64,000 nt of DNA, taken from the NCBI GenBank assembly GCA_044338255.1, contig JBIILZ010000005.1, positions 2,718 through 66,717 on the forward strand. The letters are read 5' to 3'. The DNA is from Planctomycetota bacterium (lineage in GTDB: Bacteria; Planctomycetota; UBA11346). Shown here one piece after another: positions 1 through 64,000 of this stretch; position 1 is the first letter of the stretch; each line of letters begins with the position of its first letter. The notes below the pieces were generated by a model. It saw only the letters and a list, made by a program, of their open reading frames with translations, had not been told where the DNA came from and searched no databases. The translations under genes were made by a program, and so were the position numbers.

Positions 1-151
1 GGTGGCGGTCGAGCTCGGGCTCGATGATGGCCAGCAGGTGATCGTCAGCCGCGGGCTCAGCGCCGCTCAGCGCGTGGTCGCGCAGGCCCCCGGCTTCGTC
101 AGCGACGGGGCGGTGGTCAAGGTCGTCGACGCGTCGGCGGTGGAGAAATAG
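1..151 (+). CDS. RND efflux membrane-fusion (periplasmic adaptor) protein, C-terminal end (5' partial)
   Basis: Open frame enters the window (frame of nt 2) and ends TAG 149-151, 3 nt before the RND pump ATG. The tail ..VELGLDDGQQVIVSRGLSAAQRVVAQAPGFVSDGAVVKVV is HlyD/AcrA-like. Operon position supports the call. Confidence 0.5.
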   Translation, partial: VAVELGLDDGQQVIVSRGLSAAQRVVAQAPGFVSDGAVVKVVDASAVEK

Positions 152-154
152 TCC

Positions 155-3100
155 ATGACGGTGCCGATTTCCGCGTGGGCGATCCGTCAGCCGGTGGCAC
201 CGCTGGTGCTGTTCACCTTGCTGCTGGTGCTCGGCATCGGCGGCTGGATGAAGCTGCCGGTGCAGGGCATGCCCTCGATCGTCATTCCCGTGATCAGCGT
301 CACCGCCATCCAGGTCGGGGCCGCTCCGGCGGATCTCGAACGGCAGGTGACCCGGCGCATCGAAGCCGCGATCTCTGGCATCGCCGGGGTCAAGCATCAG
401 ACCTCGACGGTCTCGCCTGGCAGCAGTCAAACGGTAGTCGAATTCCAGCTTGAGGCACCGATCGATCGCGCCGCCAACGATGTTCGCGATGCCGTGGCGC
501 GGATCCGCGCCGAGTTGCCCGCGGGCGTCCGCGATCCGCTCATCGAGCGTATCGACATCACCGGCCTGCCGATCCTCACCTATGCCGTCGCCGGTACCGG
601 CCGCAGCGAGGACCAGCTGAGCTGGTTCGTGGATGACACTATCAGCCGCGAGTTGTTGGCGATTCCCGGCATCGCCAGCATCCGCCGCGATGGCGGCGTC
701 GGTCGCGAACTGCGCCTGGAACCCGATCCCGAGCGCTTGCAGGCCCTCGGCATCACCGTCGACCACATTGATCGCGCGGTGCGCGCGGCGGTCGCCGACC
801 TGCCCGGCGGACGCCTCATGGGAACGCAGCAGGAACGCCTAGTGCGCATCATCGGCGCCGAGGACCTCGGTGGCTTAAGCAGCTCGACGCGCCTCAGCGG
901 CGCGGCGGCCCTCGCCGAGGTGCGCATCGCCCTGCCCGGTGGGCGCACCGCCCGGCTCGGCGAACTCGGCACCATCAGCGACGGCCCCGCCGAGATGCGC
1001 AGCCTGGCGCAGGTCGACGGCCAGTCGGTGGTGGGCTTCTCGATAATCCGCGCCAAGGGCGCGAGCGAGGTCGAGGTCGCCGAAAAAGTCACCGCCCGCC
1101 TGGCGCAGCTGAGCCGGCAGAATCCCTGGCTGACCTTGACCAAGCTCACCGACTGGGTCCAGCCGACGCGCGATTCCTTCCACAGCGCGATGCTCTCGCT
1201 GGGCGAGGGGGCGGCCTTGGCGGTGCTGGTGGTGCTGATCTTCCTCCGCGATTGGCGGGCGACGATCATCGCCGGCGTGGCCATCCCCTTGTCAGTGGTG
1301 CCGACCTTCGCGGTCATGCAGCTGCTTGGCTTCAGTCTCAATGGCGTGAGTCTGTTGGCGGTGTCGCTGGTCGCCGGCATCCTTGTCGACGACGCCATCG
1401 TCGAGATCGAGAACATCGTGCGCTTCCAGCGCCAGGGCCTGACGCCGTGGCGGGCGGCGCTGATCGCCGCCGATCGCATCGGCCTAGCGGTGGTGGCGAC
1501 GACCTTCGCCATCGTCGTGGTCTTCCTGCCGGTTAGCGCCATGCCCGGCATTGCCGGCAAGTATTTCATCGAATTCGGCATCACCGTCGCCGTCGCGGTG
1601 TTCATGTCGCTGCTCGTGGCGCGCCTGATTACGCCTCTGATGTGCGCCTATTTCCTGCGCCCGGGTCCGGCGCACGCTGCCACGCAGGGGGCGCTCGCGA
1701 ACTGGTACCGGCGCCTGCTCGGCTGGTGCCTCGATCATCGGCGGACGACGCTGACCCTCGGCGTGCTGGTCCTCGCGGCCTCAATCGGCGGCGTTCCGTA
1801 CCTGCCGCAGGGTTTCGTCGCCGCCAGCGATCGCAGCCAGAGCATCGCCCAGATCGAGCTGACCCCCGGCACGCCCCTGGCCGTCGCCGAGCACACCGTG
1901 CAGCAGTTGGCGACGGTATTGCGGACCCAGCCCGAGGTGCGCTCGGTGTTTGCACGCATCGAGGTCCCGACCTCGATGCTGACCATCACCCTCGTGCCGC
2001 CGGACCAACGGCGGGTCTCGACCAAGGCCTTCGAGGGGCGCGTGCGCGCTGACCTCCAGCGCATCCCCGATCAGCGCTTCAGTTTTCTCGGCGACAACGG
2101 GCTCAAGGAAGTGATGGTGCAGCTGCTTGGTGATGATGGCGCCGACATCAGCGGCGCGGCCGGACGGCTGCAGCTGGCGATGGCGAGCCTGCCGTCGTTG
2201 GCCAATGTCAGCCTGGGTTCGAGCCAGCCGCAGCCGGAGCTGCAGATCCGCCCGCGCGTCGAGGCCGCGGCGCGCCTGGGGGTCGACGCGCAGCTGCTCG
2301 CCAGCGTCGTGCGCGTGGCCCTCCTCGGCGAGGACGACACCCTGTTGCCGCGTCTGGAGCTCGATGGACGGATGATCCCGGTGCGCGTGCAGCTCGCGGC
2401 CGGCGCCCGCCGCGACGTCGATCAGCTCCGCGCCCTGCGCGTGCCCACCGTCGCCGGTGGTAGCGTGCCCTTGAGCGCGGTTGCCGACATCACCTGGGCG
2501 GACGGGGCGGCGACGGTCGAGCGCTACGACCGTTCGCGGCGGGTGATGATCTCGGCGGATCTCGCGGCGCATGCCACGCTCGGCGAAGCCCTCAAGGCCG
2601 CCGCCGAGTTGCCGGCGTGGAAGAACCTGCCGCCGGGCGTGCGCGTGGCTCCCGCTGGCGATGCCGAGGTCATGGCTGAGCTCTTTTCGGGATTCATCAT
2701 CGCCCTCGGGCTGGGCGTACTCTGCGTCTACTTCGTGCTGGTGCTGCTGTACCATGACGTGGTCGTACCGCTGACCATTCTCGTGGCCCTGCCGCTGTCG
2801 CTGGGCGGGGCCGTCGCCGGCCTGGCGATGGCGCAGATGGCCTTGGATCTCTCCGCGCTCATCGGCCTGCTGATGCTCATGGGCATCGTCTGCAAGAATT
2901 CCATCCTGCTCGTCGATGAGGCCCTGCAGCAGCAGGCCGCCGGTCAGATTCGTCGCGAGGCGATGCTCACTGCCGGCACTACTCGCGCCCGGCCGATCAT
3001 CATGACCACCTTGGCGATGGTCGCGGGCATGGTGCCGGTGGTCCTCGGCTGGTCGCCGGATGCGTCCTTCCGCGCGCCGATGGCGGTGACGGTGATGGGC

Positions 3101-3241
3101 GGCCTGCTGGCCTCGACGGTGCTGAGCCTGGTCTTCGTGCCGGTGGTCTTCACGGCCTTCGACGACCTGCGGACGTGGGCCGGGCGGCGGGCGGGATCCC
3201 TGCTCAATCCCGCGGAGAGCGACCCCGTCGACTCACCCTGA
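155..3241 (+). CDS. RND-family (AcrB/HAE1-like) efflux permease
   Basis: 1028-aa ORF with a 12-TM-type layout and two large periplasmic loops. The start MTVPISAWAIRQPVAPLVLFTLLLVLG and ..VDDAIVEIENI.. are typical of AcrB-like pumps. Confidence 0.9.
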   Translation: MTVPISAWAIRQPVAPLVLFTLLLVLGIGGWMKLPVQGMPSIVIPVISVTAIQVGAAPADLERQVTRRIEAAISGIAGVKHQTSTVSPGSSQTVVEFQLEAPIDRAANDVRDAVARIRAELPAGVRDPLIERIDITGLPILTYAVAGTGRSEDQLSWFVDDTISRELLAIPGIASIRRDGGVGRELRLEPDPERLQALGITVDHIDRAVRAAVADLPGGRLMGTQQERLVRIIGAEDLGGLSSSTRLSGAAALAEVRIALPGGRTARLGELGTISDGPAEMRSLAQVDGQSVVGFSIIRAKGASEVEVAEKVTARLAQLSRQNPWLTLTKLTDWVQPTRDSFHSAMLSLGEGAALAVLVVLIFLRDWRATIIAGVAIPLSVVPTFAVMQLLGFSLNGVSLLAVSLVAGILVDDAIVEIENIVRFQRQGLTPWRAALIAADRIGLAVVATTFAIVVVFLPVSAMPGIAGKYFIEFGITVAVAVFMSLLVARLITPLMCAYFLRPGPAHAATQGALANWYRRLLGWCLDHRRTTLTLGVLVLAASIGGVPYLPQGFVAASDRSQSIAQIELTPGTPLAVAEHTVQQLATVLRTQPEVRSVFARIEVPTSMLTITLVPPDQRRVSTKAFEGRVRADLQRIPDQRFSFLGDNGLKEVMVQLLGDDGADISGAAGRLQLAMASLPSLANVSLGSSQPQPELQIRPRVEAAARLGVDAQLLASVVRVALLGEDDTLLPRLELDGRMIPVRVQLAAGARRDVDQLRALRVPTVAGGSVPLSAVADITWADGAATVERYDRSRRVMISADLAAHATLGEALKAAAELPAWKNLPPGVRVAPAGDAEVMAELFSGFIIALGLGVLCVYFVLVLLYHDVVVPLTILVALPLSLGGAVAGLAMAQMALDLSALIGLLMLMGIVCKNSILLVDEALQQQAAGQIRREAMLTAGTTRARPIIMTTLAMVAGMVPVVLGWSPDASFRAPMAVTVMGGLLASTVLSLVFVPVVFTAFDDLRTWAGRRAGSLLNPAESDPVDSP

Positions 3242-5272
3242 GACCGGCGCTGCCGGTGCGGGCGCCAGCGGCAGGGGGATGTGGAACCAGAAGGTGCTGC
3301 CGATGCCCATCTGGCTGTCGACGCCGATGACTCCGCCCATGAGCGTGACCAGGCGCTTGCTGATCGCGAGACCCAGGCCGGTGCCGTCATGGCGTCGGGT
3401 GGAGAGGTCGCCGGCTTGGAAGAAAGGCGTGAACAGTCGTGGCTGGAGCTCAGGCGCGATGCCCGGTCCGCTGTCACGGACGCGGAAGTGCCAGCGCGGA
3501 ATCGGCGCTGGTTCGATGTCGACGCTGATCTTCACCTCGCCCTCGGCGGTGAACTTGATGGCGTTACCGATCAGGTTCACCAGGACCTGACGCAGGCGCA
3601 CGGCATCGCCCAGGACCAGCAGGTTGAGGTCGCTGGCGATCTCGCTGGTGATGGACAGCTGCTTGCGGTCAGCCGCGTGGCGTAAGAGCGCGATGACCTC
3701 GTTGACCACTTGCCGAGGGTTGAAAGCCGTAGCTTCGAGATGCAGGCGGTCGGCGTCGAGGCGCGAGAGGTCGAGGATGTCGTTGATGACCGTCAGCAGG
3801 CTGCGCGAGGAATGGAGGATGGTTTCGGCGATCTCGCGGTCTTCGTTGCCGAGGGGCCCATCGAGGAGCAGTTCGGTCATGCCCATGATGCCATTCATGG
3901 GTGTGCGGATCTCGTGGCTCATGTGCGCGAGGAATTCGCTCTTGGCGCGGTCGGCGGCTTCGGCGGCGTCCTTGGCCTGGCGCAGGCTGAGCTCATTCTG
4001 CTGGCGCTGGGTGACGTCGCGGAGGACCGCGAGGATGCATTCCTCACCGCCATGATTGATGATGCGGCCGGAAACCTCGAGCTCGATGACTTGGCCATTC
4101 TGGTGGGCGCTCGACATCTGCAGCGCGGAGAACTCGCCGTTGGTGCGGAGGGCGTCGACCATCCGCTGACGATTGATGTGATCACGCCACAAGCCGACCT
4201 CGATGGTGGTCTTGCCGATGAGGTGGTCGGGTGGCCAGCCGAAGAGCGCGAGTACCGCCGGATTGGCATCGACGATGAAGCCATCGGTCAAACGCGTCAC
4301 CAACAGGGGGTCGGGCACCATGGTGAAGATGCTCGCGAAGCGCTGGTCGCTATTGATCGCCTCGGTGGCGGTGCGGCGGAATTCCTGGAGCAGCCCGCAC
4401 AGCACCAGCGACGACAAGGCGATCAAGGTCAGATATAATTGCACCATCAGGACCCGTGTTTCCGGGGGCAGGTGCGACATCAGCAGGCTCTTCTCGGAAT
4501 AGGGATACGAGAGCGCAGCGGTGAGCGCGATCAGCGCCACCAACGATACGGTCAGCAACGATCCGCCGCGTATCGCCGACCACAGCAGCAGTGGTACGGT
4601 CAGGGTCGGCATGAGAATTTCCGCCGGCAGGGGCAGCGGATAAATAGTGATGGTCAGCGTGCCGCCGACGACTACAGCCATCAGCAGCAGGGCTTCGGCG
4701 ATGACCCACGGACGGTTCCTGGTCACCTGCGCATGCAGCAGGGCCAGGGCTACCGGGGCCGCGGTCAGCAGGCCGAGCAATTCCGAGGCCGAGAAGCGTG
4801 CCCACAGCAGGCCAAATGAGGCCGAGGTGCTGGGATTCATGGTCGCCGCCGCGACCAGCGCATAGATCGCGGAGCACAGTGCGGAAAGCACAAGGAACCG
4901 GCCGCCGGCGACGAGACCTTCCGAAGGCAGGTGTTGGCGCCCGCCCTTGCCCAGGATCACGCCGATAGCGGTGGCCACCAGTACGTGGTACAGGCCGAGC
5001 AGTGCCGCCAGCCACGGGGCCAGGGGTGAGGCGAGCGCGGCGATCTGTATCGCCACGAAGATGCCGGCGATCAGCCATGGACGTTCGCGGCGGCTGGCGG
5101 CGGCGATCCACGCCAGCGCCAAGCCATCGACCGGCCACATGAGCGTCACGCCCAGCCGCGCCGGGGTCAGCCAGCAGATGGTTGCGAGCGTGGCGGCGAG
5201 CACGCTGAGGCAGGCGATAGCCATCCATCCCCAACGTAAGGGGGTGGTAGGTAACGGGCGCTGCAGACGCAT
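3233..5272 (-). CDS. Sensor histidine kinase (multi-TM MASE1-like N-terminus, PAS, HisKA, HATPase_c)
   Basis: H-box FLAHMSHEIRTPMNGI, N-box LIGNAIKFT, G1 DSGPGI, G2 GTGLGLAI. PAS-like segment FASIFTMVPDPLLVTRL... Start chosen at MRLQRPL (5272), leaving a 123-bp divergent spacer to mreB. Confidence 0.85.
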   Translation of the reverse strand: MRLQRPLPTTPLRWGWMAIACLSVLAATLATICWLTPARLGVTLMWPVDGLALAWIAAASRRERPWLIAGIFVAIQIAALASPLAPWLAALLGLYHVLVATAIGVILGKGGRQHLPSEGLVAGGRFLVLSALCSAIYALVAAATMNPSTSASFGLLWARFSASELLGLLTAAPVALALLHAQVTRNRPWVIAEALLLMAVVVGGTLTITIYPLPLPAEILMPTLTVPLLLWSAIRGGSLLTVSLVALIALTAALSYPYSEKSLLMSHLPPETRVLMVQLYLTLIALSSLVLCGLLQEFRRTATEAINSDQRFASIFTMVPDPLLVTRLTDGFIVDANPAVLALFGWPPDHLIGKTTIEVGLWRDHINRQRMVDALRTNGEFSALQMSSAHQNGQVIELEVSGRIINHGGEECILAVLRDVTQRQQNELSLRQAKDAAEAADRAKSEFLAHMSHEIRTPMNGIMGMTELLLDGPLGNEDREIAETILHSSRSLLTVINDILDLSRLDADRLHLEATAFNPRQVVNEVIALLRHAADRKQLSITSEIASDLNLLVLGDAVRLRQVLVNLIGNAIKFTAEGEVKISVDIEPAPIPRWHFRVRDSGPGIAPELQPRLFTPFFQAGDLSTRRHDGTGLGLAISKRLVTLMGGVIGVDSQMGIGSTFWFHIPLPLAPAPAAPVSG

Positions 5273-5395
5273 GCTTTCGGCGATTCGAATCTGGGCCACA
5301 CCGCCCCCTTGGCGTTGACGGTAGGACCGAGAGCTACTCTCACAAGCCGTCCCGGAGGGTTGCGCCTCGCCATCGTGGCCCACGATAGACCGGCG

Positions 5396-6448
5396 ATGGG
5401 CCTGCTCGACAACTTCATGCGACTATTCAGCCTCGACCTGGGTATCGATCTCGGCACAGCTAATACGCTGGTCGCAGTTCAGGGCAAAGGCGTGGTACTG
5501 TCGGAGCCGAGCGTGGTCGCGGTCAAGCGCGGGACCAAGACCGTGCTTGCCGACGGCATGGCCGTGGGCGACATGGCCAAGCTGATGATCGGCAAGAATC
5601 CCGCCAACATCGAAGTCATCCGCCCGATGAAGGACGGCGTCATCGCCGATCTCGAGATCACCGAGGCGATGCTGCGCTACTTCATCAACAAGGCCGGTGG
5701 TCGGCGCGGACCTTTTCGCCCGCGTCTGGTGGTCGCCGTGCCCTCGGGCCTCAATGAGGTCGAAAAGGGCGCCGTCACCAACAGCGCCATCCAGGCCGGG
5801 GCGCGTGAGGTGTTCCTCATCCAGCAACCGATGGCGGCGGCCATCGGCGCCGGGCTGCCGGTGGGCGACGCGGTCGGGTCGATGATCGTCGACATCGGCG
5901 GTGGAACCACCGAGGTGGCGGTGATCTCGCTCGCCGGCATCGTTGCCTCGGAATCGGTGCGCGTCGCCGGCGACGAGCTCAACCACGCCATCGCCCGCCA
6001 CATCAAGAACACCTATTCCATGGAAGTCGGCGAGAACACCGCCGAACAGGTGAAGATGCAGATCGGCTCGGCGCTGATGCTCGACCCGGAGGAGCGCATG
6101 CGCATCCGTGGCCGCGACCTGCGCAGCGGTATGCCCACCGAAGTCGAGGTGACCTCGACCGAGATCACCAATACCATCAAGCCGCAGGTGACCTCGATCG
6201 TGAATTCGGTGAAGATGGTGCTCGAACGCACCGCTCCCGAGCTCGCCAGCGATCTGCTCGATCGCGGCATCACCATGGCCGGTGGCACCAGCCAGCTGCG
6301 TGGCTTGGCCGAGCTGCTGGCGCGCGAGACCGGCCTGCCCTGCCGGGTCGCCGATGACTCGCTGACCTGTGTCGCGCGCGGCTGCGCGGCCCTGCTCGAC
6401 AATCTCGATTCGCTGAAGCAGATGCTGGAAACCGGGAATAAGTCGTAA
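5396..6448 (+). CDS. mreB: Rod-shape-determining actin homologue MreB
   Basis: MGLLDNFMRLFSLDLGIDLGTANTLV.. and DIGGGTTEVAVISL motifs. Start moved to the internal ATG at 5396. Confidence 0.9.
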   Translation: MGLLDNFMRLFSLDLGIDLGTANTLVAVQGKGVVLSEPSVVAVKRGTKTVLADGMAVGDMAKLMIGKNPANIEVIRPMKDGVIADLEITEAMLRYFINKAGGRRGPFRPRLVVAVPSGLNEVEKGAVTNSAIQAGAREVFLIQQPMAAAIGAGLPVGDAVGSMIVDIGGGTTEVAVISLAGIVASESVRVAGDELNHAIARHIKNTYSMEVGENTAEQVKMQIGSALMLDPEERMRIRGRDLRSGMPTEVEVTSTEITNTIKPQVTSIVNSVKMVLERTAPELASDLLDRGITMAGGTSQLRGLAELLARETGLPCRVADDSLTCVARGCAALLDNLDSLKQMLETGNKS

Positions 6449-8703
6449 TGCCACTCGAAACCGTCACCGTCCATGCGCTGGTTACGGGAGCGGTACACGA
6501 CCCGTTCAGCATCCTCGGCCTGCACGCCGAAGGCAGCACCTGGTGGATCCGCGCCTGGGTCCGCGGCGCCACCGCCTGCACCCTTGTGCCGCGCGACGGC
6601 GGTGCAGAAACGGTGCTCAAGCTGCGCCATGAGGCGGGCCTCTTCGAAGCCGCCCTGCCCGGACGTACAGAACGTTTCGCCTATGATCTCAAGATCGTGC
6701 GCGAGAGCCGCGAAGGCCGCGAAGGCCGCGAGAGCCGCGAGAGCCGCGAGAGCCAGCCGGCGGAGCTGATCCCCGATATCTATGCGTTCTGGACGCAGCT
6801 ACCGACCTTCGATCTCGATCTTTTCCGCGCCGGTCGTCATCACCACCTGGGCGATGTCCTGGGCGCGCAGGCGCTGACCGTCGATGGCGTCGATGGCGTG
6901 CGCTTCGCGGTGTGGGCCCCGAATGCTTCGCGGGTCTCGGTGGTCGGGGACTGGAACCGTTTCGACGGCACCGCCCAGCCCATGCGTCCGCGCCAGCCGT
7001 ATGGCGTGTGGGAGATCTTCCTGCCCGGCGTGGCCCCGGGGATGCTCTACAAGTTCGAGGTCCGCTCGCCCACCGGCACGCTGCGCATCAAGGCCGATCC
7101 CTATGCCTGGGAAGCCGAGCAGTCGCCGGCCACCGCCAGCATCGTGCCGCGTCTCGATACCTATGCCTGGAGCGATCAGCCATGGATCCTCGAGCGCGCC
7201 ACGGTCGATCACCTGACTCGACCGATGGCCATCTATGAGGTCCATCTCGGCTCCTGGCACCGCGGGCGTGAGCCCGATGCCTGGCCCAACTACCGCGTCA
7301 TCGGCCAGGAGCTGATCCGCTACGTCCTCGCCCTGGGCTTCACGCACATCGAGCTGCTGCCCTTGGCGCAGCATCCCTTTGAAGGTTCGTGGGGCTACCA
7401 GGTCACCGGTCAATACGCTCCCAACAGCCGCCACGGCAGCCCCGACGACCTCAAGTGGTTCGTCGATCAGTGCCATCAGGCGGGCCTCGGGGTGATCGTC
7501 GATTTTGTCCCCGGGCACTTCCCCAAGGACGACTTCAGCCTCGCCGCCTTCGACGGCACGCCGTGCTACGAATACGCCGATCCCCGCGAAGGCGAACACA
7601 AGACCTGGGGCACCCTGGTCTTCAACTTCAGCCGTCCGGAAGTGCGCAATTTCCTGCTCGCGGCAGCGCTGCACTGGTGCCGGCGCTTCCACATCGACGG
7701 ACTGCGCGTCGATGCCGTGAGCTCGATGCTCTACCGCAACTACGATCGCGAGCCGGGGGCCTGGGTCGCCAACCGCCACGGAGGCACGTCCAATGACGAG
7801 GCGGTGACCTTCCTTCAGGAGCTCACCACCACCGTGCGCGGGCAATTCCCCGGCGTGCTCACCATTGCCGAGGAATCGACGGCGTGGCCGGGCGTGACCG
7901 CGCCCACCGAGCTCGGCGGCCTGGGTTTCGACCTCAAGTGGAACATGGGCTGGATGCACGACACCCTTGGCTATCTCAGCCAGGATCCGCTGATGCGCAG
8001 CGGCTGTCACAACCGCATCACCTTCCATCAATGGTATGCCTACGACGACAAGTGGGTGTTGCCGCTGTCGCACGATGAAGTGGTGCACGGCAAGTACAGC
8101 CTGATCGACAAGCTTCCCGGCGACTGGTGGCGCAAGCGCGCCCAGCTGCGTCTGATGCTCGGCTATCAGGTGGCGGTGCCCGGGCGCAAGCTGCTCTTCC
8201 AGGGTGGTGAGTTCGGCCAAGGTCGCGAGTTCGCTTGGGATCGCGCCGTCGACTGGAACGAGGCCGCCGAGCCCGAGCGCCGCGGCATCACCGCCTTTCT
8301 GGCCCGCTGCCTGGCGCTCTACCGCAGTGAGCCAGCGTTGTTCCGCCGGGACGATCACCGCGATGGTTTCCACTGGACCGATCACACCAATAGCGCCGAG
8401 AGCGTGGTCGCCTTCTTGCGTCGCGCGCCCGGGGCCCGCGACATCCTGGTGGTCTGCAATTTCACGCCCGTGCCGCGTCATGACTATCGTCTCGGCGTGC
8501 CGATGACGGGCGCCTGGGAGCAGCTGGTCTGCAGCGATGATCTGGCCTTCGGCGGCTCGGGGGTGGGGGTTGGCGCCCTCGCCCACGCGGTGGTCCACCC
8601 GCACCACGAATTGCCGGCTTCGTTCGCATGGGACCTGCCGCCGCTGGGCATCTGCTTCTTCCGCGCACCGTTGAATCCGCCTGTCTCCGGCGATCAGCCG
8701 TAG
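6448..8703 (+). CDS. glgB: 1,4-alpha-glucan branching enzyme
   Basis: GH13 motifs GVIVDFVPGHF, HIDGLRVDAVSSMLY, IAEESTAWPGVT, LPLSHDEVVHGK. The start overlaps the mreB stop (TAATG). Confidence 0.9.
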   Translation: MPLETVTVHALVTGAVHDPFSILGLHAEGSTWWIRAWVRGATACTLVPRDGGAETVLKLRHEAGLFEAALPGRTERFAYDLKIVRESREGREGRESRESRESQPAELIPDIYAFWTQLPTFDLDLFRAGRHHHLGDVLGAQALTVDGVDGVRFAVWAPNASRVSVVGDWNRFDGTAQPMRPRQPYGVWEIFLPGVAPGMLYKFEVRSPTGTLRIKADPYAWEAEQSPATASIVPRLDTYAWSDQPWILERATVDHLTRPMAIYEVHLGSWHRGREPDAWPNYRVIGQELIRYVLALGFTHIELLPLAQHPFEGSWGYQVTGQYAPNSRHGSPDDLKWFVDQCHQAGLGVIVDFVPGHFPKDDFSLAAFDGTPCYEYADPREGEHKTWGTLVFNFSRPEVRNFLLAAALHWCRRFHIDGLRVDAVSSMLYRNYDREPGAWVANRHGGTSNDEAVTFLQELTTTVRGQFPGVLTIAEESTAWPGVTAPTELGGLGFDLKWNMGWMHDTLGYLSQDPLMRSGCHNRITFHQWYAYDDKWVLPLSHDEVVHGKYSLIDKLPGDWWRKRAQLRLMLGYQVAVPGRKLLFQGGEFGQGREFAWDRAVDWNEAAEPERRGITAFLARCLALYRSEPALFRRDDHRDGFHWTDHTNSAESVVAFLRRAPGARDILVVCNFTPVPRHDYRLGVPMTGAWEQLVCSDDLAFGGSGVGVGALAHAVVHPHHELPASFAWDLPPLGICFFRAPLNPPVSGDQP
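6703..6756 (+). repeat. In-frame 9-bp tandem repeat x6 inside glgB (ESR EGR EGR ESR ESR ESQ)
   Basis: gagagccgc/gaaggccgc units read directly from the sequence. Confidence 0.95.
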
Positions 8704-8924
8704 AGCAGAGCGTTCGCGATCCGAGGGCGATCCGAGGTTGATGTTTCAGGCATTGAGGGTGATGACCCTGTCATCATGGACGCTGTCCTTAGCGTTTTTG
8801 ATCCGCAGCTTCACAGGCGCTTCCGTTCCCGTTATTTCCTTTCTTCGGCGCTGAAGCTGGCGGCGTGGATGCCGCGAACACCACTAAAGCGCAAAAGCAA
8901 AAGCAAAAGCAGGATCAGTTCAGG

Positions 8925-9242
8925 TCAGGTCAGGTTGCGGCAACGTTCCGAGACGCTCAGGCCGGCGGCGAGCAGGTGCTCGCGGATCGCCGGCCGTTGG
9001 GCGTCCGGCCCGCGCAGCACGAGGCCAATGATCGTACCGCTGGCACGATGGTAGCCGAGGACCTCTATTTCGCGCAGACTGCCGAAGGTCACCTCACCGT
9101 GATTTTCTCCGGGAACCTCGCCGGCGGGCGCCCATTCTTCGCGCCAGGTCACGATCGCCTTTTGTATCCCTCTGTCCTGCAATGTCTTTTCAAATTCAAG
9201 CAAGTCTTTGCAGACGATCTTCAAGGCCGCTTTGTGTGACAT
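8925..9242 (-). CDS. Small hypothetical protein (about 105 aa)
   Basis: ORF with high GC3 and start MSHKAALKIV. No family recognised. Confidence 0.4.
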   Translation of the reverse strand: MSHKAALKIVCKDLLEFEKTLQDRGIQKAIVTWREEWAPAGEVPGENHGEVTFGSLREIEVLGYHRASGTIIGLVLRGPDAQRPAIREHLLAAGLSVSERCRNLT

Positions 9243-9366
9243 CCCGTTCCTTGAGCCCTGTGGCACTGCGCGTACCATCGCTTGTCGATATGTACCAGAT
9301 TACCCCGCCTTGGCCGAGTCCTAGCACGAGTCCGACTGGCAGGCCTGCGGACTGCGGCAACGTGTG

Positions 9367-10164
9367 ATGAGCGCGCCTGAACCGGCCATTGAAGTGACCC
9401 GCGACGAGGTCGCCTCCGCCGCCGATCGGCTATTCCGCTGCCGGCGTCTACTGGTCATCGTCGGCGCCGGTGGCAGCGCCGATTCCGGAGTTCCAACCTT
9501 TCGTGACGAAGGCGGTCTGTGGCAGACCCATCGCCCTGAAGACCTCGCCCATCCCGATGCTTTTCGCGCCCATCCGCAGGTCGTATGGACGTGGTACAAC
9601 GAACGCCGAGCTGGCATCCGGGCCGCCGTGCCGCATAGCGGCCAACGCGCGCTGGCACTGCTGCAACGGCATTTCCGCGCTGCCGAAGTGCTGGTGGTGA
9701 CGACCAACGAAGACGATCTCCTCGAACGGGCGGGCGTCGAGCCAGTGGTCCACCTGCATGGCTCGGTCTTCGAAACCGCCTGCGCCGCTGCCTGCGGTTG
9801 GCGGGCGGTCGATCGCGATGGAGCTTTCAGCCTTCAGCCTTGTCCCGCTTGCGGGGCGTTGACCCGTCCGGGCTCGGTGTGGTTCGGCGAAGCCCTGCCC
9901 CCCGAACCCTTGGAACAGATCGCCGGCTTCCAGCCCGACGGCTGTCTGGTGGTTGGCAGCTCATGCCTGGTGGCGCCGGTATCGCAGATCCCTATCGACC
10001 TCGCCCTCGGCGGCGTGCCGGTGATCGAGGTCAACCCGCAACCGACGCCGCTCTCGCAACATGCGCTCAGCCTGCGCGGTGCGGCCAAGGACGTCCTCCC
10101 GCGCCTGGTCGATCTGCTGACCTCGACCACCATGCGTGACCAGCGTACGCGTACCGAAAGCTGA
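9367..10164 (+). CDS. Sir2-family NAD-dependent protein deacylase
   Basis: GAGGSADSGVPTFRDEGGLW, TTNEDDLLERAG and HLHGS sirtuin motifs. Confidence 0.85.
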   Translation: MSAPEPAIEVTRDEVASAADRLFRCRRLLVIVGAGGSADSGVPTFRDEGGLWQTHRPEDLAHPDAFRAHPQVVWTWYNERRAGIRAAVPHSGQRALALLQRHFRAAEVLVVTTNEDDLLERAGVEPVVHLHGSVFETACAAACGWRAVDRDGAFSLQPCPACGALTRPGSVWFGEALPPEPLEQIAGFQPDGCLVVGSSCLVAPVSQIPIDLALGGVPVIEVNPQPTPLSQHALSLRGAAKDVLPRLVDLLTSTTMRDQRTRTES

Positions 10165-10186
10165 GTGGCGTGGCGCGGACCGCTTC

Positions 10187-11395
10187 ATGAACGGCGCGCA
10201 GCTCCTCGATCGCACCTTCCTGCCCGTGAGCGGCCCCTTGGTGGTCGCGGTCAGCGGCGGTTGCGACAGCATGGCGCTGTGGGCCATGCTCGCCCAGGCG
10301 GGATGCTGGCAGCTGATCATCTGGCACCTCGATCATGGCATCCGCGCTGACGCGGCTGCCGATGGTGAGCTAATCCGGGCCTGTCAGCTGCCCGGTGTGC
10401 GCTGTCTCGAAGCAGAAGACATCCCCGCCCGCGCCCGGGAATGGGGGGTTGGCCTGGAAGCCGCCGGCCGGCGTCAACGCTACGCGCGGTTGATCGCCGT
10501 CGCCCAGGCGCATGGCGCGACCTGCGTGGTCACTGCCCATCATGGCGATGATCAGGCCGAGACGGTGCTGATGAATCTGCTGCGTGGCAGTCATGGCCTG
10601 GTCGGAATCCCCGCCACCCGCCCTTTGGCGGAAGGCATTTCCCTGGTGCGGCCGGTGCTCCACGTCGCGCGGGCTGACTTGCGCGCGTTCGCCACCGCCC
10701 AGGGCATTCCCTGGCGCGAGGATGCGACCAACCGCGATCTGCGTTACCGCCGCAATTTCATTCGTCATTCGGTCATGCCGGTATTCGAAGGCGGGTGCCC
10801 GGGCTTCAGCGCGCACCTCAGCCGCGTTGCGAGCCGCGACCAGCGCCCGCCCGCGCATCCGCTGTCGACGTGGCTGCGGGCTCGCGGATTGCGCGTCTCG
10901 CGAGCGATCATGGCGCGGATTTCGGCCTTGGGCGAGCTGGAATCGGTGACTCTCGGGGGCCGGCGCATCGTGCGCCTGGGCGAGAGCTGGCAGGATGTGG
11001 CGGAATTTCCGCAGGCCATCGCGCCGGTAGAAGTGTGCGCTCCGGGGCTCTTTCGTCGCGATGGTGCGACCTTGCAGCTCAGCGCGCATCACGGGCCTTT
11101 GGACCTTCCCCGTCATCGCCAAGCCGGAAGCGGATTGATCGCCTGCGCGGCCATCCGTGGATCAGTGCAGTGGCGCAGCGCGCGTGCCGGTGAACGCTGG
11201 CGGCCCTTGGGCTGCGCTGGACACCAATCGCTGATGGCCACCGCCGCTGCCGCCAAAGTCCCGCTGCCGCTGCGGGCGGCGTTGAGCGTGCTCGCCGATG
11301 ATGAGGGCCCGTTGTGGCTGGCCTGCGGCACAATCGCCGAACGCGCGCGGGTCACCGACGGCGACGCCTGGCACATCAGCCTGCAGCCATCGTGA
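10187..11395 (+). CDS. tilS: tRNA(Ile)-lysidine synthetase
   Basis: PP-loop VAVSGGCDSMAL, ..TAHHGDDQAETVLMNLLRG... Start at MNGAQLL, after the sirtuin stop. Confidence 0.8.
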   Translation: MNGAQLLDRTFLPVSGPLVVAVSGGCDSMALWAMLAQAGCWQLIIWHLDHGIRADAAADGELIRACQLPGVRCLEAEDIPARAREWGVGLEAAGRRQRYARLIAVAQAHGATCVVTAHHGDDQAETVLMNLLRGSHGLVGIPATRPLAEGISLVRPVLHVARADLRAFATAQGIPWREDATNRDLRYRRNFIRHSVMPVFEGGCPGFSAHLSRVASRDQRPPAHPLSTWLRARGLRVSRAIMARISALGELESVTLGGRRIVRLGESWQDVAEFPQAIAPVEVCAPGLFRRDGATLQLSAHHGPLDLPRHRQAGSGLIACAAIRGSVQWRSARAGERWRPLGCAGHQSLMATAAAAKVPLPLRAALSVLADDEGPLWLACGTIAERARVTDGDAWHISLQPS

Positions 11396-11462
11396 TGCGC
11401 GCATGACGTCACCACAGCGGCAAGAGTTGCGGTGCCCGGAATCGGCCATAACTCCGAGGCTC

Positions 11463-12767
11463 ATGGTTGAGTTCCGCACCTGTTTCAGTTGGCTGTGGCT
11501 GATCCTGGTAGGACTGGCCGTGCTCGTGTTTGGTGCCGAGGTGTCCGCTGCCGAAGTGTCAGGAGCCAAGGTTTCGGCCCTGCGCGTGACGCCAGTGTAC
11601 GCGCAGGTCGAGGTCGCCACCGGCGCTCATGCCGAACTGACCTTGAGCCTGCATACGGCGACGGCGCTGACGATCCTGGCGGTGGCCGTGGATTGCGGCT
11701 GCATCAAGCCGCTGGATGCCATGCCGCTAGCGGTGGCGCCGGGGGTGACGGCCTTGCATCTGCAAGCGACGGGGGTCTTGCCCGGAATCAAAACCGTCAC
11801 CGTGCGTACCACCAACGGCAGCGTCACGGCGCAGATCCAGGTCATCACTCCCGGTTTCGGCAAGGGCCTGCAGCTGCTCACCGAGCTTCAGCTGCTCACC
11901 GAACGTCAGCTGCTCACCGAACGTCAGCTGCTCACCGAACTTCAGCTGCTCGCCGAACTTCAGCAGGCCCCCCAGGCGCTGGTCATCATCCATGATCTAC
12001 AGGGTGAAACCCGCAATTGCGGATGTTCAGGCGGCTCGCTGGGAGGCATCGATCACCTGGCAGCCTTGCCGGCGGCGCTGCCTCATGCGCGCTGGATCCT
12101 CACCGGCGATGTCCGGGGCGGCAATCCCGAAGCGGCGGCGGCGCTCGCGCGGCGGGGATGGGAGATCCAACCCAGTGATGTGCTGGTCACCGATGATCCG
12201 GTCAGCGCCCTCAGCCGGACGGGGCTGATCGCGATCATCGCCACCGCCACGACGACGGTCGCCAATCAACGAATCGTCCACCCGTTATTGAATCACGGGG
12301 CGATGGCCGAGGTCCTGCTGCTCAGCGGGACCACCGTTATCGGCCAACGGCTCCTGCCCATCGATGCGACCCTGCCCAGCGATGCGAGCATCTGGGCCGA
12401 GCTGCCCCCGCCGAAGCCGTCGGTGGTCATCGATCACCAGGCGATGCCGGCGACATCCTGCGCTGCTTGTCACCAATCGGCGCAGCATGCCTGGGCGACC
12501 TCGGCGCATGCGCGCGCGCTGTCGTCGCTGTCGGTCGCGGATCAGGGCACCGCCTGCGCCATCTGCCATACCACCGCCATACCCGGGCGCAGCGCACGCG
12601 CGCCGCAGGTGACCTGCACGGCCTGTCATCAGGGCGCAGAGGCGCACGCCGCGGCCCCCACGACGGCGCCCCCGGCGGTCAACGACTGCCGTTCGTGCCA
12701 TGATGCGCAACATCATCCGGCCTTCGATCCAGTGGCCGCATGGTTGCCGATTGAGCATCGCAAATAA
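11463..12767 (+). CDS. Secreted multihaem c-type cytochrome (four CXXCH) with an N-terminal non-haem region
   Basis: Signal-like MVEFRTCFSWLWLILVGLAVLVFGAEV. C-terminal CAACH, CAICH, CTACH and CRSCH. Confidence 0.7.
   Translation: MVEFRTCFSWLWLILVGLAVLVFGAEVSAAEVSGAKVSALRVTPVYAQVEVATGAHAELTLSLHTATALTILAVAVDCGCIKPLDAMPLAVAPGVTALHLQATGVLPGIKTVTVRTTNGSVTAQIQVITPGFGKGLQLLTELQLLTERQLLTERQLLTELQLLAELQQAPQALVIIHDLQGETRNCGCSGGSLGGIDHLAALPAALPHARWILTGDVRGGNPEAAAALARRGWEIQPSDVLVTDDPVSALSRTGLIAIIATATTTVANQRIVHPLLNHGAMAEVLLLSGTTVIGQRLLPIDATLPSDASIWAELPPPKPSVVIDHQAMPATSCAACHQSAQHAWATSAHARALSSLSVADQGTACAICHTTAIPGRSARAPQVTCTACHQGAEAHAAAPTTAPPAVNDCRSCHDAQHHPAFDPVAAWLPIEHRK
11871..11960 (+). repeat. In-frame 18-bp tandem repeat x5 (QLLTE[L/R]) inside the cytochrome gene
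   Basis: cagctgctcaccga(g/a)c(t/g)t units read directly. Confidence 0.95.
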
Positions 12768-12794
12768 CCCGTAATTCCCCATCATCTGCGAGCT

Positions 12795-12856
12795 TGAAAG
12801 GTTGATTGATTCAGGAATTTATATTGATTAATAGTTTAGTATTATATAAATAAGTT
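12795..12856 (+). promoter_or_regulatory. Strongly AT-rich tract immediately upstream of the lipoprotein gene (putative promoter/UP element)
   Basis: ttgaaaggttgattgattcaggaatttatattgattaatagtttagtattatataaataagtt sits in an otherwise GC-rich context. It contains TTGATT and TATAAA-like hexamers. Confidence 0.3.
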
Positions 12857-13519
12857 ATGAAACTAAACACTCTCCCTCAAAATTTATCCACTTCGTCCTT
12901 GGCGTTGGCCTTGTTGGCGGTGGCCCTGTCGGCTGGATCCGTGGGCTGTTCGTCTCCGCGGGCGGAACACGTGGTCGCCAAAAAAACACCGCCAGTGACG
13001 GCCGCGCCGGCGGTCACGGCTGTACCAACCGAAAAAACAAAACCGTCAGCACCAGCGCCGCACGCCGTCAAAGTCGTCGCCAGCGAGCGCGTGGCGCCAG
13101 CGCCGGCGAGTCATCATCGTCAGCTGAGCAAGGCTGAGCAGGAGATGCTGAGTACGGTCGATCCGACCCGGGTCTATCGCACTGCGGCGGCCAAGAAGGG
13201 GGTCCCGACCTTAGCCATCGTCGGGCCATCCGAACAGCGCATCCCCACCTTGGGCTCGGCGACGCTGGTAGTCGCGGCCGCTCCCGAAGCACTGGTGACC
13301 TTCGCGACCTCCGATGGCGGGGTGTTCGCGAACAACGCCGCGAGCATCACGGTCTTGGCGGATGCCGAGGGCCGCGCGACGGCGGTCATGAAGGCACCAC
13401 CCGGAACCGTCGATGATGTGCCGGTGCGCGTGGGCAGTCCCTCGGCGATCGGGACGGTGACCCTGCTGGTGCATGTCCTCTATCCCGGAAGCCCCGTGCA
13501 GGCTGCCTCCTCCCATTGA
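12857..13519 (+). CDS. Putative lipoprotein, unknown function
   Basis: Lipobox-like LALLAVALSAGSVGC|SS at the N-terminus, then an Ala/Pro/Val-rich linker and a beta-rich C-terminus. Confidence 0.55.
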   Translation: MKLNTLPQNLSTSSLALALLAVALSAGSVGCSSPRAEHVVAKKTPPVTAAPAVTAVPTEKTKPSAPAPHAVKVVASERVAPAPASHHRQLSKAEQEMLSTVDPTRVYRTAAAKKGVPTLAIVGPSEQRIPTLGSATLVVAAAPEALVTFATSDGGVFANNAASITVLADAEGRATAVMKAPPGTVDDVPVRVGSPSAIGTVTLLVHVLYPGSPVQAASSH

Positions 13520-13584
13520 TGGTCCAATTTCATGCATGGCGGGCCCTGCCCGCCGGAGCCTCTCCGAAAATAATATAACGTTCA

Positions 13585-13692
13585 GTAAAAGCGCAGGGGT
13601 AGCCCAGCTGCAAGGCGCACGAGGCGCCAGGAATGGCATCGCCATTTCAAGCCTCGTGCAACGCCGCAGATGGGCTACCCCTGCGCTTTTAC
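13585..13692. terminator. Long inverted repeat between convergent genes (candidate bidirectional terminator)
   Basis: A 22-nt arm gtaaaagcgcaggggtagccca (13585-13606) pairs perfectly with tgggctacccctgcgcttttac (13671-13692). Inner stem gcacgaggc (13617-13625) / gcctcgtgc (13651-13659). The right arm overlaps the pcnB stop. Confidence 0.5.
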
Positions 13693-15047
13693 TCGTCGTC
13701 GTCGGCGACGGCCATGATGCCTCCGTGGTCGTCGGACCACTCGCCATCATCGTCGTCGGCACTGCGCCGGCCGGGGCCGCCGCCCTGGCGGCCGCCATGT
13801 TCCGAACGCCCGCCACCGGTGCGCCCGCGGAAGCTGAAGATGTCGCGCTTGTCCGGGCCGCCGGCGGTGCCGCCGAGGGGCTTGGCCAGGGCCTTGCGAG
13901 CTTCCGACCAGATCGCTTGGACTGGCGCGAGTTCGTCGATGCCGCTGAAGGCCAGTAGGTGGACCTGCCAGGCGGGGTCGAACCACGGAGTTTCGACGAA
14001 GCGCCGCACGCGTTTGCTCTGATGGTGGAAGAACAGCAGGTAGAGCTGGCCACGCAGATTGTCGATGACGCTGTTCATCAGCTTCTTGGGTAGGTCCATG
14101 CGCATGGCCATGCCGCGCAGATCCTGGGTCAGGCGGGCGGCCACCCGGTTGAACGAGTCCTTTTCGACGTCGACGCTGCCGAGGAAGGGCAGGAACAACC
14201 CGCAGGCGAGGACCTCGAGCGGATAGTGGCAATCGGCATCGGCGGCGGCATCGACGGCTTTGAAGAAGTCGGCGACCTGGGCAAAGCCCTCTTCACCGAT
14301 CGCGTTCAACCATTCGGGATAGAGGATGCCGAGCATGCCGTAATCGGCGAGCATGCGCAGCCCGGCTTCACGATTGGCCTGGGTGAGGATGCGGAAGATC
14401 TCCTCGGTGATGCGATGGCGGCTGGCCTTGAGGATCTCGGGCCCTTGATCGAGCAGCGCGTTGTGCGTCGCATCCTCTATCGAGAAGCCGAAGCGGGCGG
14501 CGAACTTGATCGCCCGCAGCATGCGTACGGGGTCCTCTTGGAAGCGCACCTGGGCATCGCCGATGGCGCGGATGCGTTTGGCTTCGAGGTCTTCGAGGGC
14601 GCCGGTGTAGTCGATGACCGCGAAATCGCGGATGTCGTAGAACAGCGCGTTGACGGTGAAGTCGCGGCGGAAGGAGTCCGACTCGATGTCGCCCCAGGCG
14701 TTGTCATCCTCGACGTAGAGATCGCCCTGGTCCTGCGGCTCGACGGCCGAACGCAAGGTCGCGACCTCGACGTTCTTGGGGCCGAAGAACACGTGCACGA
14801 GCTTGAAGCGCCGGCCGATGATGCGGCTATTGCGAAAGATCCGCCGCAGTTCATTGGGCCGGGCATCGGTGGCGATGTCGTAGTCCTTGGGCGTGCGGCC
14901 CATGAGCAGGTCGCGGACGGCACCGCCGACGAGGTAGGCTTCGTGACCGGCATCCTTGAGCTTGTACAGCACATGCACGGTATCGCGGTCGATGTCCTTG
15001 CGGCTGATGTTGTGCTCGGGACGGGGAATGATGCGGGGTTCGACCAT
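13689..15047 (-). CDS. pcnB: Poly(A) polymerase I / tRNA nucleotidyltransferase family protein with an acidic/Gly-Arg C-terminal tail
   Basis: HNISRKDIDRDTVHVLYKLKDAGHEAYLVGGAVRDLLMGRTPKDYDIATDARP..RIIGRRFKLVHVFFG. Start at MVEPRII (15047). Confidence 0.8.
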   Translation of the reverse strand: MVEPRIIPRPEHNISRKDIDRDTVHVLYKLKDAGHEAYLVGGAVRDLLMGRTPKDYDIATDARPNELRRIFRNSRIIGRRFKLVHVFFGPKNVEVATLRSAVEPQDQGDLYVEDDNAWGDIESDSFRRDFTVNALFYDIRDFAVIDYTGALEDLEAKRIRAIGDAQVRFQEDPVRMLRAIKFAARFGFSIEDATHNALLDQGPEILKASRHRITEEIFRILTQANREAGLRMLADYGMLGILYPEWLNAIGEEGFAQVADFFKAVDAAADADCHYPLEVLACGLFLPFLGSVDVEKDSFNRVAARLTQDLRGMAMRMDLPKKLMNSVIDNLRGQLYLLFFHHQSKRVRRFVETPWFDPAWQVHLLAFSGIDELAPVQAIWSEARKALAKPLGGTAGGPDKRDIFSFRGRTGGGRSEHGGRQGGGPGRRSADDDDGEWSDDHGGIMAVADDDE

Positions 15048-15058
15048 GGGTCGCGCCT

Positions 15059-16018
15059 TCAGAAATCGCGAGCGACGATGAATTCGGCGAGGACCTGAAG
15101 CTGGTCGCGGGCGGTGCCCGCAGGGAACGCAGTCAGGGCCTCTTGAGCGCGGCGGACATAGTCCTTTGCCGTGCTCAGGGCGCTGGCCAAGGCGCCGCTG
15201 GCGATGACTGCCTCGCGGAAGGCGGCGACATCGTCGGGCCCCGTGGGTGCGGTCAGTCGCCGTTCGTGGACCGCCCGCTCTGCCGGGCTCGCCCCGGAGA
15301 GTAGACGGATAATCGGCAGGGTCATGCGACCGCGCTCGATGTCTGTGGAAAGGCTTTTGCCGACCTTGTGCGGATCGCCGGTGAAATCCAGGCAATCGTC
15401 GACGATCTGGAAGGCCATACCGCAGGCCCGGCCGTAGGCGGCGGCGGCGAGGCGGAGGTGCTCGGCGCTGCCGGCGGCACCGAATTCCGCAGCCAACTCG
15501 GTCAGGCAGGCGGTCTTGCCGTAGATGATGAGATCGTATTCGCTCTCGCTGAGCGCGGCGTCGCGTTCGACGCATTGCTGCTGCAGTTCACCACGGCAGA
15601 GGACATTGGTGGTCTCGACCAGACGCAGGCTGACTTCGGGCAGTTTGAGCCGTGCGACCAGTGTGAAGGCGTGGGTATAGAAATAATCCCCGAGCAGCAC
15701 CGAGGTCGTATTGCCGAAGCGCACATGCGCCGTCGGCTGATTGCGCCGGACGTTGGCGTCATCGATCAGGTCGTCATGGATCAGGGTCGCGGTGTGGATC
15801 ATCTCCAGCGCCGCACCGAGGCGGGTATGGACATCGGTGATGCTGCCGAGGGCCTGCGCGACCAGCAACACCAGCGCCGGACGGAGCATCTTCCCGTGGA
15901 AGGTACCGAGGTCGCTGATCAGGCCATCGACGCGCAGCTCATTGGCTTCGAGGGCTTGGGCCATATGGCCCTCGACGGCGAGAAAATGGGGTTCGAGCCC
16001 AGCAAACGCGGCGTGCAT
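15059..16018 (-). CDS. trans-Polyprenyl diphosphate synthase (IspB-like, chain length unknown)
   Basis: First and second Asp-rich motifs LIHDDLIDD and FQIVDDCLDF. The ATG overlaps the stop of the upstream response regulator (ATGA). Confidence 0.85.
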   Translation of the reverse strand: MHAAFAGLEPHFLAVEGHMAQALEANELRVDGLISDLGTFHGKMLRPALVLLVAQALGSITDVHTRLGAALEMIHTATLIHDDLIDDANVRRNQPTAHVRFGNTTSVLLGDYFYTHAFTLVARLKLPEVSLRLVETTNVLCRGELQQQCVERDAALSESEYDLIIYGKTACLTELAAEFGAAGSAEHLRLAAAAYGRACGMAFQIVDDCLDFTGDPHKVGKSLSTDIERGRMTLPIIRLLSGASPAERAVHERRLTAPTGPDDVAAFREAVIASGALASALSTAKDYVRRAQEALTAFPAGTARDQLQVLAEFIVARDF

Positions 16019-16683
16019 CAGGCGTCGTCGTCCTCGTCGGCCGCCGCGACGGCGACGAGCACGGGGCGGGGATCGGCAGCGATCGACTTGGCGATGTCCT
16101 GCAGCGAGCGGCCGAGGGCTTCGACGCTCACCGGCTTGCGCACGCACATGACGATCTGCGGATTGAGACGGGCGAGTTCTTCGACGCGATCGAAGGGCTC
16201 GTAGGCGCTGACGACGATGACCTTGCTGTTGGCCAGCTCCGGCCGGCGTAGCAGTTCCTGGAGGACGGCGAAGCCATCCATGCCCGGCATCATGATGTCG
16301 AGGAGCATCAGCTGCGGCTGGATGGTGCCGACAGCGATCACCGTATCGACGCCATTGATGGCCTCGTGGATCGCGACATCGGGGAGGTAGCGTTCGGTGA
16401 TCTTGCGCAGCAACAGGACCACGTCCGGGTGATCGTCGGCAATCAAAACGTTCAGTTTGCTGCCGACCGGTTTACGCTTGGTGCCTACCGTCATGACGTC
16501 AGGCATGTTGAAGGAACGACAGAATTCGCCGAGGTCATCAGGCTTCACGCGGAAGTGGCCGCTGGGCAGGCTGTAGGCCTTGAGATGACCACCGATGATC
16601 CAGCGGTAGACCGTGGTCCGGCTAACGTTGCAGCGTTTGGCGACTTTGCCGAGGCTGAGATGATCGTCTTGAGAAGCTGTCAT
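16018..16683 (-). CDS. Response regulator with an N-terminal excisionase/MerR-type HTH and a C-terminal receiver domain
   Basis: VAKRCNVSRTTVYRWIIGGHLKAY (HTH), then VLIADDHPDV and LLDIMMPGMDGF (receiver). Confidence 0.8.
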   Translation of the reverse strand: MTASQDDHLSLGKVAKRCNVSRTTVYRWIIGGHLKAYSLPSGHFRVKPDDLGEFCRSFNMPDVMTVGTKRKPVGSKLNVLIADDHPDVVLLLRKITERYLPDVAIHEAINGVDTVIAVGTIQPQLMLLDIMMPGMDGFAVLQELLRRPELANSKVIVVSAYEPFDRVEELARLNPQIVMCVRKPVSVEALGRSLQDIAKSIAADPRPVLVAVAAADEDDDA

Positions 16684-16789
16684 GGGAACTCGGTGGTGGC
16701 CGTAAGCTTGTACCAACGCCATGACCGCCAAGCAAGCGGGGGGGGTCCAGGTGTTGCGAGTTGCGCAGCTGCGCCAACGATGCCGCCCG

Positions 16790-17830
16790 ATGCGGATTCT
16801 GATCGTGCGCCTCGGAGCTTTCGGGGATATCCTTCATACGTTGCCAATGGCAGCTGACCTCTTTGCCGCCGGACACAGCGTGTCGTGGTTGTGCGAAGAT
16901 CGTTGGGCCTCGGTCCTGGTGGGCTCGCCGATCATTTCCACAATCCATTGCCTCCCTCGCAAGCTGCTGCGCAGTGGAATTCTGAGCGAGCGCGTGCAGG
17001 CGCTCGCGAGCCTCGCGCATGAGCTGCGGACGGCTGCGTATGACGTGGTCATCGATGCCCAGGGCCTGGCCAAGAGCGCCGTGGCGGCGTGGGCCAGTGG
17101 CGCCGCGCTGCATATCGGCCACGCCCGTCCGCGCGCGCGAGAGGGGGCCTGGCTGCTGGCGCAGCGGCGCGTACCGACCACTGCTGTGCACGTCATCGAT
17201 CAGCAGCGCGACCTCACGCGTGCGCTGGCTCTGACACCGTCCACGCTGTGGTCCTTCCCGCTGCCGGCGTGGATCGAGGAACGTCGCTGGGCTGCCGCAT
17301 GGCTGGCGGAACTGCGCATATCTCGGCCGTGGATGCTCAATGTTGGTGCCGGCTGGCCGAGCAAGGTCTGGCCCGAAGAGCGTCAGATCGGTTTGGCGCG
17401 CGCAGCCGCCGAGCAGGGTCTGCCCTTGGTGGTGGTATGGGGCTCGCCGGCGGAGCGGGTGGTGGCCGAGCGCATCATCGACGCCGCCGATCATGGCTTC
17501 CTCGCCCCACCCACGAGCTTGCCGCAATTAGCCGGTCTGCTTGCGCAGGCGGCGGTGGTGATCAGCGGCGATACCGGGCCATTGCACCTGGCCCTGGCCG
17601 TGGGCGTGCCGGCGGTGGGGCTCTTCGGCCCGGTCCCGGCCGAACGCAACGGCCCACGCGGCCGGGGCTACCGTACCTTGCAGGCCCCCGGCGCGGCCTG
17701 GGAGCGTCGGGATGTCGGCAAGGGTGCGATGGAGCAGATCAGCGTGGCGGCGGTGATGGCGGCGGCGACGGCGGCCGCGGGTGAAGGCCGCGGTGCTGCT
17801 GAGACGGTGCAACCTACGCTTCTCAGCTGA
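16790..17830 (+). CDS. Glycosyltransferase family 9 (LPS heptosyltransferase-like)
   Basis: MRILIVRLGAFGDILHTLP.. and ..VISGDTGPLHLALAVGVPAVGLFGP. Confidence 0.75.
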   Translation: MRILIVRLGAFGDILHTLPMAADLFAAGHSVSWLCEDRWASVLVGSPIISTIHCLPRKLLRSGILSERVQALASLAHELRTAAYDVVIDAQGLAKSAVAAWASGAALHIGHARPRAREGAWLLAQRRVPTTAVHVIDQQRDLTRALALTPSTLWSFPLPAWIEERRWAAAWLAELRISRPWMLNVGAGWPSKVWPEERQIGLARAAAEQGLPLVVVWGSPAERVVAERIIDAADHGFLAPPTSLPQLAGLLAQAAVVISGDTGPLHLALAVGVPAVGLFGPVPAERNGPRGRGYRTLQAPGAAWERRDVGKGAMEQISVAAVMAAATAAAGEGRGAAETVQPTLLS

Positions 17831-17880
17831 GTCGCAGCTGAGACTTGCGACCAGCATACGGGCCGTCACGTTGACCATCC

Positions 17881-18264
17881 ATGTGGCAAGTTGAACAGCT
17901 TGGAACGGTATCGGTGGTGCGTTCGACACCCGCGCCGACAGTGGATATACGCGTGCCCGAACAGATCTGGGGTCAACTCGATGCCGTGATCGCCCAGCAC
18001 CCGACCGGAAGTTGGGTCATCGATGTCAGCAGCGAACGTTTGCTGACCTCAGAAGCCCTGGCGCTGATCGTAGGCATGGTCCGTCGCGTCCAGGGTGATG
18101 GTGGACGGATCGCATTCGCGCATTGCTCAGAAGGTGTCACCAGTGTCCTGGTGTCGATGCGTCTGTCGAAAATGTTGCCGATGTACGGGTCCGTCGACGA
18201 GGGTGTCACGGCCCTCTCCGCGCCTGTCGCCATCGGTTCATCGGCGCGTCTGCCGCTTCCGTGA
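17881..18264 (+). CDS. STAS-domain protein (anti-sigma-factor-antagonist-like)
   Basis: ..WVIDVSSERLLTSEALALIVGMVRRVQGDGGRIAFAHCSEGVTSVL.. pattern. Confidence 0.6.
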   Translation: MWQVEQLGTVSVVRSTPAPTVDIRVPEQIWGQLDAVIAQHPTGSWVIDVSSERLLTSEALALIVGMVRRVQGDGGRIAFAHCSEGVTSVLVSMRLSKMLPMYGSVDEGVTALSAPVAIGSSARLPLP

Positions 18265-18878
18265 TGGGCCTGCCGCTTCAGCCCACGGCGGCGTGGTGGC
18301 GGCAATCTGCGCTACGGGGAGTGCTGACCGTCACCATCGCGCTCGCCGGCTTGGGGCTCCTCGGTTGGCTCGGTCTGACGCGGCGACCGCCCTCGGCCCT
18401 GATCATCACCGGTCCGCATGCGCCCATGGCCTATCCGCGCGCCGCGGAGAGGCTCATTGCCGGGGCCGTCAAGCGCATTTGGCTGATGCAATACGTCATC
18501 CGTGCGGGTGGCCAGGGGGTGATCAATGATCTGCTCCTGGCCCTCGTCGCCGCACGTCAGCGTGGAGTCGAGGTCTGCGTCGGACTCGATCAGGGTCTGG
18601 TCTACGGGACTACCGATCGCGATCCCAAAAATGACGCGGCTGCGGCCTGGCTGACCGCGCACGGGATCACCGTCGTCTGGGATGAAAAGAATCGCACCAG
18701 CCACGCCAAGATCCTGCTCGTCGATGATCAGGTCGCCATCATCGGCAGCCATAATTGGACGCGTGCCGCGCTCACCGATAATCGTGAGGTCAGCGTCCTC
18801 ATCACCGATGGCGAACAGCTGGCGCAGATCCGCGAGCTGATCATGGGCTTGCCGGGCTGGCCGGCAGCGAGCCGCTGA
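18264..18878 (+). CDS. Membrane-anchored phospholipase D/HKD-family protein
   Basis: HKD motif HAKILLVDDQVAIIGSHNWT and an N-terminal TM VLTVTIALAGLGLLGWLGL. The ATG overlaps the STAS stop (ATGA). Confidence 0.7.
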   Translation: MGLPLQPTAAWWRQSALRGVLTVTIALAGLGLLGWLGLTRRPPSALIITGPHAPMAYPRAAERLIAGAVKRIWLMQYVIRAGGQGVINDLLLALVAARQRGVEVCVGLDQGLVYGTTDRDPKNDAAAAWLTAHGITVVWDEKNRTSHAKILLVDDQVAIIGSHNWTRAALTDNREVSVLITDGEQLAQIRELIMGLPGWPAASR

Positions 18879-18905
18879 GCCGCTGAGCCGCTGAGCCGCT
18901 GAGCG
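18869..18905. repeat. 8-bp tandem repeat x4.6 (gagccgct) spanning the PLD stop codon
   Basis: Read directly. Each unit junction recreates TGA. Confidence 0.95.
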
Positions 18906-18913
18906 ACAGACTC

Positions 18914-19912
18914 CTAGGAGCGATCGGCGAAGACCATGCGTCCGTTGCTGGTGGTGTGCATGCGCGCGATGGTGCAGGTCACGACTTCTCCGAGTTGATC
19001 GGCGGCGCCATTGATCACCACCATGCTGCCGTCGTCGAGGAAGCCCACGCCTTGGCCTTTGCCTTCGCCGGGCTTGCTGACCAGGACCTGCAGATCCTGT
19101 CCGGGTTTCAGCTGTGGTGCGAGAACGTTGGCGAGGGCGTTCAAGTCGACGACCTGGACGCCTTCGGCTTCGCAGCGGCGGGTCAGATCGCGATCGCTGG
19201 TCAGCAGTCGCGAACCTTCGAGGCGGCAGAGGCGGATGAGGGTATCGCCGAGGCCGGTCGAATTGGGGATCTCGGTTTCGTCGACCTCGACCGGCGGCAT
19301 GCCCATCGCGCGCAGCTCCGCCAAGCCTTCAAGGGCGCGGGTGGCTTTGCGCTGACGAGCGGGGTCGTCGACGGTGGCTTCGCTTTCCCAGAAGGTCAGG
19401 ACATCACGATGGACGAGCAGGCGCTGGGCGAAAAAGCCGGTCTTCAACAAGGACGGCAGGCGCGTGTCGCCGAGCATGTTGCCATCGACCACCAGCAACC
19501 CGCCATCATATTGATCAGCCTTCAATTCGACGAAGGGCAGGATCACCCGCCAGCGGTCGACATTGCGCATGACCGTGATCAGCACCAGATAGGTGATGAC
19601 GATGGTTATGGCGATCTCGACGGTGTTATTGGGATCGCTGTGTTCCGGCAGGATCTGGCGCATCACCGAGACCATCAGCGAGGAGAGCAGCAGGCCGCCG
19701 GCGCTACCGATGAGGAAGGCCACTAGGCTGCGCGTGAAGCGTCGGCGGAAGGCCTGCTCGGCAGCGATCAGGGTCACCGCTACGCCGAAACCTAAGGCTC
19801 CGCCGAACCAGGGCGGGAGATCGAACAGTCCGCGATAGATGAGCTGGCCGTTGTTGAAGCCGATCATCGCCGCGAAGAGGACGAAGAGGATGCGAACGAA
19901 CAGGATCAGCAT
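18914..19912 (-). CDS. PIN/TRAM-domain membrane protein (YacL-like)
   Basis: Four N-terminal TM segments, a PIN-like LLVVDGNMLGDTRLPSLLKTGFF, and a C-terminal TRAM-like KPGEGKGQGVGFLDDGSMVVINGA. Confidence 0.7.
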   Translation of the reverse strand: MLILFVRILFVLFAAMIGFNNGQLIYRGLFDLPPWFGGALGFGVAVTLIAAEQAFRRRFTRSLVAFLIGSAGGLLLSSLMVSVMRQILPEHSDPNNTVEIAITIVITYLVLITVMRNVDRWRVILPFVELKADQYDGGLLVVDGNMLGDTRLPSLLKTGFFAQRLLVHRDVLTFWESEATVDDPARQRKATRALEGLAELRAMGMPPVEVDETEIPNSTGLGDTLIRLCRLEGSRLLTSDRDLTRRCEAEGVQVVDLNALANVLAPQLKPGQDLQVLVSKPGEGKGQGVGFLDDGSMVVINGAADQLGEVVTCTIARMHTTSNGRMVFADRS

Positions 19913-19986
19913 GATGAGGCTGTGACTCTAATTCGAGCTCTTCAAACGACAAACCAATCCGTGATCACGGCGAGCGTAAAGGTTTT

Positions 19987-20697
19987 TTAGACCTCGGCGG
20001 CGACACCGTGGCTGACGCCGCCGAAGAAGCTCACCCAGCGGATGTTGGTGAAGCCTGCTTCACGCAGCGTGCGCTCGGCATCGGCAACAGTGAGGAAGCG
20101 CTGGATGCTGTCGTTGAGATAGGTGTACGCCGCCGAGTCGCCGGCGAGGATGCCACCGACGGTTGGGAAGACGATCTTTCCGAACGTGCCATAGAAAAAT
20201 TTTGGCCATAGTTTTTCCGGCCGGAAGAATTCAAGGATCAGCAACTGCCCGCCCGGGCGCAGGACCCGGCGCAGTTCGCGTGCCGAAGCCGCCGGATCGC
20301 CGAAATTGCGCCAGCCATAGGCCGCCATCGCGCCGTCGAAGGCGCCGTCGGCGTAGGGCAGGTGCAGGGCATCGCCGACCGCGGCGCTCACCGGTTGGCC
20401 GGCGCGTTTGCCGCCGCCGGCGACCAGCATCGGCTGGCAGAAATCACAACCGTGGATGCGCTGCGCTTTCTTCAAGGCGATTGCTTCCAGGCCGAGATCG
20501 AAGGTCCCGCAGGCGAGATCGAGGACATCACCGGGCGTGCCGTGCCACAGCGAGAGGGCCTTCTTGCGCCACGCCACATCGCGGCGCGCCGAGAGCACGC
20601 GGTTGAGCAGATCGTATTTCGGCGCGATCCGTCCGAACATCGATTTGACGGCGGCGGCATCAGCCGTGGGGGGGGGGATCGAAGGGGAAGTGCTCAC
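19987..20697 (-). CDS. ubiE: Demethylmenaquinone/ubiquinone C-methyltransferase
   Basis: MFGRIAPKYDLLNRVLSARRDVAWRKK and the SAM motif VLDLACGT. Confidence 0.85.
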   Translation of the reverse strand: MSTSPSIPPPTADAAAVKSMFGRIAPKYDLLNRVLSARRDVAWRKKALSLWHGTPGDVLDLACGTFDLGLEAIALKKAQRIHGCDFCQPMLVAGGGKRAGQPVSAAVGDALHLPYADGAFDGAMAAYGWRNFGDPAASARELRRVLRPGGQLLILEFFRPEKLWPKFFYGTFGKIVFPTVGGILAGDSAAYTYLNDSIQRFLTVADAERTLREAGFTNIRWVSFFGGVSHGVAAEV

Positions 20698-20747
20698 GCC
20701 TCTGACGCTAGCCCCAGCGCGGATGCGGCAAGCGCTGTGATGAGCCC

Positions 20748-22004
20748 TTAAACGTTCAACTTCTCCTTACGCAGCAGCGGTTTGACCTGGGCGGTGAAGT
20801 CCTTCGCCAAGGCCTGCAGGTGGTTGGCGAGGGTACCAGACAGGCCCACCAGCTCCTTGCTCTGGGCCAAGGCCGTGGCGGCGATGGCGGCGCAACGCTG
20901 ATCGACATCGGGGGTCAGTTGCGACAGGCCCTGCCAGTGGAAGGTCGCGATGATCTGCCCATAGAGGTGGCCGAGGCGGCGGACATCGCCGTCATCGAGC
21001 CGGGCGATGTCGAGGGTCGCGCGGGTATGGCAGCGGGTGCGCGCGAGGCAGTCACCGGCGACGGTGCGCAGAACGCGTTGAAAGGGATCCTTGCCCATGG
21101 TCGAGCACACCGGCTGGGTCGCCGGCGCGGTGGGCGACATCCAGGGGCTGAACGGCGACATGGGGATCACCCGCGACAGTGCCGAGGGCGCACGTTCCTT
21201 GAGTTCGATCAGCCGCAGCCGTGCGACGGGGGTACTTTCACGTACCAGCAGCCACCAGCGTCGGCGGCCCAGCGAACTGAGCCCGCCGGGATTGGTCCGG
21301 CGGGCGATATCGAGCACGCGGTGCTCGGGCAATCCCGCCAGCCGGCTCCACGCCGCGCGCAGGGCCGGCGCCGAAGACGGATCGTCGACGACCTCGGCGT
21401 TGCGCCGAAGCTTGGCCTTGAGCCCACCGCCGCTGACCATGCTCGCCATGAAGTGTTTATGCTGGGCCTCGCCGGAGCCGGCGATGATCAGTTCCTTGAT
21501 CGCCTCCGGCAGACCGTTGGCGTCGAGGCGTGCCGCCAGGGCATCGCCCTGCCCGAAACGCTGCATGGTTTCAGCATAGCTGCCGCAGGTGATTCGGCAC
21601 AGCTCGTCAAAAGCCGAGCGTTTGAGTTTTGGGGCGGCGGCGGGCATCGACGATAGGAGTCGTAGTAAATCCCAGCTCCACGGCGCCGGCCCCTCATCGT
21701 CGACGTCGGCGACTCCGAAGGTCACCGGCACGACGCCCTCGCGGTCCATCTTGCCCACCGCCAGGGTCGAAAAATTGCCCTGATGGGCATCGCCGATCGA
21801 CCACACCCAGGGTCCGCCGAGGGCGCTTCCGGGACCTGCGTGGGTGCTCAGCCAGGGCCCGATCATGGCCAGTGATCCGCGTACAAAGTCCCTGTCGCTG
21901 CTACACATACGACGAGCCTTCAGGGCTGCCAGCGGGGGTTCGAGGGCAGCCAGCATGCGCAGCTCGGCGAGGGCGGCGGAGGCGATCGTGGCGGTGCTTT
22001 TCAT
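20748..22004 (-). CDS. DUF2252-family protein
   Basis: ..SIGDAHQGNFSTL..FGVADVDDEGPAPWSWDLLRLLSS.. matches the DUF2252 signature as I recall it. Start at MKSTATIAS (22004). The longer 1273-aa ORF is an antisense artefact over topA. Confidence 0.6.
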   Translation of the reverse strand: MKSTATIASAALAELRMLAALEPPLAALKARRMCSSDRDFVRGSLAMIGPWLSTHAGPGSALGGPWVWSIGDAHQGNFSTLAVGKMDREGVVPVTFGVADVDDEGPAPWSWDLLRLLSSMPAAAPKLKRSAFDELCRITCGSYAETMQRFGQGDALAARLDANGLPEAIKELIIAGSGEAQHKHFMASMVSGGGLKAKLRRNAEVVDDPSSAPALRAAWSRLAGLPEHRVLDIARRTNPGGLSSLGRRRWWLLVRESTPVARLRLIELKERAPSALSRVIPMSPFSPWMSPTAPATQPVCSTMGKDPFQRVLRTVAGDCLARTRCHTRATLDIARLDDGDVRRLGHLYGQIIATFHWQGLSQLTPDVDQRCAAIAATALAQSKELVGLSGTLANHLQALAKDFTAQVKPLLRKEKLNV

Positions 22005-22127
22005 GGGTGACCCGATGGTGTCCAGATGTTCAGCTCGCCAAGAGCTGACCGGAGAGCCCCCCCTTGACCGCACCCGCGCCGGGTGTCTAGGGTGGGTGTC
22101 TACACAGATTGCTTCAGAGGAGCGTGC

Positions 22128-24776
22128 ATGGGTCGCAGCCTGGTCATCGTCGAGTCGCCTGCCAAAGCGAAGACGATCAATAAGTATTTGGGCAAGGATT
22201 TCATTGTGAAATCCAGCTATGGGCACGTTCGCGATCTGCCGACCGGAGGTGACGAGGAAGATCCCGCCGAGCGCCTCGCCAAGGCCAATGAAGCGCGCAA
22301 GGTCGCCAAGGCCGCCGGCAAGACCGTCGCTAAGGCCACGCCAGCTGAAAAGGCCAGCAAGCAGAAGACCGCCCTGATCCGGCGCATGGGCGTCGATCCC
22401 GAGCACGGTTGGAAGGCCCAGTACGAGATCATCCCCGACAAGCTCAAGGTGGTGGCCGAGCTGCGCGCCCTGGCCAAGGATGCCGATGCTATCTACCTCG
22501 CCTCCGACTTGGACCGCGAGGGGGAATCCATCGCCTGGCATTTGCGGGAAGTCATCGGTGGCGATGCCTCGCGCTTCAAGCGCGTGGTCTTCAACGAGAT
22601 CACCAAGAAGGCCATCACCGCCGCCTTCGAGCAGCCGGGCACGGTCAACGAAGACCGCGTCAACGCCCAGCAGGCTCGGCGCTTCCTCGATCGCGTGGTC
22701 GGCTTCATGGCCTCGCCGGTGTTGTGGAGCAAGGTCGCGCGCGGCCTGTCCGCCGGCCGGGTGCAATCGGTGGCGGTGCGCCTGATCGTCGAGCGCGAGC
22801 AGGCGATTCGCGCCTTCACTCCTGAAGAATATTGGGAACTGCACGCCGATCTCGCGACCCCGGCGGCCTTGCGCGCCAAGGTCGTGCGTTTCAAGGGCGG
22901 CAAGTTCGAGCCCCAGGACGGCGTCACCGCCAAGGCCGCGCTCGCCGCGCTCGACAAGGCCGCCTACCGCGTCAGCGCCCGCGACGACAAGCCGACGCGG
23001 TCGTTCCCCTCGGCGCCGTTCAAGACCTCGACCCTGCAGGCCGCCGCCAGCACCCGTCTGGGCTTCTCGGTGAAGAAGACCATGACCGTCGCCCAGCGCC
23101 TGTACGAGGCCGGTCACATCACCTACATGCGTACCGACAGCGTCAACCTGTCGCAGGATGCGCTCACCGCCGTGCGCGAACTGATCACGAGCAGTTTCGG
23201 CGCCAAATACCTGCCGGAAAAGCCGATTTTCTACAAGGGCAAGGAGAACGCCCAGGAGGCCCATGAGGCCATCCGCCCCACCGATGGCGCGGTGCTCGCC
23301 AGCCAGCTCGACGTCGAGGATGACGCCCGCCGGCTCTATGACCTGATCTGGCGCCAGTTCGTGGCCTGTCAGATGCCACCGGCCGAGTTCGATACCACGC
23401 GCATCACCATCGCCGCCGGCGACTATGAGCTCACCGCCAACGGCCGCGTGCTGCGCTTCGACGGCTTTCAGAAGGTCCAGCCGCCGGCGAAATCCGACGA
23501 GCCGGAATTGCCGTCGTTGGTGCAGGGGGCGGTGCTCAAACTGGTCAAGCTCGACCCCACGCAGCACTTCACCAAGCCGCCACCGCGGTACAGCGAAGCC
23601 GCCTTGGTCAAAGAGCTCGAAGAGCGCGGCATCGGCCGACCATCGACCTACGCCGCGATCATCTCGACGATCCAGGACCGTGGCTATGTGAAGCTCGAAA
23701 ACCGCCGTTTTTATGCGCAAAAGATCGGTGACATCGTCACCTCGCGCCTCGGTGACGCCTTTCCCGACCTGATGGATTACGGCTTCACCGCCGCCCTCGA
23801 AGAGGACCTCGACGAGATCGCCGAAGCCAAGGACGATTGGAAGGCCGTCCTCGATCGGTTCTACAAGGGCTTCACCAAGCAGATCGCGGCTTCCGCCGAG
23901 ACCATGCGCGGGAATGAGCCGGTGCTCACCCCGATCGCCTGCACCGTTTGCGGCCGGCCGATGTCGATCCGCACCGGTCGCACCGGGGTCTTCCTCGGCT
24001 GCACCGGCTACAGCCTGCCGCCCAAGGAGCGCTGCACGACTACGGTTAATCTCGTCCCCGGCAGCGAAGCCGCCGCCGTCAGCGACCAGGACGAGGAGAC
24101 CAGCGAAGCCGAGGCCAAGCTCCTGCACGAGCAGAAGCGCTGCTCCATCTGCCATACGGCGATGGACGCGTACCTCGTCGACAAGACGCGCAAGATCCAC
24201 ATCTGCGGCAACAACCCCGACTGCGCCGGAGTGACCATCGAAGAAGGCAGCTTCCAGCTCAAGGGCTACGAAGGTCCGTCGATCCCGTGCGACAAGTGCG
24301 GTAAGCCGATGCAGCTGAAACTCGGCCGTTTCGGCAAATATTTCGGCTGCACCGGCTACCCCGCGTGTGGCAATACGCGTAAGCTGCTGCGCAGCGGCGA
24401 GGCCGCGCCGCCGAAGTGTCCGCCGGTGGCGATGCCCGAGCTGCCGTGCACCAAGGGCCCGGGCCACTTCGTCTTGCGTGACGGGGCGGCGGGCCTGTTC
24501 CTGGCCGCGAGCACCTATCCGAAAGTCCGCGAGACGCGCAATCCGCTGGTCGAGGATCTCGTGCGTCATGCCAGCGAGCTCGATCCCAAGTATGCCTTCC
24601 TCGCCACCGCGCCGGTGGTCGATACCAAGGGCCGCAAGGCGATCATCCGCTTCGATCGCAAGGCCAAGGAGCAGTACGTATCCTCGGAGGACGCCAAGGG
24701 CGAACCCAGCGGCTGGTCAGCGCGTTACGACGGCCGCCAATGGGTCGCCAAGCAAGAGAACAAGCAGGAGAAATAA
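22128..24776 (+). CDS. topA: DNA topoisomerase I
   Basis: [18 protein letters not shown], active-site ITYMRTDS, and three C-terminal Cys4 zinc ribbons. Confidence 0.95.
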
Positions 24777-24777
24777 C

Positions 24778-25188
24778 ATGGCCGTGACCTTCTCCACCAC
24801 CTACCTCGGCGAGCTGCGCACGGCGATCACCCATGGACCTTCGGGCACAGTCATCGAGACCGATGCGCCGGTGGACAATCATGGGCGCGGCGAGCGCTTT
24901 TCGCCGACCGATCTGGTCGCCGCCTCCTTGGGTTCGTGCATGCTGACGATCATGGGCATCGTCGCCAAGCGCGAGGGTATCGATCTCAGCGGCACCAAGC
25001 TGCAGGTCGAGAAGCACATGACCAGTACGCCGCCGCGACGCATCGCCGAGATCGTCGTCGCTTTCGTCCTGCCCGCCGGCATCGCCAGCGAGCAGCAGCA
25101 GAAGCTCGAGCGCGCCGCGCACACCTGCCCGGTGAGCTTGAGTCTGCATCCCGAGATCAAACAGACCGTGACTTTTACCTGGGGCTGA
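24778..25188 (+). CDS. OsmC/Ohr-family peroxiredoxin-like protein
   Basis: ..GERFSPTDLVAASLGSCM.. and ..AAHTCPVSLSL... The ATG lies 1 nt after the topA stop. Confidence 0.8.
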   Translation: MAVTFSTTYLGELRTAITHGPSGTVIETDAPVDNHGRGERFSPTDLVAASLGSCMLTIMGIVAKREGIDLSGTKLQVEKHMTSTPPRRIAEIVVAFVLPAGIASEQQQKLERAAHTCPVSLSLHPEIKQTVTFTWG

Positions 25189-25224
25189 TTCCTGGGGCTG
25201 ATTCCTGGGGCTGATTCCTTGGGC
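25179..25224. repeat. 13-bp tandem repeat x3.4 (ctggggctgattc) spanning the OsmC stop codon
   Basis: Read directly. Confidence 0.95.
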
Positions 25225-25241
25225 AGAGTAGGAACCCGCGC

Positions 25242-25688
25242 ATGGATGCCGATCCACAACTTGAAGCCGATGCCATGCTGCGTGCCCATGAGGGCAAGCT
25301 CGGGCCGTGCCTGTCGACCACTGCGGCGCAGTTCGCGGTGCTCCATGGGCGCTCGCAATTGCTGCTGACCCTGTGCACCCTGACCTTGACTATTACCGGT
25401 TTTTCCGGGCCCAAGATCATCGCCTCCGGCGAGCTTTCGCGCTGGGCTCTGGTGATCGGCATCACCCTGGTGCTGGCCGGCCTGGTCATGCTGCTGCTTT
25501 CCAGCCTGGTGGTCCATTTCGCGACCCAGTTCATGGTCAACGATGAGCCGCGTATTGGCTTGTCCAAGTTGATCCTCTACCGCAACCGCAAGATGCGCTG
25601 GTACCGCTGGCAGCTCGCCTGCATCGTCTTCGGCTTGACCAGCTATGTCATCGCGGTCATTCATTTTCTGCTCGTCGGGACGGGTTAG
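25242..25688 (+). CDS. Hypothetical membrane protein (three predicted TM segments)
   Basis: Hydrophobic stretches LLLTLCTLTLTITGF, WALVIGITLVLAGLVMLLLSSLVV and LACIVFGLTSYVIAVIHFLLV. No family recognised. Confidence 0.4.
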   Translation: MDADPQLEADAMLRAHEGKLGPCLSTTAAQFAVLHGRSQLLLTLCTLTLTITGFSGPKIIASGELSRWALVIGITLVLAGLVMLLLSSLVVHFATQFMVNDEPRIGLSKLILYRNRKMRWYRWQLACIVFGLTSYVIAVIHFLLVGTG

Positions 25689-25693
25689 CGGCC

Positions 25694-25738
25694 CAGCGGG
25701 CAATGAACCAGTGGGCAATGAACCAGTGGGCAACGAAT
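25694..25738. repeat. 15-bp tandem repeat x3 (cag[c/t]gggcaa[t/c]gaa[c/t])
   Basis: Read directly. It starts 6 nt after the stop of the upstream gene. Confidence 0.95.
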
Positions 25739-25778
25739 AAGTTGCGCCCTTCCGGGGTGGCCCATCCTGGTCGCCACG

Positions 25779-26900
25779 ATGCGTCCTGTGCACCAGATCG
25801 AGATCAAAGTCGGCCTGCTGGTCCTCGCCGGCCTGGCGGCGGCGACCTCGATGGTGATGTTCGCCGATAAGCTGCGCATCGAACACACGTATACCATCAC
25901 CGCCTATCTCAAGGATGCCGGCGGCCTGCGCTTTGAATCGCCGGTGACCCTCAGCGGCATCGCCATCGGCAAGGTCAAGGCGATCGAGTTCGTCACTCCC
26001 GGGCAGCAGGCTCCGGGCCAGGTGCGGGCGCAGGTGACCATTTCACAGGGCGTGGTCCTGCCCGCCGACGTCGAGGCCCGGCTGGCGACCAGCGGGCTGT
26101 TCGGCGACAGTTCGCTGGCGCTCTCCGCTCCGCTGTCGCGCCTGGCCGCACCCGTACCCCTGCCCACAGACGGCAGTGCCGTGCTGGTGGTCAAGGCCGG
26201 AGTCATCGATCAGGCCATGGACAAGGCCGGCGGAATCCTCAACGCCGTCGATGACTTGCTCGATCCGACCATGCGCGCCGATGCCAAGCGCTTGGTTCAT
26301 CAGGCCGCCGATCTCGCCGAGCATACCGCGGTAGTCGCCGCCACGCTCGCTGCCCAACAGGCCCGCATCACCGCCATCCTCAACAACCTTGAGGCTCTTT
26401 CGGAGGAACTCACGACCACCACGCGGACCATCAACCAGCGTCTCGATCCGCTGCTGGCGAAGGTCGATGGCAGCCTCACCCAGGCCGATGCCCTGCTGTC
26501 CGCCGGGGCCACGACCATGACCCGCGCCGATGGCGTCCTCGCCCACGTCGATGCCCTGCTGGTGACCAATGCCCAACCCCTGGCCGAGGCCTTGGGCGGA
26601 GTCGGCAAGATCACCCAGCGGCTTGAGAGCATCCTCAACGCCCTCGATGGTGGCCAGGGCGTGTTGGGGCAGTTGCTGACCAACCGCGATCTCGCCCAGG
26701 ACCTCCATCACATCACCGTCGATGTCGAAGCCGCCGCGCGCCTGATCGCCGAAAAGCCCTCGCGCCTGGTGTTCAGCGATAGCGCCAGTGACCAGGCCCA
26801 GGAACGCTATCGCCGTGATAGCGAGAAAATGCGACGTAATCTCGGCGAAGGTTTCGGCCAGCCGGTGACGCCGGTGTCCGCCCCATCACCGGGGAAGTGA
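25779..26900 (+). CDS. MlaD/MCE-domain protein with a long helical C-terminus
   Basis: N-terminal TM, then ..ESPVTLSGIAIGKVKAIEF.. (MCE core). Confidence 0.7.
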   Translation: MRPVHQIEIKVGLLVLAGLAAATSMVMFADKLRIEHTYTITAYLKDAGGLRFESPVTLSGIAIGKVKAIEFVTPGQQAPGQVRAQVTISQGVVLPADVEARLATSGLFGDSSLALSAPLSRLAAPVPLPTDGSAVLVVKAGVIDQAMDKAGGILNAVDDLLDPTMRADAKRLVHQAADLAEHTAVVAATLAAQQARITAILNNLEALSEELTTTTRTINQRLDPLLAKVDGSLTQADALLSAGATTMTRADGVLAHVDALLVTNAQPLAEALGGVGKITQRLESILNALDGGQGVLGQLLTNRDLAQDLHHITVDVEAAARLIAEKPSRLVFSDSASDQAQERYRRDSEKMRRNLGEGFGQPVTPVSAPSPGK

Positions 26901-26969
26901 ACCACGGTCGGCGGTCAACTGCCTGCAGAGGACGTTTGACGTCGCCAGCCCGACGGGGAGGGTGGCCAC

Positions 26970-27899
26970 ATGGAGCGCTCCTCACACCATGACCAGATTC
27001 TCAGCCAGCTGACGCAGTCGTTGCGCCGGGTGTACCAGGGTTCGCCGCAGCCCATCGAGCTGTTGATCACCGCCTGGCTGGCGCGCGGACATGTGCTCAT
27101 CGAGGACATTCCCGGCGTCGGCAAGACGACCTTGGCGCGAGCCTTCGCCGCCGCTATCGGAGGAAGCTTCAAGCGCGTGCAATGCACCCCTGATCTGATG
27201 CCCGCGGACATCACCGGCGTGAGCGTCTATGATGAGCGCGAGCGCCAGTTCATCTTCCATCCCGGGCCGGTGTTCGCCGATGTGCTCCTCGCCGATGAAT
27301 TGAATCGCACGCCCCCGCGCACCCAGGCGGCGTTGCTTGAAGCCCTCGGCGAAGGCACCGTCACCGTCGATGGTGAGCCGCGTCGTCTGAGCGCCGGCTT
27401 CTTCGGCATCGCCACCCAGAATCCGCTCGATCACGCCGGCACCTATCCGCTGCCCGATAGCCAGCGCGACCGCTTCCTGATGTGCTTCCGCCTCGGCTAT
27501 CCGGAAGCTGACGCCGAGTTCGCGGTCCTCGTCCGCGACGGCGCCGAATCCGCGCTGGCGCAGGTCGTGCCGCTGATCGATGCGCCCCTCGCCCAGCAGC
27601 TGCGGGCGGCGGTGCAGGTCGTGCGCCTCGAGGAGAGCGTCCGCCGCTATCTCCTTGAGGTGATCCGCGCCACGCGCTCGGCCAAGGGCCTGCTGCAGGG
27701 CGCGAGCACGCGCGCGGCTCTCGGCCTGCAGCGCGCGGCGCAGGCGCGGGCGCTGCTCAACGGACGGGACTTTGTGATCCCCGATGACATCCAGGCGTTA
27801 GCCGTGCCGTGCTTGGCGCATCGCCTCACGGCGCGTGCCGGCACGGTCTGCGAGACCGCCATCCAGGCTCTGCTCGAAACCCTGCCGGTGCCGCGCTAG
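26970..27899 (+). CDS. MoxR-family AAA+ ATPase
   Basis: Walker A IPGVGKTTLA. Walker B/sensor LLADELNRTPPRTQAALLEALGEGTVTVDG. Confidence 0.9.
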   Translation: MERSSHHDQILSQLTQSLRRVYQGSPQPIELLITAWLARGHVLIEDIPGVGKTTLARAFAAAIGGSFKRVQCTPDLMPADITGVSVYDERERQFIFHPGPVFADVLLADELNRTPPRTQAALLEALGEGTVTVDGEPRRLSAGFFGIATQNPLDHAGTYPLPDSQRDRFLMCFRLGYPEADAEFAVLVRDGAESALAQVVPLIDAPLAQQLRAAVQVVRLEESVRRYLLEVIRATRSAKGLLQGASTRAALGLQRAAQARALLNGRDFVIPDDIQALAVPCLAHRLTARAGTVCETAIQALLETLPVPR

Positions 27900-27906
27900 G
27901 TTGGCC

Positions 27907-28968
27907 ATGCGCACGGCCATCACTCCCGTCGGGTGGCTGGTGCTGGGGGAAGCTGTGCTCCTGCTCACCAGCCGCTGGTGGTCGGTGCGGGCGATTCCCG
28001 AGCCCGCGACCATGGCCCTGGGGGTCGGCCTGCTGGCGGTGGTCGTGGTCTCGTGGTGGATGGCCCCGCGCCGGGCTCTCGCCGGGGGCGCCGAATGGCT
28101 GGTGGCTCCGCGCGTTCCGCTCGGTGAGGAAATCACCGTCGGTGCGCTCCTGACCATCCATGGCCATCTCCCGCCGTGCACCATCAGCGCCTTTAATCCC
28201 CTGAGCCGCCGCCGTGAAGATGTGCTGCGTCTGCGCGCCCTCACCACCGGTAGCGTGCGCCCGACGTGGACGGCCCGCTTCACCCGCCGTGGCCTCTGCC
28301 GCCTGCCGCCCCTGCAACTGCGCTGCACCCAGCCCTTCGGCATCATCGCCGTTGAGCGCCCACTGGGCGCAGGCTGCGAGGTCGTGGTCCTACCGGTCGT
28401 GGGCCAGCTGCGTCGGCCCTTGCGCGAGCGTCTTGAGAGCTGGTCAGCGGAGATGCGGCCGACCACCGACATCGGCGCCGATGAGCTGGATCACGTGCGC
28501 CCCTATCGCATGGGCGATCAACGCCGGGCGATCCACTGGCGGGCCTCGGCGCACCATGGCGAATGGTTGGTGTCGGAACGCCTCGATCCCGGTTGCCGGC
28601 GCCTGGCGATCGTTCTCGATACCTCGGGGCGCGGCGTCAACGGCGCCCTTGATGGCCGGCGCTTCGAGAAATTGGTGGCCGCTACCGCCACCCTGGTCGA
28701 GGCCTGCCTGCAGCGCGGCTGGCAGGTGACGGTGCACGGAGGCTTCGCTCCGCAGGGTCTTTCTGGGGACAGCGCGCGGCTCATGGAAGGCCTGGCCCTG
28801 GCGACCTGCGATGGTGCCCAGCTGCTCGATCTGATCCCGGCGCAGCCGGCGGTGGCGGTGCTCACCGCCCGACCTGGAGACGTGCCGGCGCTGCTGCGCC
28901 GTCCGCTGGTCCTGGGCTTGGCGGAGATCGACGAATTGTTCCGTCTGCCGGCACGGTTCCGCGCATGA
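27907..28968 (+). CDS. DUF58-family protein (MoxR partner)
   Basis: HVRPYRMGDQRRAIHWRASAHHGEWLVSE signature, and operon position after MoxR. Confidence 0.8.
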   Translation: MRTAITPVGWLVLGEAVLLLTSRWWSVRAIPEPATMALGVGLLAVVVVSWWMAPRRALAGGAEWLVAPRVPLGEEITVGALLTIHGHLPPCTISAFNPLSRRREDVLRLRALTTGSVRPTWTARFTRRGLCRLPPLQLRCTQPFGIIAVERPLGAGCEVVVLPVVGQLRRPLRERLESWSAEMRPTTDIGADELDHVRPYRMGDQRRAIHWRASAHHGEWLVSERLDPGCRRLAIVLDTSGRGVNGALDGRRFEKLVAATATLVEACLQRGWQVTVHGGFAPQGLSGDSARLMEGLALATCDGAQLLDLIPAQPAVAVLTARPGDVPALLRRPLVLGLAEIDELFRLPARFRA

Positions 28969-31019
28969 GGCTGAATCCCACCGCTACGGCGCACCTGGTC
29001 TTCATCGGCCTGATCGCGCTCTACCTGGGTGGTTCCTATCCTGGAGCGGCGGCGGCTCTGGGCGTGCAGGTGGTGCTGGCGGTGCTCGCAGAAATCATCC
29101 ACGCCACGTGGCGAGGTGGCGTCCGCTGGCCGATCGTGCATGAGATTTTTTTCCTTACGGGTTTGGCCGCGGCCTGGGTGCTGAGGGCGCCTCTGTATCC
29201 GATGGTCGGCTACGCCCTGTGCGCGTCCTTGCTCCTGTTGGTCCGTCATCGCGCGCTGCGCTTCATCCCCGCCTTGTGCGCGGTCGATCTGGTGTGGTGC
29301 GGAGTCGGTGGCACGTCTTTGTTAATGGCCCCGCAGGCGATGGCCCCGCACTCGGCGATGACGGCGGCGGTGGCCTTGGTGCCACTGGCAATCGCGGCCT
29401 TGGCCACCGATGCCTGGTTGGAGGCCTTGAGCGGATCCCGTCTTATCCATCGCTACCCGCATGACCATTTCCGCCGCCACGTCTTCGCCCTGCGGCGGCC
29501 GTCCTGGTTGTGGTTGTGGTGGCCGGTCTTGCTGTGCACCGTGCTGGCCCTGGTCATCGGCCTGCCGATTAGCCGGCGCGCGCCCGAAGATATGCCGGTG
29601 CAACCCTTGCGGGTGTCCAATCCCTTGGTCTCGGCTCGGCAGCATAGCGGCCTGTCGACGGTGATCCGCATCGGCGATCAGGTCCACATCGATCGCGATC
29701 AGCAGATCTGCGCGCGCTTGGAGTGGACGGGGTCGGCGCCGAAGACCCCGGCCATGGTCTACCTGCGCGCGATCACCATGCCCGAGGTCCTCGTCGAAGG
29801 GCCCTTCCTGTTGTGGCATGCCGTCGAGGACGGCTTCCTGCCGATGACCGCGCCAATGCCCGCGCGGACCGCCAGCGGCTGGCTGCTGCGGCGTCCCGGT
29901 GGCGGTGATGCGGTGCTGCGGCCGGATGGCGCGAGCGGGGTCGGGCTGGAACACCTGCGCCGCGATCGCGACGGGAATTGGTATCAGGCCGGGCTCGGAC
30001 GGCAGACGACGACCTATCGTGTTAGCCTCGAATCCCTCACCGAGAGCATCACCGGCGAAGCCACCGCCGGCGAGATCGAGGTCTGTCGGCGCCTGCCGCG
30101 CAGCCTCGAACAGCTGCCGTGGAATCGGGTCGAACGTTCGGCGTGGGCGGCGATGACCCCCGAGGACGCGGCCCGCGATATCATCACCGTGATCCATCAG
30201 CGTTGCCGCTACGAACTCGACGCATTGCCTGAACCCGATCCGACACCGGGCGGCGCCCTGCTGACCTTCCTGCTCTCGAACGACGCCGATGAGCGTCGTG
30301 GCCATTGTCAGTATTTCTCGACCGCCGCCGTGGTCCTGCTGCGCCGGGCGGGACATCCGGCGCGGACCGTGGTTGGTTTCGCCAGCGAAGAGATCGACGC
30401 CAAGGGCGTGACCTTCCGCGGTCTGCACGCCCATGCCTGGACCGAGCTGGTGGATTCGCGCGGACGCTGGCAGCGCCTCGACGCCACCCCTTCTTCAGGC
30501 TACCTGCAGCGTGTGGCGGGCGTCGATACGCGCCTGGGCGAGCTTGCACCGGAGGTCATCTCCGCCCACCAGACCTTGGATGCCGCCGCCGCCGAGGCGG
30601 CCGCGGAGCCCGTCTTGCCGCTCACCGACCTTCCGGCGTCTGCTCCCTGGTTGATTCCCAGTGGATTAATAATTTCTGGGATCGGCCTTTTCTATGTAGG
30701 AATGCGTTGGTGGCGCCGACGTCCGAGCGCCACGCAGCGTCGACGTCAGGCGTTGACCGAGGCCAATGTCACATTGTTCACCTGCGCGCGGGAATTAGGC
30801 ATTTCGGTGCGTCCATCGTCGACGCTCGCCGAGGTCGCCGCGGCCCTGACACGACGTACCGGCATCGATCTCAGCGGCCATCTGCGCGAGCATCAGGTCG
30901 CGCGCTATGATCACGGCCCCGCACCGCGGCCGTGGCCGTTGGCGGCACTGCGCTCAAGCACCGGCTCAAGCACCGGCTCAAGCACCCGCTCAAGCACAGA
31001 GCGCGGCAACCGACACTGA
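28965..31019 (+). CDS. Transglutaminase-like membrane protein
   Basis: Multiple N-terminal TMs. Cys-His-Asp core GHCQYFSTAAVVLLRRAGHPARTVVGF, HAWTELV, RLDATP. 4-nt overlap with the DUF58 gene. Confidence 0.8.
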   Translation: MRLNPTATAHLVFIGLIALYLGGSYPGAAAALGVQVVLAVLAEIIHATWRGGVRWPIVHEIFFLTGLAAAWVLRAPLYPMVGYALCASLLLLVRHRALRFIPALCAVDLVWCGVGGTSLLMAPQAMAPHSAMTAAVALVPLAIAALATDAWLEALSGSRLIHRYPHDHFRRHVFALRRPSWLWLWWPVLLCTVLALVIGLPISRRAPEDMPVQPLRVSNPLVSARQHSGLSTVIRIGDQVHIDRDQQICARLEWTGSAPKTPAMVYLRAITMPEVLVEGPFLLWHAVEDGFLPMTAPMPARTASGWLLRRPGGGDAVLRPDGASGVGLEHLRRDRDGNWYQAGLGRQTTTYRVSLESLTESITGEATAGEIEVCRRLPRSLEQLPWNRVERSAWAAMTPEDAARDIITVIHQRCRYELDALPEPDPTPGGALLTFLLSNDADERRGHCQYFSTAAVVLLRRAGHPARTVVGFASEEIDAKGVTFRGLHAHAWTELVDSRGRWQRLDATPSSGYLQRVAGVDTRLGELAPEVISAHQTLDAAAAEAAAEPVLPLTDLPASAPWLIPSGLIISGIGLFYVGMRWWRRRPSATQRRRQALTEANVTLFTCARELGISVRPSSTLAEVAAALTRRTGIDLSGHLREHQVARYDHGPAPRPWPLAALRSSTGSSTGSSTRSSTERGNRH
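30952..30999 (+). repeat. In-frame 12-bp tandem repeat x4 (SSTG SSTG SSTR SST) at the transglutaminase C-terminus
   Basis: gctcaagcacc(g/c) units read directly. Confidence 0.95.
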
Positions 31020-31031
31020 GGCAGTGACGGA

Positions 31032-31391
31032 GTGAAAACTATGTATAGGCTTCTGCACCATGGCGAGTCGCTGCAACTGATGGATGTGCCTTATACCATC
31101 ACCGACGATGGGCAGCGACGGGTCATCACCCTCAGTCGCGATGCCCTCGATCATCCGGCCCTCGTCGGCGATCCCTGCCTCATGTGCCTGGAGGATTCCG
31201 GTGAACTCCAGCTCGAGATCGATTGCTCGGCGATCAATCAGGCCAACTCCCTGCTGATCGCCTGGATCATCCGCGTGGCCCAGGCTGCCAAGCCGCGCCC
31301 GTTGACCCTCATCGGCGTCAGTGAGCGGCAAGCGGTGCTCTTCCGCCGCATGCGCCTGGATCACATCGTCGGCTTGATGGAAGCCAAATAG
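31032..31391 (+). CDS. Small STAS-like protein
   Basis: ..LQLEIDCSAINQANSLLIAWIIRVAQAAKPRPLTLIGVSERQAVLFRRMRLDHIV.. resembles anti-sigma-antagonist folds. This is a weak call. Confidence 0.45.
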   Translation: MKTMYRLLHHGESLQLMDVPYTITDDGQRRVITLSRDALDHPALVGDPCLMCLEDSGELQLEIDCSAINQANSLLIAWIIRVAQAAKPRPLTLIGVSERQAVLFRRMRLDHIVGLMEAK

Positions 31392-31454
31392 CGCCGGCGA
31401 GACCGAGTCAGCCTTGCTGGCCTATCTCTGACCGGCTCCTAGCCTCTGCACTTC

Positions 31455-32381
31455 ATGTTTGGTTCTTATGCGCGCCCTGCGGCGTTGACGGCGGTCTACC
31501 TGGTCTGGGGATCGACCTATCTGGCGATCGCGCTGGCGGTGAAGACCCTGCCGCCCCTGCTCATGGCCGGCTCCCGTTTCATCGTCGCCGGAGCGCTCAT
31601 GCTGGCGTGGTTGCGGGCCACCGGCACAGCACTGCCGGATAAGCGCCAATGGGTCGCGGCGCTGCTGGTGGGCACCTTGCTGCTGCTGGGCGGCAATGGC
31701 ACCGTGTGCTTGGTCGCGCATGCGGTGCCCTCGGGCATCGTCGCCCTGATCATTGCCTGCACGACCTTGGCCATGGTCGGGGTCGGCTGGGCCTGCGGCG
31801 GACCGCGCCCGACCGCGCGCCTGAGCCTGGGCATCTTGCTCGGCCTGCTCGGCGTCGCGTTCCTGGTGTGGCGTCCGGGATCGGTGACTGCGGCGGCCTA
31901 TCCCTGGTGGGGCATCGCCGCGCTCCTTGGCGCCTGCCTGAGTTGGGCCGCAGGCTCGGTGCTCAGCCGTCGCCTGGCGCCAGCGGCGCGCATTCCTTCA
32001 CCGTGGATGGCGACCGCCGCGCAGATGCTCGCCGGCGGGACGGTGGTGGTGTTGGCGGGGCTCGTCGATGGCGAATGGGCGAGATGCGCGCCGAGCGGCT
32101 TCAGCGCCGTCTCGCTGGCGGCGTGGGCCTACCTAGTGGTCGGCGGCTCGATCATCGGCTTCGGCTCGTATGTATGGCTGCTGCGCCATGCCAGCCCTGC
32201 CCTCGCCACCAGTTACGGCTACGTCAATCCGCTGGTGGCGATCGTCTTAGGGGCCTGGCTCAACCATGAGCCGGTGAACGGGCAGATGCTGTGGTCGGCA
32301 GCGATCATCCTCTCGGCTGTGGCGTTGATCGCCACCGCTGCCGGCCAGGATGGACCTCTGAGGAATGATCGCGATGCCTGA
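31455..32381 (+). CDS. EamA/DMT-family transporter
   Basis: 10-TM layout and ..YLVWGSTYLAI.. at the start. Confidence 0.8.
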   Translation: MFGSYARPAALTAVYLVWGSTYLAIALAVKTLPPLLMAGSRFIVAGALMLAWLRATGTALPDKRQWVAALLVGTLLLLGGNGTVCLVAHAVPSGIVALIIACTTLAMVGVGWACGGPRPTARLSLGILLGLLGVAFLVWRPGSVTAAAYPWWGIAALLGACLSWAAGSVLSRRLAPAARIPSPWMATAAQMLAGGTVVVLAGLVDGEWARCAPSGFSAVSLAAWAYLVVGGSIIGFGSYVWLLRHASPALATSYGYVNPLVAIVLGAWLNHEPVNGQMLWSAAIILSAVALIATAAGQDGPLRNDRDA

Positions 32382-35300
32382 GTTCGTCCATCTGCACGTG
32401 CACAGCCATTTCACGCTGCTGAACTCGCCGATCACCATCGGCAAGCTGCTCGCGAATGTCGCCAAGAAGGGCATGAAGCAGGTCGCGCTTACCGATCGCG
32501 GTAATCTCTTCGGAGCCTTCGAATTCTACATGGCGGGCAAGGATCTCGCCGAGAAGGCGGCCAAGGCGGCCAAGGAATCCGCGGCCGCCCCCGACGATGG
32601 CAAGCTCGCCGCGGCCGCCGCCAAGGCCGCCGCCGCCGTGGTCACACCGATCCTCGGCTGCCAGCTGAACGTGACCCCGGGAGCGATGACCGAGAAGGTC
32701 CGCGACTGGCAACAGCTGGTGGTCCTCGCGACCAGTGAGAAGGGCTATCGCAATCTCTCGCAGCTGGTCTCGCGCGGTTGGCTGCAGGGCTTCTACTTCG
32801 AGCCGCGCGTCGATCTTGAGGCCATTCGCGAACTGCACGAGGACCTCATCTGCCTCACCGGCGCCGGGCGCTGGGGATTCCTCAACAGCCACATCCTCAA
32901 AGGCGCCAAGGAGGATGCCGCGACTCAGCTGGGCAGGCTCAAGGACATCTTCGGCGATCGGCTGTACGTCGAGCTGGCCGATCTCGGACCGGATCCGCAG
33001 CTCGATTGGCACCAGCTCATCGCCGACAACGTGGCCTTGGCCAACGCCGCCGGGGTGCCGGTAGTCGCCACCAACTGGGTGCACTACCTCGATGCCTCGG
33101 ATGCCACCATCCACGATGTGCAGTTGGCCATCGAAGGCGCGACGACGGTGATCGACACCCGGCGCAAGAAGATGCCGACCGAGGAATTCTACCTCAAGAC
33201 CGGCGATGAAATGGCGGCGCGTTTCGCTGACTATCCGCAGGCGATCAGCAACACTTGCGTGATCGCCGAGCGCTGTCATGGCAAGATCCCTTCGGGGCAG
33301 TACTTCCTGCCCACGTTCCCCTGCCCTGAGGGCAAGAACGAGGACGGCCTGCTGCGCGAGCTCTGCGAACTGGGAATGGTCCAGCGCTATGGCCAGGAGG
33401 GCATCAGCGAGGCCCATCGCGAGCGTCTGGAGTTCGAGCTCAAGACCATCATCAGCATGGGCTTCCCGGCGTACTTCCTGATCGTTGCCGACTTCATCGG
33501 CTGGGCCAAACGCAACGGCATCCCGGTAGGCCCGGGGCGCGGCTCGGCGGCGGGCAGCCTGGTCGCCTACGCCATGGGCATCACCGATATGTGCCCGCTG
33601 AAGTACGGCCTGCTCTTCGAACGCTTCCTTAATCCGGGCCGCAAGAGCATGCCCGACATCGACGTCGATTTCTGCAAGGACCGCCGCGAGGAAGTGATCA
33701 ATTACGTGCGCCAGAAGTATGGCGAGGCGGCGGTGACCAACATCATGACCCTCGGCACGATGAAAGCCAAGATGGCGATCAAGGACGTCGCCCGGGCCTA
33801 TGAGTGGAGTCCCGAGGAGAGTCAGGCGCTGGCCAATCTCGTGCCCGCCGATCCCAGCGGCAAGACCGATCTCAAGGTTTGCCTCGGGCTCAAGCCGCTC
33901 GATGAGAAGAAGAACGAGTTCGCCACCGTGGCGGCGATGAAGAGCCGCTACGATGAGGACGAGCGCACCCGCCGGGTGCTCGATGGTGCGATGCAGCTTG
34001 AGAAGCTCGGCCGCAATCTCGGCGTGCATGCCTGCGGCATCATCATCGCCCCGGGTCCGGTCAGTACTTTCGTCCCGGTGTGCAAGGTCAAAGACAAGCA
34101 CGCCACCCAGTTCAACATGTCGCAGGTTGAAAAAGCCGGGCTGCTGAAGATGGACTTCCTCGGTCTGAAGACCATGTCGATCCTCAAGAAGGCCTGCACC
34201 CTCGTGCAGGAGACCGACGGCATCACCGTCGACCTGCTGCAGATCCCCTTGGCCGATCCCAAGACCTTCGCGCTGCTCGGCACCGGTCGCACGCTGGGCG
34301 TGTTCCAATGCGAATCGCGCGGCTTCCAGGAGCTCATCGCGCGTCTCAAGCCCGACCGCTTCGAGGACATGATCGCGCTCGTCGCGCTCTATCGCCCCGG
34401 TCCGCTGATGGCCAACATGCACATTGATTACTGCGACCGCAAACACGGCCTGCAGAAGGTCACCTATCCGCATCCGGTGCTCGAACAGGCGCTGAAGGAG
34501 ACCTACGGGCTCTACATCTACCAGGAGCAGGTGATGACCCTGTCCCGAGAGCTCTGCGGTTTTTCGCCGGCGGAAGCCGATGATCTGCGCAAGGCGATGG
34601 GCAAGAAGGACCTCACCATCCTTGAGAAGCTCAAGGAGAAGTTCATCAACGGCGCCTGGGAAAAATGGCAATTCGACAAGGGCGTCTGCGGCAAGATGTG
34701 GGAGTCGATCCTTGGCTTCGCCAGCTACTGCTTCAACAAATCGCACAGCGCCTGCTATGGCCTGATCGCCTATTGGACAGCGTGGTTCAAGGCCAACCAC
34801 TACGCCGCCTTCATGACCGCCAACCTCATCTACGAGATGGGCGACAAGGACAAGATGACGCTCTTCGTCGAAGAGCTGAAATCACAGCAGATCCCGGTGC
34901 TGCCTCCGGATGTCAACGAATCCGGTTGGGAATTCACGGTCGTGCGCCGTCAGCTCTCTTTGGCTGGAGAGCAGGCTGAACAGGTCGCGATCCGTTTCGG
35001 CTTCGGTGGCGTCAAGGGCGTCGGCGAAGGCGCCGCGGCGCATCTCCAGCAGGTCCGCGCCAGCGGCGGTCCCTTCACCTCGCTCTACGATCTCTGCGAA
35101 CGCACTGATTCGAGGACCATCAACAAACGCGTGGTCGAGGCCGCGATCAAGGTCGGGGCCTTCGATGCCTTGCACGGCAATCGCCGGGCCTTGTACGAGA
35201 CCATGGACAAGGCCTTCGATCGCGGCCAACGCGTGGCCAAGACCAAGGCCCAGAAGCAGGAGACCTTGTTCGCGACCTTCGAACAAGACGCCTCGTTCAT

Positions 35301-36177
35301 GGCCGCGACCCAGGGCTACCCCGAGGTCACCGACTGGGACATGACCGAACGGCTGCGCTATGAGAAGGAACTCACCGGCTATTGGATGAGCATGCATCCG
35401 GTGGCGGTGTACGCCGAGCTCAGTACCCGCTACGCGACCACCACCGCTGGTGAGTTGCCGGGCATGGCCAAGGGCGATCAGGTGGCGATTGCCGCCGTGG
35501 TCGTAGGCAAACGCGTGGTGAAGACCAAGACCGGACGATTCATGGCCATCCTCCAGCTCGAAGATGCCAGCGGCCGTTTCGAGGCCGTGCTCTTCCCCGG
35601 ACGGCCCAATCGCAAAGGCCAGTTCGAGCCGGGTCCGTTCGAGAAATTCGGCAATGAGTGCGAAGACGATCTGGTGGCACTGTTCATCGGCAGCGTCGAG
35701 TTCCGCGAGCAGCGCCGCGCCAGCCGCCCGCCTGGTGATGGCGGCGATGAGGAGACCCTCGATCCCGCGGCCGTCGATGGTGATGAGGAAGGCGGCGTGG
35801 TCGCCCAAGAGGAGCAGGTGGTACGCATGCCGAGCCTGCAGGTGGCGGCGATGATCCCCATGGGCCTGGTGCCGGAGCGCCTCACCCGCGACATCACCAT
35901 CGCCTGGTCGGTGGCGCGCATGCCCGCGCCGACGGTGGTGGCAGAGATGGAAAATCTCTTCAAGGAGAACGATGGCGATTGCCCGGTGACCATCCTCGTG
36001 CACGTCCCCGATGGCGTCGCCCTGACCTTGGCCCTCGGCGATAAATGGAAGGTCCGCGCGACCGCGAAACTCATCGGCGAGCTGCAGCGTCTGTGGGGTT
36101 CTGAGCAGGTCATCCTCCATGCCCAGGACCCTTTGCTGCTCGGACGTCAAGAGCGCGGGTACTCGCGAGCCGGTTGA
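32374..36177 (+). CDS. dnaE: DNA polymerase III alpha subunit
   Basis: PHP start FVHLHVHSHFTLLNS, ..GRGSAAGSLVAY.., ..PDIDVDF.., and an OB-fold tail. Confidence 0.95.
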   Translation: MPEFVHLHVHSHFTLLNSPITIGKLLANVAKKGMKQVALTDRGNLFGAFEFYMAGKDLAEKAAKAAKESAAAPDDGKLAAAAAKAAAAVVTPILGCQLNVTPGAMTEKVRDWQQLVVLATSEKGYRNLSQLVSRGWLQGFYFEPRVDLEAIRELHEDLICLTGAGRWGFLNSHILKGAKEDAATQLGRLKDIFGDRLYVELADLGPDPQLDWHQLIADNVALANAAGVPVVATNWVHYLDASDATIHDVQLAIEGATTVIDTRRKKMPTEEFYLKTGDEMAARFADYPQAISNTCVIAERCHGKIPSGQYFLPTFPCPEGKNEDGLLRELCELGMVQRYGQEGISEAHRERLEFELKTIISMGFPAYFLIVADFIGWAKRNGIPVGPGRGSAAGSLVAYAMGITDMCPLKYGLLFERFLNPGRKSMPDIDVDFCKDRREEVINYVRQKYGEAAVTNIMTLGTMKAKMAIKDVARAYEWSPEESQALANLVPADPSGKTDLKVCLGLKPLDEKKNEFATVAAMKSRYDEDERTRRVLDGAMQLEKLGRNLGVHACGIIIAPGPVSTFVPVCKVKDKHATQFNMSQVEKAGLLKMDFLGLKTMSILKKACTLVQETDGITVDLLQIPLADPKTFALLGTGRTLGVFQCESRGFQELIARLKPDRFEDMIALVALYRPGPLMANMHIDYCDRKHGLQKVTYPHPVLEQALKETYGLYIYQEQVMTLSRELCGFSPAEADDLRKAMGKKDLTILEKLKEKFINGAWEKWQFDKGVCGKMWESILGFASYCFNKSHSACYGLIAYWTAWFKANHYAAFMTANLIYEMGDKDKMTLFVEELKSQQIPVLPPDVNESGWEFTVVRRQLSLAGEQAEQVAIRFGFGGVKGVGEGAAAHLQQVRASGGPFTSLYDLCERTDSRTINKRVVEAAIKVGAFDALHGNRRALYETMDKAFDRGQRVAKTKAQKQETLFATFEQDASFMAATQGYPEVTDWDMTERLRYEKELTGYWMSMHPVAVYAELSTRYATTTAGELPGMAKGDQVAIAAVVVGKRVVKTKTGRFMAILQLEDASGRFEAVLFPGRPNRKGQFEPGPFEKFGNECEDDLVALFIGSVEFREQRRASRPPGDGGDEETLDPAAVDGDEEGGVVAQEEQVVRMPSLQVAAMIPMGLVPERLTRDITIAWSVARMPAPTVVAEMENLFKENDGDCPVTILVHVPDGVALTLALGDKWKVRATAKLIGELQRLWGSEQVILHAQDPLLLGRQERGYSRAG

Positions 36178-36343
36178 TGGTATCAAAAGTGTGTTGGTTT
36201 TTCCGGCAGCCGGTCGCGTTTTATTGACGCGGCCCGTGCCCGATCGGGCATGCCCAAGAAGGAAAGTCGGATCTTTGATTGTACCCAGGAATCTTCGCGC
36301 TAACCGTAGGCCGTTCCTCTCTGCACCGCCTCAAAGGTCTCTC

Positions 36344-37357
36344 ATGATCACCGACGCGACTCCTGCAATTGGCCACGTATGTCAAGAAAACTCAGCAATT
36401 TTAGGGCTTTCTCCGGCAATCATCGATCTTCGCCGACAGTTGCCGCGGGTCGCGGCCGCTGGGCGCACGACCTTGATCGTCGGTCCGACCGGTAGCGGAA
36501 AGGAGCTCGTTGCGCGTGAACTTCATGCCCGCTCGCCACGCAGCGCGGCGCCCTTCATCGCCGTGAATTGCGGAGCCTTGCCGGACTCGCTGGTGGAATC
36601 GGAACTGTTCGGACACAGTCGCGGCGCCTTCACCGGCGCCAATGACATCCGCGCCGGTCTGGTGCCGAGCGCGGCGGGCGGGACCCTCTTCCTCGACGAA
36701 ATCAACTCGCTGACCTTGAGTGCCCAATCGGCGTTACTGCGCTTTCTTGAAAACGGCGAGTTCCGCCCGGTGGGTTCCGATCGGGTGATGAAGTCCAACA
36801 GCTGGGTGATCGCGGCCGCCAACCAGGATCTTCATCACGGCGTCGAAAGCGGATCCTTCCGTCGCGATCTGCTCTACCGCCTGGAAGTGATCCGCGTCAA
36901 GGTCCCGGCCCTGGCCATGCGCGGCGACGACATCCTGCTGCTGGCCGAACATTTCCTCGCCGAGACCGACCATGCCTACGGCTTCAGCGGTGGTGCCCGT
37001 CAGGCCCTGCTCAAGCATTCCTGGCCGGGTAACATCCGCGAGTTGAAGCATCGCGTGCTCAATGCCGCGGTACTCGGCGAAGGACCGTGGATCGAGGCCC
37101 AGGACCTTGGTCTCGCCGAGGGCCAGGTGCTGCCCTTGTCGGCGGCGGTGGGCCTCTCGAACGAGCTCTGGGGCCTGATCGAATCCGGCATGACCCTCGG
37201 CCAAGCGATCGAGCATTGTGAACGGCAGTTGATCATCGGCGCCTTGCGCGCCGAAGAGAACAATCGTACCCGGGCGGCGTCGCGCCTGGGCATCCACGTG
37301 CGCACGATCTTCAAGAAGTTGGCCGGCGAGACGAGCAACGAGACGCCCTGGGGTTGA
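36344..37357 (+). CDS. Sigma-54-dependent enhancer-binding protein lacking any N-terminal sensor/receiver domain
   Basis: Only about 25 aa precede the AAA+ core. Walker A GPTGSGKE, Walker B LFLDEI, the sigma-54 contact loop GAFTGA, and a C-terminal Fis-type HTH NRTRAASRLGIHVRTIFKKL. Confidence 0.85.
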   Translation: MITDATPAIGHVCQENSAILGLSPAIIDLRRQLPRVAAAGRTTLIVGPTGSGKELVARELHARSPRSAAPFIAVNCGALPDSLVESELFGHSRGAFTGANDIRAGLVPSAAGGTLFLDEINSLTLSAQSALLRFLENGEFRPVGSDRVMKSNSWVIAAANQDLHHGVESGSFRRDLLYRLEVIRVKVPALAMRGDDILLLAEHFLAETDHAYGFSGGARQALLKHSWPGNIRELKHRVLNAAVLGEGPWIEAQDLGLAEGQVLPLSAAVGLSNELWGLIESGMTLGQAIEHCERQLIIGALRAEENNRTRAASRLGIHVRTIFKKLAGETSNETPWG

Positions 37358-37577
37358 GTGCTCTTCCTGAATTGAGTGCCTGAATGGGCAGGCAGTGCCC
37401 GGTTAGGCACGCGGGCTATGATCGAATGGGCGTGGTTGGCGGCGAACCTTCTGTAGCAGATCGCGCGATGATCGCATAATATCCGTAAAATACCGTTAAA
37501 TTAAGCAATCTTCAGCGTTGAACAGGCGTACCTTCCGATTGGCACGGAGCGCACTGTGGTGGGACGTGAGGATTCCT

Positions 37578-39557
37578 ATGTCAGCCGTCACTCCTTGCCG
37601 TGCCCTGGTTTCTGAGCGCTTCCCGGTGGCCTCGTTCGTGGTCGAAGTACCTCCCGAACGATGCTTCGAATTGGCCTGCGCCACCGACCCCGCGCTGTTC
37701 CATCCCACCAATCAACCGCAACGCACCGCCAAGAATTTCTGGACCAGCCGCTTCGGCGGTCTGATGCGTGCGCCGGCGGGAAGGGCGACCTACCTGCTGC
37801 CGCCTGAGCAGCTGCGCCATTTCGCCGGTGCGCCGCGCCTGTACTACGCGCTCGGAACCTATGGCGGTGTCAACGGCGAACGGCCACAGTTCTCGATCCA
37901 GGCAAGTCAGCCCGAACGTATTCCTTACATCCGCATCGCCCCTGATTTTACCGGTCGTTCGCTCGATCGTCGGCGATTGGAGGGGGTCGCGGTCGGTGAC
38001 AACCGCTATGGTCGCAAGGCCCACGATCTGGTTTGGGGCGGCGATCTCCTCGAACGCGCGGCTCCCGCGCATAGTTGGCGTGGAGCTCCTGGCGATGGCG
38101 CTGCCGATGGTGCCACTGCTGATGGTGCCACTGCTGATGGTGCCACAGCGGTGCTGCTGGCACCCGCGCCGAGCGTGCGGTCTCCCGTAGCGTCGCCCGA
38201 TCTGCTCTTGGCCGATGAACCGAGCGGCTGCGAACATCCGGATGAATTAGCGACCAGCGCTCATTCCCCCGTGGCCCTCGATGTCGACGACGGCCAAGAG
38301 CCTTATGGCCGCCAACGCAGTCCACGACGGACGTCGTCTGCGCCACAGTTTTCCGCGCCACAGGCAACGCCCCGTGCTGCCCGCCCCGCCGCGCGTGCGC
38401 CTGCCGCGTATGGCCGCCGCGGCACGCGCTATGGATCAGCTGACGAGGAGACGTCCGAGAGCGTCACCGCCTGGGCCGAGCACGATCCCGATTTCAGCGA
38501 TGACGATGATGGCCATGCCACCCATGACGATGACGCTCAGCCAGTCCTGGGTTCGGCCGGCCGCAAGGTGGCCCGCCAACTGGCGGCGAGCGAACTCGAC
38601 CTTGCCGAAAAATTCCGCATCGTGCAGCTGGTCGCGGAATTTGAGTCGGGTTTGCAGACCGGTGATCTCGATCAGCCGCAACGCCGGGCCCGAGCCTATG
38701 GCGCGATCAACGCCAATACCGATGGTGCCGGTCTCTCTTGGGGCCTGATCCAATTCACCCAGAGCGGCGGCGCCCTCGGCGACGTCCTGCACGCCGCCGA
38801 GCAGCGCGATCCGGAGCAGTTCGCGGTGATCTTCGGTGCCGACAGCCAGGCTCTTCTGGCGACCACCGGCGCGGCTACCAGCAACGAACGCATGCAGCCG
38901 GTGGCGGGTGCTAATCTCTGGGAAGCGCCATGGGTCGCGCGTTTCCGCGCCGCTGGCGCCGTCGCCGCCTGTCAGGCCGCGCAAAACCAGGTCGCCATCG
39001 AACGCTACTTCGATCCGTTGCTGGCCTTCGCCGGCCGGCTGGGGTTCGATAGCGAACGGGCCCTGGCGATGCTCTATGATCGCGGCGTGCAGCAGGGCCT
39101 CGGCCGGGGACCGGCGTGGATCATGGCCGCCGCCGGTCCGATCCGTTCCGAGCGCAACGATCTGCCACGGGCCTTGCTGGCGCTCGGCCATGCCGATCTG
39201 CGTGCCTTCCAGCGCAGCGTGCCGGGCCTCACCGTCGATGGCCGTTTTGGCGCCAAATCGCATGCCGCCCTGACCGCCGCCTTGCGCGACCTGGGCAGCG
39301 CGTCGCCCTTCACCGTCAGCTCACGCGATGAGATGCTGACGATGATGGTCGCCGCCGCCGCCGACGAAGCTCAGGCCGCGGACAGCGCTCTCGCCGAGGC
39401 GCAGACCGCCCTCGCGGCCGCGCCGCAGCGCCAGGACTTGATCGCAGCCCGCGATCAGGCCCGCCGCACGCAGGTGTGGAAGCAGGCGCGCGCGCAGCGC
39501 CTGGATCAGCTGCGGCATAGTCAGGTGGTCACCGACACGCTCTATACCTGGGCCTGA
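37578..39557 (+). CDS. Cluster gene 1: unknown N-domain, acidic/disordered linker, GH46 (chitosanase/lysozyme-superfamily)-like domain, PG_binding_1 domain and a coiled-coil tail. No signal peptide.
   Basis: SD gagga lies 7 nt upstream of the ATG at 37578. ..VAEFESG..AYGAINANTDGAGLSWGLIQFTQSGGALGDVL.. resembles the GH46 catalytic region. ..FQRSVPGLTVDGRFGAKSHAALTAAL.. matches the PG_binding_1 pattern. Confidence 0.5.
   Translation: MSAVTPCRALVSERFPVASFVVEVPPERCFELACATDPALFHPTNQPQRTAKNFWTSRFGGLMRAPAGRATYLLPPEQLRHFAGAPRLYYALGTYGGVNGERPQFSIQASQPERIPYIRIAPDFTGRSLDRRRLEGVAVGDNRYGRKAHDLVWGGDLLERAAPAHSWRGAPGDGAADGATADGATADGATAVLLAPAPSVRSPVASPDLLLADEPSGCEHPDELATSAHSPVALDVDDGQEPYGRQRSPRRTSSAPQFSAPQATPRAARPAARAPAAYGRRGTRYGSADEETSESVTAWAEHDPDFSDDDDGHATHDDDAQPVLGSAGRKVARQLAASELDLAEKFRIVQLVAEFESGLQTGDLDQPQRRARAYGAINANTDGAGLSWGLIQFTQSGGALGDVLHAAEQRDPEQFAVIFGADSQALLATTGAATSNERMQPVAGANLWEAPWVARFRAAGAVAACQAAQNQVAIERYFDPLLAFAGRLGFDSERALAMLYDRGVQQGLGRGPAWIMAAAGPIRSERNDLPRALLALGHADLRAFQRSVPGLTVDGRFGAKSHAALTAALRDLGSASPFTVSSRDEMLTMMVAAAADEAQAADSALAEAQTALAAAPQRQDLIAARDQARRTQVWKQARAQRLDQLRHSQVVTDTLYTWA
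38094..38150 (+). repeat. In-frame 12/15-bp tandem repeat (DGAA DGATA DGATA DGATA) in cluster gene 1
   Basis: gatggtgccactgct units read directly. Confidence 0.95.
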
Positions 39558-39560
39558 TCC

Positions 39561-40820
39561 ATGGCTGACGCGCCTCATCTGGCCTTGGCGGCCTTGTCGC
39601 AGTTGGAGCGCAGCGCCGAACGGCTGGCGCCCAATGAACGCGCGGGATTCCGTCGGCAGCTGCAGACCATCGCCACGGTCCTCGGTGGGCACGCGGCGCC
39701 GCGGGCCACCGCCCAAGCGGCACGTGATCCGTATGCGGCGCTCTTGACCCCGGACTTGATGGTTCCGGGACGAGCTGTTCCGGCAGGAGCAGTTCCGGCA
39801 GGAGCATTCCCGGCACGCGCGGCGCACGCCGGCGCCCTCGGCACGCCGCTGGATCTGGAGGCCGAGCTCGGGAGGCAGGGCGGATCCGCTGCATCAGGCG
39901 GCGATGAGCGCGGTCCGGAACAGGCCGCGGGTACATTGCCGGCAATGGGTCCCGCTCCGGCATCCGCCGCTCCAGCGGCAAAACGCCCGGATGCCACCGA
40001 GATCATCGGCCAACGCGTCGCCACCGCCCTCGAGGCCGTGGCCTTCACCGACTTCGTCGCGGGGTTGGTGCGCGGGACCTTCCAGGCCATTGTCGACGCC
40101 ACCGCCCAGCAGATGCGCGAGTATGCCGACCTGGTGGCGAACATCTCGCGTTCGGCGGATTCGTTCACGCGCGACAACGTCACCGTGGAGCAGGCCCGGC
40201 TGTGGCTGTCGAATCGTCATGCGCTGGACCTCTACGTCGCCGTGCCGCAACCCGGCCGCGGCGGTACGCCGACCCTCTGCGTGCAGGCGCGCAGCGTCGG
40301 GCAATCGCCGGAATGGTTGGATCAGTACCAGTTGAGCGGCGCTGAGCTGAACAACGAATTGAGCGAAGGTCCGCTGCTGGCGGCGGGGCGGGCCAAGCTC
40401 GGTGAAGAGCGCTTGCAGAACCTCGCCTCGATGGTGCTGATGGGCTTGAACCGGGTGGTGGTCAAAGACGGCGAAATCGCCGCCAAGCTGCAGTTCCATG
40501 CCACGGCCCAGGATCGCAGCGCGGCGGAAGTCGCGGTCGAGAATCGTGGTCAGCAGGGCAACATTGCCCAGCGCCAGACCGAGATGAGCGCCCAGGCCAT
40601 AACCATGGTCTCGACCAACAAGGCCAACGCCCAGTCGGATGCCAACATCCGCGCCGATCTGATGGGCGAAGTGCGCATAAAATTCGCCACCGAGACCTTC
40701 AACCTCAATCAATTCGCCGACACCCAGGCGATCCAGCTGATCTCCCAGCACGCCCGCTGGCGCGGCGATGTGCCCGCCGCCGCCCCGGCCACGCCACCGC
40801 CGGCTCCTGGAAACGGCTGA
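39561..40820 (+). CDS. Cluster paralogue A (419 aa) of an unrecognised family
   Basis: Shares three blocks with ORFs at 46488, 47793, 48929 and 51093: FTDFVAGLVRGTFQAIVDA.., ..ASMVLMGLNRVVVKDGEIAAKLQF.., ..LMGEVRIKFATETFNLNQF. Starts 3 nt after gene 1. Confidence 0.8.
   Translation: MADAPHLALAALSQLERSAERLAPNERAGFRRQLQTIATVLGGHAAPRATAQAARDPYAALLTPDLMVPGRAVPAGAVPAGAFPARAAHAGALGTPLDLEAELGRQGGSAASGGDERGPEQAAGTLPAMGPAPASAAPAAKRPDATEIIGQRVATALEAVAFTDFVAGLVRGTFQAIVDATAQQMREYADLVANISRSADSFTRDNVTVEQARLWLSNRHALDLYVAVPQPGRGGTPTLCVQARSVGQSPEWLDQYQLSGAELNNELSEGPLLAAGRAKLGEERLQNLASMVLMGLNRVVVKDGEIAAKLQFHATAQDRSAAEVAVENRGQQGNIAQRQTEMSAQAITMVSTNKANAQSDANIRADLMGEVRIKFATETFNLNQFADTQAIQLISQHARWRGDVPAAAPATPPPAPGNG
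39774..39818 (+). repeat. In-frame 15-bp tandem repeat x3 (AVPAG AVPAG AFPAR) in paralogue A
   Basis: Read directly. Confidence 0.95.
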
Positions 40821-41065
40821 TGCAGACGCTCGAACAGTTCCTGGTCGTTTTGGCCGAGGCGGTGATGGCGAGCGCCGAGCACGCCACGTTGCGCGTCAGC
40901 GTCACCGACGCCGATCTCACGGTTCCGATCGAGACTCGCGCCAATCGCCACGGCGATCTGTGCGCGAGCATGCCGCGTAGCCGGCTGATCACCGGCTTCG
41001 CGCCCGTCACCAGCCGGCTGCATGCGGTGTTCGTGCGCGACGATCACGACGAGGTGGCGCCGTGA
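40820..41065 (+). CDS. 81-aa protein, possible insert-free mini-version of the paralogue core
   Basis: High GC3. The start overlaps the paralogue A stop (TGATG). LEQFLVVLAEAVMASAEHA + TLRVSVTDADLTVPIE + SRLHAVFVRDD mirror blocks 1-3. Confidence 0.6.
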   Translation: MQTLEQFLVVLAEAVMASAEHATLRVSVTDADLTVPIETRANRHGDLCASMPRSRLITGFAPVTSRLHAVFVRDDHDEVAP

Positions 41066-41964
41066 ATCCGCAACGTCCAGCGGCGACGCCGTCGGTGCCG
41101 ATCGAGGATTTCCTGCAATCGCTCGGCTCGCAGCTCGATCGCGCCCAGGATTCGCTGGCTCTCAAGGTCCGCGCCGGACGGCGTCTGACCTGGGCGTTGA
41201 AGGACATCTCGCTCGATCTGCAGGTCTTCGTCGAGCATGACCCGCGCGGGCGCGTCACTTGGCGCCACGCCGGTCCCAATGAGCAGGGGGCCAGCCGCAT
41301 CAATCTGACCTTCACCACCATCACCAAGCCGATGGTCGAGGAGAACACCAGCGAGCTCGAAGAGGATCCGCGCGGGATCGATGATATCCGCCTTCAAGCC
41401 AAGCTCAGCGAGGCTGATACTCGGCAGTTGGAATGGATGGGCATCCGCACCGTCGGCCAGTTCCGCCGATTGTCGCAGGATACCGATGCACGAGCAGTGC
41501 AGGCGGTCTCGGGCATCCCCGTCGATCGCCTGACGGCCCTGCTGCAGGCCTCAGCGCAGCCGATGGTCAGCCGCAGCGAGATCACCGCCGATCACGACGG
41601 CACGCCCCTGGTGCGCCTGTACGGCGCCAATCTGAGCGACGGCAGCCACCCGGAAGTCCGCCTCAACGGCGAAGCCATGGAGGTCGTCGAATCCCGTCCG
41701 CATCGTCTGGTCGTGCGGCCCATGGCCCATCATCGCGATGGACCGGTCGAAGTTCTCTGCGCCGCCGGCCGCGCGAGCGGCTTCATGCGCCTACCGACGC
41801 TCCCGGTAAGCGCGGAAATACCGGCAACGCCCGTGGTTCTTGCCTCCGTCGCGGTTCCCGCAGCTGTTCCTGCAGCTGTTCCCGCAGCTGTTCCCGCAGC
41901 TGTTCCCGCAGCTGTTCCTGCAGCTGTTCCCGCAGCTGTTCTCCCAGCCAGGGTGAGCCCATGA
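41062..41964 (+). CDS. 300-aa protein: mini-core-like N-terminus, HhH-like segment, IPT/TIG-like beta domain, (VPAA)x7 tail
   Basis: The GTG start overlaps the previous stop (GTGA). ..PLVRLYGANLSDGSHPEVRLNGEAMEVVESRPHRLVVRP..GPVEV.. is a TIG-like pattern. Confidence 0.55.
   Translation: MNPQRPAATPSVPIEDFLQSLGSQLDRAQDSLALKVRAGRRLTWALKDISLDLQVFVEHDPRGRVTWRHAGPNEQGASRINLTFTTITKPMVEENTSELEEDPRGIDDIRLQAKLSEADTRQLEWMGIRTVGQFRRLSQDTDARAVQAVSGIPVDRLTALLQASAQPMVSRSEITADHDGTPLVRLYGANLSDGSHPEVRLNGEAMEVVESRPHRLVVRPMAHHRDGPVEVLCAAGRASGFMRLPTLPVSAEIPATPVVLASVAVPAAVPAAVPAAVPAAVPAAVPAAVPAAVLPARVSP
41854..41940 (+). repeat. In-frame 12-bp tandem repeat x7 (VPAA) at the C-terminus of the TIG-domain protein
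   Basis: gttcc(c/t)gcagct units read directly. Confidence 0.95.
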
Positions 41965-43403
41965 ATGGCGCGGTCATCCCCGGCCAGGTGCTGGTGCGCC
42001 TGCGCCCCGGCGTGGCTCTCAGCCACACCCCCAGCCATCGCGATGTGCAGGAGGGCGAACGCATCCACGCCGCCCATCTCGATCATGGTCCGGCGGATGC
42101 CGCCATCCGCCGCCACAGTCCGGCACAGCGCGTCAGTCGCATCCATCAAGCCGCCGGCGCCCTGGGCGTTCCTGGATTTCGTCATCAGGGTTGGAGCCGC
42201 CTCGAACAGCTGCTCGGCCTGCCGCGGATGATGCGCATCGACGTCAGCAACGCCGCATCGCTGCCGCACCTGCTCGAAGATCTGCGCGCCTGCGAGACCG
42301 TCGAATCCGCCGCCCCCAACCGCCTCTGCCGCTTGAAAGTGGTCGCAGAGCAACCGCGCCTGGGCAGCGCCGTCGGCGATCCGTTTGTACGCATCGGCCA
42401 TGCCCGTGCGCGCGCACTCGAACCCGGCGATCCGACGGTGATCATCGGCATCATCGACAGCGGTGTGCGTCTCGACCATCCGGAATTTATCGGCCGCCTG
42501 CGCGCTGGTCTGGATCTCGTCGAAGTCTTCGAGGGCGCGCCCGATGGCATGACCCTGGTCGGTGATATCCGCGATCGCGATCGCATTCCCGAAGACGAAC
42601 AGGGCCACGGCACGGCCTGCGCCGGCCTCATCGGCGCGCGCGGCCTGGGTGTGCCTCCGGGCTTGGCGGGATTCTCGCAACTGCTGCCGATCCGCGTCCT
42701 GGCGGCGGCCCGCGAGATCGGCTCGCCGCCCAATGTGGTCACCGAGGCCATCGGCTCGCTGGCGGACATCGATGCCGGTTTTAAATCGGCGATCGATCTT
42801 GGTGCCCGCGTGCTCAACCTGTCGTTCGGTACGCCGGCCTCGGCGCTCTTGCCGGGCGAGCCGGTACCACACGCCGAGCTGGTGCGCTACGCGTTGGCGC
42901 GCAACTGCCTGCTGATCGCGGCGGCGGGCAATAGCGGCATCGAGGAGCGCTACTTCCCCGCCTGCCTGCCGGGGGTCATCGCCGTCGGTGCCGTCGATGC
43001 CCATGATCATCCGGCCACGTTCAGCACCCGTGGCGAGCACGTTGCCATCTGCGCCCCGGGGACGGCGATCCCAGTGGTCGGCATCAATGGCTATCAGCGC
43101 ATGAGCGGCACCTCGTTCGCCGCGCCTCTGGTCACCGCCGCCTGCGCCCTGCTCGTGGCCCGCGCCGCCCGCCAGAGCTGCTGGCTGCCGGTGAGCGCGG
43201 CGCGTACCGCCCTCTGCCAGAGCGCACGCGCTTTTCCCCAGCCCACCAGCGGGTGCGGGAGCGGTATCCTCGATGTGCCGGCGGCCTTGGCGGCGGTCGA
43301 TGACCTGCTCGCTGATCCGTTGCAGGGTAATCCCACCGACGATGTCGACAGCGAGCTTTCGCCGGAGATGGAGGAGTCGCATGCACCTGCCCTTACCCGT
43401 TGA
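41961..43403 (+). CDS. Subtilisin-like S8 serine protease with an N-terminal pro-region and no signal peptide
   Basis: Catalytic triad contexts IGIIDSGV (Asp), HGTACAGLI (His) and SGTSFAAPLV (Ser). ATGA overlap with the upstream gene. Confidence 0.8.
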   Translation: MNGAVIPGQVLVRLRPGVALSHTPSHRDVQEGERIHAAHLDHGPADAAIRRHSPAQRVSRIHQAAGALGVPGFRHQGWSRLEQLLGLPRMMRIDVSNAASLPHLLEDLRACETVESAAPNRLCRLKVVAEQPRLGSAVGDPFVRIGHARARALEPGDPTVIIGIIDSGVRLDHPEFIGRLRAGLDLVEVFEGAPDGMTLVGDIRDRDRIPEDEQGHGTACAGLIGARGLGVPPGLAGFSQLLPIRVLAAAREIGSPPNVVTEAIGSLADIDAGFKSAIDLGARVLNLSFGTPASALLPGEPVPHAELVRYALARNCLLIAAAGNSGIEERYFPACLPGVIAVGAVDAHDHPATFSTRGEHVAICAPGTAIPVVGINGYQRMSGTSFAAPLVTAACALLVARAARQSCWLPVSAARTALCQSARAFPQPTSGCGSGILDVPAALAAVDDLLADPLQGNPTDDVDSELSPEMEESHAPALTR

Positions 43404-43498
43404 GAACAGGCTGATGCGGTCCAGCCGAGTGGGCGGGGTCGAATCCGGATGCACGGGGCCGCCAGGCCCACTTGGCCCATGCCGTCGTCGGGCTCCCC

Positions 43499-43514
43499 CG
43501 GCTGCAACGTTGCC
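43499..43514 (+). promoter_or_regulatory. Candidate sigma-54 (-24/-12) promoter for the second cluster operon
   Basis: cGGCtgcaacgTTGCc has GG at 43500-43501 and GC at 43512-43513 with the canonical spacing of TGGCAC-N5-TTGC. It lies about 97 nt upstream of the ATG at 43611 and downstream of a sigma-54 activator gene. Confidence 0.35.
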
Positions 43515-43520
43515 GACGCC

Positions 43521-43553
43521 GTCGCAAAAGTCGCAAAAGTTGCAAAAGTTGCC
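43521..43553. repeat. 9-bp tandem repeat x3.6 (gt[c/t]gcaaaa) in the inter-operon spacer
   Basis: Read directly. It lies immediately downstream of the candidate -12 element. Confidence 0.95.
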
Positions 43554-43610
43554 TTCCACTCTCGTCAACGCTCTCTCATCCACTGCCACTTTGCCCAGGA
43601 GTACCTTTTC

Positions 43611-45311
43611 ATGACCACCTGCGAGATCTACCCGGACCTGTACAAGAAACCGCCACTCAAGAACAGCGTCAGCCCTGACGAACTGGCAGTGGTCTACAAC
43701 AGCAACTTCCAGCGTCTGCGCCTGGCGCATGCCGTCGATTATGTTCTCAGCCAGAGCTTCAAGCTCGCCTGGAGCATCAAGGACGACTTCCTCAAGGATG
43801 CCATGGTCAAGGTCACCGCCGCTGACCCCAACCGCGATCAGCGGATCTTCTTTGTCTCGGTGCTCGGCCTGCTGCTCGCCAACAACATCTCCGATCCTTC
43901 GCTGGGCACGCAGCCGGCGTGGGCGGTGATCCGCTCAGCGGATGCCAGCAAGCGCAATATCACCTTGTCGGCGCCGCCGCCGGCGAACATCGATGGTGGT
44001 AGCAATCAGATCATCGTCCGCAATTTCCTGCTCCTCGATGAAGCCACTCTTGATGCTCACCAGCACAAGCAGCGTGTGGTCCTGGTCCGCCGCTTCGTCG
44101 ATTCGGTGGTCGATGCGGTCAAGGAGTTCCAGGATGCCACGGCGCTCTTCACCAAGGTCTTCCTGAGCCTGCGTGAGATCGGCACCAATCCGAGCAGCGA
44201 GGTCGGCCAGCCCGACACCACCACCATCTATCCGCGGCAGGTGGCAGAAGTCACCCGCCAGCTGATGCGGCGCAACGTCAACGCCGAGGATCCGCAGATC
44301 AACCATCTGATCAACGATGCCCTGAGCGTCGCCCTGGGCGGGGGTATCAACTCCGATCCCGGGGCCCGCGACATCGACATCATCGATCTCGATCTCGATC
44401 AGGGCAGCACCGCCGATGTCATCAGCTCCAACGTCCAGGCGCTGGCCGGCATCTACTACGCGGCGCAGCTCGAAGATCTCAAGTTTTTCGCGGTCGCCGA
44501 CAAGATCACCGAGCAGTTCATCAACGGCCTGGTACCGATCACTCGTGGTCCGGCCGGTGGGCGCATCTATGCCTATCACCGCGAGGCCCCCAGCCGCTTC
44601 ACCGAGTTCGAGCGCCGCAGCCTCTACGCGCGGACCTTCGGCCTCGCCCAGGGCTCGGTCGATGAGCACATGCCCAATCGCGAGTTCCAGGACCTCTGGC
44701 TGCGCTTCCTGTCGGCCACCAGCCTCTACAATCGCCAGACGCCGTATCAGCGCACGGCGGTCACCGATCAGCAGCTATTCAAGAGTGCCCGCGATCTGGC
44801 GGTGAACCTCTCCTTGCACGGCTACGCGGTGGCGCATTTCGCGGCCGTCGAATTGCAGCAGCTGGTGCGCGATGTGCACGCCATGCTTTCGGATCCGGAG
44901 ATGGTTGCCGCCTACGGCACCCGCGATGTCTGGCAGCTGGTCGACCGTATCAGCATCATGCATCTCGGCGGATCGGTCAACGGCGTGCGCAATCGGACCC
45001 TCGCGCAATCCGGCGGCCGGATCATCAAATGGCTCGCCGATCACAGCGCCATGCTCTCGAGCGCGATTACGGCCTCGGCGGGTGACGAGTTCCGTCAGCC
45101 GAACCTGGTCAACGATGTCGAACGTTGGCTGGCGGTGAATGGCGTCGTCGACACCACCGTGACCCAGTATGCCGAGCCGGTGATCTCTCAGGCGCAGCCG
45201 ACCATTCCCAATCTCGGCTTCAACGCCGGTGGTTCGATCAATGACGCCTTCAATTCGATGAATGCGATCGCCGGTAATTCGGCACTCAATCAGCCCGCTC
45301 TCACCGCTTGA
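43611..45311 (+). CDS. Cluster protein X (566 aa), unknown. Its C-terminal half is paralogous to the 299-aa protein Y.
   Basis: SD aggag lies 10 nt upstream. No recognisable motif. Shares the ..RFTEFERRSLYARTFG.. region with Y. Confidence 0.75.
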   Translation: MTTCEIYPDLYKKPPLKNSVSPDELAVVYNSNFQRLRLAHAVDYVLSQSFKLAWSIKDDFLKDAMVKVTAADPNRDQRIFFVSVLGLLLANNISDPSLGTQPAWAVIRSADASKRNITLSAPPPANIDGGSNQIIVRNFLLLDEATLDAHQHKQRVVLVRRFVDSVVDAVKEFQDATALFTKVFLSLREIGTNPSSEVGQPDTTTIYPRQVAEVTRQLMRRNVNAEDPQINHLINDALSVALGGGINSDPGARDIDIIDLDLDQGSTADVISSNVQALAGIYYAAQLEDLKFFAVADKITEQFINGLVPITRGPAGGRIYAYHREAPSRFTEFERRSLYARTFGLAQGSVDEHMPNREFQDLWLRFLSATSLYNRQTPYQRTAVTDQQLFKSARDLAVNLSLHGYAVAHFAAVELQQLVRDVHAMLSDPEMVAAYGTRDVWQLVDRISIMHLGGSVNGVRNRTLAQSGGRIIKWLADHSAMLSSAITASAGDEFRQPNLVNDVERWLAVNGVVDTTVTQYAEPVISQAQPTIPNLGFNAGGSINDAFNSMNAIAGNSALNQPALTA

Positions 45312-45337
45312 TCAACCCTCAACGACAAGGACCAGCC

Positions 45338-46402
45338 ATGCGCACCATCCGTGCCGCCGATGTCGTCAAACAACGCCTCGGCATCGCTGCCCGGCGCCTG
45401 GGTACCGCCAACCCGGCGACGGTGCTCGGGCGCATGCTCGACGACAGCTTCCGGCTGCCGCTGGGGGACCCCCGCTATCGGCAGAATCTCTTCACCCCCG
45501 GGCATATGCCGTTGGAACATTCCTTCTCGGAATATTCCGGGCATTCGCTGCGGCTCGATCTCGAACCCTTCGGTTCGGACATCTCGCCGCTGACCCGCCA
45601 ACAGGAGACCAGCCGGGCCATGCGCAGTCTGGTCAAGGGCACCTATGGCGATCAGGCCCTGCATTGGTTCGATCAGCGCAGCGAGCATTTCCGTCGCGGC
45701 CAGATGAGCGGGCACCATCGTTTTGGGGCGTGGTTTGGAGCCTCCTTCGATGATGGCGGGATGCGCGAGACCAAGGTCTATTATGAGTTGACCAACGACG
45801 ACCTTGAGGCCCTGCCGCCGAACCTGCTGCATGCCACGCGGGTAGCGATGGCGGCCTTGCCGGATCTGCGGCCCCTGGGTCTTTCGATCGCCTGCGGACG
45901 GAATTCCGGCGCTCAGCGCGTGTACCTGTTCCACAATGCCGACCTGCGCCTGCTCGATCTTGAACCGGTGATGAACAGTCTCGGCGTCGGCCATCAGCTG
46001 CCGAGCCTCCTGCAATCGCTGGGCCTGGTGCTCGGCGGACGCTTCACCCTGCCCAAGGGGGCGGCGATCATCGGCCTGCGCGATACCGCCAAGGGCGTCG
46101 AGATGTCGTTGTACACGCTGCTCCCGGCCTTCCCCGATCCACCGCGGGAGATGCATGGGCTGATCCAGATGCTCCTGCAGCAGCGACCGGATGCGCAGCG
46201 CAACTTCGCGCAGTGGCTACAGTCGATGACCCCCGATGACCGCAACGGTCCGGGCAACATCAGCACCGTCGGGGTACGCGTGACGCAGGCCCAACCGGCG
46301 CGGCTGAACATCTACTTCCTGCCGGTGGGGTATGATCGTCCGGCCGAACGCAGTCGTGACGAGGCTCGGGACGTCAGCGATCCGTACGCCCTGACGGCCT
46401 GA
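45338..46402 (+). CDS. DMATS/ABBA-type aromatic prenyltransferase-like protein
   Basis: SD aagga upstream. ..LPLGDPRYRQNLFTPGHMPLEHSFSE..SLRLDLEPFG.. resembles the N-terminal DMATS signature (P.LG..P...P.E.S.N...R...EP.G). Recurrent strand motifs are ETKVYYEL, QRVYLF and ARLNIYFLP. Confidence 0.45.
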   Translation: MRTIRAADVVKQRLGIAARRLGTANPATVLGRMLDDSFRLPLGDPRYRQNLFTPGHMPLEHSFSEYSGHSLRLDLEPFGSDISPLTRQQETSRAMRSLVKGTYGDQALHWFDQRSEHFRRGQMSGHHRFGAWFGASFDDGGMRETKVYYELTNDDLEALPPNLLHATRVAMAALPDLRPLGLSIACGRNSGAQRVYLFHNADLRLLDLEPVMNSLGVGHQLPSLLQSLGLVLGGRFTLPKGAAIIGLRDTAKGVEMSLYTLLPAFPDPPREMHGLIQMLLQQRPDAQRNFAQWLQSMTPDDRNGPGNISTVGVRVTQAQPARLNIYFLPVGYDRPAERSRDEARDVSDPYALTA

Positions 46403-46487
46403 TTCATTTCCGCACGCCACCATGGCCCACGGCCATGGTGGCGACACTCCGCTCAGTCGACCGCCGTTGGCGGTGAGGGACCTCTTC

Positions 46488-47786
46488 ATGACCAGCAAAA
46501 CACTCAGCGCCAGTCAACAGGCGATGGTGTCGGCCCAGGTTGATCGCTTGCTGGCGGGCAGCCAAGCGTGGCACACCCTGCCGCCGGCTGAACGCGAATC
46601 GATTCGCAGGCACACCGCGACCATCGCCGCGAGCATGGCCGCTGAGCGCCTGACGACGCTGGCCCATGGTCCCACGGGGGAGTCCGCTCCGCGCCCGGGA
46701 GGCGATCCCTATCATCAGCTCGGCGTACGCGCGCAGCCCGGAGCGCGCGCGCTGGCCGAAGCTCCGCCCTCGACGATCACCAGCAAAAGCAGCAATGGCA
46801 GCAATGTCTTCAAGGCCGAGGGCGTGGCCGCGGGAGTGACGCAGACCGCACGCATGGTGCGCGAGATCGACTTCCCGGCCTTCGTCTCGCAGTTGGTGCA
46901 CGGGACCTTCGACGCCGTGGTGCAATCCTCGATCACGCAGATGAAGGCCTACGGCGAACTGGTGCGCTCGGTGGCCATGTCGTTGAATGAATTCCGCGAT
47001 CAGAACGTGAGCATGGGTCAGGCCCGCGATCATCTGGTGCAGCGCTACCCGACGCTGTTTCAAATCAGCACCGATGAATCCGGGGGCGCCCGCGTCAGCT
47101 CCCGTCCCGGCGCCGAGAACGCGACCCTACCGAATTTCCGCCAGGATCTCGGGCTCAGTGATGACGTCGATGGCATCGACGATGATACCATCGAGGAGAA
47201 ACTGGTGCCGGCGGCGCGCGACGATTATGCCCGCAGCCGGCAGAAGCTGCTCGCGACCATGGTTCTCATGGGCATCAACCGCATCGTCGTCACCGATGGC
47301 AAGATCAATGCCAAGGTCCAGTTCAGCTTTCAGGCCAAGGACAAATTCAACCGCATGGCCACCGCCACCGACTATGAGAACATGGGCATCATGAAGGTCG
47401 CCCAAGGTTCCAGCGATGGTGCCAGCGGGGCCCTCGATGCCGATGGCAATCCCTCGCAGGTGCCGGTGCTCGATGCCCAGGGCAAGCTGATCCAGAATGG
47501 CCAGGGTAATCGGTATGCCACCGGCCAATATCAGAGTCTTGAGCAGCCGATCATCAAGATCGCCGAGACCAGCCAGAGCATGACCGATGCCAGTCTGACC
47601 GCGAGCGGTTCGATGATGGGCGAGGTCCAGCTCAACTTCAAAAGCGATGTCTTCCCGTTGGAGAAGATGCTCGATAGCGGCCAGATGTTCCGCCTCAATG
47701 CCATCCAGAGCGGGCCGGCCAGTGCTGCGCCAGCGGTTCCGGCGGCCGCCCCTGCTCCCGCCCCCGCAACCAGCGGCAGTCGCTGA
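46488..47786 (+). CDS. Cluster paralogue B (432 aa)
   Basis: Blocks IDFPAFVSQLVHGTFDAVVQSSITQMKAYGELV, LLATMVLMGINRIVVTDGKINAKVQF and MMGEVQLNFKSDVFPLEKM. SD gaggga upstream. Confidence 0.8.
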   Translation: MTSKTLSASQQAMVSAQVDRLLAGSQAWHTLPPAERESIRRHTATIAASMAAERLTTLAHGPTGESAPRPGGDPYHQLGVRAQPGARALAEAPPSTITSKSSNGSNVFKAEGVAAGVTQTARMVREIDFPAFVSQLVHGTFDAVVQSSITQMKAYGELVRSVAMSLNEFRDQNVSMGQARDHLVQRYPTLFQISTDESGGARVSSRPGAENATLPNFRQDLGLSDDVDGIDDDTIEEKLVPAARDDYARSRQKLLATMVLMGINRIVVTDGKINAKVQFSFQAKDKFNRMATATDYENMGIMKVAQGSSDGASGALDADGNPSQVPVLDAQGKLIQNGQGNRYATGQYQSLEQPIIKIAETSQSMTDASLTASGSMMGEVQLNFKSDVFPLEKMLDSGQMFRLNAIQSGPASAAPAVPAAAPAPAPATSGSR

Positions 47787-47792
47787 GGCGTC

Positions 47793-48932
47793 ATGGCCGT
47801 CGCTCCCGCTCCTGAAGCAGTTCGTCGACAGGTTGGTGCGGCCTTGGCCGCATCACCGGCGTTCACGGCCCTGCCCGCGGCTGAGCGCGAAGCGTTTACC
47901 AACAACCTTGCGAAAGTCGGGGTGTTCCTCGGGCAGAATCAGATACCGGCGGTAAAGAGCGCCCCGACGCTCAGGCCGGCGGCCCGGGCCCTGGCCAGCG
48001 CCGTCGACGATACCGCCAAACGCCTCTCGGAAAAACCCGGGCAGGTCGGCAACAACTTCACCGCCGGAGCGATGCGCGAAGGCAATGCGGTGTTCCGCGA
48101 CTTGGTCCAGGAAGTCGACTTCCCAGAATTCGTCTCGGGTCTGGTGAAGGGGGTCTTCAACGCCGTTGTCGACGCCTCGATCCAGCAGATGAAGGCCTAT
48201 GCCGACATGCTCGCAGCCGTGGCCAAGAGCGTCGATCAGTTCGCCGACGAGAACATCAGCGATGAGCAGGCGCGCACGCACCTCGCGGCGCAGAATCCGC
48301 AATTGCTTGAGGTCAGCGACAGCGGCAGCGGCCCACGCCTGCAGCTGAAGGATGGCGATGCCGATCTCAGCACCCTCGGCGAGCGCTACAAACTGATGTC
48401 GGTCGACGTCAGCGATGCCGCCAGCGAAACGGCCCTGGTCAACGCCGCCAAGCTGGAGCTTGCGCAGCAGCGTCAGCAACTGCTGTCGACCATGGTCCTG
48501 ATGGGCATCAACCGCATCGTCATCACCAACGGACGCATCAACGCCAAGGTCGTCTTCGATATCCATGCCAGCGACCAGGCCGATCGCCAGGCTCGCGCCT
48601 CGATGAGTGATGCCAGTGAAAGCTCGTCGGCGGCGGTGGCCGCAGTCGCCGCCCCGTGGGGCGCCGCCGGCGGTTACAGCAGCACCAGTCACCGCACGAC
48701 GGTGCGCAGTTCGATCAATGACAGCAGCGAATCGAAAGCTGACATGAATGCCAAGCTGAGCGGCGATGTGCTGTTGGCTTTCAAGTCCGAGACCCTCCCG
48801 CTCGAGCGCATGCTCGACCCCGGTGGCATCCAGCTGCTCACCAGCAAATCGCAACCTTTGCCGAGTTCTGGTCGTCCCGGCGCATCGCCGGTGGCGTCCC
48901 CAGCCCCTGTTCCGTCCGGAGCCCATCCATGA
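47793..48932 (+). CDS. Cluster paralogue C (379 aa)
   Basis: Blocks VDFPEFVSGLVKGVFNAVVDASIQQMKAYADML, LLSTMVLMGINRIVITNGRINAKVVF and LSGDVLLAFKSETLPLERM. Confidence 0.8.
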   Translation: MAVAPAPEAVRRQVGAALAASPAFTALPAAEREAFTNNLAKVGVFLGQNQIPAVKSAPTLRPAARALASAVDDTAKRLSEKPGQVGNNFTAGAMREGNAVFRDLVQEVDFPEFVSGLVKGVFNAVVDASIQQMKAYADMLAAVAKSVDQFADENISDEQARTHLAAQNPQLLEVSDSGSGPRLQLKDGDADLSTLGERYKLMSVDVSDAASETALVNAAKLELAQQRQQLLSTMVLMGINRIVITNGRINAKVVFDIHASDQADRQARASMSDASESSSAAVAAVAAPWGAAGGYSSTSHRTTVRSSINDSSESKADMNAKLSGDVLLAFKSETLPLERMLDPGGIQLLTSKSQPLPSSGRPGASPVASPAPVPSGAHP

Positions 48933-50200
48933 CTTATCTGCCTCCTTTGCGCTCCGTCAGCGTGGCTCCCACTTATCCGCCGCTGGCCTCGCCCATCCAG
49001 CGTCGATCGGCGCCGCCGGGTCCGCGCTATGGCCAGGTCGCGGCCCCGGTGCGGGCCCCGCAGCAGGTCGCCGACATCAGTACGCAAGTCACCCAGGCGC
49101 TGCGGCAGAATCCCGAATTCCGCAATCTGGAACCGCGCGAACGCGAAGCCCTGGAGCGCAATCTCGCCAAGATCACCGGCTATCTCAGCGATCCGGCAGC
49201 GGGTTTGCGCGGTGCGGCGCGGGCCAAGGCCCTGGCTCCGCATGAGCGTGGTCTGGCAGCGCGGGGTTTGGCCGATGATCAAGTCATCAGCGATCAGAAT
49301 CGGGTGATCACCCAACAGAATGACGGCGGGCAGATGGATCGGGGGATCAAGAATTTCAGCGGCGATGCCGCCAATGCTGGTAGCAAGGCCATGGCCGACC
49401 AGGTCCAGGCGATCAACTTCCCGAAATTCGTCGCCAGCCTGATTACCGGCGTTTTCAACGCCATCGTCGATGCCTCGATCAAGCAGATGAAAGCCTACGG
49501 TGACATGCTCGCCTCGGTGGCCAAGGCCGTCGATCAGTTCGCACAAGACCACATCACCATGCCCCAGGCCAAGCAGAATGTGCAGAAGAGCTTCCCCAAC
49601 ATCTTCGACATGATCGACAAGGGCGACGGCACGGGTAGCGATCTGAAGGTCAAGGACGGGGTCGATGCGATGCCCGATTTCAAGGCGAAATACGGTTTGG
49701 ATGAGGACGTCGACCCCACTGATCCCGAGGGCCTGGACAAGATCGTTATCGCCGCCCAGCTGCAACTGGCCCGCCAACGTCAACAGCAGCTGGCCTCGAT
49801 GGTGATGATGGGCGTCAACCGTATCGTGGTCACCGATGGCAAGATCAATGCCAAGGTCTTCATCGAGGTCAAGACCAAGGACAGTTCGACGCGCAACCGC
49901 AACATGGACCGTCATCAGAGCGACACCCAGATCCATCAGCAGGATAAACACGAGGGCAGCGTCTGGGGCACCGATGAGGAAGACACCCATGACACCCGCA
50001 TCTCGACCGCGAGTGTCAATGAGAGCGGCGGCAATGTCGATCAGAAGACCCTCGACACCAAGGCCCAGCTCACCGGGGAAGTCTCGATTAATTTCAAGAG
50101 CGACTACTTCCCCCTCGAAAAACTGACCTCGCCCGCCGATCTCACTAACATGCAAGAGATCGCGACTCCGAAGAGTGCTAAGGCACCCAGCGCAAGATGA
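48929..50200 (+). CDS. Cluster paralogue D (423 aa)
   Basis: Blocks INFPKFVASLITGVFNAIVDASIKQMKAYGDML, LASMVMMGVNRIVVTDGKINAKVFI and LTGEVSINFKSDYFPLEKL. ATGA overlap with paralogue C. Confidence 0.8.
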   Translation: MTYLPPLRSVSVAPTYPPLASPIQRRSAPPGPRYGQVAAPVRAPQQVADISTQVTQALRQNPEFRNLEPREREALERNLAKITGYLSDPAAGLRGAARAKALAPHERGLAARGLADDQVISDQNRVITQQNDGGQMDRGIKNFSGDAANAGSKAMADQVQAINFPKFVASLITGVFNAIVDASIKQMKAYGDMLASVAKAVDQFAQDHITMPQAKQNVQKSFPNIFDMIDKGDGTGSDLKVKDGVDAMPDFKAKYGLDEDVDPTDPEGLDKIVIAAQLQLARQRQQQLASMVMMGVNRIVVTDGKINAKVFIEVKTKDSSTRNRNMDRHQSDTQIHQQDKHEGSVWGTDEEDTHDTRISTASVNESGGNVDQKTLDTKAQLTGEVSINFKSDYFPLEKLTSPADLTNMQEIATPKSAKAPSAR

Positions 50201-51096
50201 ACGCCTCCGTCCCGGCAGCTTCGCGGCGGCGTCTGCCGTTCGCCTTGGCCAGTGCCGCCCGTCCGGCCTTACCGGGCCTGCCGGCATTGCGTCTGGCCTT
50301 GGCGCGCTGCGACGATCAATTGGCGCGGCATCTGGCGGCGGCAGTGGCGCGTTATGGCAGCGCCGCCCTCGACGTTGTCGACCTGCCCGATTTCGCTCCC
50401 GAAGCTATTGATGGTGAAGCCCTGCACATCGCCGCCGTGCTGCTGTGGACAGCGGAACTCGAAGCCGCCGGCCTGCCGGGTTTCCTCGAAGCCCTTGCCG
50501 AGCAGGTCGCGGATGGCCGTTGGCTGGCCGATCTCGGCAATGGCGGTATGCGCCTGCTGCGCTGGTGGCGCGAACGCAGCCAGCGCTTCACCGCCGATGA
50601 GCGCCTCGGCCTCTATCAGCGGATGTTCGGTGATGACTCCGGTTTTTCGCGGGATTTCGCGACCCTGGTCAATGCCCTCGACCAGTTGGGGCGGATCGCG
50701 GTCGGGGAAAATCCCGCGCATGTGCGGGCGCAGGTGACGCAGGCGGCGATGACCCTGGCCGGGCCGCTCAGCCGCCGGGCCACCGGCATCGCCGCCTTCG
50801 CCGCCCGCGACATCATCGCCCAGGTGCGCACGGCGATCGAGCTACTGACTCTTCCCGACATCACTGCTGCCCTGGGCGGCCAAGGGCCCTGGGCGGCGAT
50901 CCGCCTGCATGGTAACGAACTGCTCGGGCACGTGCCGGCCTGCACCGTGCACCTCGCCCGCGCTCGTGCCGGGCACCAGATCCTCACCTGGTTGGGCGAG
51001 CACGCGGCTGACCTTTCCGGCGGGATGCTCGCGGTCTCGCCCGGCGATGCCGCGGTCGATGCCGCGCAGGCGTGGCTTGCGGTCGAGGCTGGATGA
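50197..51096 (+). CDS. Cluster protein Y (299 aa), unknown, paralogous to the C-terminal half of X
   Basis: ..RFTADERLGLYQRMFG.. (50581-50630) aligns with X ..RFTEFERRSLYARTFG.. (44591-44640) with conserved flanks. ATGA overlap with paralogue D. Confidence 0.7.
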   Translation: MNASVPAASRRRLPFALASAARPALPGLPALRLALARCDDQLARHLAAAVARYGSAALDVVDLPDFAPEAIDGEALHIAAVLLWTAELEAAGLPGFLEALAEQVADGRWLADLGNGGMRLLRWWRERSQRFTADERLGLYQRMFGDDSGFSRDFATLVNALDQLGRIAVGENPAHVRAQVTQAAMTLAGPLSRRATGIAAFAARDIIAQVRTAIELLTLPDITAALGGQGPWAAIRLHGNELLGHVPACTVHLARARAGHQILTWLGEHAADLSGGMLAVSPGDAAVDAAQAWLAVEAG

Positions 51097-52631
51097 TGAC
51101 GGCGGCGGGCGCCATCCGGGCTCCGTGGTCCCACCAGCGCTCGGCGGTGTCCAAGGCTGTGCCAAAACCTCGACTGTGGGGCAGCCCCCGGGCGGCGGCG
51201 CAGCTCAGCCCCGAGCACGCGCAGGCGCAAAGCGCCGTGCGTCAGGCAGTCTCCGCCTTGGTGGCAAAGACTCCGGCGCTGCAGAGCCAGCCGCGCTTGG
51301 CGGCGGCCTTGGCCACACAATTGGAACAGGTGGCCCTCGTTGGCGCCGAGTTGCTCGCGGAGGACCGGCGCCTGACACGGCAGGTTAATGGCGCACGCGA
51401 GCAATCGCCACGCTCCCTGCGTCCACCTCTTGCACGTCCACCTTTTGCACGTCCACCTCTTGCACGTCCACCTCTTGCACACCTACCACTGGCACGCGCG
51501 CAACAAGCCAGCGAACATTTCGATCCGCGTGCCACCAATGCTGCCGCCGGGACGGTGCAGGCGCTGCGCGATGCCATCGATTTCCCGACCTTCGTGACCT
51601 CGTTGATCAACGGCGTCTTCCATTCTATCACCAGTTCGAACCTCTCGCAGATCACCGCCATCCAGGACCTGCTGAGCAATGTCACCGCCAGCTCCGATGG
51701 CTTCGCCGCCAGCAATATCAGCGACGCGCAGGTGCAGGCGTGGCTGACGTCGCGGTTTCCCTTCCTGACCCGCGGCAGCGACGGCATTCTGAGAGTGGCA
51801 CCGGAAGCCGATCTCAGCGACCAGCAGCCGACCTTGATGAGCAGCCTCGATGCCACTGCTGATGAAGTCGCGACCATTGATGAAAGCGAGCTGACGACAA
51901 CGCTACTGCCGCTGGCGCGGCGCAAGATGGGCCGCGATCGCCAGCAGGTGATGGCGACCCTGGTGATGATGGGGCTGCAGCGTGTGGTCGTCGATGATGG
52001 CCGTCTGCATGCCTCGATGGAGTTGCAGGTCGATGCGCGCAGCGCCGCCGAGCAGATGGAGGCCAGCCAGTTCGACACGCGCACTACCGCGGGAGTCTCG
52101 GCCAGCGCCAGTGCCGGACCATGGGGAGCCAGCGCCAGTGTCAGCACCACGGTCGGTTATGTGCGCAGCGATGCCCTGCATACCCAAGAAGAGATCGCCG
52201 CCCGCGCCGGACTGCGTTCGAGCGTCGATCTGACCTTCCGTACCGAGCAGGTGCCCTTGGACCGCATGGCCGATCAGCAGGCGCGTCAGGCGATCATGGC
52301 CCGCACGCCGGTGCCGACGAGCTGGAGCAATGCATCGCTGCTCGATCAGGGGAGCCACCTTAGCGCGCCGACATTTACCGCGCCGCCGGCTTTGCCCGCT
52401 CCACCGCCCGCTCCACCGCCCGCTCCACCGCCCGCTCCCGCTCCGCCAGCGAGTCGCCCGCCGGCGCCACCAGTCGTATCGCCGCCAGCCGCCAGTCGTG
52501 CACCGGCGCCACCGGCCGCTTCACCACCGGTCGTATCACCACCGGTCGTATCACCACCAGTCGTAGCACCACCAGTCGCATCATCACCGGTCGCGGCACC
52601 GGTGGTCTCACCCGCGCCACCGGCGCGTTGA
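51093..52631 (+). CDS. Cluster paralogue E (about 512 aa), the most divergent, with a roughly 90-aa Pro/Ala/Val-rich tail
   Basis: Blocks IDFPTFVTSLINGVFHSITSSNLSQITAIQDLL, VMATLVMMGLQRVVVDDGRLHASMEL and LRSSVDLTFRTEQVPLDRM. The start overlaps the Y stop. Confidence 0.75.
   Translation: MMTAAGAIRAPWSHQRSAVSKAVPKPRLWGSPRAAAQLSPEHAQAQSAVRQAVSALVAKTPALQSQPRLAAALATQLEQVALVGAELLAEDRRLTRQVNGAREQSPRSLRPPLARPPFARPPLARPPLAHLPLARAQQASEHFDPRATNAAAGTVQALRDAIDFPTFVTSLINGVFHSITSSNLSQITAIQDLLSNVTASSDGFAASNISDAQVQAWLTSRFPFLTRGSDGILRVAPEADLSDQQPTLMSSLDATADEVATIDESELTTTLLPLARRKMGRDRQQVMATLVMMGLQRVVVDDGRLHASMELQVDARSAAEQMEASQFDTRTTAGVSASASAGPWGASASVSTTVGYVRSDALHTQEEIAARAGLRSSVDLTFRTEQVPLDRMADQQARQAIMARTPVPTSWSNASLLDQGSHLSAPTFTAPPALPAPPPAPPPAPPPAPAPPASRPPAPPVVSPPAASRAPAPPAASPPVVSPPVVSPPVVAPPVASSPVAAPVVSPAPPAR
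51420..51494 (+). repeat. In-frame 15-bp tandem repeat x5 (RPPLA/RPPFA) in paralogue E
   Basis: cgtccacct(c/t)ttgca units read directly. Confidence 0.95.
52398..52595 (+). repeat. Composite in-frame tandem repeats in the paralogue E tail: 12 bp x3 (APPP) and 15 bp x5 (SPPVV-like)
   Basis: gctccaccgccc x3 (52398-52433) and tcaccaccggtcgta-type units (52521-52595), read directly. Confidence 0.9.
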
Positions 52632-52646
52632 TCGGGAGCTTCTGCC

Positions 52647-55304
52647 ATGTCTGCGCTCATCGTCATCCGGCCTGCAGCCCTTGCTCTTCTCACTCAACGC
52701 TGTGCGACGGCGATCAGCGCCGCTCCGCACCTGGCGGCGGTGGTCGAGCAGGTGCTGCTGCCAGTGCGTACGCTGCAGGCCCTCGCCGATCTGGCGGTGC
52801 CCGCCCTCGGTGATGATCCGCCGGCGGCAGAGCGCCTGCGCCTGCTGCTGGCGGCGGTGGCGACACCGTTCGAGATCGATCACGACGCCGCCCAGCAGGC
52901 CCTGGGCACGCCGAAAAAGCTCGCTCCTTCGATGGTCGATGCGAGCGCTGCCGATACCGGTTTCGTGTGGCCGGCCGAGGCCCTGGTCGATCTCGGCGCG
53001 GTGGTGATCCTGGGTCTGGCCTGCATCCGCGCCGGCGCTCCGCTGGGTCTGGGCAGCAGCTTGTTGGGGACCTTGTCGGGATTGGTCTTGGCCACCAGTC
53101 CCGCGGAAGCTGTGTTGCGCTGGCTGCGTCTGGCCACCGATGACACGCATTTCACGACTTTTCTCGCGACTTTTTCCGAGACCGCCGCTGGCCGTAGCGG
53201 ACTCTATCGCACCTTCGCTCGGCAGCTGCTGGTCGATCAGGGGGAGCGGGCGCGGTGGCGCTGCATCTTGGCGCTGTTCGGAAGGAAAGGCCTGCAGGCC
53301 GATGCCCGCACCCAGCAGGGATGGATCGCGGCCCATGCCGACGGTTTGCAAAGCCTGCACGCCGAGGCCGGTGATGATCGTTATCGCTTGGGTGGAAATT
53401 TTCCGCCACGCACCGCCAGCACCGCATCGGGATCGTTGGCGGTTGCCGTGGTCGGGCGTCGTGGGGTCCTGCCCGAGCGCCTGTGGGCCGAGGTCTTGGA
53501 ATGGACCGACCTGAACATCCTCGTGCGCATCTCCGGTGGCATCGCCGGTGGGTGGGTGGGTTTCAGCTCGAGCGGGCTGGTTGATAGCGCCAATAAATTG
53601 CGCCTCGGTTTGCGTGAACGCTGGCGCACTCCACCGCTACCGGGTCTTGAGGATGTGCCGGTGGAATTGATCCCGCTCATCCCGGCGATTCCTCGTCCGG
53701 CGCGAGTTTTGACGGCGCCGCCGCTACAGATCATCGCCGTCACCCAGGAGGGGGTCGACGGGCCGCCATCGTGGCGCGTGGCTCCGGGCGAGCGCGTGCG
53801 CGTGGTGGTCAGCATCAGTTCCGGCGGACAACCGGCATGGGCGTGGATCGATGGCGCGAGCACGGCGCGCAGCCGGGTCGAGAAAGATCGCATCGTACTC
53901 ACCGTACCGGCGGGGCTCGGAAAACCCGGCGCACGGGTGACGGTGAAGCTCGCCGAAGCCCCGGAAGCCGAGGCGGTTGATGAGCAGTCGATCGGCCCCA
54001 TACAGCGCCTGCCGGTACAGCGCGTGGTGCTGATCCTGCCGACGCTCGTGGCCGGCAATGACACCGAGAATCTCGATGATGCGGTGCTGACGCCACGCCG
54101 CGCCGATGCCGCCTTGGCCGCTGCCGCCCGGCGCACGGGCGTCATCATCCAGCGTCAGTGGTTGCCGGCGGTCGATGACGATCTGGCGGTGCTCTATGGC
54201 CCGGTGAATCCACAGGACGGACGTCTCGGCGGCATCCTCTCGGCCCTCCAGCGCACCGCGGTGTGCACGCCAGGCGCAGAGGATGCGCTGTGGCTGGCAT
54301 TGCTGCCCGGTGATGACGCCTGGCAACGCCATCAACCGGCGACCGCGGCGGCGTTGGTGGCGGTGGCGACCGTCGCCGGTCTGGACGAGCTGCTAGCAAG
54401 CGTGCTCGAAAGCGGTGAAGCGCCGATGACCGAGCCGCAGGAGGTCCTGCGCTTGGCCGGTTCCGTCGATCGCCAGGGCGGCATCGCCTGGCAGTCAGTG
54501 CGTCAGGAATCCAGACGTCTGCCAGCGCTGCGGGCATCTCTGGCGAGCGCACCGCTCCATCATCCCTCGCTCATTGCGGCGGTGCTCGATGCCCAGGGTC
54601 GCGTGATCCATGAACAACCGCTGCTGAGCGTGGCGCCCTTGGCCGACGATCATCTGGCGCTGCTGATCCCGCTTCCGACGGCGGCGGTAGCGGTCGAAAT
54701 CCGCCAGCGTTTCACCACCGCCGTGGTCAGCGATCATGATGTCACGGTGGCGCGTGTGGTGCGTCCGACGTCGTCGTTGCAGTTGAGTGCGTCATTGGAT
54801 GGCGACCGCGTGCAGTGGCAGGTCAGCCAAGCCGACGGACTGCCGGAATTCCTGACCTTGGAAGCGGCCTTGGCTGCACCTCAGCAACTGGGCCAGACCG
54901 ACATCGACCAGCCCGCGCCGGAATCATCGTGGACGATCCTCGAGCGCTGGAGCGCCTGCTGCGGCGAACAGCGTCAGCCGCAGTGGTCGCGTTACGCTCT
55001 GCGTGGCGTCTCCGCGCTGCGCCTGGTTGGCGACGATGGTTGGCACAGCGTCGCCGTAAAGCTTTCGGGGCCGCCGCCGAAACCTGCCGAGAGGCTGCGC
55101 ATCCGGCGCATGGCCGATGGCCGGCTGTGGGCGGATGGAACCGGTACGCCAGCGTGGTCTGCCGCCGGTGTGGCTGTTGGAGGTCAGCGGCTGCTGAGCG
55201 TGGAACAGCCGGGGAAGGTCGAACTGCGCATGCGCAGCGGTTCGCGCACGGTGCGCGATCACCTTGCCATCGCCCTGACCGACATGGGAGTCTTCGATGG
55301 CTAA
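52647..55304 (+). CDS. Cluster protein F (885 aa), unknown. Possible TM hairpin near residues 115-160 and a TIG-like beta segment.
   Basis: SD gggag upstream. Hydrophobic GAVVILGLACIRAGAPLGLGSSLLGTLSGLVLAT. ..LQIIAVTQEGVDGPPSWRVAPGERVRVVVSI..RIVLTVPAGLGKPGARVTVKL is beta-sandwich-like. Confidence 0.7.
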   Translation: MSALIVIRPAALALLTQRCATAISAAPHLAAVVEQVLLPVRTLQALADLAVPALGDDPPAAERLRLLLAAVATPFEIDHDAAQQALGTPKKLAPSMVDASAADTGFVWPAEALVDLGAVVILGLACIRAGAPLGLGSSLLGTLSGLVLATSPAEAVLRWLRLATDDTHFTTFLATFSETAAGRSGLYRTFARQLLVDQGERARWRCILALFGRKGLQADARTQQGWIAAHADGLQSLHAEAGDDRYRLGGNFPPRTASTASGSLAVAVVGRRGVLPERLWAEVLEWTDLNILVRISGGIAGGWVGFSSSGLVDSANKLRLGLRERWRTPPLPGLEDVPVELIPLIPAIPRPARVLTAPPLQIIAVTQEGVDGPPSWRVAPGERVRVVVSISSGGQPAWAWIDGASTARSRVEKDRIVLTVPAGLGKPGARVTVKLAEAPEAEAVDEQSIGPIQRLPVQRVVLILPTLVAGNDTENLDDAVLTPRRADAALAAAARRTGVIIQRQWLPAVDDDLAVLYGPVNPQDGRLGGILSALQRTAVCTPGAEDALWLALLPGDDAWQRHQPATAAALVAVATVAGLDELLASVLESGEAPMTEPQEVLRLAGSVDRQGGIAWQSVRQESRRLPALRASLASAPLHHPSLIAAVLDAQGRVIHEQPLLSVAPLADDHLALLIPLPTAAVAVEIRQRFTTAVVSDHDVTVARVVRPTSSLQLSASLDGDRVQWQVSQADGLPEFLTLEAALAAPQQLGQTDIDQPAPESSWTILERWSACCGEQRQPQWSRYALRGVSALRLVGDDGWHSVAVKLSGPPPKPAERLRIRRMADGRLWADGTGTPAWSAAGVAVGGQRLLSVEQPGKVELRMRSGSRTVRDHLAIALTDMGVFDG

Positions 55305-56358
55305 CATCGGGGTGACCGCCGCCCGTCGTAGCTCCGCCAGCAGCCGCGACCCGGCCAACGGCTGGGCCTGCGACCTAGTGGCGGATCTGCGCAGTTTGCT
55401 GATTGGCAACGGCCATGAGTGCGTCGAGACCTCGACGGGGCTTGAGCCCTTGGCCATCCAGCTGCTGATCGGCGTCGAGCCGGCGCGCGCCGATGCGCCG
55501 ATGCGCGCCGATATCGCTATCGCCGATGAGTCGCCGCCCGGCACGCAGGGCAACGATGATGCCAGCTTTGACCTCGCTGCCCGGCTCTACGATATCCTCC
55601 CCGAACTCGGTGCGGAACCGGCCTGGCCGGTGTTGGAAGGCGATATGCAGGCGCATGCCGCCTGCGCCTTGCGCGTGGCGCTGCCTGGCGGAAGCGCAGG
55701 CGATGCCGGTGCCCGCCGGCATTTGGCGCAGCGCGTGGTGGTGGCAGTCGAGGCCCATCTGCAGGCGATGCGTCGGCGGGCCTATGGCTTCCGCATTGCG
55801 GGCGCGGCGCGGCCGCGGATCAATCTACGCTATGAAGTCCCGCTGGTGCCGCAGACCACCGAGATGAGCTGCTGGGCTGCGGCGGCGGCAATGGTCGTCG
55901 GCTGGCGCGATCAGATTGCCGTTGATACCGAGGAGATCGCGCGCGGCACTGGCGGCTGGGAAGCCTATCGCGCCGGCCTGCAGCCTGACGACGTGGTGAC
56001 TTTGGCGCGGGTCTGGGACCTGACCATCGAAGCGCCGCGTACCTACGCCTCGGCCGACCTCGAAACGCTGCTACGCCGCTGCGGTCCACTGTGGGTCGGT
56101 CAGGCCGATCCCGATCTGCACGTCATCTGCGTCGTCGGTGTCAGTGGCGACGGCACCGCCGATGGCACCTTGGTGCAGGTCAACGACCCCTGGCCTCCGG
56201 GACGCGGCGAACGCTACTCGCTGACCCTCGGCGAACTCGCCGGCAACTTCCACACCGCCGCCGCCCTGGTCGGTCTGCACATCCAGATCCTTCATGGCAA
56301 TGGCCGGCGTCAGCGCACGCCCCGGGAGGGCCTGAAGGTGCAGGGCAGCAGAGCATAA
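55297..56358 (+). CDS. Papain-like cysteine peptidase (C70/AvrRpt2-like or C39-like fold) with an unknown 170-aa N-domain
   Basis: ..VPLVPQTTEMSCWAAAAAMVVGW.. (Gln/Cys), ..DLHVICVVGVSGDG.. (His), ..LVQVNDPW.. (Asp/Asn). 8-nt overlap with F. Confidence 0.6.
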   Translation: MANIGVTAARRSSASSRDPANGWACDLVADLRSLLIGNGHECVETSTGLEPLAIQLLIGVEPARADAPMRADIAIADESPPGTQGNDDASFDLAARLYDILPELGAEPAWPVLEGDMQAHAACALRVALPGGSAGDAGARRHLAQRVVVAVEAHLQAMRRRAYGFRIAGAARPRINLRYEVPLVPQTTEMSCWAAAAAMVVGWRDQIAVDTEEIARGTGGWEAYRAGLQPDDVVTLARVWDLTIEAPRTYASADLETLLRRCGPLWVGQADPDLHVICVVGVSGDGTADGTLVQVNDPWPPGRGERYSLTLGELAGNFHTAAALVGLHIQILHGNGRRQRTPREGLKVQGSRA

Positions 56359-56360
56359 GG

Positions 56361-56887
56361 CGTACTCCGCAGATATCCGTCGTGGTCCATGTGCAGCCGC
56401 CTAACCATCGACTCGACCAGCGCCTCACCATAACTCACCAACCATGGCAACTCCGCCAACGGAAAAAACGCCGAGTAACCAACCGACCCGGTTGGTTTTC
56501 GTCGGTGATTTTCTACTGTGGGTAAAGCCACGCGGACCGTCTGACGGTGCGTATGTGGTTCCCCTGGATCCGAAACATCCGCCTGATTCAGGCGGCAAGC
56601 TCGTAGTGTCGGATCGTTCCATTATTGGCGATCGTGCAGCGGACCTGGCTGGCGCAGAACTCCGCGATGGATATCTGCGGAGGTGGCTCTGCCTGGGCAA
56701 AATCAGTCAGCAGACGATTCCTTTTCCCCTGATGCGGGCGATGCTCGTGGTAGGGGCGCAGATACCGGTTCAGGGCACGTTCCAGGCCGCCGCGGCCAAG
56801 GCGCCAACAGCGGCGGAGGCATTCGCTCTTCACCGTGCGGCCCCAGCGCTCCGCAAAGGCATTCAGATTGGGATTGCGGTCTCCAGG
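56361..56887 (-). mobile_element. Truncated, inverted copy of the 3' end of the neighbouring IS (transposase C-terminus plus about 225-bp 3' region and terminal repeat)
   Basis: The reverse complement of 56361-56887 aligns with about 57950-58473. The minus-strand frame encodes ..RSPNLNAFAERWGRTVKSECLRRCWRLGRGGLERALNRYLRPYHEHRPHQGKRNRLL.. The shared terminal sequence cgtactccgcagatatccgtcg starts 2 nt after the cluster's last stop. Confidence 0.8.
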
Positions 56888-56923
56888 TCCGACTCACTCC
56901 GACCAATTTTCCCAAACATAAGC

Positions 56924-56959
56924 AAAATACCGCGTAAAATACCGCGTAAAATGACGCGA
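56924..56959. repeat. 12-bp tandem repeat x3 (aaaataccgcgt / aaaatgacgcga)
   Basis: Read directly. A perfect 11-bp stem hairpin follows at 56957-56983. Confidence 0.95.
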
Positions 56960-57083
56960 CCCATCGGGTCTACCGATGGGTCGATCATGGGTTGTAAAAC
57001 CCGTAGTGGTGGAGCGAGTGGAAATCGGACCAAGAAGTCTCTATGTAAATAAATGTATCACCGATATTTACAATTCTAGGCAG

Positions 57084-58473
57084 CGTATTTCGCAGACTTG
57101 AATGGGAAGCTCCCGCGGGAAGCTTTCCACGCATCATGAAGATGTTGCCCTTCAGCGTCCGCTTGATCGCTGCTGCCATCCTTCACAAGCAGAACCATCT
57201 GCTCATTGCCGAGGTGGCTTATTTGCGCGCCGAGATCGCCTACCTGCGCGATCAATTGCCCAAGGATAGACCGTTGCGTTTCACGGATCGTTGGCGCAAA
57301 CGGCTCGCCAGGGCGGCGGCCGGGGTCGGCTGGAAGCGCTTGGCTGAGATCGCCACCGTGGCCAAGGCCGGTACCATTCGCAACTGGCATCGCCTGATGC
57401 TGAAGGGGAAGCTGGGCATCAGTAAGGCGGGACCCGGCAAGCCGTCGACCAGCGACGAGGTCCAGCAGGTGGTCATCCGGATGGCCACCGAGAATCCGAC
57501 TTGGGGTCATCATTGCATCCAGGGCGAGTTGGCCAAGTTGGGCATCAAGCTCAGTCCGCGCACCATCGCGGTCATCTTGGATCGTCACGGTCTCAAGCCT
57601 GCCCCAGAGCGCGGAACGGATTCGACGTGGAAGACGTTCATCAGCGAGCATATGAACGAACTGGCAGCTACTGATTTTTTCACGGTCGATGTGTGGAGTC
57701 TGCTGGGCAAGACCAGCTATGATGTGCTGTTCGCCATTCATCTGCACACCCGCCGGGTACATATCGTCGGAATCACCGCACACGCCGTTGAGGCCTTCAT
57801 GGTCCAGACGGCGCGCATCCTGACCATGGCCGAGACCGGTTGGTTGACCCAGGTCGGTGCCCGCTACCTGATTCACGATCGAGACGCCAAGTTTTGCGCC
57901 GCCTGGAAGGATGCCCTGGCTACGGGTGGCGTTGAGACAGTGGCCATTCCGCCGCGCAGTCCCAATCTGAATGCCTTCGCCGAGCGCTGGGTTCGCACGG
58001 TGAAGCGCGAATGCATCCGCCGCTGCTGGTGCATCGGTCGGGGCGGCTTGGAGCGTGCCCTGAACCGGTATCTGCTGCACTATCACGAGCAGCGTCCGCA
58101 CCAGGGGAAGGGGAATCGTCTGCTGACTGATTTTGCCCAGGCTGAGCCACCTCCGCAGATATCCATCGCGGACTTCCGAGCCAGTCAGGTCCGCTGTACG
58201 ATCGCCAATAACGGAACGATCCGACACTACGCGCTCGCCGCCTGAACCAGGCGGATGTTTCGGAGCTAGGGGAACCACTGACGCAAAGTCAGACGGTCGG
58301 CGTAACTTTGCCCACCGTTGAAAAACACCGACGAAAACCAATCCAGTCGGTTGGTTACGCGGCATTTTTTCGATGGGTGGAGTTGCCATGGTTGGTGAAA
58401 TATTGTGAACTGCTGGTCGAGTCGATGGCTAGGCGGCGACGGCAAGGACTGCGACGGATATCTGCGGAGTACG
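57084..58473 (+). mobile_element. Insertion sequence (about 1.39 kb) with a single rve/DDE transposase gene. The ends are approximate.
   Basis: The left end cgtatttcgcaga (57084-57096) is an imperfect inverted match to the right end ..tctgcggagtacg (58461-58473). The right-end limit is supported by where homology with the inverted partial copy stops. Confidence 0.6.
57136..58245 (+). CDS. DDE transposase / integrase-core (rve) protein
   Basis: N-terminal leucine-zipper/HTH region, then DDE contexts ATDFF, IHDRDAKF and ..AFAERWVRTVKRE.. with PHQGKGN. Confidence 0.85.
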   Translation: MKMLPFSVRLIAAAILHKQNHLLIAEVAYLRAEIAYLRDQLPKDRPLRFTDRWRKRLARAAAGVGWKRLAEIATVAKAGTIRNWHRLMLKGKLGISKAGPGKPSTSDEVQQVVIRMATENPTWGHHCIQGELAKLGIKLSPRTIAVILDRHGLKPAPERGTDSTWKTFISEHMNELAATDFFTVDVWSLLGKTSYDVLFAIHLHTRRVHIVGITAHAVEAFMVQTARILTMAETGWLTQVGARYLIHDRDAKFCAAWKDALATGGVETVAIPPRSPNLNAFAERWVRTVKRECIRRCWCIGRGGLERALNRYLLHYHEQRPHQGKGNRLLTDFAQAEPPPQISIADFRASQVRCTIANNGTIRHYALAA

Positions 58474-58558
58474 GCTCGCTGATGGTGGGGCTGATGGTGG
58501 GAGTGGGCATGGGTTAATTAGGTATGTACATAAATAAGGAAACGCGTAGACTGCCGGC

Positions 58559-58636
58559 GTGCGAGATAACCAGTTTGAGTGGGACGATGCCAAGGCACCC
58601 GCCCCGTTGCGTCAGCTCTATGAAGAAGGGATGTGA
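58559..58636 (+). pseudogene. Internally deleted BrnT (DUF497) toxin remnant
   Basis: A 25-codon frame (GTG) RDNQFEWDDAKAPAPLRQLYEEGM stop. FEWDxxKA is the canonical BrnT N-terminus and RxxYEE a typical C-terminus. It ends 3 nt before the BrnA start. Confidence 0.5.
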
Positions 58637-58639
58637 ATC

Positions 58640-58981
58640 ATGATTGCCCGCTCTCGTTCTCTGAAATTGATTCCGGTGCCTCCGCTGACCGAGGCGCAGT
58701 CCGCCGCGATGATGCGGCGCATCGCCGCCGCCAAGAAGCACGGCGGTGCCAGCGAGGATCCCGACATCCCCGCGACGGTTCCCGTCGGAGCGGCCGTCAT
58801 CCACGGTCCCGGACGCCGGGGGCGCCCGCGTGCGACCCCGGAAGGTACGCAGCAGGTGACGCTCCGTCTGCCCAAGCAGGTCCTGGCGTACTTCAAGCGT
58901 GGCGGTCGCGGTTGGCAGACGCGTGCGGTGGCGGCTTTGACCGATGCCATGGAGCATCCTTGCAAGAGCGTTCATAAGTGA
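58640..58981 (+). CDS. brnA: BrnA-family antitoxin
   Basis: ..QVTLRLPKQVLAYFKRGGRGWQTRAVAALTDAM.. matches the BrnA_antitoxin pattern (RHH-like C-terminus). Confidence 0.65.
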   Translation: MIARSRSLKLIPVPPLTEAQSAAMMRRIAAAKKHGGASEDPDIPATVPVGAAVIHGPGRRGRPRATPEGTQQVTLRLPKQVLAYFKRGGRGWQTRAVAALTDAMEHPCKSVHK

Positions 58982-59013
58982 CCCCGATACTGTGAGCGTT
59001 CGATGGGCATGGC

Positions 59014-59838
59014 CTATCCGAACGCCAGCTCATTGGCTTCGACCGCATGCATGATGCGTTCGGTGTTGCGGGCGGTCTTCTCCTGCGCCTGCAGGCCGCG
59101 TTCGGCGGCGGTGCCGCCGATGCCCATCTCGCCGATGGCGGCGGTGTTGAAGGCCCCGACCGTGTCGACCTTGAGCTGCACGGTGTTCATGCGCTGGGCG
59201 AGTTCGGCGGACAGTGCCGTGGTATCGAGTTCGGAAGCGGTGGGCGCCGCGCTCCCGGTAGCATCCTCAGCAGCCGGCTTCGTCGTGGTGCGGGCGCGCC
59301 GGACGTCGGCGATCGCGGCGTCTAATTCCGCGCGTTTGGCGGCGATCTCCGCATCGCGTCCGCTCATGCCGTCGGTCATGCGGGCGTTGACCTCGGCGAT
59401 GCGTTGGTCCCACTGACTCTTCAGCTCGGTTACCCGCTGATCGCTCTGCTCGTTGCGACCGGTCCGCTCCTGGTCGATCTGGGTGGTGATGGTCGTTGAG
59501 AGGCCGGCGATGCGCTGCGCGGCCTCCGTATCCAGGGCGCCGACGAGTTCGAGCAGCTCGGCGATCTTGCCGGCAATGGTACTGATCACCGTGGTGAAGC
59601 CCTTGGCGAGGCTACTGATGACCCAATCGATCGCCGCCTGGATGCCGTTGACCGCGTACCAGAAGCCGGTGGTGATGGCGAAGCCGACGTGGAGGAAGAG
59701 CTTCTCCACCCCGCCGGCAAACGCGGCCATGAGGTTCTCCACCCACGCGACTCCCCGGGTCCACTCCAGGCGGATCGCCGCCCACAGGATCGTCACGGCA
59801 CCGATCAGGTCGCCGGCAGACAGGGCTTCGCTTCGTCT
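59014..59838 (-). pseudogene. Phage tail tape-measure-like protein fragment (N-terminally truncated)
   Basis: A hydrophobic glycine-zipper region (FLHVGFAITTGFWYAVNGIQAAIDWVISSLAKGF) is followed by a coiled coil and ..GAFNTAAIGEMGIGGTAAERG... The frame stays open upstream of the first start codon and collides with the recombinase fragment. Confidence 0.45.
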
Positions 59839-61202
59839 CGGTGACCCAGCAATTCAACACCGCCAATCCCATGGGGCGGCTGGTGCTGAACATCCTCATC
59901 TGCTTCGCCCAGTTCGAGCGCGAGAACATCGCTGAGCGCATCCGCGATAAGATGGCCGCCTCGCGTCGTCGCGGGAAATGGGTCGGGGGCGTACCGCCCT
60001 TCGGCTACGATGTTGATTTCGCCGCCAAGAAGCTGGTCATCAACGAGCGCGAGGCCACCACCGTGCGCTGGGTTTTCGAGCGCTTTATCCAGGTTCGCAG
60101 TGGTTGCACGGTGGCAGCCGAGGCGCGCCAGCGTGGGGTGACCACCAAGGCATGGAGCTCCCAAAAAGCCAAAGTGCATCGTGGCCAACCCATCGATCGC
60201 GGTGCCATCTACAAGATGCTCCATCAGCGGACCTATATCGGTGAGGTCACCTACCACCATGTGAACTACCCTGGTGAACAGGCGGCTATCATTTCACGGC
60301 GCCTGTGGGATCAGGTGCACGAGATCCTCGCAGAAAACCACATGGCGCGCGGCAACCGCAATCGCTCGGTAGTACCCGGCTTTCTGAAGGGGTTCGTCCA
60401 TTGTGCGCATTGCCGTTCGTCGATGACGATGAGTTACACGCGCAAGGGCGCTGGCCAGCCGATGTACCGTTACTACCGCTGCGTCACCGGTGCCAAGCAG
60501 GGGGCTGACGCCTGTCCATTGACGCAGGTGCCCGCCGGTGATCTGGAGCGCGAGGTGTTGGTTCACCTACGGCGCATCCTGCGCACCCCTGGCGTCCTTG
60601 CGGCTACCAGCGCCGCAGCGATCGCGGTCGGGCAGACGGAGGGTATGCGTCTCGATCACCGGGGGGTCGTCGAGGCGATGCAGCACCTCGACGAGGTGTG
60701 GGAGGAGCTCTTCCCCGCCGAACAGGAGCGCATCGTTGAGCAAGTGATTGAGCGCGTGGACGTTGGTCTCGACCACGGCGAGTTACGTGTGCGTCTGGAC
60801 GGCGTCGCGAGCTTGGCGTCGGAGCTGCGCGGGATCCCCGGGGTGGTCATCACCCAGGGCGCCGCGGTCATTCGTCTCGCCGTACGCGCACGCCGACGCA
60901 GTGGGCGCACTCGCCTGGTTGCGCCAGCGACGACCACCGTAAACGAGCATACACCCGAGCCGGATACCCTCACGGTCGCCATCGCTCGTGCGTTCCGTTG
61001 GCAGGAACTGATGGAGTTAGGCAAGGTGCCTTCTGTCTCTGTTCTCGCCGAGCGTGAGGAGGTCGATGAGGCGTTCATCCGTCGCCAACTGCGGCTAACG
61101 CTGCATTCGCCACGTCTGATCGAGCATTTGGTTCAGGGTGGTGACGGGATGACCTCTATTCTGGAAGCGGTGCGGCAGGCGCCGGCTGACATCTGGTCGT
61201 GA
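59823..61202 (+). pseudogene. Large serine recombinase lacking the N-terminal catalytic-serine portion
   Basis: Begins inside the resolvase domain (..[40 protein letters not shown]..). It continues with a recombinase domain and zinc ribbon (HCAHCRSSM..YYRC). No YxRxS catalytic region is found upstream. Confidence 0.65.
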
Positions 61203-61220
61203 AACTTGGTCGTCGATGAT

Positions 61221-62891
61221 TCAGCCACCAAAATAATCCAAACGACTTTGCGCCTCCCGATCTTGGCTCTCAGCCCGAGATAAATAGCTCTGGGATAGCT
61301 GCCGGAGAATACCTGCAGTTATCGGATGCTCATCTTCCATGTGATCAGCCCACTGGGTAGCAGTTCCCGCAAGGGCGCGATCCTCATCGCCACCTGAGTA
61401 CAGATCTCGACTGACCATCCCTCGCCCATTGATTCGACCAAAATAAAGCCCGCGTCCCAAATCGAGGCTCTGTGCATGCTCAATGAATTTCCGGACGGTC
61501 GTACATGGCCAGCAGCCATTGCCATCTGATGGAGAATTACTGAGCATGCGACCTAGAAAATTGTCTCCGTCGGATAAAACATCAGCGCCAAGAAGCAAGG
61601 TCCGTGCCTCGGTCATCCATGAGTTGAATTTATCCTCGTCAATCGCTGCGCCTGGTAGTGCACCGGGGATGCCTTTCCAGCCAGTGACCAATTCGTAAGC
61701 CCGATGGGAGCGAAATTGCACCTTCTCGTGATCATCATCTGACGTAGATTTTTCTTTTATGCACGAAATCAGCTCGAGAAAAAAACGAGGAGATTCTTCG
61801 AGATGCTTGTACAGGGCTCGCGGTTCACGATCTGCACCCATAGCCGACAGCGATGGAGAGAGAGCCCATTCGACAGTGGCAATCGCTTCAATTTCGTGGG
61901 GAAGCTGTCGAAAAACGTAATCCAGCAACTGGCCGAGTGACCACGGGAAATGATCAGTCACTGAATCTGAGGCCACCGTCTTTCCGCAGGCTGTCTGCAG
62001 AAAGCGTAATGCTTCGTGCGGGTCAATCGCCGATCCATCGCGGGCGGCGGCATCGCCTAATACGGTCACGGCGGTTATCGCCCTTCCATGCTCGATGAAT
62101 CTGCGAGCGCCCTCTACCGCATGGTCATTTCGCACGTATATCCCAGACAATTTGCTCCAGTACGAGGCAGACACATCCGCCCCGAATGATTCAACGACAT
62201 CCCAGGCATCTGGACGCGTATCAGAGTTCAGGGCAATGAACGCTAACGCTTCGTCTGAGAGCAGAGACCGAAGCTGGGTGCATATGTGCAAGAGCCATCC
62301 GGAGCCTCCTTGTGCGAAACGCTCTCGGATGAATCCGCCGACCATCAGTTGCGTAGATTCTTCCGGATCACGAATTAATTGAACAACCGCCTCATCGTGA
62401 GCGCGATCCCAAGTATCGACTTGGCCTAACGTAAGGCCAACCAGATGTGGATGTTCGGCTTCTGCCGCCAGTCGCAGCACATCAATCAACCCGCCCGATG
62501 ATATCCCTTGGAGCGCCGCGATTCGCAAGGCGCGGACTTTAGCTTCCTTCTGGTGATAATCGTCTTCCCCACCATCTGGCAGTTCAACCCAGAGCTTGAA
62601 TAACCATACATGCAGGAAAATCGGGTCGGTCGGCTCCAAGGCAGCCATTACCTCTTCGATTAATCGGAGTTGTTCATCGGGCAGAGCCCAGGGCTGAGAT
62701 GAATGTCCGCGATGACGTGAAATGAAGGAGCGGAGGTCCTGCAAAATGGATTTCTTTCCCTTTTCTTTGATGTTATCCGGATCAATGCCACGAATTGTTG
62801 CCAGCAAGCCGTCGAAATGAATAGGAGAAATGGATTCGCACTTACCAAGGAGTGTCACCAGTCGATTCAGGTGTTCCGCGGCATCCGTCAT
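61221..62891 (-). CDS. 556-aa unknown, alpha-helical-looking protein in the lower-GC block
   Basis: A long ORF with codon usage clearly different from the rest of the window. The ATG overlaps the stop of the upstream ORF (TAATG). No family recognised. Confidence 0.6.
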   Translation of the reverse strand: MTDAAEHLNRLVTLLGKCESISPIHFDGLLATIRGIDPDNIKEKGKKSILQDLRSFISRHRGHSSQPWALPDEQLRLIEEVMAALEPTDPIFLHVWLFKLWVELPDGGEDDYHQKEAKVRALRIAALQGISSGGLIDVLRLAAEAEHPHLVGLTLGQVDTWDRAHDEAVVQLIRDPEESTQLMVGGFIRERFAQGGSGWLLHICTQLRSLLSDEALAFIALNSDTRPDAWDVVESFGADVSASYWSKLSGIYVRNDHAVEGARRFIEHGRAITAVTVLGDAAARDGSAIDPHEALRFLQTACGKTVASDSVTDHFPWSLGQLLDYVFRQLPHEIEAIATVEWALSPSLSAMGADREPRALYKHLEESPRFFLELISCIKEKSTSDDDHEKVQFRSHRAYELVTGWKGIPGALPGAAIDEDKFNSWMTEARTLLLGADVLSDGDNFLGRMLSNSPSDGNGCWPCTTVRKFIEHAQSLDLGRGLYFGRINGRGMVSRDLYSGGDEDRALAGTATQWADHMEDEHPITAGILRQLSQSYLSRAESQDREAQSRLDYFGG

Positions 62892-64000
62892 TAGGCGATT
62901 AAAAATTCAGTTCGATAGGATTGCGCCTCTTCAGTGGAAACTTCTCGCGGAAGCCCAGTGGCCCAAGTTGCCCATTTGGGGCGAGAGAGCCCTGAGACGT
63001 GGTGCGTATTGAATGCGATATCTATCATCAGTTTCCAGGAAGGATCTGGATATCGATCCCTGAGATGATCCACGGCTTTTAATTTTCTCGTCGAATCGGC
63101 TCCAGTATTTCCATACCAGTACGTAAAAATTTCTTTAAGGGAATTACTAGCCTTGTTGCCATAATTTCCAGCAGGCTCTCTTTGGGAAAGGTAAAGCAAT
63201 ATATCTGCCGACCTCGACAAATGAGCTGGGAGCCAGGAAATTTTCTCTAACGCCCAAAGAAAATGCACATGAGGAGAGGAGGTCATGAATGAGGTCTTAG
63301 AAACTACGTACATGCTGGGGAGTGCAGGATGGGCTGAGGCGATATCGAGCTCGCAGGCTTGCAGGAACTCCCCAGGATTAGCCTCGGCGATGCGCTCCAC
63401 GATGTCTTTCAAGGAAAACCAGCGCCGTTCGTCACCGGCAATACCGTGAAGCACGCTCCTAGTGATGGAGGTCGATGCGATTCGTGGCGTTAGGCGTTCT
63501 CCGGGAGGAGAGAAAGCTCCATGGTGAGTAAACAAGGCAAGTGAATCGGCCAAGCCCTGCCTCAATTGGCGAGAATATTTCTTTTTCTGAACTTGAAAAA
63601 AGGAATGCCATCGTTCGGTCGGTGGAATGTCGAATGCAGGATCCGATTCCATAAGGATAGCTGGCACTTCATCATGGAAACGTCTCAGGATTTCTTCAGT
63701 CATCCGATCCTGCAGGAGGCGCCAGGCATCGAAGGGTGAATCCCAGGACCACATGTGCTCCAATAGCCGAATGGGCGGCTCTTCCATTTTAGCTAGAATG
63801 CGCAGGCGATCTTCGATCGTGGAGTAGCCCAATCCTGTCAATTTTTCGACAACTTCTCGATCTCCCGATGAATCCCTGGACCACCGCTGAACTGCAATCA
63901 ACGACACCAGCAGATCGGCATCTGCCGAGTATGTCCACCTGGGAACCAGAGACCCCAATGGCATTGCGATAACAACGATGTGTGAAACAGCTTGAAAAAT
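62891..64000 (-). CDS. Unknown protein in the lower-GC block, probably 5' partial (the frame is open to the window edge)
   Basis: The frame of the ORF 62891-63964 remains open for the 36 nt upstream of the first ATG, up to nt 64000. No family recognised. Confidence 0.55.
   Translation of the reverse strand: MFQAVSHIVVIAMPLGSLVPRWTYSADADLLVSLIAVQRWSRDSSGDREVVEKLTGLGYSTIEDRLRILAKMEEPPIRLLEHMWSWDSPFDAWRLLQDRMTEEILRRFHDEVPAILMESDPAFDIPPTERWHSFFQVQKKKYSRQLRQGLADSLALFTHHGAFSPPGERLTPRIASTSITRSVLHGIAGDERRWFSLKDIVERIAEANPGEFLQACELDIASAHPALPSMYVVSKTSFMTSSPHVHFLWALEKISWLPAHLSRSADILLYLSQREPAGNYGNKASNSLKEIFTYWYGNTGADSTRKLKAVDHLRDRYPDPSWKLMIDIAFNTHHVSGLSRPKWATWATGLPREVSTEEAQSYRTEFLIA

Follow-up and report, generated by a model that had tools for sequence, protein, structure and literature searches.

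Genomic organization and distribution of the cluster

In the 64,000-nt stretch of DNA from a Planctomycetota bacterium that we analyzed (the window; GCA_044338255.1 JBIILZ010000005.1:2718-66717), a cluster of 15 genes with a predicted sigma-54 switch encodes proteins that belong mostly to families without known relatives (Table 1). ORF calls in the window recovered all 15 genes on the plus strand exactly where the original prediction, made from the sequence alone, had placed them. The intergenic distances agree as well, with junctions of +3, -1, -4, and -4 nt from G1 to S8, a gap of 207 nt between S8 and X, and junctions of +26, +85, +6, -4, -4, -4, +15, and -8 nt from X to C70.

Table 1. Genes and regulatory features of the cluster, with positions counted from the first nucleotide of the window
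Feature	Description	Coordinates	Strand	Evidence
EBP	Sensor-less sigma-54 EBP, AAA+ and HTH_8, PspF-like architecture	36344..37357	+	Pfam, NCBIfam, motifs
Candidate UAS	Two palindrome-like sites, GTGCC-N5-GGGCA and GTGCCC-N4-AGGCAC	37376..37410	.	Read from sequence
Sigma-54 promoter-like element	-24/-12-like element TGGCACggagcGCAC, 38 nt before first ATG	37540..37554	+	Motif
G1	~160-aa constant N-domain, disordered linker, GH46-like lysozyme-superfamily domain, PG-binding-like motif, coiled C-terminus	37578..39557	+	Profiles, eye
A	Paralogue, 419 aa	39561..40820	+	BLASTP to B-E, 1e-21 to 5e-35
s81	81 aa, helix then beta strands, possibly stand-alone Trypco2/Pepco-like	40820..41065	+	Profile, position
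T300	Trypco2/Pepco-like N-domain (aa ~9-90), double HhH (DUF4332-like) middle, IPT/TIG, AVPA-repeat tail	41062..41964	+	Profiles
S8	Subtilase, ~150-aa N-terminal extension, catalytic Asp/His/Ser motifs	41961..43403	+	Peptidase_S8 1.6e-35
X	566 aa, C-half homologous to Y	43611..45311	+	AF2, BLASTP
P354	Distant DMATS/ABBA-type aromatic prenyltransferase-like protein	45338..46402	+	Family profile matches
B	Paralogue, 432 aa, longest loop (105-112 aa)	46488..47786	+	BLASTP, alignment
C	Paralogue, 379 aa	47793..48932	+	BLASTP, AF2
D	Paralogue, 423 aa, type-1 loci only	48929..50200	+	BLASTP
Y	299 aa, homologous to X C-half	50197..51096	+	BLASTP; no family match
E	Paralogue, 512 aa, long Pro-rich repeat tail	51093..52631	+	BLASTP
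F	885 aa, orphan, type-1 loci only	52647..55304	+	No family match
C70	Papain-like protease (AvrRpt2 family), ~170-aa unassigned N-domain	55297..56358	+	PF12385 4e-31

At least 224 species-level genomes, spread over about ten phyla, have the same gene order, which recurs in the 85 loci that we retrieved from these 224 genomes and to which all locus counts out of 85 refer. This recurrence is far beyond chance; the lack of synteny elsewhere had been named beforehand as counter-evidence, and the conservation observed is very strong. Hosts include Myxococcota, Planctomycetota, Lysobacter, Chitinophaga, Cupriavidus, Burkholderia, Chloroflexota, and Cyanobacteria. Since the distribution over these phyla is patchy and the cluster proteins nevertheless share ~50% identity across them, comparison of the loci indicates horizontal spread. 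Plasmid-borne copies exist, and transposase- and recombinase-like ORFs adjoin the cluster, both consistent with such spread. The original remark that the cluster is not an obvious recent import is correct for its composition, as the GC content is host-like, but not as a sign of vertical inheritance.

Two locus types can be distinguished: D and F occur only in type-1 loci, and type-2 loci have a C70 module inside the first gene. A reduced, plasmid-borne variant in Tolypothrix contains one paralogue, one X-like protein, S8, s81, and T300, without P354. The genes at the 3' end differ among loci (a WD40 giant, a cyclase, a patatin phospholipase, an amidase-trypsin protein, and VanY), and Myxococcaceae carry extra Amidase_3-trypsin and VanY genes 3' of the cluster.

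We found no prior description of the cluster in the searchable literature. Searches of Pfam, NCBIfam, PADLOC, PHROGs, and PDB sequences and with Foldseek turned up no relative of A-E, X/Y, or F; profile or structure matches placing them in a known machine, the result said in advance to speak against novelty, were not found. The claim that ten of 14 proteins carry no assignable motif applies to the paralogues, X/Y, and F, but not wholly to the 81-aa and 300-aa proteins, both with sub-threshold Trypco2/Pepco-like matches. The absences listed originally also hold. Profile scans revealed no NTPase other than EBP in the cluster, a hydropathy scan revealed no TM-like or signal-like hydrophobic segment in the core proteins (F has two borderline Kyte-Doolittle peaks, aa 112-130 and 569-587), and scans of Pfam, PHROGs, PDB, and BFVD yielded no sign of a capsid, sheath, tube, baseplate, encapsulin, or gas vesicle. 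Neither 2.9 million viral contigs nor 50,697 phage records contain the family. PADLOC-DB 2.0 gave a generic "subtilase" and a weak IetS match for S8 only, the other nine scanned cluster proteins being unmatched. The view of the cluster as a coherent, undescribed, sigma-54-linked multi-gene system is supported.

A predicted sigma-54 switch and a probable single transcription unit

EBP matches Sigma54_activat (E=1.5e-58), AAA_lid_14, and HTH_8 in Pfam and possesses the GPTGSGKE (Walker A) and GAFTGA motifs. Its NCBIfam alignments begin at residue ~14, and of NorR/NtrC they include no more than the central and DNA-binding domains; because the AAA+ domain begins at this residue, the protein lacks a sensor domain, as the original prediction had it. 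In loci from Myxococcota, Planctomycetota, Burkholderia, and metagenomes, the cluster begins with an activator of 302-347 aa. Consisting only of AAA+ and HTH domains and adjoining the operon that it presumably drives, the cluster activator resembles those of the PspF/PspA and HrpR/S-HrpV circuits; with these two domains alone, it would have to be controlled in trans. However, EBP is not a PspF equivalog (236 bits versus a cutoff of 444), and no PspA/ESCRT-III-like or HrpV-like partner is recognizable in the cluster. Type-2 loci carry a DUF3467 gene, absent from the window, where such a partner would be expected.

The two palindrome-like sites between the EBP gene and the first gene of the cluster (G1) are candidate EBP binding sites, and the palindrome (A/G)TGCCC-N4-GGGCA(C/G) is found in the same interval in loci L001, L004, L029, and L072. 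The promoter-like element of the window has a perfect -24 half (TGGCAC) and a degenerate -12 half (GCAC). Seven other loci contain GG-N10-GC sites in this spacer, for example TGGCATGCGGCTTGCC in L089 and TGGCACGGCCCGTGCA in L004, and a sigma-54 site precedes the first gene in 8 of 15 loci, compared with 2-15% before internal genes. Counted over the whole window, the pattern shows no enrichment, with 69 occurrences versus 80 expected.

The original division into two operons probably does not hold. Inside the cluster, the S8-X gap included, neither a sigma-70-like site nor a terminator was detected; the internal sigma-54 candidate site is not conserved in other genomes; and the S8-X gap elsewhere measures only 60-120 nt. 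For these reasons, the cluster is probably one transcription unit.

Wall-lytic, proteolytic, and prenyltransferase-like enzymes

The "GH46-like" label given originally to G1 corresponds to a Pfam match (E=3.9e-4) and to a match with the PDB chitosanase 6lwu (E=0.013), yet the Pfam score (20.6 bits) is below the cutoff of 27. The PG-binding motif LTVDGRFGAKSHAAL was spotted by eye only. G1 has neither a leader peptide nor a hydrophobic segment. An HMM of its N-domain finds one match per locus (E 1e-32 to 1e-84), and across genomes this domain is joined to lysozyme-like, Amidase_2 plus trypsin, C70, or Amidase_3 modules. Judged by these architectures, the first gene is a constant N-domain with interchangeable lytic or proteolytic modules. 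It recalls the holin-endolysin cassettes of phages and tailocins and the "type 10" lysis logic, where leaderless modular peptidoglycan hydrolases also have interchangeable catalytic domains and, as would be the case here, need a partner to pass the inner membrane. By contrast with those cassettes, no small cluster protein has a TM-like segment, so that a holin-like protein is missing, the hydrolase bears a system-specific N-domain, and ten further conserved genes have no counterpart; the cluster also lacks a phage context, in line with the absence of the family from viral collections.

Both proteases proposed originally are confirmed by profiles. S8 (Peptidase_S8 E=1.6e-35) has the motifs IIDSG, GHGTA, and SGTSFAAP in its translation and is present in 68 of the 85 loci, the rest being truncated. 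It shows no sensor fusion, its N-terminal extension containing no other Pfam or NCBIfam domain. Its best NCBIfam model is mycosin (146 bits versus a cutoff of 279). This mycosin-like S8 is the only likeness to type VII secretion (ESX), as an ATPase such as the FtsK-like EccC, a WXG100 protein, and a TM protein such as EccB/D/E are missing. The match of S8 to the PatA/PatG subfamily (NCBIfam, 5.6e-26) is far below cutoff. C70 (Peptidase_C70 E=4e-31) displays the motifs SCWAAA, LHVICV, and NDPW, also read from the translation, and its Myxococcaceae orthologue is fused to Amidase_3.

Support for a prenyltransferase-like P354 is weak and comes from its family, 17 of 42 members matching Pfam Trp_DMAT (best 2.2e-4) with the window protein itself unmatched; sequence and profile searches found no match in PDB sequences. 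Residues R72, R96, K146, Y148, Y149, R194, and Y326 are invariant and R328 nearly so, and these conserved Arg, Lys, and Tyr are compatible with diphosphate binding in a ten-stranded alpha-beta-beta-alpha (ABBA) barrel, although not diagnostic of it.

Paralogous families without known relatives

BLASTP bears out the proposed paralogy of A-E (mutual E=1e-21 to 1e-54) and of X and Y (4e-17, Y matching the C-half of X). The paralogues, 380-510 aa long, are conserved over their whole length, and loop length is fixed per paralogue type across phyla. A is present in 85 of 85 loci and has no family match. C has at least 374 homologues, all annotated as "hypothetical" and none with a Pfam domain, and its family comprises 2005 clusters at 50% identity. 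In the AF2 model of C (pLDDT 66.6, with core residues 140-235 above 90), a helical hairpin at the N-terminus precedes a helical core that bears one small hairpin. The model also has long beta hairpins, which are of low confidence and end in a "PWG" tip, and a tail rich in Pro. Foldseek against PDB and BFVD returned nothing significant for C; its weak, non-significant neighbours are only beta-hairpin ring or pore formers (FliF collar, lysenin, iota toxin, and phage portals). We count the helical core and long hairpins of C, together with these weak neighbours and the fixed loop lengths, in favour of the paralogues as a putative ring or pore former.

X is predicted to adopt a confident, mostly alpha-helical fold (AF2 pLDDT 79.6, 283 residues at or above 90) without a structural relative (best Foldseek PDB E=0.55, TM ~0.1) and without a Pfam or PDB-sequence match. 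F, found in 22 of the 85 loci, has no Pfam, NCBIfam, PADLOC, PHROG, or PDB match. Multi-component toxins such as the tripartite ClyA-family Ahl/Smh/Hbl and the bicomponent leukocidins also consist of adjacent paralogous subunits of 350-450 aa, whose bodies are helical and which contain a segment with predicted refolding or insertion. However, they share no sequence or fold similarity with the cluster proteins (SmhA appears only at Foldseek E=2.2 for X), and they are secreted and hit foreign membranes, whereas the cluster encodes four or five paralogues without export signals. Likewise, T6SS, eCIS, and tailocins differ in their sheath, tube, baseplate, and spike, none of which was matched in Pfam, PHROG, or NCBIfam or by Foldseek of C and X.

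A possible Pepco-like module upstream of the subtilase

In the window, the genes s81, T300, and S8 follow each other with 4-nt overlaps, the T300 stop overlapping the S8 start by 4 nt. Their order is the same in type-1 and type-2 loci, and all three genes are also present in the Tolypothrix variant. s81 is represented by a conserved ORF of 73-88 aa at the same position in both locus types, with a conserved C-terminal half and no hypervariable core, and its profile retrieves a 122-aa protein of the Tolypothrix variant (1.5e-8). In a mixed set of s81, Y, F, G1 N-domain, and DUF3467 sequences without T300, 4 of 57 match Trypco2 (best E 0.0094), a count in which the matching members are not named. 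In the T300 family, 11 of 36 members match Trypco2 (PF19631, best 1.7e-4), the window protein being unmatched at E<0.01. The match extends over residues 9-57, model positions 2-44 of 78, at 13-16 bits; with a gathering cutoff of 24.2 bits, every T300 match is sub-threshold and covers the first half of the model only. The TIG segment predicted in this protein has family-level support (13 of 36 members, one above the Pfam cutoff). A motif at aa 85-95 of T300, TTI(T)(R/K)PMxEEN, is nearly invariant (GTIRD in the Tolypothrix homologue), and its nearly invariant Ile87 stands at the end of the Trypco2-matching domain. Alignment of s81 with the T300 N-domain by hhalign is collinear but weak and not significant (P=0.035), and the same method detected no link of the paralogues to either. 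To judge from these profiles, s81 and the T300 N-domain look like Trypco2/Pepco at sub-threshold level.

Pepco proteins (Trypco1/Trypco2), named by Kaur et al. (eLife 2020, PMC7159879), are pre-formed SDS-stable 9-10-mer beta-barrels that become toxic after cleavage; their gene lies directly upstream of a Ser or Cys protease, and the activating cut falls after a conserved Ile (Evans et al., bioRxiv 10.1101/2025.11.14.688446). The cluster shares with them a small helix-then-beta-strands domain encoded directly upstream of a serine protease; the Trypco2 matches of the T300 family are recurrent though sub-threshold, and the nearly invariant Ile at the domain end may correspond to the position where Pepco is cut. 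Membrane permeabilization is also the outcome expected of the cluster. It differs, apart from the low scores, in its sensor-free S8, known proteases being fused to sensors (Avs/STAND, FGE, or a PG-binding domain), and in the T300 tail, a ~200-aa, 20-kDa HhH-TIG module compared with known tails of ~2 kDa. Moreover, the module belongs to a sigma-54 operon of 12-15 genes that also encodes wall hydrolases, a prenyltransferase-like enzyme, and members of three orphan families, and control looks transcriptional rather than post-translational.

A possible machine for breaching the envelope from inside

The original interpretation, a self-assembling structure matured by proteolysis and released or inserted through peptidoglycan with a conflict or effector system as an equal alternative, holds as regards a coherent, undescribed sigma-54-linked system, and proteolytic maturation and wall passage are plausible. 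The balance nevertheless moves to the conflict or effector alternative, which gains from the Pepco/Trypco2-like modules upstream of S8 and from the constant N-domain with swappable modules.

The main reading of the original prediction, that A-E, X/Y, and F self-assemble in the cytoplasm as a multi-subunit object, appears rather unlikely to us. S8 and C70 would mature this object, the prenyltransferase would modify it, and the Pepco-like proteins and leaderless hydrolase would serve only for exit, in the manner of a holin-endolysin cassette in a tailocin or eCIS locus. The strongly conserved structural families with type-specific loop lengths fit such an object, as do the novel fold confidently predicted for X, the core proteins without export signal, and the dedicated regulator and several lytic enzymes of the locus. 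Regulator, lysis genes, and structural genes are laid out together in tailocin clusters, an arrangement that the locus resembles. Yet none of the particle signals sought in Pfam, PHROGs, PDB, and BFVD was detected, viral and phage collections lack the family, and the Tolypothrix variant, with its single paralogue and single X-like protein, offers little to build a particle from. Lower still do we rate a new leaderless secretion system. Here a channel across the envelope would be made of paralogues, X/Y, and Pepco-like barrels, and the wall hydrolase would remove peptidoglycan so that it can assemble; the swappable enzymes on the constant N-domain and the 3' accessory genes would be cargo against neighbouring cells, and the producer would survive without lysis. 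Swappable toxic or lytic modules on a constant N-domain characterize secreted polymorphic effectors, the 3' genes vary by locus (from WD40 giant to VanY), and soil taxa with a predatory or antagonistic lifestyle are numerous among the hosts (Myxococcota, Lysobacter, Chitinophaga, Cupriavidus, and Burkholderia); sigma-54 control is also common to T3SS, T6SS, and flagella. Such a conduit, however, would have no ATPase or other energy source, TM helix, outer-membrane component, or secretin, inspection of loci revealed no immunity-like gene whose product has a signal peptide, and Chloroflexota and Cyanobacteria also carry the system despite their different envelopes.

A RiPP pathway like that of cyanobactins, where S8 (PatA/G-like) and an ABBA prenyltransferase (PatF-like) would process and prenylate a peptide from s81 or a paralogue, is very improbable. 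The sub-cutoff PatA/PatG match, the weak DMATS-like signal in P354, and the small ORF adjoining the protease recall cyanobactin loci with PatA/PatG and PatF/LynF or DMATS, where a subtilase and a DMATS/ABBA-like protein share one operon. Against it, s81 has no variable precursor core, the potential partners are large and conserved end to end, the prenyltransferase assignment is weak, profile scans found no heterocyclase, macrocyclase domain, oxidase, or exporter, and the Tolypothrix variant does without P354.

The few recognizable parts suggest a machine that breaches the membrane and wall of its own cell from inside, and we tentatively favour, at somewhat less than an even chance, a sigma-54-gated, protease-licensed pore-plus-wall-hydrolase system acting from the cytoplasm. 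The Pepco-like modules upstream of S8, combined with the swappable lytic modules on the G1 N-domain, point to this protease-licensed pore plus wall-lysis logic, and the core proteins devoid of signal peptides and TM helices support action from inside. On the other side, it is not obvious why suicide or lysis would need four or five conserved paralogues, X/Y, and a prenyltransferase, and ~50% identity across phyla fits a structural machine better than it fits immune genes, which evolve fast. We also counted against the pore-plus-hydrolase system the sub-threshold Trypco2 scores, the non-significant hhalign result, the sensor-less S8, and the 20-kDa tail, as well as the near-empty PADLOC scan and the degenerate -12 half in the window.

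In the pore-plus-hydrolase system, the cluster would be kept silent by its sigma-54 promoter until fired by the sensor-less PspF-type activator. The initial events are well supported: EBP would bind the palindromes just downstream of its own gene, and one long transcript would run from the -24/-12 promoter through the 14 downstream genes. Weak homology and gene position suggest that s81 and the T300 N-domain pre-assemble as beta-barrels and that the translationally coupled S8 cuts T300 near the nearly invariant Thr-Thr-Ile-Thr-Arg/Lys-Pro motif, which would free the barrel from its HhH-TIG tail and make it membrane-active. The four or five paralogues, with their type-specific loops, might form a defined hetero-oligomer with X/Y, in which long Ser/Thr/Ala-rich hairpins (with a Trp tip in C, D, and E) would create the membrane lesion or enlarge it; S8 or C70 may trim the Pro-rich tails of the paralogues, and the DMATS-like enzyme may lipidate one component. 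Domain architecture suggests that the leaderless G1, recruited via its N-domain, would then reach and cut peptidoglycan, a task that would fall in other genomes to the amidase, trypsin, or C70 modules joined to this N-domain. The outcome would be a controlled permeabilization or lysis of the producer cell, which may serve suicide, the release of cell content, or the export of enzymes against neighbours.

Gene content and domain assignments

The sigma-54 activator (EBP) is followed on the + strand by G1 (the first gene), A, s81 (81 aa), T300 (300 aa), S8, X, P354, B, C, D, Y, E, F and C70, where A to E are paralogues and X and Y form a homologous pair. All 15 + strand open reading frames and their junctions were present as originally predicted, and the GC content of the cluster (0.62-0.69) is host-like, similar to that of the remainder of the window. 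Profile scans also agreed with the initial identification of EBP as a sigma-54 activator (Sigma54_activat 1.5e-58, with AAA_lid_14 and HTH_8), of S8 as a subtilase (E=1.6e-35), and of C70 as a papain-like protease (Peptidase_C70 4e-31), and BLASTP recovered the proposed paralogy, with mutual matches of 1e-21 to 1e-54 among A to E and of 4e-17 between X and Y. The GH46-like assignment of G1 stood only in part: a match exists (E=3.9e-4), but it is sub-threshold (20.6 bits, cutoff 27); among PDB sequences, G1 matches a chitosanase at E=0.013.

The other 11 proteins yielded nothing usable in Pfam (all 11), NCBIfam (all but D), or PADLOC and PHROGs (eight of them; B, D, E and C70 were left out of these two scans). 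These direct scans assigned no family to A to E, X/Y or F, and PDB sequence searches with single proteins and profiles provided them with neither a family nor a fold. The predicted absence of leaders was confirmed by a hydropathy scan, which found no signal-like or transmembrane-like segment in any core protein; the exceptions in the scan were two borderline peaks in F, one in the AVPA repeat of T300, and one corresponding to the buried active-site helix of S8.

Several genes of the cluster contain in-frame coding tandem repeats with units of 12-30 nt, which produce an AVPA x7 tail in T300, ADGAT in G1, VPAGA-type repeats in A, and the Pro-rich repeats PPLAR and PPVVS in E; these linker and tail regions appear to be expanding in the lineage of the window. 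The S8-to-X spacer carries a 9-nt tandem repeat that behaves as a VNTR, since its copy number is higher by two in L025, a contig of a near-identical strain, and the repeat is missing from L006, a relative with 83% identity. Just downstream of the cluster, transposase-like and serine-recombinase-like ORFs were recognized by eye from their N-terminal sequences, and the GC content drops from ~0.65 to 0.59 and then 0.52, such that a mobile-element border may adjoin the cluster on this side. Upstream of dnaE, a MoxR-like AAA+ ORF and ORFs of 377 and 684 aa resemble by eye what is presumably the common MoxR / DUF58 / transglutaminase-like trio.

Coordinates of features in the window and in orthologous loci
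Feature	Record	Position
MoxR-like, 377-aa and 684-aa ORFs	window	26970-31019
EBP gene	window	36344-37357
Looser palindrome copy	window	37376-37390
Palindrome copy, GTGCCC-GGTT-AGGCAC	window	37395-37410
Promoter -24 half, TGGCAC	window	37540
Structural genes, G1 to C70	window	37578-56358
Rejected sigma-54 site before X, cGGctgcaacgTTGCc	window	43500
9-nt tandem repeat, GTCGCAAAA/GTTGCAAAA	window	43521-43552
Coding tandem repeats	window	41854-41941; 38101-38146; 39762-39817; 51420-51496; 52394-52600
Downstream ORFs and composition shift	window	57136-58245, 59841-61202 and 60000-64000
DUF3467 gene	L088	6956-7312
DUF3467 gene	L089	6348-6728
DUF3467 gene	L086	3403-3810
2294-aa WD40/beta-propeller giant after last paralogue	L002 (Alphaproteobacteria MAG)	15889-21191
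1151-aa adenylate/guanylate-cyclase-domain protein, then patatin-like phospholipase, after last paralogue	L086	19792-24389
Type-3 locus	L087 (Tolypothrix sp. PCC 7601 mobilizable plasmid NZ_CP064881.1)	33358-44576

Conservation and diversity of the cluster

The cluster is a conserved system rather than a chance arrangement. Its gene order is matched in three distant genomes: the complete genome of a member of Myxococcaceae, and MAGs from Alphaproteobacteria and from a second member of Planctomycetota. The common order starts with EBP (except in the Alphaproteobacteria locus, where it was not seen), continues with proteins of ~600-700, ~370, ~80, and ~270 aa, S8, and proteins of ~530-570 and 353-355 aa, and ends with a run of three paralogues, or four in Alphaproteobacteria, followed by a protein of ~290 aa and one more paralogue. 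Tblastn of the 15 proteins against 85 fetched orthologous loci delineated a core composed of A, T300, S8, X, P354, B, C, Y, and E, arranged alike essentially everywhere. Two Planctomycetota MAG contigs (L007 and L025) are 99-100% identical to the window. Paralogue C has at least 374 homologues, of which all those named by a source are labeled hypothetical and none carries a Pfam domain in precomputed annotation, and a full HMM scan of 1.84 billion representatives found 2005 clusters of the paralogue family at 50% identity (E≤1e-3). A scan of one genome per GTDB species detected relatives in 224 genomes, including members of Planctomycetota, Myxococcota, Gemmatimonadota, Acidobacteriota, Cyanobacteria, Chloroflexota, Bacteroidota (Chitinophaga), and three Pseudomonadota classes; carriers include the Burkholderiales Ramlibacter, Cupriavidus necator A5-1, Rhizobacter, and Albitalea, together with Lysobacteraceae, Bradyrhizobium, Nevskia, and Thiodiazotropha. 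A phage origin was rejected, as no match was found in 50,697 phage records or 2.9 million viral (IMG/VR) contigs.

Three layouts can be distinguished. Type 1, which includes the window, Myxococcota, and Thiodiazotropha, adds D, F, and the terminal C70 protein to the core. Type 2, the more abundant one (its A protein has at least 1308 relatives), lacks D and F and has a DUF3467 gene after EBP; its carriers include Burkholderiales, Lysobacteraceae, Acidobacteriota, and Chitinophaga. A reduced form devoid of P354, type 3, is carried by plasmids of Tolypothrix PCC 7601/7712. In PCC 7601, a model cyanobacterium, the locus encodes an alpha/beta-hydrolase, S8, a PG-binding protein, an X-like protein, one paralogue, s81-like and T300-like proteins, and two orphans of 721 and 436 aa, with no prenyltransferase-like gene; this variant may represent the system in its minimal form and could serve as a tractable model. 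What follows the last paralogue also differs between loci (see table), and this position may be a variable cargo or sensor slot.

Sigma-54 regulation and transcription

EBP lacks a sensor domain, since its alignments with NorR, NtrC, and NifA begin only at about residue 14 of EBP; its alignment to PspF starts at the first PspF residue, and the Walker A and GAFTGA motifs are kept. The spacer between EBP and the first gene contains, in seven other loci, a GG-N10-GC element located 34-116 nt upstream of the start codon (for example TGGCATGCGGCTTGCC, TGGCACGGCCCGTGCA, and TGGCCCGCTCCTTGCG), and type-1 spacers share a palindrome, (A/G)TGCCC-N4-GGGCA(C/G), present in the window in one copy and a second, looser one. 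The window promoter has a perfect -24 half and a degenerate -12 half. Sigma-54-like sites precede the first gene in 8 of 15 loci and occur in 2-15% of the regions upstream of internal genes. Sigma-54 regulation of the cluster is well supported.

The original prediction divided the genes into two operons, a division that is probably wrong. No sigma-70-like site was found inside the cluster (2.1 expected) and no + strand terminator in the S8-to-X stretch, and the sole candidate internal site, a second sigma-54 promoter before X, was rejected because it is not kept in L006, the relative with 83% identity, and because the regions preceding X homologues show no enrichment of such sites (6/75). Together with the first-gene sites, these results lead us to read the 14 genes as a probable single sigma-54 transcription unit. 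In type-2 loci and Burkholderia pyrrocinia, the sensor-less EBP is always separated from the first structural gene by a DUF3467 gene encoding 118-135 aa, which is absent from the window and whose product is a candidate partner acting in trans on the activator.

A constant adaptor with interchangeable lytic modules

The first ~160 residues of G1 (the G1N domain) were found by HMM search once per locus (E 1e-32 to 1e-84), fused to catalytic parts that differ between genomes: a lysozyme-like domain in type 1, Amidase_2 and trypsin in L088, C70 in L089, and a 1254-aa amidase in Burkholderia pyrrocinia. Extra Amidase_3-C70, Amidase_3-trypsin, and VanY genes are found at the 3' end of the Myxococcaceae locus. 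The combination of a constant adaptor with exchangeable wall-degrading modules implies that the system has wall or protein degradation as an output and that the G1-type enzyme would be physically recruited. The prenyltransferase-like character of P354 found weak support in sequence comparisons: 17 of 42 family members match Trp_DMAT (best 2.2e-4), and certain Arg, Lys, and Tyr residues are invariant across the family.

Orphan protein families

A to E, X/Y, and G1N are three core orphan families, and F, restricted to type-1 loci, is a fourth one, with no match in Pfam, NCBIfam, PADLOC, PHROG or PDB-sequence searches. The model of paralogue C (34 sequences, overall pLDDT 66.6) comprises an N-terminal helical hairpin, a helical core predicted with confidence (above 90 at residues 140-235), and four long strands of low confidence. 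Foldseek found nothing significant for it in PDB and BFVD (best E 0.017 and 0.045, TM ~0.1); the weak top matches, namely the FliF collar, phage portals, lysenin, and iota toxin, are at best a hint of a resemblance to long-hairpin ring or pore formers. A per-member Pfam scan of the paralogues produced scattered noise only (DUF6683, Chlamy_scaf, Phasin_2). The conserved 'GxNRIVV' and 'FKSE' strands are connected by a loop that in C, D, and E usually has one Trp at its tip and whose length is specific to the paralogue type (69 aa in A, 105-112 in B, 80-87 in C, about 80 in D, and 77 in E). Because these lengths are kept across phyla, they suggest that each paralogue may occupy a fixed place in a hetero-oligomer. 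X has a confidently modeled fold (42 sequences, pLDDT 79.6, 283 residues at 90 or above) with no Foldseek neighbor in PDB (best E=0.55, TM ~0.1). Comparison by hhalign of the cluster's own families (s81, T300 N-domain, paralogue C-half, X, and P354) revealed no significant link among them.

Putative Pepco-like modules upstream of the S8 protease

Trypco1 and Trypco2 were defined as small proteins co-occurring with trypsin-like peptidases in conflict systems (PMC7159879) and have since been renamed Pepco. The 117-aa Pepco protein, whose gene directly precedes that of a Ser or Cys protease, assembles constitutively into SDS-resistant 9-10-mer β-barrels and becomes a pore-forming toxin after the protease cuts off the tail behind a conserved Ile (Ile97-Arg98) (bioRxiv 10.1101/2025.11.14.688446). 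In a member-by-member Pfam scan of the T300 family, Trypco2 (PF19631) matched 11 of 36 sequences and IPT/TIG 13 of 36. The Trypco2 match always covers residues ~9-57, equivalent to model positions 2-44 of 78, at 13-16 bits (cutoff 24.2), and this part ends with a nearly invariant TTI(T)(R/K)PMxEEN motif; a double helix-hairpin-helix, with one DUF4332 match, separates it from the TIG domain. s81 resembles Pepco in its size and helix-then-strands layout, and hhalign aligned it collinearly with the T300 N-domain over 74 columns, a non-significant match (P=0.035). A mixed T300-free scan gave Trypco2 matches in four members that it does not tell apart (best 0.0094). Calculating the amphipathicity of the helices in T300 and s81 and of the paralogue loop gave no useful signal. 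s81, T300, and S8 are translationally coupled via 4-nt overlaps, an arrangement that would place one or two Pepco-like genes in the canonical pre-protease position. With homology below threshold, these putative Pepco-like genes provide the strongest mechanistic lead.

A possible mechanism and its alternatives

We tentatively propose, at somewhat less than an even chance, a sigma-54-gated system that breaches the envelope from inside. It would be fired transcriptionally by the sensor-less EBP; Pepco-like barrels licensed by S8, probably together with a paralogue/X/Y hetero-oligomer, would open the inner membrane, and the leaderless adaptor-tagged hydrolase would cut the wall. The Pepco step rests on weak homology and gene position, and we infer the roles of A to E, X/Y, P354, and C70. 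There is, in our estimation, nearly an even chance that the cluster represents an unrecognized class of sigma-54-switched bacterial nanomachine, distributed across many phyla and built from the orphan families A to E, X/Y, and G1N plus Pepco-like barrels, which, licensed by proteolysis and possibly by protein prenylation, perforates its own membrane and wall from inside.

The same lysis cassette serving the release of a cytoplasmic particle is unlikely, and a non-lytic leaderless export conduit for lytic enzymes is quite improbable, as a secretion machine would here be without an energy source, transmembrane segments, and outer-membrane parts. We give hardly any credence to a RiPP-like pathway. 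A plain suicide module fits poorly with the number and strong conservation of the structural genes and with the lack of a PADLOC signal.

Novelty and significance

We found no description of the cluster in the searchable open-access literature (PMC, bioRxiv), an absence that is not proof, and none of the libraries and structure sets searched describes it. The only apparent links to known biology are the sub-threshold Pepco resemblance of two small modules and the generic enzymes, and we rate the cluster, as a system, as categorically new. Should the Pepco link prove correct, the system would in part elaborate the logic of a known protease-gated pore. An envelope breach from inside would, if true, constitute a mode of programmed lysis or leaderless release that is new and independent of holins, gasdermins, and all numbered secretion systems, operated by a 12-15-gene system with an order kept across phyla and most proteins without annotated relatives. 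If this logic is right, the protease-activated Pepco pore, newly described in immune modules of two genes, would also be part of a large machine gated at transcription, a DMATS-like enzyme would have its first function outside secondary metabolism, and the holin-free deployment of leaderless wall hydrolases would be explained. The sensor-less activator offers a simple experimental on-switch, and the system is directly testable in cultured carriers from the genera Burkholderia, Ramlibacter, Lysobacter, Cupriavidus, Bradyrhizobium, and Tolypothrix; the swappable lytic modules on their constant adaptor amount to a natural library of wall-degrading enzymes.

Follow-up and report, generated by a model that had tools for sequence, protein, structure and literature searches.

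Five paralogues of a widespread and unnamed bacterial protein family lie in a conserved operon that looks like an undescribed multi-protein machine

The window, i.e. the whole stretch of 64,000 nucleotides analysed here, contains an operon that runs from a sigma-54 activator gene to the last of five paralogous genes, A to E, with two further genes downstream. The five open reading frames, singled out in an initial annotation of this DNA, exist as genes of the plus strand. In operon order, the features are the following:

36119–37357, plus strand: sigma-54-dependent transcriptional activator, AAA+ domain and Fis-type HTH (Pfam Sigma54_activat, E 2e-58; HTH_8)
37540–37555, plus strand: sigma-54-like promoter element TGGCACGGAGCGCACT, read in the sequence 38 nt 5′ of the p679 ATG
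37578–39557, plus strand: p679, conserved N-terminal domain (about residues 21–176 of the ORF) and lysozyme/GH46-like C-terminal domain
39561–40820, plus strand: paralogue A, 419 aa; block 1 at 40041–40142, block 2 at 40422–40487, block 3 at 40665–40715
40820–41065, plus strand: p81, small conserved gene (ORF, 81 aa) overlooked by the initial annotation, possibly Trypco2/Pepco-like
41062–41964, plus strand: p300, its N-domain Trypco2/Pepco-like, with an (AAVP)n tail, an IPT/TIG-like domain and a DUF4332-like HhH segment
41961–43403, plus strand: S8 subtilisin-like serine protease without signal peptide (Pfam Peptidase_S8, E 3e-35), its start overlapping the p300 stop
43611–45311, plus strand: p620, helical, conserved in 65 of 80 loci (probable start 43611; the ORF opens at 43449)
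45338–46402, plus strand: p364, predicted ABBA/DMATS-type aromatic prenyltransferase fold (AF2 model, pLDDT 91, five alpha-alpha-beta-beta repeats)
46422–47786, plus strand: paralogue B, 454 aa; blocks at 46869–46970, 47250–47315 and 47619–47669
47793–48932, plus strand: paralogue C, 379 aa; blocks at 48117–48218, 48480–48548 and 48762–48812
48929–50200, plus strand: paralogue D, 423 aa; blocks at 49415–49516, 49790–49855 and 50075–50125
50197–51096, plus strand: p299, paralogous to p620 in the C-terminal half of the latter (p620 profile in hmmsearch, E 2.5e-26)
51072–52631, plus strand: paralogue E, 519 aa from GTG (probable ATG start 51093/51096), with a Pro-rich tail of 120 aa; blocks at 51579–51680, 51951–52016 and 52218–52268
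52647–55304, plus strand: p885, two hydrophobic segments (hydropathy), membership of the system uncertain
55297–56358, plus strand: stand-alone Peptidase_C70, an AvrRpt2-like papain-fold protease (Pfam, E 4e-31)

The genes are tightly coupled, with a stop codon overlapping the next start at A/p81, p81/p300, p300/S8, C/D, D/p299 and p299/E. The five paralogues are homologous. All 10 BLASTP pairs are significant (E 4e-21 to 3e-53), far under 0.01, the limit that the initial annotation had set, and a profile of the family, run against the window's ORFs in all six frames, retrieved exactly five of them, A to E (E 5e-82 to 3e-134). Homologues are found by the hundreds at E < 1e-70 in several phyla, with synteny kept, and the family amounts to some 2,000 clusters at 50% identity, spread over many phyla. 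The initial annotation could not name it, and neither could the libraries tried: Pfam (which gave no known family for the core), NCBIfam, the phage library PHROG, the defence library PADLOC and the PDB returned zero matches, and Foldseek found nothing significant for the AlphaFold model of A. The five proteins belong to a widespread bacterial family that is unnamed and whose fold is unrecognised.

A member begins with a helical hairpin, which a disordered linker rich in Pro and Ala separates from the helical core; then come a long beta-hairpin with a paralogue-specific loop at its tip and a short C-terminal helix, and the protein ends in a Pro/Ala tail. The core, of about 250 aa, is strongly conserved and confidently folded. 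Three shared blocks had been noticed in the translations; they are indeed collinear in A to E and form their most conserved parts, with mean pairwise identities of 0.48, 0.53 and 0.42 for blocks 1, 2 and 3, against 0.15–0.27 elsewhere. The AlphaFold model of A supports their belonging to one unit of long helices and hairpin strands: block 1 is a long helix (residues 162–196), block 2 the end of a long helix (265–295) together with the first strand of the hairpin, and block 3 the returning strand. In that model pLDDT reaches 96–98 in the helical core and only about 66–75 in the hairpin, the tip of which is disordered. The N-terminal helix, reported for four of the five proteins, is real, being part of a helical hairpin (pLDDT > 90), but it occurs in all five: an HMM of the segment picks out these ORFs alone from the window (E 1e-17 to 1e-10, with paralogue E the weak case at 2e-4). 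HMM and model thus uphold a shared N-terminal module, with a disordered linker after it; the docking, processing or targeting peptide that the initial annotation saw in it, like the assembly role given to the core, is a conjecture. The Pro/Ala tails are confirmed as well, and consist in part of coding tandem repeats.

The initial annotation further saw a small core displaying hypervariable inserts of widely different lengths, and here its picture has to be redrawn. Length does vary in insert 2 (59–101 aa), but insert 1 is constant, with 87–93 aa in A to E; 25% identical and modelled with a pLDDT of 96–98, it makes a folded sub-domain rather than a loop. Insert 2, with 15% identity, occupies the tip of the long beta-hairpin and is predicted to be disordered. 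Compared with an orthologue from a Planctomycetota MAG, the inserts are 76–94% identical. Both are therefore paralogue-specific and conserved among orthologues, not hypervariable. Within orthologous classes insert 2 keeps motifs such as PWGxGG...SESKA, NWGERG and YxxGxY; a Trp is present there in 63 of 68 C-type members, and NWGERG or DPYA in 69 of 70 A-type members, while myxobacterial A-type proteins have Ile in place of the loop Trp. DPYA and the loop Trp follow a complementary pattern, which tracks clade boundaries and may only reflect phylogeny. In a Tolypothrix homologue, the tip is rich in F, G and Y.

Synteny and positional classes are kept in Myxococcota, Planctomycetota, Acidobacteriota, Gemmatimonadota, Lysobacterales and Burkholderiales. 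The position of p299 after the B, C and D genes is conserved, and a family member follows it, in the position of E, also in Burkholderia pyrrocinia and in one metagenome contig. A to E did not arise by local expansion: they are ancient positional classes, non-redundant and found across phyla in the same operon. The conservation of inserts between orthologues agrees with each subunit having a role of its own. A divergent cluster, on a cyanobacterial (Tolypothrix) plasmid, comprises S8, a peptidoglycan-binding protein, a p620-like protein, one family member, and p81-like and p300-like proteins; the prenyltransferase-like gene is absent from it. As to regulation, 25 of 80 related loci have the sigma-54 activator next to the operon. 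In the element of the window the −24 box is good and the −12 box degenerate, and within the window its match is no better than chance; a canonical TGGCAC-N5-xTGC[AT] is found 30–113 nt (in one case 264 nt) upstream of the p679 orthologue in 17 of about 24 loci of the Myxococcota/Planctomycetota clade. In that clade the operon carries a sigma-54 promoter and an activator.

The neighbours are somewhat more talkative. The GH46 match of p679 is weak (E 4e-4), yet 30 of its homologues display Trypsin (17), Amidase_2 (15), Peptidase_C70 (15), C92 (6), CHAP (3), NlpC/P60 (3) and SLT (2) domains, and p679 belongs to a polymorphic family of cell-wall hydrolases and proteases. The C70 domain fused into p679 proteins of other lineages is the one encoded by the stand-alone gene beyond E. 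Between the two, p885 had no match in Pfam or the PDB; the 80 loci, most of which have flanks that stop near p299, showed no homologue of it either. The S8 protein has its catalytic triad motifs and, in Pfam, no sensor domain of its own; in the PDB it comes closest to AK.1 protease, cyanobactin proteases of the PatA/PagA type, thermitase and intracellular subtilisin. For p620, Pfam and PDB searches gave no match. No Pfam model, including every prenyltransferase model, matches p364, but Foldseek aligns its predicted structure with CymD, DMATS1, PriB and IptA in the PDB (E 2e-13 to 1e-10, TM 0.62–0.72), and many R, K, Y, E and D residues are invariant. Finally, p81 (for which jackhmmer finds homologues in about 66 loci) and the N-domain of p300 might tentatively be likened to Trypco2/Pepco proteins: Trypco2 is matched weakly by 4 of 36 p81 members, hhalign relates p81 to the p300 N-domain with E 0.0026, and sub-threshold Pfam matches recur among 22 p300 members (Trypco2 in 5, best E 0.0013; DUF4332 in 5; TIG in 7). 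The p300 of the window itself, which carries a tandem repeat at 41854–41941, matches Trypco2 with E 0.064, below the Pfam threshold.

What could such an operon do? That A to E form a particle or a non-canonical export device, delivering p679 to other bacteria in competition or predation, seems to us rather unlikely. With its constant N-domain and swappable modules, lysozyme-like ones among them, p679 does resemble a polymorphic effector; the hosts are often predatory or competitive soil taxa (Myxococcota, Lysobacter), and signal peptides and transmembrane helices are absent from all core operon proteins, from the activator to E. But ATPase, membrane channel and immunity gene are all missing from the core operon, the paralogue model resembles no capsid, encapsulin, tail-tube or secretion protein, and phage relatives of the family were looked for and none found. 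Flagellin-like proteins also have a variable exposed insert between conserved helical segments, several paralogues per genome and, in some bacteria, sigma-54 control; they differ from A to E in topology, match them neither in sequence nor in fold, and export apparatus genes are absent here.

Loops that are conserved between orthologues, not diversifying, sit uneasily with another reading, which we hold to be unlikely: the operon would be a protease-effector death module (Pepco-like proteins, S8, wall hydrolase) in which A to E sense or inhibit, their loops binding distinct triggers, phage proteins for example, and protease and hydrolase being held inactive until then. Protease-effector modules are usually coupled to diverse sensors (bioRxiv 10.1101/2025.11.14.688446), and several non-redundant paralogues with different exposed loops, all core proteins being cytoplasmic, could fill this place next to a protease without a sensor domain of its own. 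The operon, however, has no NTPase or STAND-type switch, found no match in PADLOC, and is chromosomal, single-copy and syntenic across phyla, not patchy as typical defence islands are. The likeness to known Pepco (Trypco1/Trypco2)-protease modules (Kaur et al. 2020, PMC7159879; Evans et al. 2025, bioRxiv 10.1101/2025.11.14.688446) lies in a small protein, with beta-strands and an amphipathic helix at its N-terminus, encoded directly upstream of a serine protease, in the Trypco2 matches of p300 and p81, in the trypsin domains of many p679 homologues and in a likely logic of protease-licensed membrane attack. It is confined to sub-threshold matches of p81 and p300, Pepco similarity having been looked for in the five paralogues with no result; moreover, the protease here is an S8 enzyme without fused sensor, in a much larger operon, which also encodes p620/p299, wall hydrolases and an enzyme of prenyltransferase fold.

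An S8 protease and a prenyltransferase barrel in one operon are the hallmark pair of cyanobactin RiPP clusters (S8 proteases PatA/PatG; ABBA prenyltransferases PatF/LynF/PagF), and A to E might be mainly substrates of such a pair, the N-terminal hairpin acting as recognition leader and loop or linker segments being prenylated, perhaps excised as peptides. The DMATS fold of p364, the leader-like conserved helix and the exposed aromatic motifs kept inside otherwise variable, disordered segments between conserved blocks would suit this view, which we nevertheless consider quite improbable. Generic subtilisins score as well as PatA against the S8 protein, although cyanobactin N-terminal proteases are among its best relatives, and p364 is closest to DMATS/CymD-type enzymes; the candidate substrates are folded proteins of 380–520 aa, not peptides of 50–100 aa, and their conserved core sets them apart from leader/core peptides; YcaO, heterocyclase, macrocyclase, oxidase and exporter are all absent from the cluster, the Tolypothrix variant does without the prenyltransferase, and myxobacterial A-type proteins without the loop Trp. 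That the whole similarity stems from spurious ORFs in high-GC, Pro/Ala-rich low-complexity sequence deserves virtually no credit: GC is about 65%, long spurious ORFs do exist on both strands and the Pro/Ala repeats are there, but blocks 1–3 are not low-complexity, the core model is confident, and the pairwise BLASTP values, far below chance, the homologues across phyla and the conserved synteny refute it.

The reading we prefer, as a serious though still tentative possibility, is that A to E are subunits of an assembly built in the cytoplasm, matured by a protease and perhaps prenylated, that breaches a cell envelope together with pore-formers and wall hydrolases. It agrees with a real and large family, with synteny and positional classes held across phyla, with the exposed aromatic motifs, the S8 triad, the p364 barrel, the Trypco2-like p300 and p81 and the wall-hydrolase domains of p679, as well as with the overlapping codons, the modelled core and hairpin, the set of genes kept in the Tolypothrix cluster and the sigma-54 promoters ahead of the operon in 17 loci. 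Against it stand the sub-threshold Trypco2 matches, the degenerate −12 element of the window, the silence of PADLOC and PHROG and the hairpin-tip loops, which with 59–101 polar residues do not resemble the short tips seen in classical beta-barrel pore formers. Tripartite alpha-pore-forming toxins of the ClyA family (AhlABC, SmhABC, Nhe, Hbl) offer a parallel: side-by-side genes for paralogous, non-redundant, soluble, helix-rich subunits of 350–450 aa, with a helical body and a protruding beta-hairpin 'tongue'. Yet Foldseek matched the paralogue model to none of these structures, the toxins are secreted whereas A to E have no signal peptide, and long polar loops replace the short hydrophobic tongue.

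In such an assembly, A to E would be distinct, non-redundant subunits of a hetero-oligomer built in the cytoplasm, their N-terminal hairpin and linker serving as docking region or pro-region, while the less confidently modelled beta-hairpins may link subunits or touch the membrane, with Gly/aromatic-rich tips exposed. The S8 protease would mature or license the assembly and the Pepco-like proteins, and p364 may lipidate exposed Trp or Tyr residues, a step that cannot be essential to the family since the Tolypothrix variant has no prenyltransferase-like gene. Once activated, the complex, with pore-formers and wall hydrolases, would breach the envelope of the producer itself, in regulated lysis or abortive death, or that of a competitor. 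Whatever its target, the ensemble of A to E and their neighbours looks like an undescribed multi-protein machine.

Judged from their sequences, the five + strand open reading frames which the initial annotation had proposed as paralogues are homologous beyond doubt. They are significantly similar in 10 of 10 pairwise BLASTP comparisons (E 4e-21 to 3e-53, with 27-35% identity across 250-420 residues), and a family profile searched against all six-frame ORFs of the window matches these five alone (E 5e-82 to 3e-134):

39561-40820, + strand, ORF of paralogue A, 419 aa
46422-47786, + strand, ORF of paralogue B, 454 aa
47793-48932, + strand, ORF of paralogue C, 379 aa
48929-50200, + strand, ORF of paralogue D, 423 aa
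51072-52631, + strand, ORF of paralogue E, 519 aa counted from GTG

For the last of them an ATG pair at 51093/51096, overlapping the stop codon of the gene before, is a likelier start than the GTG. The three collinear conserved blocks also stand: they are the conservation maxima of a MAFFT alignment, with mean pairwise identities among the five of 0.48 (block 1), 0.53 (block 2) and 0.42 (block 3), against 0.25 in insert 1, which separates blocks 1 and 2, and 0.15 in insert 2, which separates blocks 2 and 3. This pattern is repeated across 84 family members. The N-terminal 'LPxxERE' helix is real as well, and its attribution to four of the five must be amended: an HMM of this segment matches all five and no other ORF of the window, the weakest match being that of paralogue E (E 2e-4), so that all five carry it, one in a divergent form. 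The Pro/Ala tails are indeed present and, like the linkers, they are partly made of coding tandem repeats. These repeats, whose units measure 12-30 bp, encode Pro/Ala-rich linkers and tails and are found in the window at:

38101-38146, tandem repeat
39762-39817, tandem repeat
41854-41941, tandem repeat
51420-51496, tandem repeat
52394-52438, tandem repeat
52509-52600, tandem repeat

Examples are (AAVP)x7 in the neighbouring product p300, (ARPPL)x4 and (SPPVV)x6 in paralogue E, and (ATADG)x3 in p679, the first gene of the operon. Repeat slippage is probably the way in which the linker and tail segments change length.

An AlphaFold2 model of A, built from the alignment of 84 sequences (mean pLDDT 68.5), agrees with the view that blocks 1 to 3 make up one unit. 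It predicts, in order:

A residues 4-45, helical hairpin, pLDDT above 90
A residues 45-140, Pro/Ala-rich disordered linker, low confidence
A residues 162-196, long helix corresponding to block 1, pLDDT about 80 (81-83), reaching 96 from residue 191
A, directly after the block 1 helix, insert 1, made of short helices and a small hairpin, pLDDT 96-98
A residues 265-295, second long helix leading into block 2, pLDDT 98-91
A residues 304-317 and 362-375, long beta-hairpin formed by the end of block 2 and block 3, pLDDT about 66-75
A residues 319-360, disordered hairpin tip corresponding to insert 2
A after residue 375, short C-terminal helices, then the Pro/Ala tail

The description of the inserts as hypervariable does not survive this analysis, at least in the usual sense of the word. 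Insert 1 is a constant sub-domain, 87-93 residues long in all five paralogues, and it is the most confidently folded part of the model. Both inserts are 76-94% identical to those of the orthologues of a Planctomycetota MAG; in the same comparison the faster-evolving parts are the linker that follows the N-terminal hairpin (45-85% identity) and the tails (62-88%). Furthermore, within each orthologous class insert 2 holds conserved motifs: [AS]PWG[GA]GG...SH-x-TTV-x-SS-[VI]-DD-[TS]-SESKA in the C-type (its Trp present in 63 of 68 members), GGWF or FWGT in the D-type, Y-x-x-(x)-G-x-Y in the B-type (35 of 54 members), and NWGERG in the A-type of gamma- and beta-proteobacteria and of Acidobacteria. 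The linkers have motifs of their own, DPYA-x-x-L-x-TP-x-DLQR in the A- and B-types and DPV-[DE]-DLKKRLA in the C- and D-types. Nearly every A-type member (69 of 70) has either DPYA in the linker or a loop Trp, the two being combined in only 2, a split that tracks clade boundaries and may therefore reflect phylogeny only. The conserved Gly/aromatic motifs, those of the linker as well as those of the hairpin tip, are predicted to be exposed.

The initial annotation could not name the family, and neither can we: neither the sequences nor the modelled fold of A to E correspond to a known family. Pfam-A, NCBIfam, PHROGs and PADLOC returned no match above noise for the five proteins, a Pfam scan of the 84 aligned members found no recurring family, and sequence-profile searches of the PDB gave no relative (best E 1). 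When the full-length model of A, disordered parts included, was compared by Foldseek with the PDB and with BFVD, the best E values were 0.32 and 0.02, respectively, with TM below 0.3 in both; the matches (V-ATPase stalk helices, COMMD proteins, portal and coat proteins) are noise, and identities as capsid or encapsulin, flagellin, ClyA-type protein, gasdermin or COMMD protein are therefore rejected. Likewise, no ClyA-family tripartite pore-forming toxin appears among the 50 listed of 72 Foldseek matches in the PDB, and neither Pfam nor PADLOC gives a gasdermin profile match. Substrates of a T7SS-like system, with their helical hairpin, WxG motif and mycosin-type S8 protease, were also considered, and rejected because Ecc components are absent and the WG motif lies in a beta-hairpin loop rather than in a helical hairpin. 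Aligned by hhalign with its neighbours p300 and p620, the family displayed no relationship to either, and keyword searches of the literature for these genes together yielded no relevant paper. A profile-profile search, or a structure search with a trimmed core, seems unlikely to tie the family to a known superfamily.

The family is widespread. In a word-indexed search the matches were named only 'hypothetical protein', all of the best 120 listed having E below 1e-72. Searched exhaustively with an HMM, 1.84 billion representatives yielded 1,994 clusters when E was allowed up to 1e-3, and 585 under the stricter limit of 1e-30; a scan with one genome per species found 320 loci. The nearest relatives of the window are Planctomycetota MAGs (98% and 76% identity), and further hosts belong to the Myxococcota, Gemmatimonadota, Acidobacteriota, Lysobacteraceae/Xanthomonas, Burkholderiales, Thermomicrobiales and Chthonomonadales. 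Culturable hosts include Burkholderia pyrrocinia LWK2, Xanthomonas sp. Leaf131/148 and Lysobacter sp. Root76. A complete copy is carried by Burkholderia pyrrocinia on its 880-kb replicon pBPJTT. At that locus (L084) a DUF3467 protein without counterpart in the window is encoded at 1403-1810, between the sigma-54 regulator and an amidase-type first gene, and beyond the operon lie an adenylate/guanylate cyclase and a patatin-like phospholipase. A search of a phage collection with the family gave no match.

When the window neighbours were compared by tblastn with 80 loci, a single syntenic operon emerged.

Order of genes in the operon (coordinates and strand are those of the window)
position 0, sigma-54 activator, in one clade
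position 1, p679 (37578-39557, + strand)
position 2, A
position 3, p81 (40820-41065, + strand)
position 4, p300
position 5, S8, a subtilisin-like protease
position 6, p620 (43611-45311, + strand)
position 7, p364 (45338-46402, + strand), a prenyltransferase-fold enzyme
positions 8-10, B, C and (D), D being missing in some loci
position 11, p299 (50197-51096, + strand)
position 12, E

About ten consecutive genes keep their order from Planctomycetota and Myxococcota to Lysobacter and Burkholderia, and in the window stop and start codons overlap at A/p81, p81/p300, p300/S8, C/D, D/p299 and p299/E. This shared order means that A to E are ancient positional classes, not the outcome of a local expansion. 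An enhancer-binding protein, the sigma-54 activator, adjoins the operon in the window. Within the Myxococcota/Planctomycetota clade (L004-L032), 17 of about 24 loci have a canonical sigma-54 promoter (TGGCAC-N5-xTGC) before the gene orthologous to p679, at a distance of 30-113 nt, one being at 264 nt. The window itself has a correctly placed TGGCAC -24 box with a degenerate -12 box (37540-37555, + strand), and a scan of the window with the sigma-54 consensus gave no match above chance. In the gamma/beta-proteobacterial clade there is no sigma-54 promoter before the operon and the adjacent activator is usually absent.

Beyond E the window adds a stand-alone Peptidase_C70 and, between E and this gene with overlapping codons, p885 (52647-55304, + strand), a protein of 885 aa with two hydrophobic segments, without relatives in Pfam or the PDB and without homologue in the 80 loci, which may be lineage-specific. 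Further downstream, a large serine recombinase (59841-61199, + strand) and a GC content falling to about 52% at the right end (62000-64000) together suggest a mobile element or the boundary of an island. Elsewhere in the window, 20748-24569 (- strand) encodes a 1,273-aa protein with a long N-terminal part and a C-terminal DUF2252 domain.

In the first gene product, p679, an N-domain of about 160 aa is conserved; it is present in 66 loci and had no match in a PDB profile search. In 30 homologues this domain is followed by modules of quite different kinds: Trypsin (17), Amidase_2 (15), Peptidase_C70 (15), C92 (6), CHAP (3), NlpC/P60 (3), SLT (2) and GH46-like (2), and in other lineages (L049, L068, L035) the protein reaches 1,900 aa. 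A constant N-domain followed by swappable modules thus argues for a polymorphic protein predicted to degrade both cell wall and protein; the architecture of the p679 family is polymorphic-effector-like. The protease S8 displays the subtilase motifs DSG, HGT and GTS (read by eye), and its best PDB relatives include the cyanobactin proteases PatA/PagA and intracellular subtilisins, generic subtilisins scoring about equally. There is also a second paralogous pair in the operon, since p299 and the C-terminal half of p620 are related (E 2.5e-26); both are helical proteins with no known relatives, and a PDB profile search with p620 gave no match. No signal peptide or hydrophobic helix was found in the core operon proteins, from the sigma-54 activator to E (p679 and S8 among them), and these parts are all predicted to be cytoplasmic.

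Between A and p300 lies p81, an 81-aa gene product missing from the initial list and conserved in about 66 related loci. The order p81-p300-S8 is kept in related loci. This trio calls to mind the proteins formerly known as Trypco1/2 and now named Pepco, pre-assembled beta-barrels with basal amphipathic helices, nonameric or decameric, that become pore toxins once their C-terminal tail has been cut off by an adjacent protease, the cut lying just behind a conserved Ile (Evans et al., bioRxiv 10.1101/2025.11.14.688446). Like Pepco proteins, which are encoded beside a serine or cysteine protease, p81 and p300 are next to S8. The sequence likeness is weak: against Pfam PF19631 (Trypco2), whose gathering score is 24.2 bits, the N-domain of the window p300 scores 13.9 bits (E 0.064) and the Burkholderia orthologue 16.6 bits (E 0.0098), both below that score. 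Weak Trypco2 matches are found in 5 of 22 p300 members (best E 0.0013) and in 4 of 36 p81 members (best E 0.0094), Trypco2 being the sole family that recurs for p81. The two proteins are themselves collinear, p81 aligning with the p300 N-domain by hhalign (E 0.0026). Besides, p300 has HhH (DUF4332-like) and IPT/TIG-like segments, and the members of its family share a conserved segment, TTIT-x-PM-[IV]-EEN, after which comes a charged stretch that contains Pro (judged by eye only); a PDB profile search with it gave no match.

The enzyme p364 (354 aa) is conserved at 61-66% column identity, with many invariant R, K, Y, E and D residues. Its AlphaFold2 model (pLDDT 91) has exactly five alpha-alpha-beta-beta repeats, the architecture of the ABBA/DMATS prenyltransferase barrel, 10-stranded and antiparallel. 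Foldseek returns 111 PDB matches at E up to 1e-3, with E 2e-13 for CymD (probability 1.00) and TM of 0.62-0.72 to CymD, DMATS1, PriB and IptA. Sequence comparison, by itself, gives no match to Pfam at E up to 0.1 (the Trp_DMAT, PTase_Orf2 and cyanobactin prenyltransferase models) or to PDB sequence profiles at E up to 1. In the alignment invariant R, K, Y and E fall in motifs that look like strands, among them K-x-YYE, R-x-Y and R-F. No genes for small-molecule biosynthesis are found nearby. In a rival reading A to E would be RiPP-like substrates: the pairing of an S8 protease with a prenyltransferase barrel is likewise found in cyanobactin clusters. Other parts of a cyanobactin-type cluster are missing: neither the window operon nor the PGAP-annotated Burkholderia operon has a short precursor peptide with recognition sequences, a YcaO heterocyclase or a PatG macrocyclase, and the candidate substrates here are folded proteins of 380-520 aa, unlike the short precursor peptide of cyanobactins.

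A divergent minimal cluster is found on Tolypothrix and Microchaete plasmids. In Tolypothrix sp. PCC 7712 (plasmid NZ_CP063787.1, 6379-17597) it comprises an alpha/beta hydrolase, an S8 protease, a peptidoglycan-binding protein, a p620-like protein, a lone family member whose hairpin tip is F/G/Y-rich, p81-like and p300-like proteins and two further unknown proteins, with no p364 or other prenyltransferase-like gene. The set of genes kept in this cyanobacterial variant is the family's most stable partnership.

What could such an ensemble do? The analysis shows a new family with several non-redundant classes, whose constant partners in the operon are a protease, a prenyltransferase-fold enzyme, wall hydrolases and weakly Pepco-like proteins; to this come the cytoplasmic location of the core parts and the exposed, conserved Gly/aromatic motifs. 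As A to E match none of ClyA-type toxins, gasdermin, flagellin, capsid, COMMD and Pepco, we take family and operon to be new in annotation and fold. The operon neighbours resemble known kinds, Pepco-protease modules on the one hand, the S8 and prenyltransferase-barrel pair of cyanobactin clusters on the other. We can picture A to E as the distinct subunits of a hetero-oligomeric assembly, in which the long hairpins would mediate contact between subunits or with a membrane (the model is less confident here than in the helical core, as it would be for parts that pair with other subunits), while the N-terminal hairpin and linker would act as a docking region or pro-region. S8 would license the system, and the assembly, together with the pore-formers and hydrolases, would breach the envelope of the producer or of a competitor. 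Taken jointly, this is a tentative reading, quite possible and somewhat short of probable. Among its rivals, besides RiPP-like substrates, A to E might be the sensors of a death module, or else the carrier for an antibacterial effector.

Within the hetero-oligomer reading, it is attractive to think that p364 might prenylate an exposed Trp or Tyr. Pushed to its end, the idea describes a hitherto undescribed envelope-breaching machine assembled in the cytoplasm, with four or five new-fold subunits matured by S8, where a DMATS-type enzyme would lipidate exposed Trp or Tyr and so bring the complex onto a membrane, together with Pepco-like pores and the polymorphic wall hydrolases. We consider this full version improbable; if true, it would provide the first ABBA prenyltransferase acting on full-length bacterial proteins, and modification of the paralogues by p364 would be a new type of bacterial protein lipidation.

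The finding itself is real: a conserved system of 10-12 genes, most of them without a family name. With most genes of the operon unnamed and no family-specific gene having a solved structure, the whole system is invisible to current annotation, and the family merits a Pfam entry even without a mechanism. The parts that can be recognised (subtilase, prenyltransferase barrel, pore formers that are probably activated by a protease, exchangeable wall hydrolases) together point to regulated destruction of a cell envelope, of relevance to bacterial programmed lysis, phage defence and interbacterial killing.
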